From Isurus oxyrinchus (lineage: Eukaryota): DNA of 64,000 nucleotides. Below, piece after piece: positions 1-64,000 of this stretch; positions within the stretch are counted from its first letter, which is position 1, and every line of letters starts with the position of its first letter. The notes beneath the pieces are model-generated. The model had not been told where the DNA came from. It searched no databases and was given only the letters and a program-made list of their open reading frames with translations. Both the position numbers and the translations under genes were made by a program. The stretch spans positions 7,006,001-7,070,000 of the forward strand of contig JANJGN010000034.1 of NCBI GenBank assembly GCA_026770705.1. Reading direction: 5' to 3'.

Positions 1-842
1 TAGATATAAATACTGCTCTAGCAGAAATGCCTCTTGGGCAAGAGCACAAAATGTAAAACAGCCAAAGGTAAGCTCTGTGACAGAAAAGGAGGCAGAAAAA
101 AGGAGGAAATTAAAGGCTTGTTGGCGCATAGTATGTCATTGGAAAAATGCTGGATCCATTATTAAGTAACTAGTAGCAGCGTATCGAGAACATTACAATC
201 CATTCAAGTGGAAGGAACATTTTTTCTCTCAAAAGGAAATCGTGTTTAATAAAGCAATTAGTGTTCTTGCCGAAGGTAACAAGCATTGTTCGCCAAGGAA
301 ATCCAGTGTCGTCCATCCCAAACAAAAAATATCCATTAAGGGACCATAGAAAATGTAACAATAAATAATAAGGGTTTATGGTGCTGTGCATAATGTAATA
401 CCATGATCAGGAGATTGGTAACCGAACAGGCAATAGAGAATCTGGATAAACGTGTCATTTTCTGGTTGGAACAATTTAATTGATGGGATGAATAATAGCC
501 GTTCAACTATTAACAATATATATACAAATTTCGAAAGAAAAGGTTGAGTGCATTGTTGACAAAATTGCTAAAGTTGCAAAGGTGGGAAGGGAAATAAGTT
601 GCGAGGAGGACACTTCTGGTCGGAAAATCAATGAAGATAGTTTAATCAAAAAGAATAGCAGATGGAACGTGATGTGGGAAAATCTGTGTTTAAACAGGAG
701 GAACAGAGGAGCAGATTTTTAATGAGTAGAAAAAATATCAGAATTCAGCATGCTGAAAGAACGGTGTATCCTTGTACATGAAACACACATAAATATAGCA
801 TGAAGGTAAAGCAAGAAGTATATCAGGGAAGCATTATTTTGA

Positions 843-2552
843 ACAAAAACAGAATTACCTGGAAAAACTCAGCAGGGCTGGCAGCATCAGCGGAGAAGAA
901 AAGAGTTGGCATTTCGAGTCCTCATGACCCTTCGACAGGACTTGAATTCGAGTCCAAGAAAGTGTTGAAATATAAGCTGGTTTAAGGTGTGTGCGTGGGG
1001 GGCGGAGAGATAGAGAGAGAGACAGAGGTCGAGAGGGCGTGTGGTTGTAGGGACAAACAAGCAGTGATAGAATCAGATCATCAAAAGATGTCAACAACAA
1101 TAGAACAAAAGAACACATAGGTGTTAAAGTTGGTGATATTATCTAAACAAATGTGCTAATTAAGAATAGATGGTAGGGCACTCAAGGTATAGCTCTCGTG
1201 GGGGTGGCGAGAGCATAAAAGATTTTAAAATATTTAAAAATAATGGAAATAGGTGGGAAAAGAAAAATCTATATAATTTATTGGAAAAAAAAGGAAGCGG
1301 GAAACAGAAAGGGGGTGGGGATGGGGGAGGGAGCTCACGACCTAAAGTTGTTGAATTCAATATTCAGTCTGGAAGGCTGTAAATTGCCTAGTCGGAAGAT
1401 GACATGCTGTTCCTCCAGTTTGCGTTGGGCTTCACTGGAACAATGCAGCAAGCCAAGGACAGACATGTGGGCAAGAGAGCAGGGTGGAGTGTTAAAATGG
1501 CAAGCGACAGGGAGGTTTGGGTCATTCTTGCAGACAGACCACAGGTCGCCCAGTTTACGTTTGGTCTCTCCAGTGTAGAGGAGACCGCATTGGGACCAAC
1601 GAATGCAGTAGATTAAGTTGGGGGAAATGCAACTGAAAAGCTGCTTCACTTGAAAGGAGTGCTTGGGCCCTTGGACGGTGAGGAGAGAGGAAATGAAGGG
1701 GCAGGTGTTGCATCTTTTGCCTGGGCATGGGTTGGTGCCATAGGAGGGGGTTGAGCAGTAGGGGGTGATGGAGGAGTGAACCAGGGTGTCCCGGAGGGAG
1801 CGATTCCTACGGAATGCACATGGGGGGTGAAAGGAAGATGTGTTTGTTGGTGGCATCATGCTGGAGTTGGCAGAAATGGTGGAGGATGATCCTTTGAATG
1901 CGAAGGCTGGTGGGGTGATAAGTGAGAACAAGGGGGACCCTATCATGTTTCTGGGAGGGAAGAGAAGAAATGAGGGCAGATGCACGGGAGATGGGCCGGG
2001 CACGGTTGAGGGCCCTGTCAACGACCGTGGGTGGAAAACCTTGGTTAAGTAAGAAGGAGACCATGTCAGAGGAACTTTTTTTGAAGGTAGCATCATTGGA
2101 ACAGATGCGCCGGAGGCGAAGGAACTGAGAGAGTGGGTTGGAGTCCTTACAGGAAGCGGGGTGTGAGGAGCTGTAGTCGAGTAGCTATGGGAGACGGTGG
2201 GTTTGTAATGGATATTGGTGGACCGTCTATCACCAGAGATTGAGACAGAGAGGTCAAGGAAGGGAAGGGAAGTGTCAGAGATGGACCACGTGAAAATGAT
2301 GGAGGGGTGGAGATTGGAAGCAAAATTAATAAATTTTTCCATGTCCCGACGAGAGCATGAAGCGGCACCGAATTAATAATCGACGTACCGGAGAAAGAGT
2401 TGTGGAAAGGGGCCGGAGTAGGACTGGAACAAGGAATGTTCCACATACCCCATAAAGAGACAGGCATAGCTGGTGCCCATGCGGGTGCCCATAGCCACAC
2501 GTTTTATTTGGAGGAAGTGAGAGGAGTTGAAGGAGAAATTGTTCAGTGTGAG
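843..2552 (-). mobile_element. 5'-truncated, frameshifted Penelope-like retroelement (RT C-terminus, GIY-YIG endonuclease, 3' tail)
   Basis: Minus-strand frames give VAMGTRMGTSYA, RYVD, LPFLDLSV..IHYKPT, NLIYCIR..CGLLYTGETKRKLG and RKLEEQHVIFRLGNLQP; ttttga repeated at 837-842 and 2605-2610; absent from the duplicate near 62092. Confidence 0.92.
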
Positions 2553-2553
2553 A

Positions 2554-2657
2554 AAAAAAATTCAGCCTTTTTTTAAGCACCATCTCTTGTACAGTAAAGC
2601 TAAATTTTGAGCTTTATTGTACAAGAGATGGCGCTTAAAAAAAGGCTTTAATTTTTT
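2554..2657. repeat. Near-perfect ~50 bp-arm inverted repeat at the Penelope 5' junction
   Basis: aaaattcagcctttttttaagcaccatctcttgtacagtaaagct versus agctttattgtacaagagatggcgcttaaaaaaaggctttaatttt. Confidence 0.9.
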
Positions 2658-3139
2658 GCAATACCCAGGGTCGGACCTCATCTGGAGTACTGCAAACGGC
2701 TACGATTCCTTAATTTGCCGGGCGAATGAGGTGGGGGTGGGGGGTAGGGTGAGGAGTTGTGGAATATGCATCCATTGGAGGCACTTATTGAATGTCCAAT
2801 CGGTTGACTTACATGATTTACTCTGACAACTAAAGTTTGAGAAGATTGTTCCTACATTAATTTCGGCTTAGCAGAATTAGTGATGATCTTACTGAAGCAT
2901 ACATGATTGTCACAGGGCAGATGTTAATATATTTCATCCTCTTGAAGGGGAATCAAAAGCTAGCAGACACAGTTTCAAAATAAGGAATCTTCCAGTTAAG
3001 ACAGAGTTTTTGCTTCACTGAATCGTTAATATTGCAAGTAACTACCACAGTGGACAGTGCAGGCTGTGTCACCGAATATTTTATAAGACTGCATCTTCAC
3101 CTACGAGGCAATTAATTCTTAAGGGGACGATAATGATGT

Positions 3140-3280
3140 TAAAACAAAAAAGAACTGCTGAGGATGGGAATCATAAATGAAACATAAAATGCTGGTAAAA
3201 CGTAACCAGTCTGGCAGCATCTGTGGAGAGAGAAAGGGGGATCAACTTTTGAAGTCCATATGGCCCTTCTTCACAGCTGG
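3140..3280 (-). mobile_element. Old Penelope-tail remnant (second copy at ~62630-62770)
   Basis: aaatgctgg..aa..cagtctggcagcatctgtggagagagaa resembles the tail of the younger element at ~850-940. Confidence 0.6.
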
Positions 3281-3790
3281 TTAAGGAGTTAATTCAGGGA
3301 AGTGGAATTATGGCACTACTAGATTCATTATATTCTTGCGGAATTGAGGGGAAGGTTAAAGGGGCCAAATGGCCTAATTCTGCTATCTTTTCTTATGTTT
3401 TTGCATTGTTAAGGGGTGACATCACTATTTGCCTTTCTCAAAACTGCACATAGCAAAAGTCTGTACCAGCTCCATTGCACTGAGAATTCTCAATACCTGG
3501 TTGTAATCACAAGTATCTCAGAGTTTTACTCAGAGTCCAGACTGCGGAGCACATTATTTTCTTTTGGGGGAAAGAGCAGAGTCAATGAAGGGTAAAGATC
3601 CTAAAGTTTACACTTGTTTGGATTTCGATAACAGGAGCGTCAAGTCAATGATCAACAGTAAGAGGAAAAGAGAGTTGTTAACTTTGCTATCGGATGTCTG
3701 ATAACGAATTGCAGATCATGTTTTTATGCTCAGTGGCATACTACATCCTGTAACTTTTCTATTGCTTATATTTTCTTTACCTATTCACAG

Positions 3791-3805
3791 AAAGTGTAAA
3801 GAAGG
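3791..3805 (+). CDS. 15-nt microexon, (E)SVKK
   Basis: ttttctttacctattcacag|AAAGTGTAAAGAAGG|gtaagt; paralog at 63280. Confidence 0.75.
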
Positions 3806-6800
3806 GTAAGTACAAGAATGTTACAGAAACTCGACTTTCATGTAAGATAAATAAGTTGTCCTAAAAATTCATACCTGGCACAATTGGCCCAATATCCTGT
3901 CAAGTATCTTGCCTGATGTCGAAGATAGAGTTATTTCCCTTTTTTTCACGTCCCTCTGTGACATCCCTCCTCCCCATCTGTGTAACGTTCCACAGCTCAT
4001 AATTCCTTTTTGATCCATGTATTTTTCTTCCTTAGTTTCCTATTCAGTACTTTCCCATTCCCCACCTCGACACGTTTAAGACATTCCCTGAAAACTGTGC
4101 CTCAGAGTGATCAGCCTTGATACGTTTCATAACATCTCTCAACCTGTTCGTTGTGATTCTTTACTATTTGTTCCATATCAATGTATGTTTCTGCCTTCGC
4201 CGTCGTTGTCTGTTTAGTAAAAGTTTATTAATCTCTTCAGCTAAATTTGAAAATGGCTCATATCGCATGAAGGCCCCCAGGAGACTTTGGAGTCGAATGA
4301 ACACGAGCCAGGATGTGAACCCTTCGAAAAGCACACCTTTTAAGAGAACCTGGAAGGCTGATTAAACGCATACCAGATGGGCTTAAATACTCATGTTGTT
4401 TCTCTCCGCATTCCAGAGCTAGGCACCTGCCAAGATACCATAAAGGATTTAGGTGAGCCAGTCACTTTTGATGCCTGCCAAATTTCCCGACCGTTTGCTT
4501 TACTCTTAAATCAAGCAAAGCTCCAAGTGTTTCCAAAGCACAACGGAGAAAGAACGATCCTGGAGCATTAATGCGTGTTTTTTTTAATAAATGGTGAACT
4601 TTGAAACAATGACAGATTTGTTCTGTATGGGCAGCTGAACTGTCAGTCATAGTGTTTTCTTGCAAATCTCGGTCAGAAGCTTGGCAAGTGAATTTATGGA
4701 TTGTTCGTTGTTCAGAATGATTCACGTATATCATATCATGTATAAAGCATCGCCTGCGTTGGAGCACCAGCTGTTGGCAGTCAATTCACAGACTGATGTA
4801 GGTTCATGTGTGTATTCAGATGCATGACTACAATGGAATTGAATATTTTTGGTGGGTCTTCCCTCTCTACGACATCGAACATTTTGCCTGGCTACCCAAA
4901 ATGGAAATTCATCGTATAGAGCTTGGTTACAGTAATTGGTTTTACTCATATGGAACCGAATCAGCTTTCGCCATCATATATCGCCAACTTTAATTGTTCT
5001 TGGCTCCAAGGTTAAAAAAAAGACCTAGACCTTTTTCGCGGAAAGTAAGATTTTAAAAAAAGAACTGTTACATGCCCTTAGGAATGTAGCTTCATTTATG
5101 TTATCTCCATGCTCCATGGTGTGCATTTCCCCCCGAAGCGCCACTGCGAGGTAAAGAGGAAAACTTCACTATTCATTCCTCTTTGAGCGATAGGATCGGT
5201 AGCAAGTTGCCAGCTAGCAGCGAATAAATGACTGTTGTCAACTTTCCATGAGCTGTTCTATACAAATTTCACGGTGTTCCACGTTCTCAAGGAGATTTAT
5301 GTTTGCCCTGCACTGTCGGCCTCATGCATTATAGCTTGATTTTCAGTGATAACCTTTCCGGAGTAGGTCATGCATTTGTTCATTTTGTTAATTATTCTTG
5401 ATTTGTTTCACAGATAAAATAAAAAAAGGTAAGTGGAAATATGCTCTAGCACGTGCCCATCTAAATGGATGAAAAGAAGGATGAGGAAAGATGGATTTGC
5501 AGTGATTACACATTGCAATTTAACGTAATTTTTAAATTTTCATTATTATATCTAAATCCCTCTGTGGCCTCGCCCTTCCAAAAATGCCATGAGAATCCTC
5601 TGGCCTTACAACTGGCTGCAAGTTCTGTGTTCACACCACGCTGGTTTGTTTCCGATCGCGCTATTCCTTCATCATACCAATGGCATTTTATGACTTCTGC
5701 AATATGTCCGAAGGCTCCAAAGCACGTTTGCTAAACTTTGGGCCTCAAACTATCCTTCCTCCTTTAATAATCACATATTTCCTGGGCGGTTTCCAAATTC
5801 CACCCCTCGTCCTCACCCCGGAGTCTGGCCAATAAGTAAAGTTTTGTTCAAAATATGGTGAAAAACATTGAGGATCCTTACGCCCTGTGGCACTTCGGTT
5901 ATCGGGAAGGCCTGCGAGGAACCTTAGAAATACTGAGCATCCGATACTCTGGCAAACATGTCCTCAGAACAAGCAGGGGTATACATGGCATCTTAAACAA
6001 CTCAATGACTCTTCTGGCGAACGATGTCTCCAGCAGGAACAAACCACAATCGTTTTAATTTTCTGCCATTATACCATGGTGTTGTTCCCTATAGACATGC
6101 GTGGAAGTTCATGTGCAACGGTTTGTCCATCCTAAAATTTTGACCTAACGGGCATTTTTCTTTCCGAGCCCCTCTACCATGTCATTAGGTGTCCAGCGAA
6201 TGGTGGAGGGAGCATTGTTGTGTTGTATCGAAACTATCACTTGAAATATGCTTGCACTGCATTTGGTCAATTGAAAAAGCGAGCATTCAAAGGCCCCAAC
6301 ACCAAAACTGACAGGAAACACATGTTTTGTTATTTGTCACTGATTACCACCTTACTTTATGGGGCTGAATTATTGAAAACGTACAGGAGGCACCTGAAGG
6401 GTGTTGGGTCATACCGTTAACACTGCCTGCAAAAGAAATTGCACATTAAGTGTGAGGGTAGACAGGCGAACACTAGTGCCCCCTAACAGGCAGTCAACAT
6501 AAGCTTTGGGTCTATATTCATGTGCGATCAGCTTTGGCGAGTTGGTACATCAATCGGCTGTCAGGTATCAGGCTCACAATGCAAGTATTGTTCTCGAAGA
6601 TTAGTAAGGACAGACGCACACGAGGAGGGCAGAGGACGCTCTTAAGGGATGTGCTAAAAAGCAACATGAAGAAAATGAATTATTCACATCAACACCTCGG
6701 TGGACACCCTTTCTGGATTAAGCGAAACAACACCAGGCCCTAAAGGAAGGACCCCAACAATTTGAGTCCGAATAACTACAATGTGCAAAAAGAGTGACCA

Positions 6801-9800
6801 AAGGAAAACAGCATGACCCGAATTAATGATACAAGACCTGACATCCATCAAGGCAACAAATGCCTTGGGTGCATGAAGTCTGCAGGCTTCGAATCTGACT
6901 CTTAATCCATCTCTCAAGGAAGACAATCATCCTCCCTAGTGAGGCGCAGCCAGTAATAAACGGATCTGCAAGCAATTAACAACATGTCCCGATGTGGCTT
7001 CATGTTGCATCAGTTAATTTGGTCGAAACTGTTTCCGTGGAAACAATTTTGCTGCTATTCCTAATAAAGTCGCAAAATACATGCAACTTGTCCTTTCCTG
7101 TCAAAAGTCTACTTTCAATCTCTACCAGCAAGTTTCTGCCGCCAAATCTGAGGGAACAGTGCTCACAGGATGACGAATTGAGTGTTCTACAGTACAGTTA
7201 ACCATGTGGGAGCAAACCATGTTTCCCGAAGAGAAGAGAAACATTTGTAACATAAACAAAGAACACAGCTTGTCATAGAATGGTTACAGCAAAGAAAGAG
7301 GCCATCCAGCTCTTCGCGTCAGAAGCGTATCTCTGGGTCAGTATCTCGGCTGTGCCCATGCTACAGACCTTCACCTGCAGCGCATGCAACTTGCTTGCTA
7401 TTCAAAGAATTACCCAGCTTCCTATTAAAAGCTACGATTGTTCCTTCGCTGAGCTTATTCTTAGGCATTGCATTTCGGAACCTAATGATGTGCTGCACAT
7501 TTATTTTTCCCCATGTCCTCTTTGGTTTTCTGTCAGTTAACGTTAGATTAACATCTTCCGGTTCTTGCCCATTCCTCATGAGAACAATATATATCTGTCT
7601 AACATGTCCAGGCCACATCGTGAATTTGAAAAGCCCCATGAAATCTTATTTCAATCATATTGTATTTATGTACAACCACTCTAAATTCTCAATTCATTCC
7701 ACCTGGAAGAAACAATCATCTCTCGAAACATGCCCATGAATACAAACTCTAGCCCCTCTAACGCCTTCACATCTACCTAAACTAAGATGTCCAAAATATG
7801 ATACAAGTCCCTATTCGAGGTCGAACTAGCGGTTAAACAGTTTTACTATGACTTGTTTTCTTTGCTGCCTATTCATCTATTTATAAAGCCGAGGATTTCA
7901 TCTGGCTTAGTGACAGCGTTTTCAATCTGCCCTGCATCTTGCAACCATTTGTGCTCTTATACTCCCAAAGCCACATAAGCAGCTACAATCCCCTCAGGAA
8001 TACTATCACAAGTTGTTCATTACCTCTTCCTAGCAAAATGTATCACTTCATGCCCCTCTCCACTTATTTCAAATGCAATAGTTCCTCTCATTCCACCAGT
8101 CCACCTGCGTCCATGAGATGTATTTCACGATCTTCTTCGCAATTCATAGACCTGTAAAATCTGAAAACTTTGAAATTTTGCCCTGGACACTCAGCTCTAG
8201 GTCCCTGATGCATACCATGTGAATTGATTGGAAGGGGGAAACTGCGCAATTTTGTTGACAATTAAGTGTGGATTATCCATTTTATGAATTACAGAGCAAA
8301 GCAATTGTCAACAAGCTGTAAAAGACCTAGGTGAGCAAAATATTCCCGGTGTTGCTTTAGAATGCATGGCTTATTTTTTGAACCATTAAGCAAACACTTT
8401 TATTTCTGTTAAAGAGTGAAGTTATCAATTCAGGCACCCGTTGTTTAGCGATAGGCCCACATTTGCTTCCGTTGATTTCAATAAAAGAAAATACTGGGCT
8501 AAAATCAAAACAGGCCGACCATCTGATAGTGAGCAGGATGAATTTCCGATGCTCCATGCATCATGATTATTGGTGATTTTTGTCACAACTCACTGAATCC
8601 TGCACGCTAACAGAATGATGACTTTTTTTTTAACTTATCAATTCGGCACCAAGTTGGCAAAGTGTTCTAACCAATAACGAAACTCCTCACACACGTGAAA
8701 AGTGTTGTATAATCCTACAATTTTTGTTTTTTTTATCATATAATCCCGAACAGAACAAAAACTGACCGCAAAAGAAAAAGGTACCTCATCTGACGTATTT
8801 TCTTCAAGATGCCAGAGATTGACAATGGCTGTTTGCTTCTTTACATGATTTGTTTTGTTTTCGTTTGGATGTTTTACGTTTTTTATTTAACAAAGCAGAT
8901 TCCTAGAATGTACCCGAAGGGTTGGCTCAGAGGAATCCTTTATGTGTGCTCCATAGTTTTGAGATAGGAGGGCATATTTTCCGATGCTGTATCACACAAA
9001 GTTGTAAGACAATAAATAACATGTGAACGAATGAACTGAATAAGGAATTCACTTAATGCTCCTTAAACAAGGTAGTGGCAACAACGAAGTACTCGCTAGC
9101 ACAGTGAAGTTAGAAATAAAACGTATGCGGTGGGTAAGAATGACAGGTTTGCTGATAGTGTTTGTGACGCCGTTGTGAAGTCACAACTTTCAACCAGAAG
9201 CTGCGCATTCAGGTCTCACTTCAGGACTTGATGGCTGTTGAATCTGAGTTCGTAAGGTGGCTGGCTGTTTTGGGCAGCAACTTGCAAAACCTTCCAATGT
9301 GCATGGCGGCTGGTGCTAAGAACGGGAGAGATGCTGGCAAGCCAGAAAGCAGAAGGCAACGTCAAATGACTGTCGTACTTTGCCAAGCATAATCAAGACC
9401 AACTCGAATGCAAATCCTTGACCACCAACACCCTCTGAATGTAGGTTACCTGGAAAAGCAGGAATGAAATAATGTATTTGGTAAGTTGCTCTGGTGGGGG
9501 TTAGGCTTATGCATGGAAAATTCTTTGGACGGACATATATTTTCCGCTAATTTATATGGTTTGGACTACCCTCTCGGTACTGAATTCATTAGATTCAAAT
9601 CCCTTTTTGAGATGAAAATCAGTCCAAATTAGTAAGGAAAAATGACAGAATGCCGGCTATACTTGAGCGTGTGACATGCTTAACCAGGGAGAAAAACCGT
9701 GTATCTACTTAAATACTGTAAATGAACAATCGTTCACGGGAAGAACTTGGCAAAGTCCCGCAATAAAAGAAAATCCACAAAAGGATTTGGTTTCACGGTT

Positions 9801-12800
9801 GTGAATGTTAGTTTGCAAACAGAAGCACGGTGCATGTTACTAATTGAGACTTACAGCGCCAGTAAAGATGGAATTATGCGAAGTCTTATTTTTTAAGAAT
9901 GCATGATATGCAAGTAAGATATACTAAAAACATGCCATGCAATATTGGATGACTGTCTTGGGGAGATTCAATGCCATCCCTCTGTATGTTATTACCCAAC
10001 CTGTACTCAAGTAAGGTGACCGATGCCAGCCCCACGCTTATTGCTACTGCAATCCCAGCACTCTGCTTTTTGTTAAAATGGAGTATGAAATGGCGGCCCA
10101 AATTAGATCTCATATTTTTATGAATTTGATACAAGGATCAGCTGAGGGAAATATTCTGCCATTATTTATGGGTAGGTTAAGTTGGCGCTTCAGCAAAAAG
10201 TGGGCGGAAGTACATATGATAATATGAGATGCAGTATGTGCAGTATGGAGCACGTGGAAGGACATAATCCACTTTGTCGAATATCTTGAACAGTACTGTA
10301 AGCTCTGTATCGTAAGTCGGGAGGATGGGGAGGAGGAAATTGAAATAATGATGAAACTCTCACATCTCACTATTCTAGAGATTCTAACGTGCCAAGAGTC
10401 TTTAAAGGATTCAGGTGTGAAATATATTTGTTATCTGTGTAAAATAACCGCTGCACGAAATATTCCTGCAATCCCTAGCCCAGAGGTAGAATACAGAAAT
10501 GCCGATCAGTAATTCTAAATGTACAGATATAAACTTTGCCTGCATTATATACTTACCCAGAATAGAAAGAGACCAACCCTCCACCTTCCCAGTTACTGCT
10601 CAATGAAAGTCACTCTCCATCTCTCTCTCTCTTATTAGCTGCGTTTCAGAAATATTTTCACACAACCTTGCAAGTGCTTGTTCTGCCCAATAAGTTGTTG
10701 CTCCCCGGCAACTCCCTCCAGCCCACCCTATGACATGTCTATGAATAACCATAAATCTGTAGTTTTTTTTTGCTGGTTGTCCTGGATGTGGGAACCTTTT
10801 ATTGTTATTTATTTTCTTAAGAATAATGGTCTCATCCTATTGGGCATCATTATCATAGGGTCCATTAACGTTTTTGCCATGATCAGAAAATTATCAGCTC
10901 CACTCCGCTCTCTATATAACTGAGGCCCGTGGTCTGTCGATTAAATCTTCCCTGTGCTCCCATCACGATTTGTGAATCATTGCAAACAGTGGTGCATTGA
11001 ATTTGAATACAATATCCTAAAGTGGCGCTTATAAAACAACAAACGTTGAGATGATGCACTGAGAGTCGATATATTGGTGAGATAAGTATCATCAGCAGTG
11101 AGATCTCTGTCAATTATTGATCCCGACTAATGCATGGCACTGTTATCTGAGCTGGTTTTCCGGCTACGCATGGAATGGAGGGCCGTTTCGATAGGTTCAG
11201 TTTCACGCTACAGTCCAGGATTATTATTTACCACTATATGTAGCGTGATCTACATTATTGTATTGCTGCGGAGATATGCACACAAGAGTATGCTTGACAT
11301 AGCAACTCGTTAAAAATGTCAATCCACCTACAAACTTGTGTCTTTTCATATAAAACATCAACTGTTTCAAAGATTCCTAAACCTTCCTGTTAACGTCATG
11401 GTTTGACAGAAAAAAAGCTGGAAGGCAAAGTAAAAGGTAGGCAGTTTAAGGGTTCGCTGTTTTAAAAAGACAGAAATCAACGTGTTAGGAACATAGCTAT
11501 GCGTCTTTTGTTTCATGATTAACTTTTCTCATATAGCATTTAGCATTATTAACGGGAAGAACGGCTGAATTTGGTAATTGGCTATATGTGGAGAAAAAGT
11601 TTCAGCTTGAGGTCAAAGCCAAAATTGAGAGCGAGTAAGGTAGGAGTTTAACATTAATCCAAACTCACACTCAGGAGGAAAGTATTGAACCAGGAAACAA
11701 CAAGAATTTGGAATGCACTGCTGCATGATCCTTTGTTTTACGGAATTTCACAGCATTTTTTTACTGCCAAGGACAGTTATCACACGAGATCCCACAAATG
11801 TTCAATCAACCTGATTATCACGGATTAAGTATTGTGTCATCCCCAAGAAAATTTTAATGTCAACTCCAGATTAATGTCCGCCGTGCATTGTTAAGCAAGT
11901 TTACCCCGTGCTTGCAGTCTGGTTTAAAGACTGTTCCTTCCACAAAATAACGATGCCTTCCTTTGAGAACTTGTTCATGCTTTGGGTAATGACTTTGGAA
12001 GGATACATGTAGATGTCTAAATATCCAGACTGTGTTCCCTCAGGTTGTTTGCAGTCATTTCAGGGGCCATGTGTGATTGAAATTCCTCGGCGCACTTTAC
12101 TGTCAGCCAACGAGCTGAATAGTGTGCGAGCTTTAAGGAATGCTATCCAGCAAACACTGTGCAGTTCATGCACTAAGTATGAAATTATGTTGATCATTCT
12201 CAACAGAATACTAAAGCGGAGTCCATCAAATGAGTATATAGAACCTATTTAAATAACATCTGCACGCACAAAAACATAGTGCCTACTTAGCAAAGGCGCT
12301 ACGGATTACACCGAAACATTTCTAGATTAAAACGAAGTTTAAGTTCTCCAGAAAAGAAAATTCATGAATGAAACCATGCCAATGTCCCTTATAGAAAGCA
12401 GAAGTTCGTCACCAATAAAAAGCAGTTAGTGGAAGAGCTTCAAGTAATGCAAACCACATTCGTCTATTCAACCTCAGTCTCTAACAGCAGTGTAGGTTCG
12501 AGACACGATTGTTAATAGGATTACCGGGCCAGTTTGATTGCTGTCGGGATATTAAAATTATCGCGCTGTTACTTCACATTACCAATGGCATTTTATTGCT
12601 TCTGCAATATGTCCCAAGGTCCCAAAGCATGTTTGCTAAACTTTTCACCTAAAAATCTCCTTCCACCTTGAACATTTACATATTTCCTGGGCGGTCTCCA
12701 GAGTCTACCGCTCGTCCTCACCCCGGAGTCTGTCCACTAATTAAAGTTTCGTTCGAAACATAGTTAAATGCAGTGAGGTGCCTTTTGCCCTGTGGCACTT

Positions 12801-15800
12801 CGTAAACCAAGAAGGCCGCTTAGGAACCTCACAAATACTCAGCAGACGATGCTCTGGCTTACATGTCCTCAGAACAAAAAGGGGAATACATGACATCTTA
12901 AATGCTTCAGTGGCTCTTCTGGAGAACAAAGGCTGCTGCAGGACCAAGCCTCCAAACGTATCAGTTTTCTGCAAATAGACCAAGGTATCGTTCTCTAAAG
13001 ACACGCGGGGAAGTTGGAATGCAACTGTTTGCCCATCCTAAAATCTTTCTTTCCTTCCACGCACATCACCCATGCCATCAGGTGCCCAGCGAATACTGGA
13101 GGAAGCATTGTTGTGTTATATGCAATCTATCACTTGAAGTATGCTTGTACAGCTTTTGGTCAATTGGGAAAGTGAGCATTGGAAGGTTGCAACACCAAAA
13201 CTGACAGGAAGCTCATGATATGTTATTAGTCTCTGATTCCCACCTTACTGTACGGGACTGCAACATGGGCAACATGCAGGAGGCACCTGAAAGCCATTGG
13301 GTCATACCGTTAACACTGGCTGGGAAAGAAATTGCATATTATGTGGGAGGGCAGACAGGTGAACACTAGTGCCCCCTTACAAGCAGGCAGCATAAGCTTT
13401 GGATTTATGCTCATGTGTGATCAGCTTCGGTGAGATGGCACATAGTTCGGCTGTCAGATATCAGACTCGGAAAGCAGGTATTGTTCTCGAAGATTAGCCA
13501 GGACAGACGCACCAGAGGAGGGAGAGGAAATTCTTCAGTGATGTGCTGAAAAGCAAGATGACAAAAATTAATTATTCTTATCGACACCTCGTTGAAAACT
13601 GTTTATTGATGAAGTCAAACGGCAGCAGCCCCTATAGGAATAATAGAAGCAATTCGAGTCTGAACAAGTACAAAATGATCAGGAAAGAAAAGATCGGACA
13701 AAGGAAAACAGCATGACCCGAATTAATGATACACGACCTGACATCCAACAACGTTTGAAATGCCATGGGTGCATGAAGTCTACAGGTACCGAATCTGCCT
13801 CATCAGCTAACTCAAGTTCATGGAGGACAATCGTCATCGCTAGTGAGGCAGAGCCAGTAATAACAGTACCTGCAAGTAAATAATCACATGTTCCGATGTG
13901 GCCTCATGTTGCATCAGCTCCAGTTTTGTCAAAACTGTTTCCGTGGAAACAATTTTGCTGTTTTCCTTTTAAAGTCGCTATATACATGCAAATTGTCCTC
14001 TCCTGCCAACAGGCAAATTTAAATCTCTACCAGCAAAGTTTCTGCCGCCAAATCTGAGGGAACAGTTGCTCGCAGGATTACAACGTTAGGGTTCTTACAG
14101 TACAGTTAACCATAAGGGAGAACACCATGATTCCGGAAGAGAAAATAAACATTTGTAGCATAAACAAAGAACACAGCTTGTTATAGATTGGTTACAGAAA
14201 AGAATGAGGTGACCGGCTCTTCGTGTCAGAGGCGTATCTCTGGGTCATTATCTCGGCTGTTCCCATGCTGCAGACCTTCACATACAGCGCATGCAACTTG
14301 TTTGCTATTCAAAGAATTACCCAGCTCCCTATTAAAATCCATGATTGTCCCTTCACCGAGCTCATTCTTAGGCATTGCATTTCGGAACATAATGATGCAC
14401 TGCAGATTTAATTTTCCCCATCTTCCCTTTGGTTTTCTGTCAGTTAGCATTAAATTAATGTCTTCCGGTTCTTGACCATTCCAGATGGAACAGTCTATAC
14501 TTGCCTAACATGTCCAGGCCACGTCGTGAATGTGAAAAGCCCCATCAAATCATCTTTCACTCATACTGTATCTATAGAAACCGCTCTGAATTCTCAATTC
14601 TTTCCAGCTGGAAGAAACAATCATATCTGGAAACATTTCCATGAATACAAGCTCTACCCTCTCTAACGCCTTCACTTCTCCTTAAACTATGTTGTCCAAA
14701 ATATGCCACAAGTCCCTAGTTGAAGTCGAACTAGCGATTAAACAGTTTTACCATATCTTCCTTTCATTGATGCATTTTCTTTTATTTCTGAAGCCGAAGA
14801 TTTCACCTGGCTTAGTGACTGCGTTTTCAATCTGCCCTGCATCTTGCAACCATTTGAGCTCTTATACTCCCAAAGCCCCATAAGCGGCTTCAATCCCCTT
14901 TAGAATGCTACCACAAGTTGCTCATTGCCTCTTCCTACAAAAATACATCAATTCATGCCTCTCTCCACTCATTTCAGCCGCAATAGTTCCTCCCATTCCA
15001 CCAGTCCATCTGCATCCGTTTGAATTATTTCACCATCTTCTTAGCAATTCATAGACCTGTAAAATCTGAAAACTTTGAAATTTTGCCCTGGACACTCAGC
15101 TCTAGGTCCATGTAGATAGATTGGAAGGGGGAAACTGCGCAATTTTGTTGACAATTAAGTGTGGATTATACATTTTATGAATTACAGAGCAAAGCAATTG
15201 TCAACAAGCTGTAAAAGACCTAGGTGAGCAAAATATTCCCGGTGTTGCTTTAGATTACATGCCTTGTTTTTTTTGAACCATTAAGCAAATACTTTTACTT
15301 TCGTTAAAGAGTGAAGTCATCAATTCAGGCACCCGTTGTTTAGCGATAGGCTCACATTCTCTTCTGTTGATTTCAATAACATAAAATACTGAGCAGAAAG
15401 CAAAACAGGCCAACCATCCGAAAGTGGGTAGGATGAATTTCCGATGCTCCATGCATCACGATTATTGCTGCTTTTTGTTACAACTCTTACTGAATCCTGC
15501 ATGCTAACGGGCTCATGACTTTTTTTTTAAAACTTATCGATTTGGCACCAAGTTGGCAAAGTGTTCTAACCAATAACGAAACTCCTCTTACTCGTGAAAA
15601 GTGTTGTTCAATCCTATAATTTTTGGTTTGTTTGTCATGTAATCCCGAACAGAAGAAAAACTGACTGCAAAAGAAGAAGGTACCTCATCTGACGTATTTT
15701 TTTGAAAAAGCCAGATATTGACAATGGTTGATTGCTTCTTTACAAGATTTGTTTTGTTTTCGTTTGAATGTTTTATGCTTTTTTTTTAACAAAGCAGATT

Positions 15801-17536
15801 CCTAGAATGTGCCTGAAGGGTTGGCAGCAGAAGGATTCTATATAGGGGTTCCATAGCTTCGAGTTAGGAGGGCATATTTACCAATGCTGCGTAACACAAA
15901 GTTGTAAGACAATAAATAACATGTGACCGAATGAACTGAATAAGGAATTCACTTAATGCCCCTTAAACAAGGTAGTGGTAACAACGAAGTACTCGCTAGC
16001 ACAGTGAAGTTAGAAATAAAACGTACTTGGTGGTTAAGAATGACAGGTTTGCTGATAGAGTTTATGAAGGAGTTCTTCTGACGCCGCTGTGGAGTCACAA
16101 CTTTCAGCCAGAAGCTCCGTGTTCAAGTCTCACTTCAGGACTTAATGGCTTTTGAATCTGCGTTCGTATCTGGCCGGCTGTATTGGGCACCAACTTGCAA
16201 AACATTCCAATGTGCATGGCGGCAGGTGCTAAGAATTGAAGAGCTGCTGGCAAGCCAGAGAGCAGAAAGCAACTTCAAATGACTCTCGTACTTTGCCAAG
16301 CATAATCAAGGCCACATCCAATGCAAATTCCTGTCCACCAACACCCTCTGAATGCAAGTTATCTGAAAAAGCAGGAATGAAATAAGGTATGTGGTATGTT
16401 GCTCTGGTGGAGGATAAGCTTAGGGATGGAACAGTTGATTGGACGGACAGATATTTTCCACTAATTTATATGGGTCTGACTTCCCTCTCGGTACCGAATT
16501 CATTAGATTCAAATCCTTTTTTGAAATGTAAACCATTCCAAATTGTAAGGAAAAATGACAGAATGCCCTCTCTAGTTGATCGGTGACATGCCTAACCATG
16601 GAGAAGCACCGTGTATCTACTTAAATAAGGTAATTGTACAATCGTTAACAGGAGGAAAATGGCAAAGTCCCGCAATAAAAGACAAACTGCAAAAGCATTT
16701 GGTTTCACGGTTGTGAAAATTAATATGCAAACAGAAGCACGGTGCAGGTTACTAATTGAGACTTACAGCGCCGGAAAAAAGTAGAATTATGCGATGTCTT
16801 ATTTTTTAAGCATGCATGATATGCAAGTAAGGTATACTAAAGCATGCCATGAAACTATTGGATGACCGTCTCGGGGAGATTCAATGTGATGCCTCTGTAT
16901 GTTACTGCCCAACCTGTACACAAGTAAGGTGACCGATGCCAGCATCCTGCTTATTGCTACTGCAACACCAGCACTCAGCTCTCTGTTAAAATGGAGTATG
17001 AAATGACAGCCCAAATTAGACCTCATATTTTTATGAATATGATACAAGGATTAGCTGAGGTAAATATTCTGCCATTATTTATGAGCAGGTTAAGTCGACA
17101 CTTCAGGAGGAATTGAGCGGAAGTACATATGAGATGCAATACGTGGAAGTATGGAGCACGTGGAAGAACATAATCCACTTAGTCAAATACCTTGAACAGT
17201 ACTGTAAATTCTGCATAGTAAGTGGGGAGGGTGGGGAGGAGGGGAGGAGGAAATTGAAATAATGATGAAACTCTCACATCTCACTATTCTAGAGATTCTA
17301 ACGTGCCAAGAGTCTTTAAAGGATTCAGGTGGGAAATATATTTATTATTTGTGTAAAATACCTGCTGCATGAAATATTCCTGCAATTCCTAGCCCACACG
17401 TAGAATACAGAAGTGCCGATCAGTAATTCTAAATGTACAGATGCAAACTTTGCCTGCATTGCATATTAACCCAGAATAGAAAGAGGCCAACCCTCCACCT
17501 TCTGATTCTGCTAAACAAAGAGTTTTATCTCTCCCC

Positions 17537-17568
<32 letters not shown>

Positions 17569-20500
17569 GATTATCTGCGTTCCAGAAATCTTTTCACACA
17601 ACGTTCCAAATGCTTGTTCTGCACAATAAGTTGTTGTTCCTCGCCAACCCCCTCCACCCCACCCTATGATTTGTCTATCAAAAACCATAAATCTGCGTTT
17701 CTTTTTTGCTGGTCAAATAACTGACGCTCCTGGTGCTGTCAATTAAATCTTCCCTGAACTCCCAACATGATTTGCGAATTATTGCAAAGCTTGGTGCTTT
17801 GAAGTTGAATACAATATCCTAAAGTGGCGCATATAATACAACATACGTTGAGATGCTGCACTGATTGCCGACGTGTTGGTTAGATACACATCTTCAGCAG
17901 TGAGTTCTCCGTCAATTATTGATCCCGACTAATGCATGGCGCTGTTACCTGAGCTGGTTTTCCGGCTGGGCATGGAATGGACGGCTGTTGCGATAGGGTC
18001 AGTTTCACGCTACAGTCCAGGATTATTATTTACCACTTTATGTAGGGGATCTACATTATTGTACTGTTGCGAGATATGCACGCAGCAGTATGCTTGACAT
18101 AGCAACACTTTGAAAATGTCAATCCACCTGCAAACTGGTGCCTTTTCATATAAATCAACAAATGTTTCAATGATTCCAAAAACCTTCCTGTTGACATCAT
18201 GCCTTGACAGAAAAGAAGCTGGAAGGGAAAGAAAAAGGTAGGCAGTTTAAGGGTTCGCTGTTTTAAAAAGACAGAAATCAAAGTTTTAGGAATATACGTA
18301 CGCGCCTTTTGTTTCATGAGTAACTTCTGTCATAAAGCATTTAGCATTATTAACGGGAAGATCGGATGAATTTGGTAATGGGCTATATGTGGAGAAAATA
18401 TTTCAGCTTGAGGTAACACGCAAAATTGAGAGCAAGTAAGGTCGTAGTTTAACATTAATCCAACCTCACACTCAGGAGGAAAGTATTGATCCAGGAGACG
18501 ACAAGAATTTGGAATTCGCTGCTGCATGATCCTTTGTTTTACAGAATTTCGCAGCATTTTTTTATGATCGAGGACAGTTATCCACTGAAATCCCACGAAT
18601 GTTCAATTGACCTGATTATCACCGAGTAAATGTCGTGTCGTCCCCAAGGAAATTTTAATTCAGCATTGTCCACTCCAGATTAATGGCCCCGTGCATTGTT
18701 AAGCAAGTTTACCCCGTGCTTGCAGTCTGGTTTAAAGAGTGTTACTTCTACAAAATAACAATGCATTCCCTTGAGAACTTGTTCATGCTTTGGGTCATGA
18801 TTTCGGGACGATACATGTTGATCTCTAAATATCAAGACTGTGTTCCCTCAGGTGGCTTGCAGTCATTTCAGTGGCCATGTGTGATTGAAATTTCTCGGCG
18901 CGCTTCTCTTTCAGCCAACGAGCTGAATTGTGGAATGCTGTGTAGCAAACGCTGTAGAGTTCAGGCACTAACTAACAAATTAAGCTGATCGTTCTTAACA
19001 GAATACTAAAGTGGAGTCTTCCAAATCAGCATATAGAACCCAATTAAATAATATCTACACGCAGAAAAACATAGTGCCTAGTTAAACAAAGGCGCTACGA
19101 ATTACACCAAAAGATTTCTAGGTTAAGACGAAGTTTAAGTTCTCATAGCAAAGAAAATTAACGAATCAAACCAGGCCAATGTCTCTTGTAAAAAGCAAAA
19201 GTTTGTCACGAATAAAATGCAGTTAGTGGAAGAGTTTCAAGTAATGCAAAACACATTCCTCTATTCAAAATCAGTCTCTAACAGCAGTGTAGGTTCCAGA
19301 CACGATTGTTAAGAGGATTGCCGGGCCACTTTGATTGCTGTCGGGGAATGTTGGGATACTGAAATGATTGCACTGTTACTTCACATTAACAATGGGGTTT
19401 TATTACTTCTGCAATATGTCCCAAGGCCCCAAGGCATGTTTGCTAATTTTTTCACCTAAAAATCTCCTTCCACCTTGGACATTCACATATTTCCTGCGCG
19501 GTTTCCAGAATCCACCACTCGTCCTCACCCCGGAGTCTGTCCAATAATTATACTTTTGTTCGAAACATGGTTAAAGGCAGTCAGGTTCCTTATGCCCTGT
19601 GGCACTTCGGTTACTGAGAAGGCCGTTTAGGAACCTCGCAAATACTCAGCAGACGATGCCCTGGCTTACATATCCTCAGAACAAAAAAGGGAATACATGA
19701 CATCTTAAATACTTCAATGGCTCTTCTGGCGAACAAAGGTTGCTGCAGGACCAAGCCTACAATCCTTTCAGTTTTCTGCCAATACACCAAGGTGCTGTTC
19801 TCTAAAGAAACGCGGGGAAGTTGGAATGCAACGGTTTGCCCATCCTAAAATCTTTCTTTCTTTCCGAGCACATCATCCATGCGATCTGCTGCCCAGCGAA
19901 TGCTGGAGGGAGCATTGTTGTGTTGTATGCAAACTATCACTTGAAGTATGCTTGTACTGCTTTTGGCCAATTCAGAAAGTTAGCATTGGAAGGTCGCAAC
20001 ACCAAAACTGACAGGAAGCTCATGATATGTTATTTTTCTCTGATTCCCACGTTACTGTACAGGGCTGCAACATGTGTAACATGCAGGAGGCACCTGAAGG
20101 TCATTGGGTCATACAGATAACACTGGCTGTGAACGAAATAGCATATTATGTGGGAGGACAGTCAGCTGAACACTAGTGCCCCCTTACAAGCAGGCAACAT
20201 AAGCTTTGGGTCTATGCTCATGTGCGATTAGCTTCGGTGAGTTGGCCCATAGTTCGGCTGTCAGATATCAGACTCGGAAAGCAGGTACTGTTCTCAAACA
20301 TTAGCCAAGACAGTCGCACCAGAGGAGGGTAGAGGAAGTTCTTCAGTGATGTGCTGAAAAGCAAGATGACAAAAATTAATTATTCTTATCGACAGCTCGT
20401 TGAACACTGTTTTTTGATTAAGCCAAACGGCAACAGGCCCTGTAGGAAGGACCCCAGCAATTTGAGTCCGAACAAGTACAAAATGATTAGGAAAAACAAG

Positions 20501-23500
20501 ATGGGACAAAGGAAAACAGCATGACCCGAATTAATAAGACACGGCCTGACATCCAACAACGTTTGAAATGCATTGGGTTCATGAAGTCTGGAGGTCCGGA
20601 ATCCGCCTCTTCATCCATCTCAAGCTCATGGAAGACAATCGTCCTGGCTGGTGAGGCATAGCCAGTAATAACAGTATCTGCAAGTAATTAATCACGTGTC
20701 CCGATGTGGCCTCAAGTTGCATCAGATCCAGTTTTGTCGAAATTGTTTCCGTGGAAGCAATTTTGTGGTTTTTCTAATAAAGTCACTATATACATGCAAA
20801 TTGTACTTTCCCGTCAACAGCCAAATTTAAATACCTACCAGCAATGTTTCTGCCGCCAAATCTGAGGGAAAAGTTGCTCGCAGGGTTACAACTTGGGTGT
20901 TCTTACAGTACAGTTAACCATGAGGGAGAAAATCATGATTTTGGAAGAGAAACTAAACATTTGTAACATAAACAAAGAACACAGCTTTTCATAGATCGGT
21001 TACAGAAAAGAATGAGGCGTTCCAGCTCTTCGTGTCAGAGGCGTATCTCTGGGTCATTATCTCAGCTGTTCCCATGCTCCAGACCTTCACCTGCTGCGCC
21101 GACAACTTGCTGGCTATTATAAGAATTACCCAGCTCCCTATTAAAATCCATGATTGTCCCTTCACCGAGGTCATTCATAGGCATTGCATTTCGGAACCTA
21201 ATCATGCGCTGCAGATTTAATTTTCCCCATGTCCTCTTTGGTTTTCTGTCAGTTAACATTAGATTAACGTCTTCCGGTTCTTGACCATTCCAGATGGAAC
21301 AGTCTATACTTGCCTAACATGTCCAGGCCATGTCGTGAATTTGAAAAGCCCCATCAAATCATCTTTCACTCTTATTGTATCTCTGTACAACCGCTCTGAA
21401 TTCTCAATTCTTTCCAGCTGGAAGAAACAATCATCTCTGGAAACATTCCCATGACTAGAAGCTCTACCCTCTCTAACGCCTTCACTTATTCCTAAACTAT
21501 GATGTCCAAAATATGACACAAGTCCCTTCTGATGTCTAACTAGTGGTTAAACAGTTTTACCATATCTTTCTTTCTTTGGTGCATATTCATCTATTTCTGA
21601 AGCCGAAGATTTCACCTGGCTTAGTAACCGCATTTTCAATCTGCCCTGCATCTTGCAACCATTTGTCCTCTTATACTCCCAAAGCCCCATAAGCAGCTGC
21701 AATCCCCTTTGGAATGCTACCACAAGTCGCTCATTGCCTCTTTCTACCAATATATATCAATTCATGCCTCTCTCCACTCATTTCAACGGCAATAGTTCCT
21801 CCCATTCCACCAGTCCATCTGCATCCATTTGACGTATTTTACGATCTTCTGTGCAATTCATAGACCTGTAAAATCTGAAAAGTTTGAAATTTTGCCTTGG
21901 ACACTCAGGTCTAGGTCCTTGATGCATACCTTGTAGATAGATTGGAAGGGGGAAACTGTGCAATTTTGTTGACAATTAAGTGTGGTTATCCATTTTATGA
22001 ATTACAGAGCTAAGCGATTGTAAACAAGCTGTAAAAGACCTAGGTGAGCAAAATATTCCTGGTGTTGTTTTAGATTACATTGCCTTATTTGTTCAACCAT
22101 TAAGCATATACTTTTATTTTTGTTAAAAAGTGGAGTCATCAATTCAGGCACCCGTTGTTTAGCAATAGGCCAACATTCGCTTCTGTTGATTTCAAAAAAA
22201 GAAAATACTGGGCAGAAAGGAAAATAGGCCTTCCATCCGATAGTGGGCATTTGAATTTCTGATGGTCCATGCATCACGATTATTGCTGCGTTTTGTCAAA
22301 ACTCTTACTGAATCCTGCACACTAACGGAATGATGTTATTTTTTAACTTTATCGATTTAGCACCACGTTGGCAAAGTGTTCTAACTATTAACGAAACTCC
22401 TCCCACTCATGAAAAATGCTGTTTAAAACTACAATTTTTGCTTTGTTCATCATGTAATCTCGAACAGAAGAAAAACTGACTGCAAAAGAAAAAGGTACCT
22501 GATCTGACATATTTTTCTTCAAAAAGCCAGAGATTGACAATGGCTGATTGCTTCTTTACATAATGTGTTTTGTTTTCGTATGAATGTTTTATATTTTTTT
22601 TTCAACTTAGCAGACTCGTAGCATGTACCCGAACGGTTGGCAGCAGAAGAATGCTATACGTGGGCTCGATAGTTTCGAGTTAGGGGGGCATATTTACCAG
22701 TGCTGTGTCACACAAAGTTGTAAGACAATAAATGTCATGTATACTAATGAAATGAATAAGGAATTCATTTAATGATTCTTAAACAACGTAGCGGTAACAA
22801 GGAAGCACTCGCTAGCACAGTGAAGTTAGAAATAAAACATATGTGCTGGTTAAGAATGAAAGGCTTGCTGATAGAGTTTATGAAGGAGTTCTTGTGATGC
22901 TGTTGTGGAATCACATCTTTCAGCGAGAAGTCTTACGTCAGGACTTGCTTGCTGTTGAAGCTGCGTTCGTAAGTTGGCCGGCTGTTACCAACTTGTAAAA
23001 CCTCCCAATGCACCTGGCGGCAGGTGCTAAGAATGGGAGAGATGCTGGTCAGCAGGGAACAATGTCTAATGACTGTTGTACATTGCCAAGCATAATCATG
23101 GCCAATTCCAATGCAAATCCATGACCACCAATACAATCTCAATGTAAGTTACCTCGAAAAGCAAGAATGAAATAATGAAATATTCTCTGGTGGAGAATAG
23201 GCTTAGGCATGGGACACTTGATTGGAAGGACAGAAATTTTCCGCTAATTTATATGGGTCGGACTACTCCCTCGGTACTGAATTCATTAGATTTAAATCTT
23301 CTTTTGAAATGTAAATCACTCCAAATTGGAAAGGAAAAATTACAAAATGCCCTCTCTAGTTGATTGATGACGTGCCTAACCATGGAGAAGCACCGTGTAA
23401 CTACTTAAATAATGTAATTGAACAATCGTTACTGGGAAGAAATTGGCAAACCCCCACAATAAAAGGAAATCTGCAAAAGCATTTGGTTTCACGGTTGTGC

Positions 23501-26500
23501 TGGTTAATTTGCAAACAGAAGCACGGTGCATGTTACTAATTGAGACATACAGCGCCGTTAAAGATGGTATTATGCGATGTCTTACTTTGTAAGCTTGTAT
23601 AATATGCAAGTAAAATATACTAAAGAATGCCATTCAACTATTGGATGAACGTCTTGGGGAGATTCAATGTGTTATCTCTGTATGTTACTGCCCAACCTGT
23701 ACTCAAGTAAGGTGACCGATGCCAGCCTCGTGCTTATTGCTACTGCCACCCCAGCACTCTGCTCCTCGTTAAAATAGAGTACGAAATGGCGGCCCAAATT
23801 AGACCTCGTATTTTTATTAATATGATACAAGGAAATATTCTGCCGTTATTTGAGAGGTAGGTTAAGTTGGCACTTCAGGAGGAACTGAACATAAGTTCAT
23901 ATGGTAATATGTGATGCAGTATGTCAGATTATGGAGCAGTGGAAGGGCATAATCCAATTTGTCGAATACCTAGGCCAGTACTGTAAATTCTGCATAGCAA
24001 GTAGGGAGGGTAGGGGTGAGGGCGAGGGGGAAATGTGCTGAAATTAACATAATGATGAAACTCTCTTATCTCACTATTCTAGAGATTCTAACGTGCCAAG
24101 AGTCTTTAAAGGATTCAGGTGGGAAATATGTTTGTTATCTGTGTAAAATACCCGTTGCACAAAATATTCTATCCCACACGTAGAACACAGAAATGCCGAT
24201 CAGTAATTTAAAATGTACAGATGTAAACATTGCCTGCATCATATAGTTACTCAGAATAGAAAGAGGCCAATCCTCCACTTATCTGTTCCTGTTATATCTC
24301 TCACCATCTCTCTCTAGATCTCTGATTAGCTTTGTTACAGAAATCATTTCACACAACCTTGCAAATGCTTGTTCTGCACAATACGTTGCTGCTCCCCGCC
24401 AACCCCCACCCCGCCCCACCCCCCCCGCCCCCACCACCCTGTGATCTGTCTATGAATATCCATACATCTGTGTTTCTTTTTTGCTGGTCGTCCTGGTTTT
24501 GAGAACCTTTTATTGTTACTTAATTTCTTAAGAATGATGGTCTCATCATATTGGGCGTCATTAGCATAGGGTCCATTAACATTGTTGCCATGATCAGAAA
24601 AATCTCATCTCCCCTCCACTGTCTATATAACGGCCCGCCCTGGTACGGTTGATTAAATCTTCCCTGTGTTCCCAGTACGATTTGCGAATCACTGCAAAGC
24701 GTGGTGCATCGAATTTGAATACAATATCCAAAAGTGACGCATATAAAACAACATATTTTGAGATGCTGCACTGAGTGTTGACGTATTGGTTAGATACACA
24801 TCTTCAGCAGTGAGTTCTCCGTCAAATGTGGATCCCGACTAATGCGTGGCACTGTTAGCTGAGCTGGGTGTCTGGCTGGGCATGGATTGGGCAGCTGTTG
24901 CGATAGGGGAAGTTTCATGCTACAGCCAAGGATCACTACTTACCACTATATGTAGCATGATCTATACGATTTTATTGTTGCAGAGATATGCACGCAGCAG
25001 TATGCTTGACATAGCAACACGTTAAAAATGTCAATCCACCTGCAAACTTGTGCCTTTTCATATACATCATCAACTGTTTAATTGATTCCACAATCTTCCT
25101 GTTAACGTCATGCTTTGACAGAAACAAAGCTGGAAGGGAAAGAAAAAGGTAGGCAGTTTAAGGGTTCGCTGTTTCAAAAAAAAACGGAAATTAATGTGTT
25201 AGGAACATACCTATGCATATTTTCTTTCATGATTAACTTCTCTGAAATAGCATTTAGCATTATTAAGCGGAAGATCGGCTGAATTTGGTAATGGGCTATA
25301 TATGGAGAAAATCTTTCAGCTTGAGTTCAAAGCCAAAATTGAGAGCCAGTAAGGTAGTAGTTTAACTTTAAACATACCTGACACTCAGGAGGAAAGTATT
25401 GACCCAGAAAACAAGCAGAATGTGGAATGCACTGCTGCATCATCGTTTGTTATACGGAATTTTGGAGCATTTTTTACGACCGAAGACTGTTATCCACTGA
25501 GATCCCACGAATGTTCAATCGACCTGATTTTCATGGAGTAAATGTCATGTCGTCCCCACGAAAATTTTACTTCAGCGTTGTCAACTCCAGGCTAATGGCC
25601 CCATGCATTGTTAAGCAAGTTTACCTCGTGCTTGCAGTCTGGTTTAAAGACTGTTATTTCCACAAAATAACGATGCCTTCGTTTGAGAACTTGTTCATGC
25701 TTTAGGTCATGACTTCGGGAGGATACATGTTGACCTCTAAATATCCATGTTGTGTTCCCTTAGGTGGTTTGCAGTAGTTTCAGTGGCCATGTGTGATTGA
25801 CATTTCTTGGTGCCCTTCTCTTTCAGCCAACGAGCTGAATTTCATGCGAGCTTTAAGGAATGCTGCGTAGCAAACGCTATAGAGATCATGCACTAAATAA
25901 CAAATTAAACTGATCATTCTTAACAGAATACTGAAGCTGAGTTTGTCAAATCAGCATATAGAACCTATGTAAATAATATCCACACGCAGAAAAACATAGT
26001 GCCTAGTTAAACAAAGGTTCTACGAATTACACCAAAAGATTTCTAGATTAACACGAAGTTTAAGTTCTCCAGCAAAAAAAATTCACGAATGAAACCATGC
26101 TGATGTCTCTTGTAAAAAGCAAAAGTTTTTCACCAATGAAATACAGTTGGTGGAAGAGTTTCAAGTAATGCAAACCACATTCGTCTATTCAACCTCATTC
26201 TCTAACAGCAGTGGAGGTTCCAGACGCGATTGTTAAGAGGATTACCGGGCCAGTTTGATTGCTGTCATGGAATTTGGGAATACTAAACGGATCAGGCTGT
26301 TACTCTATCTTAACAATGGCGTTTTATGGCTTCTGCAATATGTACCAAGGACCCAAAGCATGTGTGCTAAACCCTGAGCCTAAAAATCTCCTTCAGCCTT
26401 TAACATTCACATATTTCCTGTACCGTTTCCATAGTCCACCCCACTTCCTCACTCCGGAGTCTGTCCAATAATTAAACTTTCATTCGAAACATGGTGAAAG

Positions 26501-29500
26501 GCAATGAGGTTCCTTATGTGCTTTGGCAGTTCGGTTACTGAGAAGGCCTGTTAGGAACTTTGGAGATACTCAGCAGTCGATTCTCTGGCTTACCTGTCTT
26601 CAGAACAAAAAGGGGAATACATGGCATCTTAAACAACCCTTTGGCTCTTCTGGCGAACGAAGGCTGCTGCAGGACCAAGCCTCCAATTGTTTCAGTTTTC
26701 TGCCAATACACCAAGGTGTCGTTCTCTAAAGACACGCAGGGAAGATGGTATGCAACGGTTTGCGCATCCTAAATCTTTTTTTCTTTCCGAGGACATCTAC
26801 AATGCCATCAGGTGTCCAGTGAATGCTGGAGGGAGCATTGTTGTGTTCTATGCAAACTATCACTTGAAGTATGCTTGTACAGCTTTTGGTCAGTTGAGAA
26901 AGTGAGCATTCGAAGGTCGCAACACCAAAACTGGCAGGAAGCCCATTATCTGTTATTTGTCTCTGATTACGACCTTACTGTGTGGGGCTGCACATGGGCA
27001 ACGTACAGGAAGCACCTGAAGGCAATTGAGTCATACAGTTAACAATGGCTGCAAAAGAAATTGCATGTTATGTGGGAGGGCAGACAGGTGAACACTAGTG
27101 CCCCCTTACAAGCAGGCAGCATAAGCTTTGGATTTATGCTCATGTGTGATCAGCTTCGGTGAGATGGCACATTGTTCGGCTGTCAGATATCAGACTCGGA
27201 AAGCAGGTATTGTTCTCGAAGATTAGCCAGGACAGACGCACCAGAGGAGGGAGAGGAAATTCTTGCTGAAAAGCAAGATGACAAAAATTAATTATTCTTA
27301 TCGACACCTCGTTGAAAACTGTTTATTGATTAAGTCAAACGGCAGCAGCCCCTATAGGAATAATAGAAGCAATTCGAGTCCGAACAAGTACAAAATGATC
27401 AGGAAAGAAAAGATCGGACAAAGGAAAACAGCATGACCCGAATTAATGATACACGACCTGACATCCAACAACGTTTGAAATGCCATGGGTGCATGAAGTC
27501 TACAGGTACCGAATCTGCCTCATCAGCTAACTCAAGTTCATGGAGGACAATCGTCATCGCTAGTGAGGCAGAGCCAGTAATAACAGTACCTGCAAGTAAA
27601 TAATCACATGTTCCGATGTGGCCTCATGTTGCATCAGCTCCAGTTTTGTCAAAACTGTTTCCGGGGAAACAATTTTGCTGTTTTCCTTTTAAAGTCACTA
27701 TATACATGCAAATTATCCTCTCCTGCCAACAGCCAAATTTAAATCTCTACCAGCAAAGTTTCTGCCGCCAAATCTGAGGGAACAGTTGCTCGCAGGATTA
27801 CAACGTTAGGGTTCTTACAGTACAGTTAACCATAAGGGAGAACACCATGATTCCGGAAGAGAAAATAAACATTTGTAGCATAAACAAAGAACACAGCTTG
27901 TTATAGATTGGTTACAGAAAAGAATGAGGTGACCGGCTCTTCGTGTCAGAGGCGTATCTCTGGGTCATTATCTCGGCTGTTCCCATGCTGCAGACCTTCA
28001 CATACAGCGCATGCAACTTGTTTGCTATTCAAAGAATTACCCAGCTCCCTATTAAAATCCATGATTGTCCCTTCACCGAGCTCATTCTTAGGCATTGCAT
28101 TTCGGAACATAATGATGCACTGCAGATTTAATTTTCCCCATCTTCCCTTTGGTTTTCTGTCAGTTAGCATTAAATTAATGTCTTCCGGTTCTTGACCATT
28201 CCAGATGGAACAGTTTATACTTGCCTAACATGTCCAGGCCACGTCGTGAATGTGAAAAGCCCCATCAAATCATCTTTCACTCATACTGTATCTATAGAAA
28301 CCACTCTGAATTCTCAATTCTTTCCAGCTGGAAGAAACAATCATATCTGGAAACATTTCCATGAATACAAGCTCTACCCTCTCTAACGCCTTCACTTCTC
28401 CTTAAACTATGTTGTCCAAAATATGCCACAAGTCCCTAGTTGAAGTCGAACTAGCGATTAAACAGTTTTACCATATCTTCCTTTCATTGATGCATTTTCT
28501 TTTATTTCTGAAGCCGAAGATTTCACCTGGCTTAGTGACTGCGTTTTCAATCTGCCCTGCATCTTGCAACCATTTGTGCTCTTATACTCCCAAAGCCCCA
28601 TAAGCAGCTTCATCCCCTTTGGAATGCTACCACAAGTTGCTCATTGCCTCTTCCTACAAAAATATATCAATTCATGCCTCTCTCCACTCACTTCAGCCGC
28701 AATAGTTCCTCCCATTCCACCAGTCCATCTGCATCCGTTTGAATTATTTCACTATCTTCTTTGCAATTCATAGACCTGTAAAATCTGACAACTTTGAAAT
28801 TTTGCCCTGGACACTCAGGTCTAGGTCCTTGATGCATACCATGTAGATAGATTGGAAGGAGGAAACTGCGCAATTTTGTTGACAATTAAGTGTGGATTAT
28901 CCATTTTATGAATTACAGAGCAAAGCAGTTGTCAACAAGCTGTAAAAGATCTAGGTGAGCAAAATATTCCCGGTGTTGCTTTAGATTACATGCCTTGTTT
29001 TTTTGAACCATTAAGCAAATACTTTTACATTCGTTAAAGAGTGAAGTCATCAATTCAGGCACCCGTTGTTTAGCGATAGGCTCACATTCTCTTCTGTTGA
29101 TTTCAATAACATAAAATACTGAGCAGAAAGCAAAACAGGCCAACCATCCGAAAGTGGGTAGGATGAATTTCCGATGCTCCATGCATCACGATTATTGCTG
29201 CTTTTTGTCACAACTCTTACTGAATCCTGCATGCTAACGGGCTCATGACTTTTTTTTTTAACTTATCGATTTGGCACCAAGTTGGCAAAGTGTTCTAACC
29301 AATAACGAAACTCCTCTTACTCGTGAAAAGTGTTGTTCAATCCTATAATTTTTGGTTTGTTTGTCATGTAATCCCGAACAGAACAAAAACTGACTGCAAA
29401 AGAAGAAGGTACCTCATCTGACGTATTTTTTTGAAAAAGCCAGATATTGACAATGGTTGATTGCTTCTTTACATGATTTGTTTTGTTTTCGTTTGAATGT

Positions 29501-32500
29501 TTTATGTTTTCTTTTAACAAAGCAGATTCCTAGATTGTGCCTGAAGGGTTGGCAGCAGAAGGATTCTATATGGGGGCTCCATAGCTTCGAGTTAGGAGGG
29601 CATATTTACCAATGCTGCGTAACACAAAGTTGTAAGACAATAAATAACATGTGAACGAATGAACTGAATAAGGAATTCACTTAAAGCCCCTTAAACAAGG
29701 TAGTGGTAACAACGAAGTACTCGCTAGCACAGTGAAGTTAGAAATAAAACGTACTTGGTGGTTAAGAATGACAGTTTTGCTGATAGAGTTTATGAAGGAG
29801 TTCTTCTGACGCCGCTGTGGAGTCACAACTTTCAGCCAGAAGCTCCGTGTTCAAGTCTCACTTCAGGACTTAATGGCTTTTGAATCTGCGTTCGTATCTG
29901 GCCGGCAGTATTGGGCACCAACTTGCAAAACATTCCAATGTGCATGGCGACAGGTGCTAAGAATTGAAGAGATGCTGGCAAGCCAGACAGCAGAAAGCAA
30001 CTTCAAATGACTCTCGTACTTTGCCAAGCAAAATCAAGGCCACATCCAATGCAAATTCCTGTCCACCAAGACACTCAGAATGCAAGTTATCTGAAAAAGC
30101 AGGAATGAAATAAGGTATGTGGTATGTTGCTCTGGTGGAGGATAGGCTTAGGGATGGAACAGTTGATTGGACGGACAGATATTTTCCGCTAATTTATATG
30201 GGTCGGACTTCCCTCTCAGTACCAAATTCATTAGATTCAAATCCTTTTTTGAAATGTAAACCATTCCAAATTGTAAGGAAAAATGACAGAATGCCCTCTC
30301 TAGTTGATCGGTGACATGCCTAACCATGGAGAAGCACCGTGTATCTACTTAAATAATGTAATTGTACAATCGTTAACAGGAAGAAAATGGCAAAGTCCCG
30401 CAATAAAAGACAAACTGCAAAAGCATTTGGTTTCACGGTTGTGAAAATTAATATGCAAACAGAAGCACGGTGCAGGTTACTAATTGAGACTTACAGCGCC
30501 GGAAAAAAGTAGAATTATGCGATGTCTTATTTTTTAAGCATGCATGATATGCAAGTAAGGTATACTAAAGCATGCCATGAAACTATTGGATGACCGTCTC
30601 GGGGAGATTCAATGTGATGCCTCTGTATGTTACTGCCCAACCTGTACACAAGTAAGGTGACCGATGCCAGCATCCTGCTTATTGCTACTGCAACACCAGC
30701 ACTCAGCTCTCTGTTAAAATGGAGTATGAAATGACAGCCCAAATTAGACCTCATATTTTTATGAATATGATACAAGGATTAGCTGAGGTAAATATTCTGC
30801 CATTATTTATGAGCAGGTTAAGTCGACACTTCAGGAGGAAGTGAGCGGAAGTACATATGAGATGCAATACGTGGAAGTATGGAGCACGTGGAAGAACATA
30901 ATCCACTTAGTCAAATACCTTGAACAGTACTGTAAATTCTGCATAGTAAGTGGGGAGGGTGGGGAGGAGGGGAGGAGGAAATTGAAATAATGATGAAACT
31001 CTCACATCNNNNNNNNNNNNNNNNNNNNNNNNNNNNNNNNNNNNNNNNNNNNNNNNNNNNNNNNNNNNNNNNNNNNNNNNNNNNNNNNNNNNNNNNNNNN
31101 NNNNNNNNNNNNNNNNNNNNNNNNNNNNNNNNNNNNNNNNNNNNNNNNNNNNNNNNNNNNNNNNNNNNNNNNNNNNNNNNNNNNNNNNNNNNNNNNNACC
31201 TGCTGCATGAAATATTCCTGCAATTCCTAGCCCACACGTAGAATACAGAAGTGCCGATCAGTAATTCTAAATGTACAGATGCAAACTTTGCCTGCATTGT
31301 ATATTAACCCAGAATAGAAAGAGGCCAACCCTCCACCTTCTGATTCTGCTAAACAAAGAGTTTTATCTCTCCCCTTCTCTCTTTCTCTCTCTCTCTCTCT
31401 CTCATTATCTGCGTTCCAGAAATCTTTTCACACAACGTTCCAAATGCTTGTTCTGCACAATAAGTTGTTGTTCCTCGCCAACCCCCTTTTAACACTTTTT
31501 AACACTTTTTAACGCTTGCCATTTTAACAATCCACCCTGCTCTCTTGCCCACATGTCTGCCTTGGCTTGCTGCATTGTTCCAGTGAAGCCCAACGCAAAC
31601 TGGAGGAACAACACCTCATCTTCCGACTAGGCACTTTACAGCCATCTGGACTGAATATTGAATTCAACAAATTTAGGTCGTGACCTCCCTCACCCATCCC
31701 CACCCCCTTTCTGTTTCCCCCTTCCTTTTCTTTTTCTTTTTTATTTCAATAAATTATATAGATTTTCCTTTACCCACCTATTTCTATTATAATTTTTTTT
31801 CCATCTTTTATGCTCTCCCCACCCCCACTAGAGCTATACCTTGAGTGCCCGACCATCCATTCTTTATTAGCACATTCGTTTAGATAATATCACCAACTTT
31901 AACTTTAACACCTATGTGTTCTTTTGTACTATTGTTGATGACATCTTTTGATGATCTGCTTCTATCACTGCTTGTTTGTCCCCACAACCACACCCCCACT
32001 CCCCCTCTCTCTCACTCTCTCCGCCCCCCACACTAACACCTTAAACCAGCTTATATTTCAACTCTTTCTTAGACTCGAACTCAAGTTCTGTCGAAGGGTG
32101 ATGAGGACACGAAACGTCAACTGTTTTCTTCTCCACCGATGCTGCCAGACCTGCTGAGTTTTTCCAGATAATTCTGTTTTTGTTTTTGTTTTGGATTTCC
32201 AGCATCCGCAGTTTTTTTGTTTTTGTACTCAAGTAAGGTGTCCGATGCCAGCCTCCTGCTTATTGCTACTGCAATCCGGACACTCTGCTCTTCGTTAAAA
32301 TGGATTACGAAATGGCGGCCCAAATTAGACCTCCTATTTTTATGAATATGATACAAGGTTCAGATGAGTTAAATATTTTACCGTTATTTATGGGTATGGT
32401 TTAGTCCGTGCTTCAAGAGAAAGTGAGCGGAAGTACATATGGTAATATGAAATGCAGTATGTCGAAGTATGGAGCGTGTGGAAGGACATAATCCGCTTCT

Positions 32501-35500
32501 TCGAATACCTTGACCAGTTCTGCAAATTCTGCATACTATGTCGTGAGGGTGGTGGAGAGGGAGAGCTGGAAACTTGCTGAAATTGAAATAATGATGAAAC
32601 TCTCACATCTCACTATTCTAGAGATTCTAACGTGCCAAGAGTCTTTAAAGGATTCAGGTGGGAAATATATTTGCTTTTGAGTGAAATACCCGCTCCCCAA
32701 AATATTCCTGCAATCCCTAGACCACACGTAGAATACAGAAATGCCGATCAGTAATTTTAAATGTACAGATGCAAACATTGCCTGCATCATATAGTTACCC
32801 AGTACAGAAAGAGGCCAACCTTCCACTTGTCTGTTACTGCTATATCTGTCTTCATCTCTCTCGATTTCTCTGATTAGCTGCGTTCGAGAAATCTTTTTCA
32901 CACAACCTTGCAAATGCTTGTCCTGCACAATAAGTTGTTGCTCCCCACCAAACCCCTCCCCCCACCCTATGATTTATCTATGAATAACCATGCATCTGTG
33001 TTTCTTTGTTGCTGGTCGGCCTGGACGTAGCAACCATTTATTGTTACTTAATTTCTTAAGAATGAAGGTCTCATCATATTGGGCGTCATCATCATAGAAT
33101 CCATTAACCTTTTTGTGTGATCAGAAAAAGCTCAGCTCCGCTTCGCTGTCCATATAACTGATGCCCCGGTACTGTCGATTAAATCATCCCTGTGTTCCCA
33201 ACGCAATTTGTGAAACATTGCAAATTGTGGTGCATCGAGTTCGTATACAACATCATAAAGTGGCGCATATAAAACAACAAATGTTGAGATGCTGCACTGA
33301 ATATTGACGTATTGATGAGATACACATCTTTAGCAGTGAATTCTCCGTCAATTATTGATCCCGACTAATCCGTGGCACTTTTAGCTGAGCTGGTTGTCTG
33401 GCTGGGCGTGGAATGGATGACCGTTGTGATAGGGTCAGTTTCACGCTACAGCCTAGGATCACTTTTTACCACTATATGTAGCATCATCTATATAATTGTA
33501 TTGTTGCGGAGGTATGCACGCTGCAGTTTGCTTGACATAGCAACACGTTAAAAATGTCAATCCACCTGCAATTTGTTTCTTTTCATATACATCATCAACG
33601 GTTTCAATGATTCCACAATCTTCTTGTTAACGTCATGCCTTGACAGAAACAAAGCTGGAAGGCCAAGAAAAAGGTAGGCAGTTTAAGGGTTCATTGCTTT
33701 AAAAAGGCAAAAAAATAACGTGTTAAGAACGGATCTCTGCGTACTTTGTTTCATGATTAACATCTCAGAAATAGCATTTAGCATTATTAACCGGAAGATC
33801 AGTTGAATTTGGTAATGGGCTATATGTGGAGAAAATCTTTCAGCTTAAGGTCAAAGCCAAAATTGAGAGAGAGTAAGGTAGGAGTTTAACATTAATCCAA
33901 CCTGTCTCAGAAGGAAAGTATTGATCCCGAAAACGACCAGAACTTGGAATGCACTGCTGCATGATCCTTCGTTATACGGAATTCTGCATCATTTTTTTAC
34001 GGCCGAGGACAGTTATCCTCCGAGATCCCATGAATGTTCAATCGACCTGATTATCACGGAGTAAATATTGTGTCAACCCAAGAAAATTTTACTTCAGCAT
34101 TGTCAACTCCAGACTAATGGCCCACGTGCATTATTAAGCAAGTTTACCTCGCGTTTGCAGTCTGGCTTAAAGACTGTTATTACCACAAAATAACGATGCC
34201 TTCCCTTGAGGACTTGTTCATGCTTTGGGTCATGACGTCGGAAGGATAAATGTCAGGGGCCATGTGTGTTTGAAATTTCTCGGCACATTCCCTGTCAGCC
34301 AACGAGCTGATTTGCGTGCGAGCATTAAGGAATGCTGTGTAGCTAATGTTGTACAGTTCATGCATAAAAACACAAATTAATCTTATCATTCTCAACAGAA
34401 TACAAAAGGGGAGTCTGTCCAATCAGCATATAGAACCTATTTAAATAACATCTACACGGGCAAAGACATGGTGCCTAGTTAAACAAAGGCTCTACGAATT
34501 ACACCAGAACATTTCTAGGTTAACAGAAAGTTTAAGTTCTCCAGCAAAGAAAATTCACGAATGAAACCATGCCAATGTCCCTTTTAAAAAGCAGAAGTTC
34601 GTCACCAGTAAAATACAATTAGTGGAAGAGTGTCAATTAATGCCTACCACATTCATCTATTCAACCTCAGTCCCTAACAGCTGAGTAGGTTCCAGACACG
34701 ATTGGTAAGAGGATTACTGGGCCTGTTTGATTGCCGTCGGGGAATGTGGGGATACTAAATGCTTTGCGCTGTTACTCCACCTTAACAATGGCGTTTTATG
34801 GCTTCTGAAATATGTACCAAGACCCCAAAGCATGTTTGCTAAACTTTACGCCTAAAAATCTCCTTCTGCCTGTAACATTCACATACTTCCTGGGCCGTTT
34901 CCACAGTCCACCTCTCGTCCTCACCCCGGAGTCTGCCAATAATTAAAGTTTTGTTCGAAACATGGTGAAATTCAGTGAGGTTCCTTACACCCTGTGGCAC
35001 TTCTGTTACCGAGAAGGTGTCTTAGGAACCTTAGAAATACTCAGCAGACGATGCTCTGGCTTACATGTCCTCAGAACAAAAAGGGGAATACATGACATCT
35101 TAAACAACTCAGTGGTTCTTCTGGCGAATGAAGGCTGCTGCAGGACCATGCCTCCAATCGTTTTAGTTTTCTGGCATTGGACCTAGGTGTCATTCTCTAA
35201 AGACACGCAGGGAAGTTGTTGTACAACGGGTTGCGCATCCTAAAATCTTTCTTTCATTCCGATCACATCTGCCATGCCATCAGGTGTCCAGCAAATATTG
35301 GAGGGAGCATTGTTGTGTTACAGCTTTTGGTCAATTGAGAAAGTGAGCATTCGAAGGTCGCAACACCAAAACTGACAGGAAGCTCATGATCTGTAATTTG
35401 TCTCTGATTCCCACCTTACTGAATGGGGCTGCAACATGGACAATGTACAGGAGGCATCTGAAGGCTCTTGGGTGTTACCGTTAACACTGGCTGCGAAAGA

Positions 35501-38500
35501 AATTGCATATTATGTGGGAGGGCAAACAGGTGCCCCCTTGCAAACTTGCAATATAAGCTTTGGGTCTATGCTAATGTGTGATCAACTTCGGTCCGTTGGC
35601 ACACAGTTCGGCTGTCAGATATCAGACTCGGACAGCAGGTATTGTTCTCCAAGATTAGCCAGGACAGACAACAGAGAAGGGCAGAGGAAGTTCTTCAGTG
35701 ATTTGCTGAAAAGCAAGTTGGCAAAAATATAGTATTCTTGTCGACACCTCGTTGAAAACTGTTTATGGATTAAGCCAAACGGCACCAGGCCCTTTAGGAA
35801 ATTTCCCAGCACTTTAACTCTGAGCAAATACAAAATGATTAGGAAAAACAAGAGGGGTCAAAGGAAAACAGCATGACCCGAATTAATGATACACGGCCTG
35901 ACATCCAACAAGGCAACAAATGCCTTGGGTGCATGAAGTCTGCATTCGCGATTCTGCCTCATCATCCATCTCATGCTCTTGGAAGACAATCGTCCTCGCT
36001 AGTGAGGTGTAGCCAGTGATAACATTATCTGCAAGCCATTTATCACATGTCCTAATGAAGCCTCATGTTGCACCAGCTCCAGTTTTGTCGAAACTGTTTC
36101 CGTGGAAACAATTTTGATGTTTTAATGGATCAAGTCACTATATGCATGCAAATTGTCCTTTCCTGTCAGCTGTCTACATTTAATCTTTACCAGCAATGTT
36201 TCTGCTGCCAAATCTGAGGAAAAGGTTTATCACAGGATGCCTACGTGGGTTTCTTACAGTGTTGTAAACCATGTGGGAGAAAACCATGTTTCACGAAGAG
36301 AAGCTAAACATTTGTAACATAATCAAAGAATACACCTTGTCATAGATCGGTTACAGCACAGAAAAAGGCCATCCGGCCATTTGCGTCGGTGGTGAGGCTC
36401 TGGATTAATACCGTGGCTGCTCTCATGCTCCCGACTTTCACCTGCAGTGCTGAAAATTGCTTGCTTTTCAAAGAATTGCCCGGTTCCCTAATGAAAGCGA
36501 GGATTTTCCTTTCGCCGAGCTCATTCTTACGCATTGCATTTCAGAACCTAATGATATACTGCACATTTTTTTTCCCCATGTCCCCTTTGGTTTTCTTTCA
36601 GTTGACGTTAAATCAATGTCTTCTGGTTCTTGGTGATTCCTGATGGGAACAGTCTATACCTGCCTAACATGTCCAGGCCACGTCGTGAATTTGAAAAAAC
36701 ACATCAAATCTTGTTTCAATCATATTGTATCTATGTACAACCGCTCTAAATTCTCCAATCATTCCACCTGGAAGTTATAATTGTCTCTGGGAACATTCCC
36801 AAGAATACACTCTTTCCCCTCTCTAGCGCCTTCACTTCTTGATAAACTACGGTATCCAAAATATTCCCTAGTTGAACTCGAACTAGCTAGCGGTTAAACT
36901 GGTTACCATAACTTCCTGTCTCTGCTGCCTATTCATTGATTTATAGAGCCGAGGATTTCATCTGGCTTAGTGAAAGCGTTTTCCATCTGCCCTGCATCTT
37001 GCAACCATTTGCCTCTTATACTCGCAAAGCCCCATCAGCAGCTTCAATACTCTTTGGAATGCTACCACAAGTTGTTCATTACCTCTTCCTACCAAAATGT
37101 ATCACTTCATGCCTCTGTCTATTAATTTTAACTGCAATAGTTCCTCTCATGCCACCAGTCCATCTGCGTCCATTTCATGTATTTCACCATCTTCCTGGCT
37201 ATTCATACAACGGAAAAACCTGAAAACTTTGAAGTTTTTCCCTGGACGCTCAGGTCTAGGTCCCTGATGCACACCATTTAGATTGGAAGGGGGAAACTGC
37301 GTAATTATGTTGACACTACAGTGTGGATCAGTCATTTTATGAATTACAGAGCTAAGCGTCTGTCAACAAGCTGGAAAAGTGCTAGGTAAGTTAAGCATTC
37401 CCGGTGTCGCTTTAGATTACATGCCTTATTATTTCGAACCATTAAGCAAATAATTTTATATTCATTAAAAAGTGGAGTCATCAATTCAGGCACCCATCGT
37501 TCGGCGATAGGCCGACATTCGCTACTGTTGATTTCAATAAAAGAATACTTGGCAGAAAGCAAAACAGGCCTTCCATCCGATAGTGGGCAGTATGAATTTC
37601 CAATGCTCCATGTGTCATGATCATTGGTGCTTTTTGTCACAACTCTTACTGAATCCGGCAAGTTAATGGAATGATGACTTCTTTTTAACTTTATCAATTT
37701 GGCACCAATTGGCAAAGTGTTCTAACCATTAACGAAACTCCTCCCACTCGTGAAAACTGTTGTTTAATCCTACAATTTCTGGTTTGCTTATCATGTAATC
37801 CCGAACAGAAGAAACACTGACTGCAAAAGGAAAAGGTACCTCATTTCACATTGTTTTCTTCAATTAGCCAGAGAACGACAATGGCTGATTGCTTCTTTAC
37901 CTGATTTGTTTTGTTTTTGTATGAATATTTTATGTTTTTTTTTAAACTAAGCAGATTTTTAGAGCGTAACCTAGGGTTGGCAGCAGAAGATTCCTATACG
38001 TTGGTTCCATGGTTTTGATTTATGAGGGCGTATTTGCCGATGCTATGTCACACAAGTTGGAAGCCAGTAAATAACATGTAAACAAATTAATTGAATAAGG
38101 AATTCAATTAATGCTCCTTAAATAAGTTCGTGGTAACAACAAAGTACCAGCTAGCACAGTGAAGTTAGAAATAAAATGTATGGGCTGGTTAACCATATCA
38201 GCATCGCTGATTTAGTTTATGAAGGAGTTCTTGTGAGACCGTTGTGGAGTCACAACTTTCGGCCAGAAGCTCCGCATTCAAGTCTCACTTCAGGACTTGC
38301 TGGCTGTTGAAACTGTTTTTCTAAGTTGGCGGGCTGTATTGGTTACCAACTTGCAAAACCTTCAAATGCGCCTGGCAGCAGGTGCTAAGAACGGGGGAGA
38401 TGCTGGCCAGTGAGATTGCAAAAGCAACGTAAATGACTGTCATACGTTACCAAGCATAAGAATGGACAAATCCAAAGGAAATCGATGATCACCAACAAAC

Positions 38501-39688
38501 TCTGAATGCAACTACCTGGAAAAGCAGGAATGAAATAATGTTTTTGTTCAGTTGCTCTGGTGGAGGATAGGCTGAGGCATGGGACACTTCACTGGAGGGA
38601 CAGATATTTTGCTCTAATTTATATGGGCCCGACTACCCTCTCATTACCGAATTCCATAGAAGTAAATCTTTTTTTGAAATGTAACTCACTCCAAATTGGA
38701 AAGGAAAAATAAGAGAACGCCCTCTATAGTTGATTGGTGACGTGCCTAACCAGGGAGAAGCTCCGTGTATCTACTTAAATAATGTAATTGAACAATCGTT
38801 AACAAAAATAACTTGGCAAAGTCCCGCAATAAACGAAAATCTGCAAAAGCATTTGGTTTCACGGTTGTGCAAGATAATTTGAAAACAGAAGCACGGTGCA
38901 TGTTATTAATTGAGACTTACAGGGCCGGTAAAAATGGAATTATCTGATGTCATATTTGTTATGCATGCATGATATGCAAGTAAAATATACTAAAGCAAGC
39001 CATGTAACTATTGAATGCCTGCCTCGGGGAGATTCAATGTGATGTCTCTGTATGTTATTATCCAACCTGTACTCAAGTAAGGTGACCGTTGCTAGTCTCG
39101 CACTTATTGTTACTGCCACCACAACACCCTGCTCTTTGTTAAAATATAGTATGAAATGGCGGCCCAAATTATACCTCGTATTTTTATGAATATGATACAA
39201 GGATCAGCTGAAGGAAGTATTCTTCCATTATTTATGGGTAGGTTAAGTCGGCGCTTCAGGAGGAAGTGAGCGGAAGTACATATTGTAATATGGGATGCAG
39301 GATGTCGATGTATGGAACACAATTTACTTTGTCAAATAGCTTGACCAGTACTGTAAATTCTGTATAGTAAGTCGAGAGGGTGAGGAGGAGGGAGAGGGGG
39401 AAACATGCTGAAATTGAAATAATGATGAAACGCTCACATCTCACTATTCTAGATATTCTAACATGCCAAGAGTCTTTAAAGAATTCAGGTGGGAAATATA
39501 TTTGTTATTTTTGTAAAATACCCGCTGCATGAAATATTCCTGAAATTCCTAGCCCACATGTAGAACACAGAAATGCTGATCAGTAATTCTAAATGTACAG
39601 ATGTAAACTTTGCCTGCATTGTATAGTTACCCAGAATAGAAAGAGGCCAACACTCCACCTTCCCTGTTACTGCTAAATGAAAGAGTTT

Positions 39689-39724
<36 letters not shown>

Positions 39725-42700
39725 TATCTGCGTTCCAGAAATCTTTTCACACAACCTTGCAAATGCTTGTTCTGCACAATAAGTTGTTGCTCCCCGCCAA
39801 CCCCCTCGCCCCACCCTGTGATTTGTCTATGAATAACCTTATATCTGTGGGGGTTTTTTGCTGGTCGTCCTGCACGTGGGAACCTTTGATTGTTATTTAA
39901 TTTCTTAAGAATAATGTTCTGATTATATTGGGCGTAATTATTATAGGGTTCATTAAGCTTTTTGTCGTGATCAGAAAGATCTCAGCTCCCCTCCGCTGTC
40001 CAATTAAATGACGCCCCTTGTACTGTCGATTAAATCTTCCCTGTGCTCCCAACACGACTTGTGACTCATTGCAAAGCGTGGTGCATCGAATTTGAATACA
40101 ATATCCTAGAGTGGCGCATATAAAACAACAAACGTTGAGATGCTGCACTGAATGTCGACGTATTGATTATATACACATCTTCAGCAGTGAATTCTCCGTC
40201 AATTATTGATCCCAACTAATGCATGGCACTGTTATCTGAGCTAGTTTTCCGGCTGGGTGTGGAATGGATGGCCGTTGCGATAGGATCAGATTCACACTAC
40301 AGCCAAGGATCACTACTAACCAATATATGTAGCATGGTTTACATTATTGTATTGTTGTGGAACTATGCACGCCACAGTATGCTTGACATAGAAACACGTT
40401 AAAAATGTCAAACCACCTGCAAACTTGTACCTTTTCATATAAAACATCAACTGTTTCAATGATTCCAAATTCGTCCTGTTAACGTCATGCCTTGACAGAA
40501 AAGAAGCTGGAAGGTAAAGGAAAAGGTAGGCAGTTTAATGGTTCACTGTTTTAAAAAGACAGAAATGAATGTGTTAGGAACATATATATGCGTGTTTTGT
40601 TTCATGACTAACTTCTCTCAAATAGCATTTAGCATTATTAACGGGATGATTGGTTGAAATTGGTAATGGGCTAACGTGGAGAAAATCTTTCAGCTTGAGC
40701 TAACACCTAGAATTGAGAGCAAGTAAGGTAGGAGGTCAACATTAATCCAACCTCACACTCAGTAGGAAAGCATTGATCCAGGAAACGACAAGAATTTGGA
40801 ATTTGCTGCTGCATGATCCATTGTTTTACAGAATTTCGTATCATTTATTAAGATGAAGGACAGTTATCCACTGAGATCCCACGAATGTTCAATCGAACTG
40901 ACTATTACGGAATAAATGTCATGTCGTCCCCACGAAAATTTTACTTCAGCGTTGTCAACTCCAGATTAATGGCCCCGTGCATTGTTAAGCAAGTTTCCCT
41001 CGTGCTTGCGGTCTGGTTTAAAGACTGTTATTTCCACAAAATAACGATGCCTTCCCTTGAGAACTTGTTCATGCTTTGGGTCATGACTTCGGGAGGATAC
41101 ATGTTGATATCTAAATATCCAGATTGTGTTCCCTCATGTGGCTTGCAGTCATTTCAGTGGCCATGTGTGATTGAAATTTCTCGACACGCTTCTCTGTCAG
41201 CCAACGAGCTGAATTGCGTGCGAGCTTTAAGGAATGCTGTGTAGCAAACACTGTTCATACACTAGTATTCTCTTAAGAATGATCAGCTTACTTTGTTATT
41301 TAAAGTGGAGTCTTTGAAATCAGCATATAGAACTTATTTAAATAATAGCTACACGCAGAAAACATAGTGCCTTGTTAAAGAAAGGCGCTACGAATTACAA
41401 CAAAAGATTTCTAGGTTAACACGAAGTTTGAGTTCTACAGCAAGGAAAATTCACGAATGAAACGATGCTAAAGTCTCTTGTAAAACAGAGAATACTGTCA
41501 CTAATAAAATGCAGTTAGTGGAAGAGTTTCAAGTAACGCAAACCACTTTCCTCTATTCAGCCTCAGTCTCTAACAGCATTGTAGGTTCCAGACACGATTG
41601 TTAAGAGGATTACCAGGCCAGTTTGATTGCTGTCGGTGCATGTCGGGACACTAAACAGATCGCGCTGTTACTCCACCGAAACAATGGCGTTTTATGGCTT
41701 CTGCAATATGTACCAAGACTACAAAGCATGTTTGCTAAGCTTTGAGCCTAAAAATCTCCTTCCGCCTGTAACATTCACATATTTCCTTGGCCGTTTCCAT
41801 AGTCCACCTCTCGACCTCACCCCGGAGTCTGTCCAATAATTAAAGTTTCGTTCGAAATATGGTGAAATGCAGTGAGGTTCCTTTTGCCCTGTGGCACTTC
41901 TGTTTACGTGAAGGCCTTTTAGGAACCTTAGAAATACTCAGCAGATGATACTCTGGCTTACGTGTCCTCAGAACACAAAGGGGAATACATGGCATTTAAA
42001 CAACTCAATGGCTCTTCTGGCGAATGAAGGCTGCTGCAGGACCAAGCCTCCAATCGTTTCAGTTTTCTGCCAATACACCAAGGTGTCGTTGTCTAAAGAC
42101 ACGCAGGAAAGTTTGAACGCAGCGCTTTGCCCATCCTAAAATCTTTCTTTCTTTCCGAGCACATCATCCATGCCATCAGGTGCCCAGCGAATACTGGAGA
42201 AAGCATTGTTGTGTTGTATGCAAACTATCACTTGAAGTATGCTTGTACAGCTTTTGGTGAATTGGGAAAGTGCGCATTCGAAGGTCACGACACCAAAACT
42301 GACAGGAAGCTCATGATCTGTTATTTGTCTCTGATTGGCACCTTACTGTACGGGGCTGCAACATGAGACACGTACAGTAGGCACCTGAATTCCATTGGGT
42401 CATACCGTTAACACTGGCTGTGAAAGAAATTGCAAATTATGTGGGAGGGCAGACAGGTGAACACTAGTGCCCCCTTACAAGCAGGCAATATAAGCTTTGT
42501 GTCTATGCTAATGTGCGATCAGTTTCGGCGAGTTGGCACATAGTTCAGCTGTCAGATATCAGTCTCGGAAAGCAGGTATTGTTCTCCAAGATTAGCCAGG
42601 ACAGACGCACCAGAGGAGCACAGGCAAAGTTCTTCAGTGATGTGCTGAAAAGCAAGATTACAAAAATAATTTATTCTTATTGACACCTCGTTGAACACTG

Positions 42701-45700
42701 TTTATGGATTAAGCCAAACTGCACCAGGCCCTATAAGAAGGACACCAACAAGTTGAGTTCAAACATTTACAAAAGGATTAGGAAAAACAAGATGGGCCAA
42801 AGGAAAAAAGCGTGAGCCGAATTAATGATACACGAGCTGACATCCAACAAGGCAAGAAATACCTTGGGTGCATGAAGTCTGCAAGTCCCGAATCTGCCTC
42901 TTCATCCATCTGAGGTTCATCGAAGACAATCGTCCTCGCTAGTGAGGCATAGCCAGTAATAACATAACTGCAAGGAATGAATCACGTGTGGCCTCATGTT
43001 GCATCAGCTCCAGTTTTGTCAAAACTTTTTCTGTGGAAACAATTTTGGTGTTTTCCTAATAAAGTCACCATATACATGCAAATTGTCCTTTCCTGTCAAC
43101 AGTCTACTTTCAATTTCTACTCCCAATTTTCTGCTGCCAAATCTGAGGGAACATTTGCATGCAGGATTACCACTTGGGGGTTCTTACAGTACAGTTAATC
43201 ATGAGGGAGAAAACCGTGATTCCGGAAGAGAAAATAAACATTTATAACATAAACAAAGGACACAGATTTTCATAGATCGGTTACAGAAAAGAAAGAGGCC
43301 ATGTGGCTCTTGGTGTCGGAGACATATCTTTGGGTCAGTATCTCGGCTGTCCCCATGCTCCACACCTTCACCTACAGAGCGCATGCAACTTGCTGGCTAT
43401 TCAAAGAATTACCCAGCTGCCTATTAAAAGACACGATTGTCCCTTCGCCGAGCCCATTCTTAGGAATTGCATTTAGGAACGTAATGATGCTCTGCACATT
43501 TAATTTTCCCCTTGTTCCCTTTGGTTTTCTGTCAGTTAACATTAAATTAATGTCTTCCAATTCTTGACCATTCCAGATGGAATAGTCTATACTTGCCTAA
43601 CATGTCCAGGCCACGTTGTGAATTTGAAAAGCCCCATCAAATCTTCTTTCAATCATCTTGTATCAATGTACAACCGCTCTGTATTCTCAATTATTTCCAC
43701 CTGGAAGAAACAATCATCTCTGGAAACATTCCCATTAATACAATCTCTGCCCTGTCAAACTCCTTCACTTCTCCCTAAACTATGATGTCCAAAATATGAT
43801 ACAAATCCCTAGTTGAAGTGGAACTAGCGGCTAAATTGTTTTACCATAACTTCCTTTCTTTGCTGCCTATTCATCTATTTATGAAGCCGAAGATTTCATC
43901 TGGCTAAGGGACCGCATTTTCCATCTGCCCTGCATCTTGCAACCATTTGTGCTCTTATACTCCCAAAGACCCATAAGCAGCTAAAGTCCCCTTAGGAATG
44001 CGACCACGAGTTGTCATTACCTCTTTCTACCACAATGTATCACTTCATGCCTCTCTCCACTAATTTCAACAGCATTATTGCCTCCCATTCCACCAGTCCA
44101 TCTGTTTCCATTTGAAGTATTTTACCATCTGGTTTGCAATTCATAGACTGTAAAATCTGAAAACTTTGAAGTTTTTCCCTGGACACTCAGGTCTAGGTCC
44201 TTGATGCATACCACGTAGATTGATGGGAAGGAGGAAACTGCGCAATTTTGCAGACAATTCAGTGTGGATTATCCATTTTATGAATTACAGAGCTAAGCGA
44301 TTTTCAACAAGCTGTAAAAGACCTAGGTGAGCACAATATTAACGATGTCACTTTAGATTACATGCCTTATTATTTTGAGCCATTAAACAAATACTTTTAT
44401 TTTTGTTAAAACGTGAAGTCATAAATTCAGGCACATGTTTTTAGCGTTAGGCCCACATTCGCTGCTGTTGATTTCAATAAACGAAAATACTGGGCAGAAA
44501 GCAAAACATGCCGACCATCTGATAGTGGGCAGGATGAATTTCCGATGCTCCATGCATCATGATTATTGGTGCGTTTTGTCACAACTCTTACCGAATCCTG
44601 CACACTAACGGAATAATGACTTTTGTTTAACTTTATCGATTTGGCACAAAGTTGGCAAAGTGTTCTAACCAAGAACGAAACTCCTCCCACTCCTGAAAAA
44701 CGCTGTTTAATCCTACAATTTTTGGTCTGTTTATCATGTAATCTCGAACAGAAGAAAAACTGACTGCAAAAGAAAAAGGTACCTGATCTGAAATTTTTTC
44801 TTCAAAAAGCCAGAGATTGACAATGGCTGACTGCTTCTTTACATGATTTGTTTTGTTTTCCTATGAATATTTAATGTTTTTATCAACAAAGCAGACTACG
44901 AAAATGTACCCGAAGGGTTTGCAGCAGAGGAATCCTATAAGTGCGCTCGATAGTTTCGAGTTAGGAGGGCATATTTGCCGATGCTGTGTCAGACAATTTT
45001 GTAAGACAATAAATAACATGTCAACTAATGAAATGAATAAGGAATTCACTTAATGCTCCTTAAACAAGGTAATGGTAACGGTGAAGTACTAGCTAGCACA
45101 GTGAAGTTAGAAATAAACGGAAGTGGTGGTTAAGAACGACAGTGTTACTGAAAGAGTTTATGAAGGTGCTCTTATGGCGCCATTGTGGAGCCACGACTTT
45201 CAGCCAGAAGCTCGCGTTCAAGTCTCACTTCAACACTTGCTGGCTGTTAAAGATGCATTCGTACGGTGGCCAGCTGATACCAACCTGTAAAACCTTCCAA
45301 TGCACATGGCGGCTGGTGCTAAGAACAGGAGAGATGCTGGCCAGCCAAACAGCAGAAAACAATGTCAAATGACTGTCGTACATTGCCAAGCATAATCATG
45401 GCCAATTCCAATGCAAATCCATTACCATCAACAAAATCTCAAAGCAAGTTAACTGGAAAAGCATGAATGAAATAAGATGTGTTAAGTTGCTCTGGTGCAG
45501 GATAGGCTTAGGCATGGGACACTTGATGGGAAGGACAGATATTTTCCGCTAATTTATATGGGTCGGACTACCATCTCAGTACCGAAATCATTAGATTTAA
45601 ATCTTTTTTTTGAAATGTAAATCACTCCAAATTGTTAAGGAACAATGACAGAGTGCAATCTATAGTTGATCGGTGACGTGCCTAACCAGGGAGAAGCACT

Positions 45701-48700
45701 GTGTATCTACGTAAATAATGTAACTGAACAATTGTTAACAGGAAGAACTTGGCAAAGTCCCGCAATAAAAGAAAATCTGCAAAAGCATTTGGTTTCACGG
45801 TTGTGCAGGTTAATTTGCAAACAGAACGACCGTGCATGTTACTAATTGAGATTTTCAGCGCCGTTAAAGATGGAATTATGCGATGTCTTATTTTTAAGCA
45901 TATATAAAATGCAAGTAAAATATACTAAAGCATGCCATGCAACTATTGGATGGCCGCCTCGAGGAGATTCAATGTGATGTCTCTGTATGTTATTGCACGA
46001 TCTGTACTCAAGTAAGGTGACCAATGCCAGCCTCGTGCTTATTGCTATTGCAATCCCAGCACTCTGCTCTTCGTTAAAATGGAGTACGAAAGGGCGGCCC
46101 AAATTAGACCTCGTATTTTTATGAATATGATACAAGGTTCAGATGAGTTAAATATTTTACTGTTATTTATGGGCAGGTTTAGTCGGTGCTTCAGGAGGAT
46201 GTGAGCGGAAGTACATATGGTAATAAGAAATGCAGTATGTCGAAGTATGGAGCGTTTGGAAGGACATAATGCACTTTGTCGAATACCTTGACCAGTACTG
46301 TAAATTCTGCATAGTAAGTCGTGAGGGTCGGGGGTGGGGGGGGGGGGGGGCGGGGAGGGTGGGGAGAGGGGGAAACGTGCTGAAATTAAAATAATGATGA
46401 AACTCTCACATCTCACTATTCTAGAGATTCTAACGTGCCAAGAGTCTTTAAAGGATTCAGGTGGGAAATGTATTTGCTTTTGTGTGAAATACCCGCTGCC
46501 CAAAATATTCCTGCAATCCCTAGCCCACACGTGGAATACAGAAATGCCGATCAGTAATTTAAAATGTACAGATGTAAACTTTGCCTGCATCATGTAGTTA
46601 TCTAGTACAGGAACAGCCCAACCCTCCACTTGCCTGTTATTGCTATATCTCGCTCCTTCTCTCTCTATCTTTCTGATTAGCTGCGTTCCAGAAATCTTTT
46701 CACAGAACCTTGCAAATGCTTGTCCTGCACAATAAGTTGTTGCTCCCCGCCAACGGCCTCCCCACCCCCCACCCTATGATTTGTCTATGAGAAACCATAC
46801 ATCTGTGTTTCTTTGTTGCTCCTCGTCCTAGACGTGGGAACCATTTATTGTTACTTAATTTCTTAAGAATGAAGGTCTCATCATATTGGGCGTCATTATC
46901 ATAGGGTCCATTAACCTTTTTGCGTGATCAGAAAAATCTCATCTCCCGTCCGCTGTCTATATGACAGCCGTCCCGGTACTGTCGATTAAATCTTCCCTGT
47001 GTTCCCAACTCGATTTGTGAATCATTGCAAAGTGTAGTGCCTCGAATTTGAATACAATGTCCTAACGTGGCGCATATAAAACAACAAATGTTGAGATGCT
47101 GCACTGAGTGTCGATGTCTTGGTGAGATACAAATCTTCAGCAGTGAATTCTCTGTCAATTATTGATCCCGACTAATGCGTGGCACTGTTAGCTGAGCTGG
47201 TTGTCTGGCTGGGCGTGGAATGGATGGCCGTTGCGATAGGGTCAGTTTCACGCTAAAGCCAAGGATCACTATTTACCACTATATGTAGCACGATCTACAT
47301 TATTGATTTGTTGTGGAGATATGCATGCAACAGTAGGCATAGCAACACGTTAAAAATGTCAATCAACCTGCAAACTTGTGCCTTTTCAAAAACATCATCA
47401 ACTGTTTCAATGATTCCACAATTGTCCCGTTAACGTTATGCCTTGACAGAAACAAAGCTGGAAGACAAAGAAAAAGGTTGGCAGCTTAATGGTTCGCTGT
47501 TTTAAAAAGACAGAAATTAACGTGTTAGGAACAGATCTATGCATCTTTTGTTTCATCATTAACTTCGCTGAATTAGCATTTACCATTATTAACTGGAAGA
47601 TTGGTTGAATTTGGTAATGGGCTATATGTGCAGAAAATCTTTCAGCTTGAGGTCACAGCCAAAATTGAGAGCAAGTAAGGTAGGAGTTTAACATTAATCC
47701 AACCTCCCACTCAGGAGGAAAGTATTGATCCCGAAAAGGACAAGAATTTGGAATGCACTGCTGCATGATCCTTTATTATACGGAATTTTGCATGATTTTT
47801 TACGGCCAAGGACATTTATCCACCGAGATCCAACGAATGTTCAATCGACCTGATTATCACGGAGTAAATATCGTGTCAACCCAGGAAAATTTTACTTCAG
47901 CATTGTCAACTCCAGACTAATGGCCCACGTACATTGTTGAGCAAGTTTACCTCGTGCTTGCAGTCTGGTTTAAAGACTGTTACTACCACAACTAACGATG
48001 CCTTCCCTTGAGGACTTGTTCATGCTTTGGGTCATGACGTCGGAATGATACATGTAGATCCATAATATCCAGACTGTTTTCCCTCAGGTGGTTTGCAGTC
48101 GTTTCAGGGGCCATGTGTGATTGAAATCTCTCGACGCATTCTCTGTCAGCCAATGAGCTGAATGGAGTGCGAGCATTAAGGAATGCTGTGTAGCAAACGC
48201 TGTACATTTCATGCACTAAATATCAAATACTAAAGAGCAATCTGTCAATTCAGCATATAGAACCTATTTAAATAACATCTACACCCACAAAAACATGGTG
48301 CCTAGTTAAACAAAGGCGCTACGAATTACACCAAAACATTTCTAGGTTAACAAAAAGTTTAAGTTCTCCGGCAAAGAAAATTCCCGAATGAAAACATGCC
48401 AATGCCTCTTGCAAAAAGCCGAAGTTCCTCACCAATAAAATACAGTTAGTGGAAGAGTGTCAATTAATGCCTAACACATTCATCTATTCAACGTCAGTCT
48501 CTAACAGCAGTGCAGGTTCCAAACACGATTGTTAAGAAGATTACCAGGCCAGTTTGATTGCTGTCGGGGAATGTGGGGATACTAAATCCATCACGCTGTT
48601 TATTGACCTTACGAATGGCGTTTTATGGCTTCTGAAAATTGTCCCAAGGCCCCAAAGCATGTTTGCTAAACGTTGCGCCTAAAATTCTGCTTCTGCCTTT

Positions 48701-51700
48701 AACAATCACATATGTCCTGGATGATTTCTACAGTCCATCCATCGTCCTCACCCCGGAGTTTGTCCAATAATTAAAGTTTTGTTCGAAACATGGTGAAATG
48801 CAGTGAGGTTCCTTACGCTCTGTGGCACTTCTGTTACCGAGAAGGCATGTTAGGACCTAAGAAATACTCAGCAGGTGATGCTCTGGCTTACATGCCCTCA
48901 GAACAAAAAATGGAATGCATGGCATCTTAAACAACTCAATGGCTCTTATGGCGACTGGAGGCTGCTGCAGGACGAAGCCTACAATCATTTCAGTTTTCTG
49001 CCATTGGACCAAGGTGCCGTTTTCTAAAGACACGCAGGGAAGTTTGTATGCAGCGGCTTGCCCATCCTAAAATCTTTCTTTCTTTCCGAGCACATCTACC
49101 ATACATTCAGGTGTCCAGCAAATGCTTGAGTAGCATTGTTGGGTTTTATGCAAGCTATGCCTTGAAGTATGCTTATACAGCTTTTGGTCAATTGAGAAAG
49201 TGAGCATTCAAAGGTCGCAACACCAAAACTGACAGGAAGCTTATGATCTGTTATTTGTCTCTGATTCCCACCTTACTGTATGGGGCTGCAACATGGACAA
49301 CGTACAGGAGGCACCTGAATGCCCATGGGTCATACCCTTAACACTGGCTGTGAAACAAATAGCATATTATGTGGGAGGGCAGACAGGTGCCCTCTTACAA
49401 ACTGGCAACATACGCTTTGGGTCTATGATAATGTGCAATCAGCTTCGATGAGTTGGCACACAGTTCGGCTGTCAGATATCAGGCTCGGAAAGCAGGTATT
49501 GTTCGCCAAGATTAGCCAGGAAAGACGCACCAGAGGAGCGCAGAGGAAGTTCTTCAGTGATGTGCTGAAAGGCAAGTTGACGAAAATATATTATTCTTCT
49601 CGACACCTCATTGAACACCGCTTATGGATTAAGCCAAACGGCAGCAGGCCCTGTAGGAAAGACCCCAGCACTTTAACTCCGAGCAACTACAAAATGATTC
49701 GGAAAAACAAGAGGGGCCAAAGGAAAACAGCATGACCCGAATTAATAATACACGACCTGACATCCAACGAGGCAACAAATGCCTTGGGTGCATGAAGTCT
49801 GCAGGTCCTGAATCTGCCTCATCATCCATCAAAGGCTCTTGGAAGACAATCGTCCTCGCTAGTGAGGCGTAGCCAGTAATAACAGTATCTGCAAGCAATT
49901 AATCACGTGTCCCAATGAAGCCTCATGTTGCATCAGCTCCAGTTTTGTCGAGACTGTTTCAGCGGAAACAATTTTGATGTTTTAACGGATTAAGTCTCTA
50001 TATACATGCAAATTGTCCTTTTCTGTCAGCTGTCTACTTTTAATCTCTGCTAGCAAGTTTCTGCTGCCAAATCTGAGGAAAAAGTTGCTCGCAGGACGAC
50101 TACGTGGGGATGCTTTCAGTACTGTAAACCATTTGGGAGAAAACCATGCTTCATGAAGAGAAGCTAAACATTTGTAATATAATCAAAGAATACAGCTTGT
50201 CATAGATCGGTTACAGCACAGAAAGAGGCCATCAGGCCATTTGCATCGGAGGCGAGTCTTTTGATTAATACTGTGGTTGCTCGCAAGCTCCCGACCTTCA
50301 CCTGCAGTGCTGAAAATTGCTTGCTTATCAAAGAATTACCCAGTTCCCTATTAAAAGTGAGGATTTTCCCTTCGCTGAGATCATCCTTACTCATTGCATT
50401 TCAGAACCTAATGATGGAAAGCACATTTATTTTTTTCCCACGTCCACTTAGATTTTATTTCAGTTGAAGTTAAAACAATGTCTTCTGGTTCTTGACGATT
50501 CCAGTGGGGAACAGTCTATACCTGCCTAACATTTCCAGGCCACATCGTGAATTTGAAAAACCCCATCAAATCTCATTTCAGTCATATTTTATCTATGTAC
50601 AACTGCTCTAAATTCTCCAATCTTTCCACCTAGAAGAAATAATTGTCTCTGGAAACATTCCCATGAATACATTCTCTAACCTCTCTAGCGCCTTCACTTC
50701 TCGCTAAACAATGGTATCCAAAATATTCCCTAGTTGAACTCGAACTACAAGTTAAAGTGGTTACCATAACTTCCTGTCACTGCTGCCTATTCATCGATTT
50801 ATAGAGCCGAGGATTTCATCTGGCTCAGTGAAAGCGTTTTCAATCTGCTCTGCATCTTGCAACCATTTGCCTCTTATACTCGCAAAGAACCATCAGCAGC
50901 TTCAATCCCCTTTGGGGTGCTACCACAAATTCTTCATTACCTCTTCCTACCAAAATGTATCACTTGATGCCTCTCTCTATTAATTTCAACTGCAATAGTT
51001 CCTCTCATCTCACCAGTCCATCTGCGTCCGTTTGATGTATTTCACCATCTTCCTGGCTATTCATACATGGAAAACCTGAAAACTTTGAAGTTTTGCCCTG
51101 GACACTCAGGTCTAGGTCCGTGATGCATATCAGTTAGATAGGAAGGGGGAAACTGCGTATTGTTGTTGACACTTCAGTGTGGATCAGCCATTTTATGAAT
51201 TACAGAGCTCAGCATCTGTCAACAAACTGGAAAAGACCTAGGTGAGTTGAAAATTCCCGGTGTCGCTTTACATTACATGCCTTGTTATTTTGAACTGTTA
51301 AGCAAATAATTTTATGTTCGTTAAAAAGTTGTCATCAATTCTGGCACCCGTTGTTTGGCGATATGCCCACATTTGCTAATGTTAATTTCAATAAAAAAAA
51401 TTCTTGGCAAAAAGCAAAACTGGCCAACCATCCGACAGTGGGCAGGATGAATTTTCGATGCTCCCTGCGTCATGATTAATGGTGCTTTTTGTCACAACTC
51501 TTACTGAATCCGGCACACTAACGGAATAATGACTTTTTTTAACTTTATCAATTTGGCACCAAGTTGGCAAAGTGTTCTAACCAATAACGAAAGTCCTCCC
51601 ACTCGTAAAAAATGTTGTTTAATCCTACAATTTCTGGTTTGCTTATCATGTAATCCCGAACAGAAGAAACACTGACTGCAAAAGAAAAAGGTACCTGATC

Positions 51701-54700
51701 TAACATTTTTTTCTTCAAAAAGCCAGAGATTGACAAAGGCTGATTGCTTCTTTACATGATTTGTTTTGTTTTCATATGAATGTTTTATGTTTTTTTTAAC
51801 TAAGCAGATTTTTAGAGTGTAACCTAAGTGTTGCAGCAGAAGAATCCTATACGTTTGTTCCATGGTTTTGATTTACTAGGGCATATTTTCCGATGCTGTG
51901 TCACACAAGTTGGAAGCTAGTAAATAACCTGTAAACTAATGTATTGAATAAGGAATTCACTTAATGCTCCTTAAACAAGGTCGTGGTAAAAACAAAGTAC
52001 TCGCTAGCACAGTGAAGTTAGAAATAAAACCTATGTGCTCATTAACAATGACAGGTTTGCTGATAGAGTTTATGAAGGAGTTCTTGTGACGCTGTTGTGG
52101 AGTCACAACTTCTGGCCAGAAGCTCCGTGTTCAAGTCTCACTTCAGGACTTGCTGGCTGCTGAATCTGTTTTTGTAAGGTGGCGGGCTGTATTGGTTACC
52201 AACTTGCAAAACCTTCAAATGCGCCTGGCAGCAGGTGTTAGGAACGGGGGAGATGCTGGCCATTGAGAATGCAAAAGAAACATGGAATGACTGTCGTACT
52301 TTACCAAGCATAAGCATGGCCAAAACGAAAGGAAATCGATGATCACCAACACACTCTGAATGCAACTACCTTGAAAAGCAGGATTAAATAATGTATTAGT
52401 TAAGTTGCTCTAGTGGATGATAGGCTGAGGCATGGGGCACTTCATTGGAGGGACAGATATTTTGCTCTAAATTATATGGGCCGGATTACCCTCTCTACCG
52501 AACACCATAGAAGTAAATGTTATTTTGAAATGTAACTCACTCCAAATTGGAAAGGAAAAATAACAGAGCGCCCTCTATAGTTGATCGGTGACGTGCCTGA
52601 CCAGGGTGAAGCACCGTGCATCTACTTAAATAATATAATTGAACAATAATTAACAGGAAGAAATTGGCAAAGTCCTGCACAAAAAGAAAATCTGCAAAGG
52701 CATTTGGTTTCACGGTTGTGTAAGTTAAATTGCAAACACAAGCACAGTGCATGTTACTAATTGAGACCTACAGCGCCGGTAAAGATGGAATTCTGCGATG
52801 TCTTATTTTTAAGCATGTATAATATGCAAGTAAGCTATCATAAAGCATGCCATGCAACTATTGTTGACCGTCTCGGGGAGATTCAATGTGATGTCTCTGT
52901 ATGTTTTTGCCCAACCTGTACTCAACTAATGTGACCCATGCCAGCCTCGCGATTATTGCTACTGCAACCCCAGCGCTCTGTAATGTTTATTATGTGCTAT
53001 TCATTAAAATGCAGTACGAAATGGTGGCCCAAATTAGACCTCGTATTTTTATGAATATGATACAAGGATCAGCTGAGGTAAATATTCTGCCGTTATTCAT
53101 GTTTAGTTTAAGTCGGCACTTCAGAAGGAAGTGAGCGGAAGTACATATGGGTAATATGAGATGGAGTATGTCGAAGCATGGAGCACATGGAAGGACATAA
53201 TCCACTTTGTCGAATACCTTGACCTGTAGTGCAAATTCTGCATAGTAAGTCCGGAGGGTGGGAGGGAGGGAGAGGAGGAAACGTGCTGAAATTGAAATAA
53301 TGGTAAACTCTCACATCTCACTATTCTAGAGATTCTAACGTGCAAAGAGTCTTTAAAGGATTCAGGTGGGAAATATATTTGTTATTTGTGTAAAATACCC
53401 GCTGCACAAAATAGTCCTGCAATTGCTAGCCCACACATAGAAAACAGATATGTCGATCTGTATTTTTAAATATACAGAGGTACACTTTACCTGCATCATA
53501 TACTTATCCAGCACAGAAAAAGGCCAGCCCTCCACCTTCCCTGTAATTGCATCTCTCTCCCTCTCTCTCTCTCTCTGATTGCCTGCGTTCCAGAAGTATT
53601 TTCCAATAACCTTGCACAACAATTCTTTCTGCTGGCTTACTCCCCGCAAACCCCCTCAGGCCCCACCCGATGATTTCTCTATCAGTAAGCATAAATCTGT
53701 GTTTCTTTGTTGCTAGTCGTCCTGGACGTGGGAACCTTTTATTGTTATTTAATTTCTTAACAAGGCTGGTCATTATCAAAGATTCCATCAACCTTCTTGC
53801 GGTGATCAGAAAGATCTCAGCTCCCCTTCGCTGTCTGTATAACTGACGCCCCTGGTACTTTCGATTTAATCTTCCCTGGGCTCCCAACACGATTTGTGAA
53901 TCATTGCAAAGCGTGGTGCGTCGAATTTGAATACAATATCCTAAAGTGGTGCATATTGAACAACAAATGTTGAGATGCTCCACTGAGTGTCGACGTATTG
54001 GTTAGATACACATCTTCAGCAGTGAGTTCTCCGTCAATCATTGATCCGGACTAATGTGTGGCACTGTTAGATGAGCTGGTTGTCTGGCTGGGCGTGGAAT
54101 GGATGGCCGTTGCAATAGGGTCAATTTCACGCTACAGTCCAGGATCACTATTTACCACTATATGTAGCATGATCTACATTATTGTATTGTTGCGGAGGTA
54201 TGCACGCAGCAGTATGCTTGACATAGCAACACGTTAAAAATGACAATCCACTTGCAAATTTGTGCCATTTCATATAAATCATCAACTGTTTCAATGATTC
54301 CACAGTCTTCCTGTTAACGTCATGCCTTGACAGAAAAAAAGTTGGAAGACAAAGAAAAAGGTAGGCAGTTTAAGGATTCGCTGTTTTAAAAAGACAGAAA
54401 TTAACGTGTTAGGAACATAACTATGCGTCTTTTTTTCATGATTAATTGCTCTGAAATAGCATTTAGCATTATTAACCGGAAGATCGGCTGAATTTGATAA
54501 TGGGCTATAAGTGGAGAAAAAGTTTCAGCTTGAGTTCACAGCCGAAATTGGGCCGAGTAAATTAGGAGTTTAACATTAATTCAACCTCCCACTCAGGAGG
54601 AAAATATTGGACCAGAAAACAACCAGCATTAGGAATTTGCTGCTGCATGATCCTATGTTATACGGAATTTCACTCCATTTTTTTGAGGCCAAGCACAGCG

Positions 54701-57700
54701 AGATCCCACGAATGTTCAATGGACCTGATTTTCATGGAGTAACTATCGTGTCGTCCCCAAGAAAATATTACTTCAGCGTGGTCAACTCCAGATTAATGCC
54801 CCCCGTGCATTGTTAAGCAAGTTTACCTCGTGCTTGCAGTCTGGTTTAAAGACTGTTACTTCCGCAAAATAACGATACTTTCTCTTGAGCACTTGTTCGT
54901 GCTTTGGGTCATGACTTCGGAAGGATACATGTTGATCTGTAAATGATCAGACGGTCTTACCGCTGGTCGTTTGCAATCGTTTCAGGGGCCATTTGTGATT
55001 GAAATTTCTCGGCGCACTTCTCTGTCAGCCAACGAGCTGAATGGCGTGCGAGCTTTAAGGAATGCTGTGTAGCAAACACTGTACAATTCATATACTAATT
55101 AACAAATTAAGCTGATCATTCTTAACAGAATACTAAAGCGGAGTCTGTCAAATCGGCATAACGAACCTATTTAAGTGACATCTACACGCACAGAGACATA
55201 GTGCCTAGTTAAACAACGACGCTACAAATTACACAGAAACATTTCTAGGTTAACACGAAGTTTAAGTTCTTCAGCAAAGAAAATTCACGAATGAAACCAA
55301 TGTCTCTTGTAAAAAGCAGAAGTTCGTCACCAATAAAATGTAGTTAGTGAAAGAGTTTCAAATAATGCAAAATGAATTCGTCTATTCAATCTCTGTCTCT
55401 AAAAACATTGTAGGTTCCAGACACGGTTGTTAAGAGGATTACCGGGGCAGTTTCATTGCTGTAGGGGAACATAGGGATACTAAATGGAGCTCTTCTGTAA
55501 TCTGGACAAGGAAACGTAACTGATGACCTTGACAATGCTATGATCCTTATAAACCAGTTGTTTTCTTTCTATCTTAGAATGCAATGACTTTCTGCAGAAG
55601 TGCAGTGAGTATTCCACGACCCAGCAGCCACCAAGGTCTGAACTTCCCGATTCGTTATTAAGCCTGTACTGCGTAAAGAACTTCTCCGTAGATAAAACGT
55701 GTGCCTTGGGGGACAAGAATATTTTCGAATAAGGGCATTAAAGCACAACCCGAAGACATGAGGAGAAAATGTCTGAAAGGAAATTGCCGTGTTACTTTCT
55801 TCCCTGAAGCTGCACCGAATATTATATCCTCGCAGCTTCCAGCTTTTTAGTTGTGAATCTGTAGACAGAACTTCCGCTTTCTGGTCAGAAGGTTGCGAAT
55901 TCAAGTCCAGAGATAGAAGTTGAGCGCAGGCGCAAATGCTGACACGTCCGTGCAGCCCTCAGGCAGCAATGTATTGCAGGAAGTGGCGTGTCGCCGTTTA
56001 GTATATAAAACGAGGCCAGGTCTGCACTCAAACTTGGACGTAAATGACCCAAAGCCAAATTTGAAAGAAACGAAGGGAAGTTTTCCACCGATGTGCTGTT
56101 GAATAATTACCCATTAATTAAACCTCACATAACAAGGTAGTTTTGGTGGTCTTGGGGTCCCTGGTGAGTCGGGCGGAACAAGTATCTGCGCTGAAACAGT
56201 TCATTCAGAGAGAACATTATATCACCAGCTTTAGGTTGGCAGATGGATCAGACGGACAATTGACAGATGACGTCTTACGCAGAAAATTGCGATCGCATTA
56301 TTTTTGTGGGAAGAACGAGGCGAGGCAATGCAAGACAAAGTGTTAAAATCTAAATGGATTTCAGGGTGATTATCCCTGTTTTTGAATTTGCCCAAATTGC
56401 TCAGGGTGACAAGGCAGGTTGAATGGGCGGTTAAAAAAACAAAAACGGGCCTTAGCTTAATAAAGAGGGTCATATAGCACGAAGACATGCAGTTTACAAT
56501 AAATGTATGAAATACTAGGCGGGCCTCAATTTGAGAATTGTTTCAAATTCTGGACAACATTCTCGAGGAAAATGTGTCGGCATTATAGAGTGTGCACAAG
56601 TGTTTTTTTTAAATGATTCCAGGGATGAGGAGCTGCACTTACGTGGTTGATTTGGACAGGTTTTCTTCACCTTGTTGAACAGAACATTTATAAACTATTT
56701 GATAAAGGTGAACATAATCATTAGCATCCAGGGTAGAGTAAACACGAGAGAGTTGGGCCGTTGGCAGGAACTGTCGAAAATCAGTGGAGGCCGAGTTAAG
56801 GTAATTGACAACATAAACATTGGTGCCATGAGGGATACATTTGCTTTTCCAGCGAGTGCTTAGCATTTGGATCATACTGCTAACAGTGTCGTGGAGGAAT
56901 GTTCTATAGACGTTTTCAGCGGAGTATTAAATAATTATTTCAAGAAGAGAGTTACTTCAGAGGAGTGTTACTTAGAATTGCGGGGCAGTGGGATGAAATG
57001 AAATTAATTGTGAGATTCGGCATTGGTTCGATGTGTCGGAAGGTCTCTCTCTCTCTATCTGTCTGGCTCTCCCTCTCTCCCTCTCTCTCTCTTTATGTCT
57101 CTCTCTCTCCCCCTCTCTATTTCACTCTCTATATATGTTTTAAAGCTGATTAGATAGATGGTTAGACGGACGGATGGATGGATGGTTAGACGGATGGATG
57201 GACGAATGATTGGACGGACGGGCTTACGGATGGACGGACGGTTTAATGGATGGATATTTAGGTAGACAGACAGATAAGGAAAATAGATAGATAGCAATTG
57301 GACCTGACAGTACAGGACAATTCCTTAACAGTTCCGAATGACACAAGGCATGGAGGTGCGGCAAACAAACAGGTTGATAACAACCGACTGCACCAAGACA
57401 TAAGTAGTCGAGCAGCATAAGCATCAAGTGTTGGATCGAATTTAATGCACATAACGCTGAAGTGATACATTTTTGTAAAACCTATAGAGGAGGGCAAATA
57501 CCCTTATTGAAACGATTCTTATGTGTGCGACTGAACAGATAAGGAGCAGAATTTCTTTAAGTTATTTTCAAATATTACAAGGGTAACGAGCACATTATTT
57601 GGATTCTTGGGCTTAATAAGTGGAGGCATTCAGCACAAAAGTAGAAAATTGTGCATAACCTTTTGAAACTCTGGTTATGCCGTACTTAATGTTGTTGCAT

Positions 57701-58188
57701 TCGGTTATAAACATATATTTGGAAGGAGCGACTGATCATTAAGAGGTTGCTGAAGAGAATTGGCGGAATGGTTCCACTGATAAGTGAATTTAACGATCAT
57801 GGAAGATTGCTGAACGTACGTTTCTTTTCCAAAGAGCATAAAAGGCTGAGAGGAGATCTATAAGTTAATGTCTTGTTTAGGTAAGGGAGACAAAGAGATC
57901 CCATTCAGATGCGCTTATGGTACAGGCATGAGGAGGACATAATTTTCCATTTTGTGCAAGGGTTGATTAGAAACTGTCAAAATTCTCTAAAAGATTTAGG
58001 TGAGGAAAACTCTATTTATGTTTCTTTATTCTTTCTCACTAATCGTTGTTTTTTAAAAAAAAACAAAGTGGAATATGTTTCAACGAGCTTCTAAACACTC
58101 CAGATTCTATATCGGAATTATATAGCGGTATGAGGGTGTATCCTTTCAAGCGAAGTGTGACAATGTGCGGCAAATAGAAATTAACATA

Positions 58189-58232
<44 letters not shown>

Positions 58233-61200
58233 CACCGATTAATGTAGAAATTCGGCTTGATGTTCTTGGCTATTATCGCAGGAATCATGCATTCGTTTGA
58301 GGCATCTGTTCAAGGAAGAAAAACATATGTTTGATTTTATAGAATTCAGTAGAATACATTAGCCTGGTAAATAATGGAAGAATGTTAAACTGTGACCGGG
58401 AACGAATTTCAATTGCTTCATGTAGCACAAAGTTTGCATGTCACTGCAAGGGTTACGTAACACCATTTGGGAATAGCTGTACCAATGTTATTTTTTAGGC
58501 ATCCTTTTAGAAACTGGTGGCTAGCATGCTATGCCATGCTAATAAATTCCCAGCGGCCCCAAAGGCCTCTAAGTATTTTTTCAACTAATTTCATACGTTT
58601 AACATTTTACTTTTCTCTTTAACAGAAGAAAAATATAAAGTAAACGAGCAAGGTGAACTTTTGCTTACATCAAAGAGTGAATGCTTTGCATGTTGCATTT
58701 TATTTGCATCATTGTGCAAAGAGATTTGCAACGTAGTTTATATAAATTATGTGCCGCATCAGATGGTGCCTCATAGTATGAAATTATTCAATATGGTATA
58801 TATAAAGGAGGCTTTTTCACTTGTAGTAAATCAAAAATGAGAGTGTCACGTATTTGAAGATAGAATAGTGATAGAAAAATACAATAGTTAATCCAGGCAT
58901 TAAGTCTGGACCTGGAAAATGGCAACAATATGGACTTCGAGACAACAATGTAGATTTTATGCTTCATCGCAAAGATGAATTTAGAAAGAAGCTAAATATT
59001 TTCAAGAAGGAAGATGGAACAGGAGATTTTCCACATGGTGGAAGTTGAAGCAGGGAAAGAGAGTTTTTTTTTAAACCCCACCAGCAATAACGTCAAATTA
59101 GGTCAAATGATGTACTTCCAGTTCTGCTCACCTTAAGGCCTTTTTTACCGTGAGAAATGTCACTTTGGATGGACTACATCTTCACAACCAAACCCAAAAT
59201 TTGCTCATAATAGAAAGGAGAAAGAGGTGTAGTATATAATGGAAGGACAATTGAATGACGCTCATGTTAGATTGCTGTGTAAGGTAAATATTACCTTAAT
59301 TATTAGCACATTTAAGAAATCCTGAAACACGACAAAAGTTAGGATTTTAGCTTAACCATTGCATGTACGTCGGCGCGCATGGGAGAGTTTGAGGAACGGG
59401 ACTTGCTGTCACCAATGACAGGGCAGCAGGGTTTTGGATGGCTAAAATAACAAAGATCGTAGGGAGTCATAAACAGACAGCTGCTTATTGCAGCAGTCAA
59501 ATCTAGAGATAATGAAGGCTTAGAGTAGAGTTTCAGCATCAGAGGCCCTGAGATGCAAGTGAAGTCGAGGCTTGGACAGTCGCACCAAGGTCATGAAAAA
59601 ACTGGAATAATCATGGACTGCTACCAGGGAAAGGGATGTGTTGGGTACTTAGGGAAGAAATCTTGCAAGGGGCACCAAAATCAAGGGCTTCAGTCTTCCC
59701 AATATATATCTAGTGGGATTCCTGTTTAGTCAGTAATGGATTCCGAATCAGCAGAGTGATAATTTAAAGCAGTGGAGGATTCGAGAGAGCTGGTGAAGAG
59801 GTAGATGTGTGTGTCATCAGCGTGCATGTGAAAATTCAAAGCGTGCCTTCATATGTTGTCGCGAGGGGGCAATTATTAATTGTTGAGAGCAACATTGGGC
59901 ACTCTGTTGGAGCAGGGAAATATGCCATTTGCCACCGACCCTCAAGCTATAATTACATAGATAAAATTGAACTTTGTGGGAGTGGTTCCATCCAGTAGTA
60001 GGAGAGTGGCAAGTGTTGGAGTAGGGTGCTGGGTCAACTGTGTCAAAGGTTTCAGACCGGTGGAGATGGGTGTGCATTGAATATTTACCTCAGGCACAGA
60101 CGTATGGTATGCCATTTGAAATTATGGTTGCAGCTGCTTCTGTATGGTAACAAAGGTGAAAACCTGATCGGAGGGATTTGAACTTATTTCTTTGAAAAAT
60201 GAGAACTAACTTGCAAGGCGACAGCTCTTAATTGGTGATTATAGAGGAAAGAGAGTTTGAAGATGATGGTGGTGGTTTACAATCGGGTGAGTGATTAAGG
60301 TTTTGGGAGATGGGTGAGGACAGCGGATTTAGAAGAAAAATGGAGAAAATATGAATAGAGAAACCGAAAAAACATCGTCAGTCTTGCTGCCAAGAAGTCT
60401 AGATGGTTGGCCTGCTGAGCATCGTGGAAAAGGGATATGGGTGCCATTGATCAGGCAAGTTTGAAGAGCCCATGGACAGTAATTGGCGTGAATGTAGAAC
60501 AACGTTCGAGTTTAAAGCTGGGGCAAGGAGGGGAATAGAAGGTAATTTACCGAGGTGGACAAGAAAAGAGAAAGCTGTAGCAGAAGCAGATGGCCGGAGT
60601 GTTTCGTTCTTAGTGACAAAGATATCATTTAGAGCCTTGCAGTTTTTGTTGGGGGTGAGGGTGGAAGGGACAGGAGAGAGGGATATAAATAGACTTAGAG
60701 GTAAGAATTACATTACAAGATGATCTAGCAATTCTGAGCGGTGGTGACGGCAATATCGAGAATGTCCAAGACATCGCTAAAGCTGCAGAGTAGGCTCATC
60801 CAAACTCACCTCATCTAACTTCAGTTCTAGAGGGATATAATTGAAAATCCATAAGCTGATGTCACAATTTACAAGGATGTGAGTCGCTGTGGTAATGCCT
60901 GAAAAATGAATTATTAAGTGACATGTAATATGGAGGTTCTCCAATTTAGTGAACAATGTGAAATCATATCAACAGGAAAATTATCAGTCATATCGGACTT
61001 CGGAGGGCTGAACATGCCAAGGAAAGAGTTAAATATTTTCCAGTGAAAATTAAGTGACCATTTCTTTTCTATTGACTTCGCAGAGCTACAGGATTGTCAA
61101 GATATTCTGAAAAATTTCGGTGAATAAAGCACTTTAATTGCATAATTATATTTTCATCTATCCACTTGTAGTAGAGTCAAACAATTCTTCAAGGAACATG

Positions 61201-63943
61201 CGAAATTTCCGAGTGAAATACAAATGCGGAAGTGTGCTTTTTTGGGATAGTGAATATTTTGTACGCACAACATATGCGAAAATGTATGAGGCACCAATGG
61301 GAATGGGTTCAGTAGTTTCTTGCCACTACACTCCAGCAAGTAATTAGCTCATGATTTGATTTCGTTAGCCCAGAGTATGTCAGTGGAAAAATGCTGGAAT
61401 CCATTATTAAGTAACTAGTAGCAGCGTATCCACAACATTACAATCCATTCAAGTGGAAGCACCATTTTTTCTCTCAAAAGGAAATCGTGTTTATTAAATC
61501 AATTAGTGTTCTTGTCGTATGTAACAAGCAGGGTTTGCAAATGGAATCCAGGCGCGTCCTTGCTAAAAAAACAACGCATCCATTAAGGTGCCATATGAAA
61601 TGTAACAATAAATAATAATAGTTTATTGTGCTGTGCATAATGTAGTACCATGTTCAGGAGATTGGTAACCTAACAGGAAACAGAGAATCTGGATAAACGT
61701 TTCATTTTCTGATTGGAAAATTTTAACTGGTGAGATCAATAATAGACCTTCAACTATTAACAATATATATTAAACTTTGGAAAGAAGAGGTCGAGTGCAT
61801 TGTTCCCAAAGTTGCTGGCGTTTGCAAAGGTGGGAAAGGAATCAATTTGCGGAGACTACACTTCTGGTCTGAAAATCAGTGAAGATAGTTTAAGTGAATA
61901 ATCATAAAGAATAGCAGATGGAACGTGATGATGGAAAATGTGAGTTTGTTCAGAATGAAAACAGGAGCAGATTGTTAATGATTCGGAAAATATCAGAATA
62001 CAGCATGCTGAAAGATTGGTGTGTCTTTGTATATGAATCACAAATGAATATAGCATGAATGTAAAGCACGAGGTTTGGCAGGAAAGCAGACTTTTGAGCT
62101 TTACTGAACAGGAGAGGGCGCTTAAGAGAAAGGAATTGTTTTTTCCCAATATCCAGTGTGGGACCTCATCTGGTGTATTGCAAACGGCTGCCATTCCTTA
62201 AGTTGACGAGCGATTGAGGTGGGGGTGTGGAGTAGGGTGAGAAGTTGTTGAATATGCATGCATTGGAGACACTTAGTGAATGTCCAATCAGTTGACTTAG
62301 AGGATTTACTCTGACCAGTGAAGTTGGAGAAGTTTGCTCCTACATTCATTTCGGCTTAGCAGAATTAGTGGTGATCTTACCGAAGCATATATGATTCTGA
62401 GAGGGCAGATGGAAATATATTTGATCCTCCTGAAGGGTAATCAAAAGCTAGCAGATACAGTTTCAAAATAAGGCATCTTCCAGTTATGAGAGAGTTTTTC
62501 CTTCACTGAATCGTTAATATTGCAAGTCACTACTGCAGTGGACGGTGTAGGCTGTTTCATCGAATATTTTATAAGACTGCATCTTAACCTACGAGGCAAT
62601 TAATTCTTATGGGGATGGTAATGATATAAAAACAAAAAAAGAACTGCTGAAGTTGGAATCAGAAATGAAACAGAAAATGCTGGTAAAACATAGCCGTTCT
62701 GGCAACATCTGTGTAGAGAGAAAGGGGGATTAACTTTTCGAGTCCATACGGCGCTTCTTCACAGCTGGTTGTGGAGTTAAGGCAGGGAAGAGGATTTAAG
62801 GCACGACCAGATTAGTTATATTCTCGTGGAGTAGAGGGGAAGGTTAGACGGGATAATTGGCCGACTTCTGTTATCTATTCTTATGTTTTGGCGTTGTCAT
62901 TTGGCGAAATCACTATTTCTCCTTTTTCAAAACTGCACATAGCCAAAGTCTGTAACAGCTCCATTAGATTGAGAATTAAAATATCCTGTTGTATTCACAA
63001 AAATCTCAGAGATTTACTGATTCGGCCAGACTGCTGAACACACTGTTTTCTTTTGGGGAGAAAAGCATAGTAAATGAAGGGTAAAAACCTTAAACTTTAC
63101 TCTCATTTGGATATCAATAACTGGAGCAACCAGTCAATGATCAGCAGTAAACGGAAGAGAGAGTTTTTCACTTTGCCATCGGATGTCTGATACCGAATTG
63201 CGGATCGTTTTTTTTACGTTCAGTGACATTCTACATCTTGTAACTTTTCTATTGCTTATATTGCTTTACCGATTCACAGAAAATGTAAAGAAGGGTAAGT
63301 ATAAGTAAGTTACAGAAAATCTACTTGTAAAGCAAAATAAATAAGTTGCCCTAAAAATTCATCACTGGTGCAATCGGCCCAATATCCCGTCAAGTATGCT
63401 GCTTTTGTCGAAGATAGAGTTAATTCCCTTTTTTCACGTCCTTCTGTGACATCACCCTTCCCCATCTGTGTAACCTTCCACAGCTAAAAATGCATTTTTA
63501 ATCTACCTAATTTGCTTCCGTAGTTTCTGATTTAGTACTTTTCCAGTCCCCACATCTACACGCTTAAGACATTCCCTAAAAACTGTCCCTCAGAGTGGTC
63601 AGCCTTGATACCTTTTATAATATCTCTCAACCTGTTCGTTGTGGTTCTGTTACTATTTCTTCCATATCCATGAATGTTTCTGCCTTCTTTGTCATTGTCT
63701 GTTTAGTATAAGTATATTAACCTCTTCAGCCTAATCCAAAAAAAAGCTCATATCGCATGAAGCTCCCCAGGGGACATTGGAGTGGAATGAACATGAGCCA
63801 GGATGTGACCACTTCGAAAAGCGCACCTTTTTAAGAGAACCTGGAAGGCTGATTAAGCGCACACCTGATAGGCTTTGATGCTCATATTGCTTCTCTCTGC
63901 ATTCCAGAGCTAGGCATCTGCCAAGATACCATAAAAGATTTAG
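3791..63943 (+). CDS. Internal part of a microexon-encoded long coiled-coil protein gene (37 visible exons, ~376 codons; start and stop outside the window)
   Basis: Every exon is bounded by AG/GT, has a length divisible by 3 and is phase 1-1. The joined frame has no stop, with 3-4 hydrophobic spacing and a recurrent C-[QK]-x-x-[LVI]-K-[DN] motif. Exon length is invariant across array copies while introns carry indels. Confidence 0.85.
4417..4452 (+). CDS. 36-nt microexon, ELGTCQDTIKDL
   Basis: tttctctccgcattccag|AGCTAGGCACCTGCCAAGATACCATAAAGGATTTAG|gtgagc. Confidence 0.85.
5414..5428 (+). CDS. 15-nt microexon, DKIKK
   Basis: ttcttgatttgtttcacag|ATAAAATAAAAAAAG|gtaagt. Confidence 0.7.
5900..6960 (+). 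mobile_element. Degenerate RTE-clade LINE 3' fragment (one per array unit)
   Basis: Across units the frames read ..ADDA.., ACTAFGQLRK..F....TK..KLM.., IPTLLYGA.TW.TYRRHLK, QLRW.GH.VRLSD.RL.KQVLF, GGQRK.F.DVLK; stops and frameshifts in every unit. Confidence 0.8.
7390..8240 (-). mobile_element. Degenerate CR1 LINE 3' fragment (one per array unit)
   Basis: Reverse strand reads I.DLDLSVQGKISKFSD, NC.ED....Q.DADGLVEW, then the decayed CR1 ORF2 C-terminus. Confidence 0.8.
8295..8330 (+). CDS. Unit 1 exon D (36 nt), EQSNCQQAVKDL
   Basis: ttatgaattacag|...GACCTAG|gtgagc; conserved in all 7 units. Confidence 0.85.
8754..8780 (+). CDS. Unit 1 exon A (27 nt), EQKLTAKEK
   Basis: cccgaacag|...GAAAAAG|gtacct; ACC versus ACT synonymous difference to other units. 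Confidence 0.75.
10379..10414 (+). CDS. Unit 1 exon B (36 nt), EILTCQESLKDS
   Basis: ctcacatctcactattctag|AGATTCTAACGTGCCAAGAGTCTTTAAAGGATTCAG|gtgtga. Confidence 0.8.
11410..11436 (+). CDS. Unit 1 exon C (27 nt), EKKLEGKVK
   Basis: gtttgacag|...GTAAAAG|gtaggc. Confidence 0.8.
15188..15223 (+). CDS. Unit 2 exon D, EQSNCQQAVKDL
   Basis: attacag|36 nt|gtgagc. Confidence 0.85.
15653..15679 (+). CDS. Unit 2 exon A, EEKLTAKEE
   Basis: gaacag|27 nt|gtacct. Confidence 0.75.
17293..17328 (+). CDS. Unit 2 exon B, EILTCQESLKDS
   Basis: ttctag|36 nt|gtggga. Confidence 0.8.
18211..18237 (+). CDS. Unit 2 exon C, EKKLEGKEK
   Basis: ccttgacag|27 nt|gtaggc. Confidence 0.8.
22008..22043 (+). CDS. Unit 3 exon D, ELSDCKQAVKDL
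   Basis: attacag|36 nt|gtgagc. Confidence 0.85.
22468..22494 (+). CDS. Unit 3 exon A, EEKLTAKEK
   Basis: gaacag|27 nt|gtacct. Confidence 0.75.
24083..24118 (+). CDS. Unit 3 exon B, EILTCQESLKDS
   Basis: ttctag|36 nt|gtggga. Confidence 0.8.
25122..25148 (+). CDS. Unit 3 exon C, ETKLEGKEK
   Basis: tttgacag|27 nt|gtaggc. Confidence 0.8.
28919..28954 (+). CDS. Unit 4 exon D, EQSSCQQAVKDL
   Basis: attacag|36 nt|gtgagc; GAT versus GAC synonymous. Confidence 0.85.
29382..29408 (+). CDS. Unit 4 exon A, EQKLTAKEE
   Basis: gaacag|27 nt|gtacct. Confidence 0.75.
31009..31197. other. Assembly gap (189 N)
   Basis: Run of N. Confidence 1.
31514..32223 (+). mobile_element. Penelope-like element 3' fragment, same family as 843-2552
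   Basis: Encodes ..SEAQRKLEEQHLIFRLGTLQPSGLNIEFNKFRS* and matches the reverse complement of ~843-1505. Confidence 0.92.
32622..32657 (+). CDS. Unit 4 exon B (second copy), EILTCQESLKDS
   Basis: ttctag|36 nt|gtggga. Confidence 0.8.
33647..33673 (+). CDS. Unit 4 exon C, ETKLEGQEK
   Basis: ccttgacag|27 nt|gtaggc. Confidence 0.8.
37350..37385 (+). CDS. Unit 5 exon D, ELSVCQQAGKVL
   Basis: attacag|36 nt|gtaagt. Confidence 0.85.
37809..37835 (+). CDS. Unit 5 exon A, EETLTAKGK
   Basis: gaacag|27 nt|gtacct. Confidence 0.75.
39453..39488 (+). CDS. Unit 5 exon B, DILTCQESLKNS
   Basis: ttctag|36 nt|gtggga; ACA versus ACG synonymous, E>D and D>N conservative. Confidence 0.8.
40499..40525 (+). CDS. 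Unit 5 exon C, EKKLEGKGK
   Basis: ccttgacag|27 nt|gtaggc. Confidence 0.8.
44291..44326 (+). CDS. Unit 6 exon D, ELSDFQQAVKDL
   Basis: attacag|36 nt|gtgagc. Confidence 0.85.
44752..44778 (+). CDS. Unit 6 exon A, EEKLTAKEK
   Basis: gaacag|27 nt|gtacct. Confidence 0.75.
46425..46460 (+). CDS. Unit 6 exon B, EILTCQESLKDS
   Basis: ttctag|36 nt|gtggga. Confidence 0.8.
47450..47476 (+). CDS. Unit 6 exon C, ETKLEDKEK
   Basis: ccttgacag|27 nt|gttggc (weaker donor). Confidence 0.7.
51206..51241 (+). CDS. Unit 7 exon D, ELSICQQTGKDL
   Basis: attacag|36 nt|gtgagt; CTC versus CTA synonymous. Confidence 0.85.
   Translation, partial: SSASVNKLEKT
51664..51690 (+). CDS. Unit 7 exon A, EETLTAKEK
   Basis: gaacag|27 nt|gtacct. 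Confidence 0.75.
53330..53365 (+). CDS. Unit 7 exon B, EILTCKESLKDS
   Basis: ttctag|36 nt|gtggga. Confidence 0.8.
54334..54360 (+). CDS. Unit 7 exon C, EKKLEDKEK
   Basis: ccttgacag|27 nt|gtaggc; TTG versus CTG synonymous. Confidence 0.8.
55578..55604 (+). CDS. 27-nt microexon, ECNDFLQKC
   Basis: ttttctttctatcttag|AATGCAATGACTTTCTGCAGAAGTGCA|gtgagt; strong splice signals, single copy. Confidence 0.65.
55850..56130 (+). mobile_element. Degenerate tRNA-headed SINE, Deu-domain/SacSINE1-like
   Basis: gtcagaaggttgcgaattcaagtcc (B-box-like) followed by gctgacac..gtgcag..aaacgaggcc.gtctgc.ctca..tggacgtaaa.ga.cc; recognised from memory of the family. Confidence 0.6.
56230..57040 (+). mobile_element. 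Degenerate CR1 LINE 3' fragment
   Basis: Decayed ..WQM...AEKC...F.GKNE.RQ.K.. and downstream CR1-like sequence. Confidence 0.65.
57043..57293. repeat. Compound microsatellite, (CT)n followed by (GGAT/GGAC/AGAT)n
   Basis: Seen directly. Confidence 0.9.
57440..57930 (+). mobile_element. Degenerate CR1 LINE fragment
   Basis: ggattcttgggcttaataagtggaggcattcagcacaaaagtaga resembles GILGFI.RGI.YKS. Confidence 0.55.
57961..57999 (+). CDS. 39-nt microexon, (R/G)LIRNCQNSLKDL
   Basis: ttttccattttgtgcaag|...AAAGATTTAG|gtgagg; carries the CQxxLKDL motif; the AAG acceptor is less common so the 5' boundary is uncertain. Confidence 0.65.
58189..58228. repeat. (AT)n microsatellite
   Basis: Seen directly. 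Confidence 0.9.
58626..58652 (+). CDS. 27-nt microexon, EEKYKVNEQ
   Basis: ttacttttctctttaacag|AAGAAAAATATAAAGTAAACGAGCAAG|gtgaac; resembles the A/C exon class. Confidence 0.65.
59350..60720 (-). mobile_element. Degenerate L2-clade LINE ORF2 fragment
   Basis: Reverse strand reads SETFDTVD (AAFDTVDH), FHMHADDTHIY (FHMYADDTQLY) and AETLL*AFIISRFDCCN. Confidence 0.8.
61084..61119 (+). CDS. 36-nt microexon, ELQDCQDILKNF
   Basis: tttcttttctattgacttcgcag|AGCTACAGGATTGTCAAGATATTCTGAAAAATTTCG|gtgaat. Confidence 0.8.
63280..63294 (+). CDS. 15-nt microexon, ENVKK
   Basis: gattcacag|AAAATGTAAAGAAGG|gtaagt; paralog of 3791. Confidence 0.75.
63908..63943 (+). CDS. 36-nt microexon, ELGICQDTIKDL
   Basis: gcattccag|36 nt|gtgagc; paralog of 4417 with synonymous AAG>AAA. 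Confidence 0.85.
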
Positions 63944-64000
63944 GTGAGCCAATCACTTTTGATGCCTGCTGAATTTACCGACCATTTGCTTTACTCTTAA

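Follow-up and report, generated by a model that had tools for sequence, protein, structure and literature searches.

Butyrophilins, chicken BG proteins and TRIM proteins provide the closest points of comparison for the locus analysed here. According to the available text of the sources cited, a butyrophilin (BTN) consists of IgV and IgC2 domains, a transmembrane (TM) segment, a short heptad region and a B30.2 domain (PMC8813856), of which the last is intracellular (PMC12841164); BTNs, whose origin dates to jawed vertebrates (PMC11788884), are present in cartilaginous fishes (PMC12841164). The heptads of BTN3A have been modelled as coiled-coil dimers (PMC10665462). In the same available text, chicken BG proteins possess cytoplasmic tails encoded by 13–36 exons of 21 or 24 nt (PMC4046983), and their genes form a tandem multigene cluster with copy-number change and with hybrid genes generated by recombination (PMC4046983, PMC8813856). 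TRIM proteins carry RING, B-box, coiled-coil and PRY-SPRY regions. Schistosome micro-exon genes (MEGs) are composed of many short symmetric exons, are unrelated and encode no B30.2 domain; mammalian enterophilins join a long heptad run to B30.2 in a protein much shorter than the one proposed below, and vespryns are secreted B30.2 domains with no rod. The likeness of these last three systems to the present locus is one of description only.

The window, i.e. the whole stretch of 64,000 nt that was analysed, corresponds to positions 7006001–7070000 of contig JANJGN010000034.1 (here C34) in the 4.98 Gb genome of the shark Isurus oxyrinchus, and covers ~6% of copy B, the name used here for a gene region that spans 1.04 Mb or more. 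Like BTN1A1, BTN2A and BTN3A, copy B has a heptad region and, after it, a terminal B30.2 domain (their joining being deduced from layout and from the models of relatives), and the best solved relative of its SPRY exon is the BTN3A1 B30.2 domain (E 5.8e-20). However, no IgV, IgC2 or TM segment was found for copy B, its predicted rod comprises hundreds of heptads rather than a few, and its SPRY clade stands apart from the five BTNs sampled. With chicken BG, copy B shares a long coiled-coil tail encoded by tiny in-frame exons in a tandem cluster, including 21-nt exons at its 5′ end, although most exons elsewhere are of 27 and 36 nt; BG has IgV and TM segments and lacks B30.2, whereas copy B has ~210 or more exons and an intact B30.2. 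The order of coiled coil and B30.2 is that of TRIM proteins, but the relatives of copy B carry neither RING nor B-box (11 of 11 scanned) and its coiled coil is far longer. Copy B was not filed as BTN, BG or TRIM, given that Ig, TM, RING and B-box segments were not seen in the sequence covered, that BG has no B30.2 and that the SPRY clade stands alone; by analogy, it would work like the heptad tail of a butyrophilin or BG protein.

Micro-exons of the window and their conservation

Both strands of the window were scanned for AG-exon-GT segments resembling the motifs of the original prediction. Forty such segments were present on the plus strand and none on the minus strand. Three plus-strand rows, all weak 15-nt matches, were dropped, and the other 37 (3791–3805 to 63908–63943) are the AG/GT-bounded exons that had been predicted, all found at their places (Table 1). 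Every exon is in phase 1 at both ends, and phase-1 joining of the 37 yields 376 aa with no stop, as had been claimed, whereas the two alternative frames contain 51 and 6 stops. With a total of 1,128 nt, they occupy 1.76% of the window, in agreement with the predicted coding fraction of under 2%. The acceptors are CAG (28), TAG (8) and AAG (1), and splice sites are weak in some exon types, e.g. 36c and 39e.

Table 1. Features of the locus. Positions are those of the window unless prefixed by C34 or C21; window exons were located by motif scan and as flank-located copies, except where another basis is given.
Feature	Position	Strand	Remarks
Tandem array, seven units of ~6.9 kb	5654..55488	+	81–88% identical, introns included
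Exon type 15a	3791..3805	+	15 nt, phase 1
Exon type 36a	4417..4452	+	36 nt, phase 1, one Cys
Exon type 15b	5414..5428	+	15 nt, phase 1
Unit 1, 36b	8295..8330	+	36 nt
Unit 1, 27b	8754..8780	+	27 nt
Unit 1, 36c	10379..10414	+	36 nt
Unit 1, 27c	11410..11436	+	27 nt
Unit 2, 36b	15188..15223	+	
Unit 2, 27b	15653..15679	+	
Unit 2, 36c	17293..17328	+	
Unit 2, 27c	18211..18237	+	
Unit 3, 36b	22008..22043	+	
Unit 3, 27b	22468..22494	+	
Unit 3, 36c	24083..24118	+	
Unit 3, 27c	25122..25148	+	
Unit 4, 36b	28919..28954	+	
Unit 4, 27b	29382..29408	+	
Unit 4, 36c	32622..32657	+	
Unit 4, 27c	33647..33673	+	
Unit 5, 36b	37350..37385	+	
Unit 5, 27b	37809..37835	+	
Unit 5, 36c	39453..39488	+	
Unit 5, 27c	40499..40525	+	
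Unit 6, 36b	44291..44326	+	Phe in place of Cys
Unit 6, 27b	44752..44778	+	
Unit 6, 36c	46425..46460	+	
Unit 6, 27c	47450..47476	+	
Unit 7, 36b	51206..51241	+	
Unit 7, 27b	51664..51690	+	
Unit 7, 36c	53330..53365	+	
Unit 7, 27c	54334..54360	+	
Exon type 27d	55578..55604	+	27 nt
Exon type 39e	57961..57999	+	39 nt, weak AAG acceptor
Exon type 27e	58626..58652	+	27 nt
Exon type 36f	61084..61119	+	36 nt
Exon type 15a	63280..63294	+	15 nt, first of next higher-order repeat; motif scan, repeat identity
Exon type 36a	63908..63943	+	36 nt, in next higher-order repeat
First micro-exon of copy B	C34:6459146	+	
Terminal B30.2/SPRY exon of copy B	C34:7496442-7496962	+	521 nt, phase 1, intact, 426 kb past window
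Last micro-exon of paralog A	C34:6392663		
Clade SPRY exon	C34:2.71 Mb	-	
Clade SPRY exon	C34:3.47 Mb	-	
Clade SPRY exon	C34:4.82 Mb		
Clade SPRY exon	C34:6.40 Mb		
Clade SPRY exon	C34:7.50 Mb		
Clade SPRY exon	C21:89.72 Mb		
Clade SPRY exon	C21:91.35 Mb		

Each unit of the tandem array contributes four exons of 36, 27, 36 and 27 nt, corresponding to 42 aa or six heptads. Both ends of the window belong to a higher-order repeat, with positions 62079–64000 being 85% like 2592–4509. Unit 4 is longer than the other units, and extra 36c-type flanks (30600–32300) reach both sides of an N stretch within it. A multi-copy element at 842–2592 and 31513–32184 is 85–96% like copies elsewhere in the locus and contains a 345-aa frame on the minus strand (1338–2372), for which no Pfam match was found; this element resembles a retrotransposon fragment.

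Since the seven 42-mers sit in a tandem duplication that includes the introns, their repetition alone proves nothing, and since whole units were copied, selection was assessed without use of the motifs. Alignment of each exon type plus 150 nt of flank on either side to 524 kb of locus sequence yielded 108 full-length copies (11 of them the queries themselves), six partial matches being set aside. AG, GT, length and frame were kept in 107 of the 108 copies. Splice dinucleotides were changed at one of 388 positions, compared with ~50 expected at the flank rate of 12.9%, and gaps were present in none of 2,922 exon columns as opposed to 700 of 24,783 flank columns. The sole decayed copy in the array of copy B is a 39-nt exon (type 39e) downstream of the window (C34:7158317), the donor of which reads GA. 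Amino-acid constraint among the seven array units is mild (pN/pS 0.69), and exon identity (0.91) is only modestly above intron identity (0.86). Judged by these patterns of change, the window micro-exons are selected, frame-preserving exons.

The wider series, its terminal exon and paralog A

Similar exons continue on both sides of the window in a series extending from ~C34:6.46 to 7.50 Mb. Between C34:6.896 and 7.50 Mb, a splice-plus-composition score, for which many of the counted exons had served as training examples, returned 216 raw matches on the plus strand versus two on the minus strand at one threshold, and 185 non-overlapping plus-strand matches, among which 28 of the window's 37 were recovered. 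Combined with the array count, this amounts to ~210 exons encoding ~2,100 aa over the 600 kb that were read completely; exons of the same strand and phase follow one another there without a break, starting at C34:6.896 Mb and going on as far as the SPRY exon. Further upstream, such exons were present in ~6 of 20 spaced 5-kb samples, by which the series reaches 6.525 Mb, and a stretch of continuous sequence takes it on to 6.459 Mb, with 21-nt exons at this 5′ part; ~340 kb (between 6.555 and 6.896 Mb) was covered by samples only.

The series ends in a B30.2/SPRY exon with AATAAA signals behind it, so that the idea of a gene made of micro-exons only had to be abandoned. Its counterpart in paralog A matches the Pfam SPRY profile with an E of 1.8e-13. 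C-type lectin and tetherin-like affinities, which had been considered, were dropped once this exon was found. In 30 kb and four 5-kb samples downstream of copy B, no further micro-exon gene was seen.

Upstream of copy B (C34:6.397–6.459 Mb), no native first exon, TM exon or intact Ig exon was found, and a motif scan revealed neither RING nor B-box. A 75-nt candidate exon at C34:6457734 was ruled out, as it lies within a dispersed repeat. Just past the SPRY exon of copy B, the plus strand carries a nectin-like gene (C34:7510720–7524148) with an intact signal exon (7510720), a TM-like exon and, as the sole Ig exon observed, an intact 351-nt IgV exon whose best PDB matches are nectin-2 and nectin-1. 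A duplicated 5′ fragment of this gene, carried along in the duplicated unit, is located upstream of copy B (C34:6421428–6424700). At 6421428, 38 kb before the first micro-exon of copy B, this fragment has an ATG exon of 49 nt that is intact, codes for 16 residues, most of them hydrophobic, and ends in a GTAAGT phase-1 donor; just three exons of this kind passed the filter in 969 kb. It differs from the nectin-like signal exon at 9 of 49 nt, and the adjacent IgV copy (87% identity) contains an in-frame stop and two 1-nt deletions. The reading of the 6421428 exon as an original start of this gene was dropped, as the exon is a duplicate of the nectin-like signal exon beside a broken IgV copy; it may be passive debris. 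With 150 of 3,319 V-set candidates scored, the only IgV seen upstream of copy B is this broken, nectin-type one. Copy B may start by read-through from paralog A, from a captured nectin promoter or at a missed exon. Beyond the nectin-like gene, the minus strand carries Ig C2/I-type, DUF4430 (just under the cut-off) and weak claudin-like matches at C34:7541264, 7568750 and 7598952, respectively.

Paralog A is collinear with copy B, ~79% identical to it and located 1.0–1.4 Mb upstream, with its own SPRY exon at C34:6395819, which has a good acceptor and two AATAAA signals. The likeness of copy B to paralog A has a sharp boundary within an intron (C34:6455840, matching 5091193), upstream of which paralog A has further micro-exons, with one candidate at C34:4881641; by this alignment, copy B is a partial tandem duplicate of paralog A. 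A search for the first exon of paralog A by DNA comparison recovered just the two known copies. Across 35 intact pairs of micro-exons, the two copies differ with a dN/dS of 0.42 (Fisher p 2.4e-4; five decayed A copies and eight exons with no A match in the compared sequence were left out), and the corresponding value for the SPRY exon is 0.45. By these ratios, both copies are constrained. Five consecutive micro-exons of paralog A (C34:5830244–5840814) lack splice sites, two of them with stops, while their counterparts in copy B are intact. This block has the look of unselected copies and its neighbouring exons are unharmed; exons are therefore lost in blocks as well as gained. Duplication of exon blocks has occurred at several scales (6.9 kb, 20–60 kb and ~1.3 Mb).

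The predicted rod and its alternative readings

In the 294-residue core of the window translation, the strongest hydrophobic period is 3.5, and the first heptad core column consists of L, I or V at 88% of positions. The exact 3–4 heptad spacing of the original prediction is borne out by this period and this column, but less well by the second core column, which is half polar (50% hydrophobic; C 13, K 13, L 7 and S 7 of 42). Among 5,000 shuffles, 0–3 reached the 3.5 signal in five of the seven units, compared with 143 in unit 5 and 39 in unit 7. The proposed continuity of heptad phase applies to the 294 residues, over which the register is constant, and not beyond, as a +3 shift occurs at three places outside the core. 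The common pair of 36- and 27-nt exons equals exactly three heptads. Cysteine makes up 5% of window residues, mostly at one core position, and N-glycosylation sequons are few (4 in 1,824 aa). A parallel two-chain coiled coil measures about 0.15 nm per residue, so the ~2,100 encoded residues would give a rod of 300 nm or more; the 376 residues for which a rod of ~55 nm had been calculated are a small middle part of it.

The reading that we favour, with moderate confidence, is that some 210 or more micro-exons are spliced together into one long frame and onto the downstream B30.2/SPRY exon, and that the product is a parallel, dimeric coiled-coil rod of ~300 nm or more with a pair of B30.2 domains at its tip, most likely intracellular. 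Such a rod would resemble a hugely extended butyrophilin/BG tail and could serve as a cytoplasmic tether, a placement that is preferred because the B30.2 domains of BTN and TRIM proteins as well as BG tails are intracellular, and because sequons are rare. It may function as a spacer or tether holding B30.2 out at a defined distance, or as a bridge from a cytoskeletal or membrane site to the B30.2 ligand. Since the frame survives the gain or skipping of any exon block, the length of the rod would be tunable, through unequal crossing-over in evolution and through exon skipping per transcript. Cysteine recurs at the same core position once per 21 residues; a parallel dimer would bring each of these residues opposite its counterpart, where a cross-link might form, and the +3 register shifts could represent local hinges. 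The half-polar second core position and the mild constraint within the array count against this explanation.

If correct, this reading would show the 'heptad exon' design of butyrophilins and BG expanded ~six- to tenfold in exon number and into megabase genes. With block gain and block loss in one genome, the locus would constitute a natural experiment on rod-length evolution and a test of the ordered splicing of hundreds of 15–39-nt exons, and identification of the tissue and of the B30.2 ligand would bring to light a role, immune or structural, that is specific to sharks.

The same rod and B30.2 tip could instead belong to a secreted, disulfide-cross-linked protein that has captured the nectin promoter and signal exon and skips the dead IgV exon. 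The intact signal-type exon at C34:6421428 and the abundance of cysteine at one core position would suit such a protein, and the regular Cys and ~16-residue hydrophobic starts of the skate (XP_055510696.1) and chimaera (XP_042192744.1) models also fit it. However, that exon is no better conserved than the broken IgV copy next to it, butyrophilin B30.2 domains are intracellular in the available text of PMC12841164, and other relatives' models have no hydrophobic start; the chimaera model opens with a few hydrophobic residues and then basic ones, and the starts of predicted models can stem from introns. Secretion was lowered to a rival reading, although the main one, because the exon is a nectin-like duplicate, and we now regard it as rather unlikely. 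A question of gene boundaries only, and compatible with either a cytoplasmic or a secreted product, is whether copy B forms a second 3′ arm of paralog A, such that transcripts end at the SPRY exon of A or skip it and run through B, over 2.6 Mb or more. The mid-intron start of the homology below continuing A micro-exons, the selection on a copy with no native 5′ end found, and the phase-1 symmetry by which skipping the last exon of A keeps the frame are all in its favour, but the SPRY exon of A has a good acceptor and two AATAAA signals, a nectin-derived promoter or a missed first exon could serve copy B, and transcription of 2.6 Mb is slow. This arrangement is a tentative possibility, which we would not presently prefer. 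Bolder still, and doubtful, is a unit of 2.6 Mb or more (>500 micro-exons with alternative B30.2 last exons), or else a nectin chimera, that would produce disulfide-braced rods of 0.3–0.8 micrometres with a length set by splicing; such a product would amount to a molecular ruler or fibre of tunable length, peculiar to cartilaginous fishes, and the gene would have one of the highest exon counts among those of vertebrates.

Two further explanations dispense with a giant rod. As in schistosome micro-exon genes, the exons might be a library of optional cassettes, from which small, varied subsets are used to make many short rods. Symmetric exons permit any subset, some splice sites (e.g. those of 36c and 39e) are weak, cassette isoforms occur in relatives, and most annotated relatives are <500 aa in length; yet the alternation of 36- and 27-nt exons keeps register over 294 residues only if neighbours are used together, and relatives include models of 945 and 1,697 aa. 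We consider such a library improbable. The possibility that the locus is a dead or passive segmental duplication, in which exon-like pieces persist as copies that are young or homogenised, would accommodate the modest excess of exon over intron identity and the lack of a demonstrated 5′ end in copy B. It is largely refuted by the single splice change against the ~50 expected, the absence of indels and the dN/dS of 0.42, and truly dead copies nearby are visibly broken; we judge it highly improbable.

Related SPRY genes in the shark and in other cartilaginous fishes

A HMMER search of 1.84 billion representative proteins (E 0.001) yielded 1,682 matches. The closest named single-domain matches derive from chimaera, skate, electric ray, catshark, bamboo sharks and basking shark, and include, besides the chimaera and skate proteins cited above, XP_038668997.1 and XP_038672308.1 (catshark), XP_069775385.1 (electric ray) and XP_078422387.1 (basking shark). 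SPRY was the only Pfam domain over the cut-off in all 11 relatives scanned, with RING, B-box and Ig found in none of them. The chimaera protein (1,697 aa) combines rod and SPRY in one model and contains the window's E-L-x-x-C-type motif seven times, a catshark model with rod and SPRY has 945 aa, and the rods of relatives are K/E-rich where the model is long enough. Among eight predicted RefSeq isoform pairs of relatives, four differ by internal cassettes of 6, 9, 9 and 9 residues and the other four at the start. Copy B thus shares with a chondrichthyan family both the SPRY domain of this clade and, preceding it, a K/E-rich rod containing E-L-x-x-C-type motifs; this is a family which on database sequences reaches from chimaeras to sharks.

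Proteins with a rod and B30.2 are a known kind, and relatives are already in RefSeq, under misleading automatic names such as TRIM39-like, A33-like and, for the chimaera protein, nuclear-pore anchor-like. The expectation that annotation could miss the gene needs qualification, as the family does have RefSeq models in other cartilaginous fishes. Copy B exceeds all models seen in size (~2,100 aa or more versus at most 1,697 aa) and differs from them by its nested, recent repeat array. No long homologs were found with the SPRY exon alone, and the N-terminal part of the chimaera protein was found neither among 59 candidates in the shark genome nor in the Atlas. A published study of this coiled-coil plus B30.2 family was not found in the literature searched, which was mostly outside subscription journals.

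In a tree of 40 domains, a 100/100 branch separated all 20 family rows from five BTN and 15 TRIM or other domains; similarity had guided the choice of family rows, rooting was by midpoint only and the bootstrap had not fully settled. Five SPRY exons of this clade are located on C34 and two on C21 (Table 1), one of the C21 domains being very close to a basking-shark protein in the tree. The C2-set_3 profile gave 37 matches among 110 candidates scored, none of them in C34:2.7–7.5 Mb, and in a weak test no C34 match to B-box was present among the best 150 of 2,305 candidates. Micro-exon pattern matches were observed at C34:3.54–3.71 and 4.53–4.72 Mb and at C21:90.54 Mb, which suggests that several of the clade SPRY exons likewise belong to very long genes. 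The interval C21:82–118 Mb contains >100 B30.2 exons, many B-box exons and some butyrophilin-type IgC2 exons, and represents a large TRIM/BTN region.

Follow-up and report, generated by a model that had tools for sequence, protein, structure and literature searches.

Does a tandem array of multi-kilobase units in Isurus oxyrinchus lengthen a protein by exactly six heptads with each unit gained, and is it still doing so? We analysed a 64,000-nucleotide stretch of DNA (the window) in which the original prediction had placed a 6.9 kb macrosatellite acting as such a protein-length module. The window probably represents the middle of one large gene. Its coding region here, made of phase-1 micro-exons, would specify a coiled-coil rod rich in K and E that was expanded by block duplication and has Cys at a d (core) position once per 21 residues.

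Seven tandem units make up the array

Self-BLAST and boundary tests delimited a forward-strand array of seven ~6.9 kb units (5655–55486), putatively within one gene. These multi-kilobase units run head to tail, each with the same in-frame exon set: unit 1 (5655–12559, 6905 bp), unit 2 (12560–19366, 6807 bp, with a 135-bp intronic deletion near 17714), unit 3 (19367–26290, 6924 bp), the irregular unit 4 (26291–34762, 8472 bp), unit 5 (34763–41658, 6896 bp), unit 6 (41659–48589, 6931 bp) and unit 7 (48590–55486, 6897 bp). Similarity to the six internal unit starts is 0.80–0.83 for the 200 bp that follow 5655 and 0.41–0.47 for the 200 bp that precede it. Similarly, the 200 bp before 55487 match internal unit ends at 0.78–0.84, and the 200 bp after it only at 0.44–0.47. 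Both array ends therefore fall at the same unit position, as had been proposed.

Exons occupy 126 of ~6900 nt per unit (1.8%), in agreement with the ~98% non-exonic content claimed earlier. Transposon debris, also claimed for the regular units, was not recovered: no Pfam family was found in 26 ORF or stop-free stretches tested inside and outside the units, and unit DNA is low-copy at ≥88% likeness (summed depth 115–1026; millions for a Penelope-like piece). Judged by its motifs, the first ~1.3 kb may have an old LINE-like look. A Penelope-like retroelement, with an RT end, HTH_animal and a GIY-YIG-like end, lies on the reverse strand at 842–2592, and the best named relatives of its ORF are in rays and a bamboo shark, which makes it a marker of the host clade. 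Direct Pfam scans of this ORF were blank. PF26215 is present in 9 of 13 homologs, one of which also has PF00078, and the matching atlas clusters carry PF26215 (73–98%) and PF01541 (13–18%). Via homologs and clusters, the element shows the Penelope-like order of RT, then HTH_animal, then GIY-YIG endonuclease.

Each unit carries four phase-1 micro-exons

Four phase-1 micro-exon slots of 36, 27, 36 and 27 nt (A to D) are present on the forward strand in every unit. In units 1 to 7, exon A (36 nt, phase 1-1) lies at 8295–8330, 15188–15223, 22008–22043, 28919–28954, 37350–37385, 44291–44326 and 51206–51241; exon B (27 nt) at 8754–8780, 15653–15679, 22468–22494, 29382–29408, 37809–37835, 44752–44778 and 51664–51690; exon C (36 nt) at 10379–10414, 17293–17328, 24083–24118, 32622–32657 (C4′, the second C slot of unit 4), 39453–39488, 46425–46460 and 53330–53365; and exon D (27 nt) at 11410–11436, 18211–18237, 25122–25148, 33647–33673, 40499–40525, 47450–47476 and 54334–54360. 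AG..GT borders are intact in 28/28 exons, all of which end in G and are open in phase 1, without stops or indels. The predicted 126 nt of exons per unit is borne out.

Scanning the six regular units returned 38 gap-free, open AG..GT segments of 3n length conserved in all six, of which only exons A–D passed a splice-score filter whose thresholds were chosen with the exons already known. Exon divergence is 0.089 compared with 0.147 for the unit background (P = 0.003, 20000 draws), with pN of 0.081 and pS of 0.118. All eight splice dinucleotides are invariant in the six units (background AG 161/403, GT 121/367; joint about 3e-4). Exon C varies at 4 of 36 columns; exons A (0.13) and D (0.12) diverge at near the intron rate, and only B and C are clearly conserved. 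Purifying selection on the array exons is thus modest. Two runs guessed to be RNA contained no exon joints among the 15 listed of 99 joint rows.

Alternatively, the locus might be decaying, a duplicated relic of a region that once coded and in which splicing of the micro-exons has ceased. The near-neutral rates at which exons A and D diverge would fit such a relic, as would the weak acceptors of A, B and D (−2.3 to +0.9 on a simple matrix), the weakened donor of D6 (score 0.2 versus 4.5 in the other six D exons) and the lack of a protein homolog. We nevertheless consider decay very unlikely: at ~16% divergence, all 28 exons are still free of stops and indels and retain their splice dinucleotides, exon C and the exons overall are conserved, and copies of the flank exons are conserved too.

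Paired exons resemble each other (70% nucleotide identity for B and D, 53% for A and C), whereas their 150-nt intron flanks gave no alignment above shuffles (A/C P = 0.25 and 0.24; B/D P = 0.03 and 0.46, uncorrected among 90 tests). This upholds the suggestion of an older 21-residue duplication beneath the 42-residue one. An ancient 36+27 nt exon pair, encoding 21 residues or three heptads, may have multiplied, with only the exons still alike; the similarity is observed, and duplication is our reading of it.

A larger duplication may enclose the array

Exons of the array family also occur outside it: the single-copy flanks contain them, and so do the two copies of a higher-order duplication, again on the forward strand. 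To the left are exons of 15 nt (3791–3805, phase 1), 36 nt (4417–4452, A/C family) and 15 nt (5414–5428). To the right are a possible, uncertain 27-nt exon with a weak donor (55578–55604), a 39-nt A/C-family exon identified by homology (57961–57999), a 27-nt B/D-like exon (58626–58652) and copies of the first two left-hand exons, of 15 nt (63280–63294) and 36 nt (63908–63943). The left higher-order copy (120–4509), broken by the Penelope-like element, is 84–85% identical to the right one (61364–64000), which runs off the window. The flank exons in these copies differ at 3 of 51 nt (1/15 and 2/36), compared with ~15% around them. The array thus appears to sit inside a second duplication, both ends of which are seen and whose extent we infer to be ~60 kb; this array-bearing block would have been duplicated at about the same divergence as the units.

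The units are mosaic and mostly old

Unit pairs are 83–88% identical, except for unit 2 and U4a, the part of unit 4 with the U2-like tract (96.4%), and the 3′ part of unit 4 and unit 6 (U4b/U6; 89.7%). These identities do not fit a homogeneous macrosatellite with near-identical units, and the macrosatellite label overstated their homogeneity. Recombination between units was supported: in a PHI-like test on 481 informative sites in six units, 0 of 500 permutations were as low as observed, rejecting a clonal history, and trees differ by segment, making the units mosaics. Most unit splits, at a JC distance of 0.16, go back roughly twice as far as the divergence from a related species (organism B; 0.07–0.08). 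In 16 organism B runs from six studies, 11–14% of the words from positions 3000–12500 were found, and the single run examined has up to 7 contigs per site, indicating several unit copies. Its best long contig is 92.5% like U4a and, with 67 differences, lies nearer to U4a than any window unit except U2 does (at least 93 differences).

With units 83–88% alike, mosaic and present in several copies in a relative, the array is best read as mostly an old intragenic duplication with one irregular copy. A 6.9 kb block with two exon pairs was duplicated in tandem and grew through unequal crossing-over to seven copies, mostly before the split from the related species, and inner crossovers or conversion produced the mosaics. 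We regard as improbable an actively mutating macrosatellite, with exact six-heptad steps, selected register and copy number polymorphic now. Whole-period boundaries and recombination among units agree with it, as does one tract, 1.3% diverged and two units out of register, but nearly all unit pairs are 12–17% apart, older than the organism B split.

Unit 4 carries an extra exon slot

Unit 4 consists of its own 5′ end, a U2-like tract (27070–31487), a 189-N assembly gap (31009–31197), a Penelope-like piece (31496–32223, forward strand; inverted relative to the 842–1506 copy and 88% alike) and the U6-like U4b (32224–34762), which restarts at unit offset ~4350 and holds C and D. Exons A4 and B4 lie in the U2-like tract. 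This 4.4 kb stretch is 98.7% identical to unit 2 (13340–17653), with substitutions at 55/4167 sites, and continues past the gap for 290 bp with 1 mismatch and a microsatellite indel. Because the gap flanks match an 80-nt exon-C stretch of unit 2, we infer a first C exon beneath the gap, giving the order A, B, gap-hidden C slot, inverted retroelement piece, second C and D. With both C exons spliced, the unit would encode 54 residues (A-B-C-C-D; 5 mod 7, off register); the heptad register over the whole array would be unbroken if unit 4 splices one C and shifted by +5 mod 7 if it splices two. The proposal that only whole units were gained, each step adding exactly six heptads, fails at this odd extra slot, and the off-register arrangement left by the sole recent event also argues against an active macrosatellite.

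This structure may reflect a recent exchange between chromosomes two units out of register, with a Penelope-associated junction fusing one unit within its C-intron to a second unit within its pre-C intron and so producing two C slots. It is present in the assembly, where it may stem from a single true chromosome or from two haplotypes that were merged. The second option, an out-of-register merger of haplotypes at the N gap, strikes us as a serious contender, if somewhat short of even: one haplotype would have seven regular units and the other a Penelope-associated deletion from the unit 2 C-intron to a later pre-C intron. Consistent with a join, the window has a single N gap, into which the near-identical tract extends, and the 1.3% divergence of the tract is near the ~1.0% expected from a word share of 0.73 in the best-matching run (an upper bound, as contig holes lower word share). 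However, the sequence becomes U2-like at ~27070, a point 4 kb within a contig and away from the gap. A join would also suit the contigs of one organism A run, which mix letters of the U2 and U4a types and have close to single depth (48.5, 41.8, 34.1 and 42.7 for records 2, 4, 6 and 8, compared with 41.7 for unique record 1), but one letter per site is expected either way because contig building merges near-identical copies, and some shared sites reach depths of 72–102.

In the same organism A run, letters common to U2 and U4a have a median depth of 50.6 versus 37.5 for single contigs (1.35x), a weak figure because its 13 sites range from 34 to 102 and 2/15 sites are without cover. Being below the 2x expected for two fixed copies, it hints at alleles of different length, a hint that the tract itself, with so few differences at two units out of register, also gives. 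The same figure, with the same weakness, would suit an active macrosatellite. It favours neither reading of unit 4, a recent unequal exchange or a haplotype-join artefact. The artefact reading concerns unit 4 only, is compatible with an old intragenic expansion of the rod and would also imply length alleles.

The predicted product is a probable coiled-coil rod

The predicted 294-residue product shows hydrophobicity peaks at periods 3.5 and 7.0, in line with the heptad period claimed for the micro-exons, and one heptad column is almost wholly L/I/V. Cys occupies the d position in 13/14 A/C exons, with Phe in its place in A6; other core positions hold Gly (A5 and A7) or Gln (A1, A2 and A4). Net charge is −19, and there is no N-glycosylation sequon in the 294 residues. 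No homologous protein was found in the protein collections searched, annotated ray and shark proteins included, with profiles sensitive enough to pick up the product and most of its variants at 80% identity; any gene-family assignment is therefore a guess.

Because every exon has phase 1-1, the frame survives any gain, and geometry alone dictates that a homologous crossover would lengthen the rod by 42 residues (about 6 nm). Six heptads per unit are the automatic outcome whenever the alternating 12/9-residue exons in the copied block are even in number, and about half of all blocks of such alternating exons would be a multiple of 21; the figure is therefore no evidence of selection on register. 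Flank Cys-to-Cys spacings, which rest on the exons found and could be altered by missed micro-exons, are 17, 22 or 31, and 26 residues; none is a multiple of seven. Both observations undercut the idea of register keeping as a selected property, and the spacings also speak against an active macrosatellite.

Most likely the rod belongs to a membrane receptor, in which it would oligomerise and serve as a spacer or tail, possibly stapled by disulfides; our guess at its type would be the neck of a C-type lectin or a cytoplasmic tail of the BG/butyrophilin kind. CD23 stalk repeats comprise 21 residues from 63-nt exons, a one-exon repeat whose dimensions our literature search did not find in print. 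The shark module shares the heptad coiled coil of the CD23 neck, but is split over two micro-exons, has Cys in its core and is far longer, with no lectin domain seen in the window. Instead of forming a BG-like tail in the cytoplasm, the rod might be the disulfide-linked, extracellular neck of some type II membrane protein, either a CD23/CD209-like C-type lectin or one of the tetherin/PLVAP kind; this is possible but rather doubtful. Its d-position Cys would suit an oxidising compartment; CD23 (FCER2) is described as having a heptad coiled-coil stalk that oligomerises and spaces its domain from the membrane (PMC6791321; PMC6640697), and tetherin as TM-CC-GPI (PMC10617486). The absence of sequons, the net charge and the lack of a lectin, TM or GPI exon in the window count against a neck, and cytoplasmic BG tails also have conserved Cys and phase-1 micro-exons (PMC5938342).

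Comparison with known length-variable genes

Chicken BG tails are described as encoded by small phase-1 exons, usually of 21 nt but in some cases of 18 or 24, with one heptad per exon, heptads across exon borders and a tail Cys; exon numbers are 13–36 between genes and also haplotype-variable, with unequal crossing-over invoked (PMC5938342; PMC4046983). The shark locus resembles these butyrophilin-family genes in its phase-1 micro-exons encoding coiled-coil heptads with Cys. It differs in that its exons are 15, 27, 36 and 39 nt, never the 21-nt one-heptad size, with three heptads per 36+27 nt pair and a 6.9 kb four-exon block as the unit. No Ig-V or TM exon was seen within the window, and no sequence similarity to BG was shown.

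Multi-exon VNTRs in LPA (KIV-2), NEB and DMBT1 share the multi-kilobase, mostly intronic intragenic unit with the same small in-frame exon set. KIV-2 units are reported to span ~5.6 kb, to include one exon of 160 bp and one of 182 bp, and to be nearly identical, with up to 40 copies per allele; NEB units are reported as >10 kb (PMC11201333). Compared with KIV-2, the shark units are 83–88% alike, their coding share is 1.8% rather than about 6%, their module is a coiled coil rather than a folded domain and their polymorphism is only hinted at. In-frame multi-exon length change being established for LPA, NEB and BG, the locus would be a new case, not a new mechanism.

This putative long coding region, made up of 15–39 nt exons only and not recognisable in the protein collections searched, illustrates a class of exons that annotation can miss. 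A fuller picture, an unannotated receptor gene whose disulfide-stapled rod is nested at 21 residues, 42 residues/6.9 kb and a ~60 kb block that contains entire arrays, with length alleles segregating both by whole units and by a register-breaking exon, seems to us unlikely. If the flanks prove to encode Ig-V/TM, BG-type length-variable heptad tails would be extended to sharks and rays. If length alleles exist, they would provide a natural test of the need of coiled coils for unbroken heptad register: 42-residue steps keep it, while a unit 4 allele with an extra 12 residues would not.

The array is an old mosaic of micro-exon-bearing units

Self-BLAST of the window (41% GC; sole N gap, 189 N at 31009–31197) revealed repeats spaced ~6.9 kb apart, which form seven tandem units starting at 5655, 12560, 19367, 26291, 34763, 41659 and 48590, with the array ending at 55486. 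Six units measure 6807–6931 bp and unit 4 measures 8472 bp. Likeness is sharp at both array edges, confirming that the array starts and ends at the same unit position, which is the outcome expected of any head-to-tail duplication.

All 28 exons seen, in slots of 36, 27, 36 and 27 nt per unit (A, B, C and D), have both splice dinucleotides, AG and GT, and a terminal G, and none contains a stop in phase 1. Across six units, exons differ less in pairwise comparison than the whole unit (mean 0.089 versus 0.147, P = 0.003), with an exon pN of 0.081 and pS of 0.118. This conservation comes from exons C (0.03) and B (0.07), exons A (0.13) and D (0.12) being no more conserved than introns. Among 38 conserved, gap-free open AG..GT segments, the four exons alone pass a splice-score filter with thresholds chosen in hindsight. 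A further exon-like site, near 8899, was dropped because it did not pass the scan for conserved open frames, and no candidate exceeded the threshold when the minus strand of the flanks and of unit 1 was scanned for exons. The D6 donor (47477–47482) is weakened, scoring 0.2 versus 4.5 in the other six D donors; skipping of D6 would remove 9 residues and shift the heptad register.

The exon families extend beyond the array, which the original prediction had not noticed: exons of 15, 36 and 15 nt precede it, and a doubtful 27-nt exon followed by exons of 39, 27, 15 and 36 nt lies after it. The runs listed as sharing words with the window include no RNA run. In two runs guessed to be RNA (X21, and X24, flagged as probably DNA), none of the 15 joint rows listed (of 99) is an exon joint, repeat-element rows being dominant; these rows speak neither for nor against splicing.

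In the predicted 294-residue product of the seven units, hydrophobicity peaks at periods of 3.5 and 7.0 residues, and one of the heptad columns is nearly all aliphatic. Of the 14 A/C exons, 13 place Cys in the second core column; the net charge is −19 and the product contains no N-glycosylation sequon. Its hydrophobic periodicity predicts a coiled coil. Exons A and C are alike, as are B and D, but the corresponding introns do not align, which supports the proposal of an older 21-residue duplication beneath the 42-residue one.

Pairwise unit identity is 83–88%, except for U4b/U6 (the 3′ part of unit 4 against unit 6; 89.7%) and U2/U4a (unit 2 against the front part of unit 4; 96.4%). Such values fall short of the near-identity implied by the label 'macrosatellite'. 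Trees built from four segments of the units conflict with one another, and a PHI-like test on the six regular units, with unit 4 excluded, gave 0.374 against 0.468 ± 0.005, with 0 of 500 permutations as low (481 informative sites). The units are thus recombinant mosaics. Overall, the coding micro-exons form a genuine block with good support, set in a tandem duplication that is old, mosaic and nested.

The best of the long self-matches lie at two-unit offsets (32224–41655 versus 46003–55484, offset 13779 bp; 5654–17280 versus 19366–31008, offset 13712 bp), and U5/U7 and U4b/U6 group in trees, a hint that duplication may have proceeded two units at a time. The stretch at 5655–7000 and its equivalent in every unit are blank in Pfam; judged by motifs, they may be an old LINE reverse-transcriptase remnant.

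Unit 4, as assembled, departs from the six-heptad module

The original prediction held that each unit adds exactly six heptads. As assembled, unit 4 offers A-B-C-C-D and would add 54 residues if both C exons are spliced, which keeps the frame but is 5 mod 7, so the rule fails there. Its front ~780 bp is distinct (120/785 differences from U2). From ~27070 to 31487, only 55 of 4167 sites differ from unit 2; this tract is present on either side of the N gap, whose flanks correspond to an 80-nt stretch of unit 2 containing exon C. An inverted Penelope-like piece (88% to 842–1506) follows, after which unit 4 resumes ~740 bp further back, U6-like and with its own C and D.

Three readings fit this layout. 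Unit 4 may stem from genuine unequal crossing-over, offset by two units, in which a full allele recombined with one carrying an element-associated deletion; it may be an assembly join of a full haplotype and an element-associated-deletion haplotype; or it may be a fixed conversion tract plus an insertion. Under either of the first two, alleles of different length exist. In X1, a run of organism A that may or may not derive from the individual assembled, contigs across the tract blend U2-type and U4a-type letters. Letters common to U2 and U4a have a median depth of 50.6 (13 of 15 sites; range 34–102; two sites uncovered) against a single-contig baseline of 37.5 (18 rows; two U2-like rows excluded). 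The resulting ratio of 1.35 leans against two fixed U2/U4a copies but decides nothing.

Differences between U2 and U4a (27070–31487 versus 13340–17653) are unevenly spread, sparse at 27300–28500 and after 30400 and denser at 28570–30400, suggesting more than one exchange.

Register keeping as a likely by-product of crossover geometry

It had been proposed that unequal crossing-over changes rod length without disturbing frame or heptad register. All exons are phase 1-1, and frame therefore survives any whole-exon change. By geometry, homologous unequal crossover would add one period, that is, 42 residues or about 6.2 nm. Because 12- and 9-residue exons alternate, every block made up of exons in even number comes to a multiple of 21 residues, so a single founding event would keep register about half the time. 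Moreover, the sole non-homologous event in view, in unit 4, brings in an odd exon. Gln and Gly are tolerated at core positions of exon A, and the exons identified in the flanks give Cys spacings of 17, 22 or 31, and 26. On these grounds, register keeping is so far a by-product and not a demonstrated constraint.

Expansion probably predates the split from organism B

In related organism B, 11–14% of the words of 3000–12500 are present (16 runs, six studies), corresponding to about 6–7% divergence. X10, the single B run aligned to the window, gives at most 7 contigs per site, and an 893-nt X10 contig is 92.5% like U4a, to which, among window units, only U2 is closer. Jukes–Cantor (JC) distances are 0.164 between units, 0.067–0.079 to B and 0.013 in the U2/U4a tract. 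Since the units differ more from one another than from B, expansion would mostly predate the split from B if rates are similar, and one event, marked by the U2/U4a tract, is recent.

The array may lie within a larger duplication

The stretch at 120–4509 is 84–85% alike to 61364–64000, a depth equal to that of the units. Both copies carry matching 15- and 36-nt exons (3 of 51 nt differ), and the right copy continues past the window end. As no large exon was found between 55487 and 63280, we infer a ~60 kb intragenic block enclosing the array rather than two genes, and there may be more arrays beyond the window. Summed X1 depth at the five best-covered sites is 15–24× single-contig depth, against 7–8 slots in the window; overlapping contigs are counted twice, so the sum is not a copy number and does no more than hint at additional arrays. 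X1 joints skipping 223, 103 and 175 nt fit no gap of any window unit and leave the sequence in between undefined; they were not counted as extra units.

Known systems and candidate host genes

With profiles that combined the 36-nt exons and intron read-through, no homologous protein was found among 2111 candidates or among a further 148 at E ≤ 10 (proteins of up to 2000 residues). The one match among 1.84 billion representatives was an unrelated hydrophobic repeat protein, apparently aligned to an intron part. In power controls, the representatives profile found the product itself at E 3e-45, and found 9/10 versions with 20% of sites redrawn, 1/10 with 30% and none beyond (E ≤ 0.001); the blank search, with power to about 80% identity, rules out close representatives only. 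A 25-nt stretch of exon C matched nothing in a metagenome scan, an Rfam search of the window gave no matches, and Pfam found no families in 26 ORFs and stop-free stretches of the window. A literature search, with few subscription papers in scope, found neither the locus nor a shark gene of comparable build.

LPA KIV-2 and NEB are the nearest known cases for the genomic build (PMC11201333), and chicken BG tails for phase-1 heptad micro-exons that vary in number (PMC5938342, PMC4046983), although BG exons are 21 nt and those of the array are not. By analogy, the array would work like a KIV-2-type module with BG-type cargo. CD23 (PMC6791321, PMC6640697) and tetherin-type proteins (PMC10617486) offer alternative host types for such a rod. 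The domains that define these families would lie beyond the window. By our judgement, a BG/butyrophilin-like tail is the foremost candidate for the host gene, though less likely than not, with a gene of some other kind close behind, a lectin neck somewhat less likely and a tetherin/PLVAP-like gene improbable.

Transposable elements and simple repeats

A 345-codon open stretch on the minus strand (1338–2372) has 13 homologs at E ≤ 1e-20 (31–65% identity), of which the nine with a species name are from rays and a bamboo shark; it is similar to HTH_animal/GIY-YIG clusters. A cartilaginous fish is accordingly the most probable host. The surrounding element (842–2592) is Penelope-like by its domain order. 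It occurs only in the left copy of the higher-order duplication, and a 100-bp inverted repeat lies at 2555–2657. At 26872 and 28675, unit sequence is joined to 21–27 letters of repeat element in one contig each in X1 and X10, possibly because the element has inserted into units that lie beyond the window, or by chance. Microsatellites (TC, GATG/GACG-type and AT) occupy 57044–57254 and 58189–58228 in the 3′ flank.
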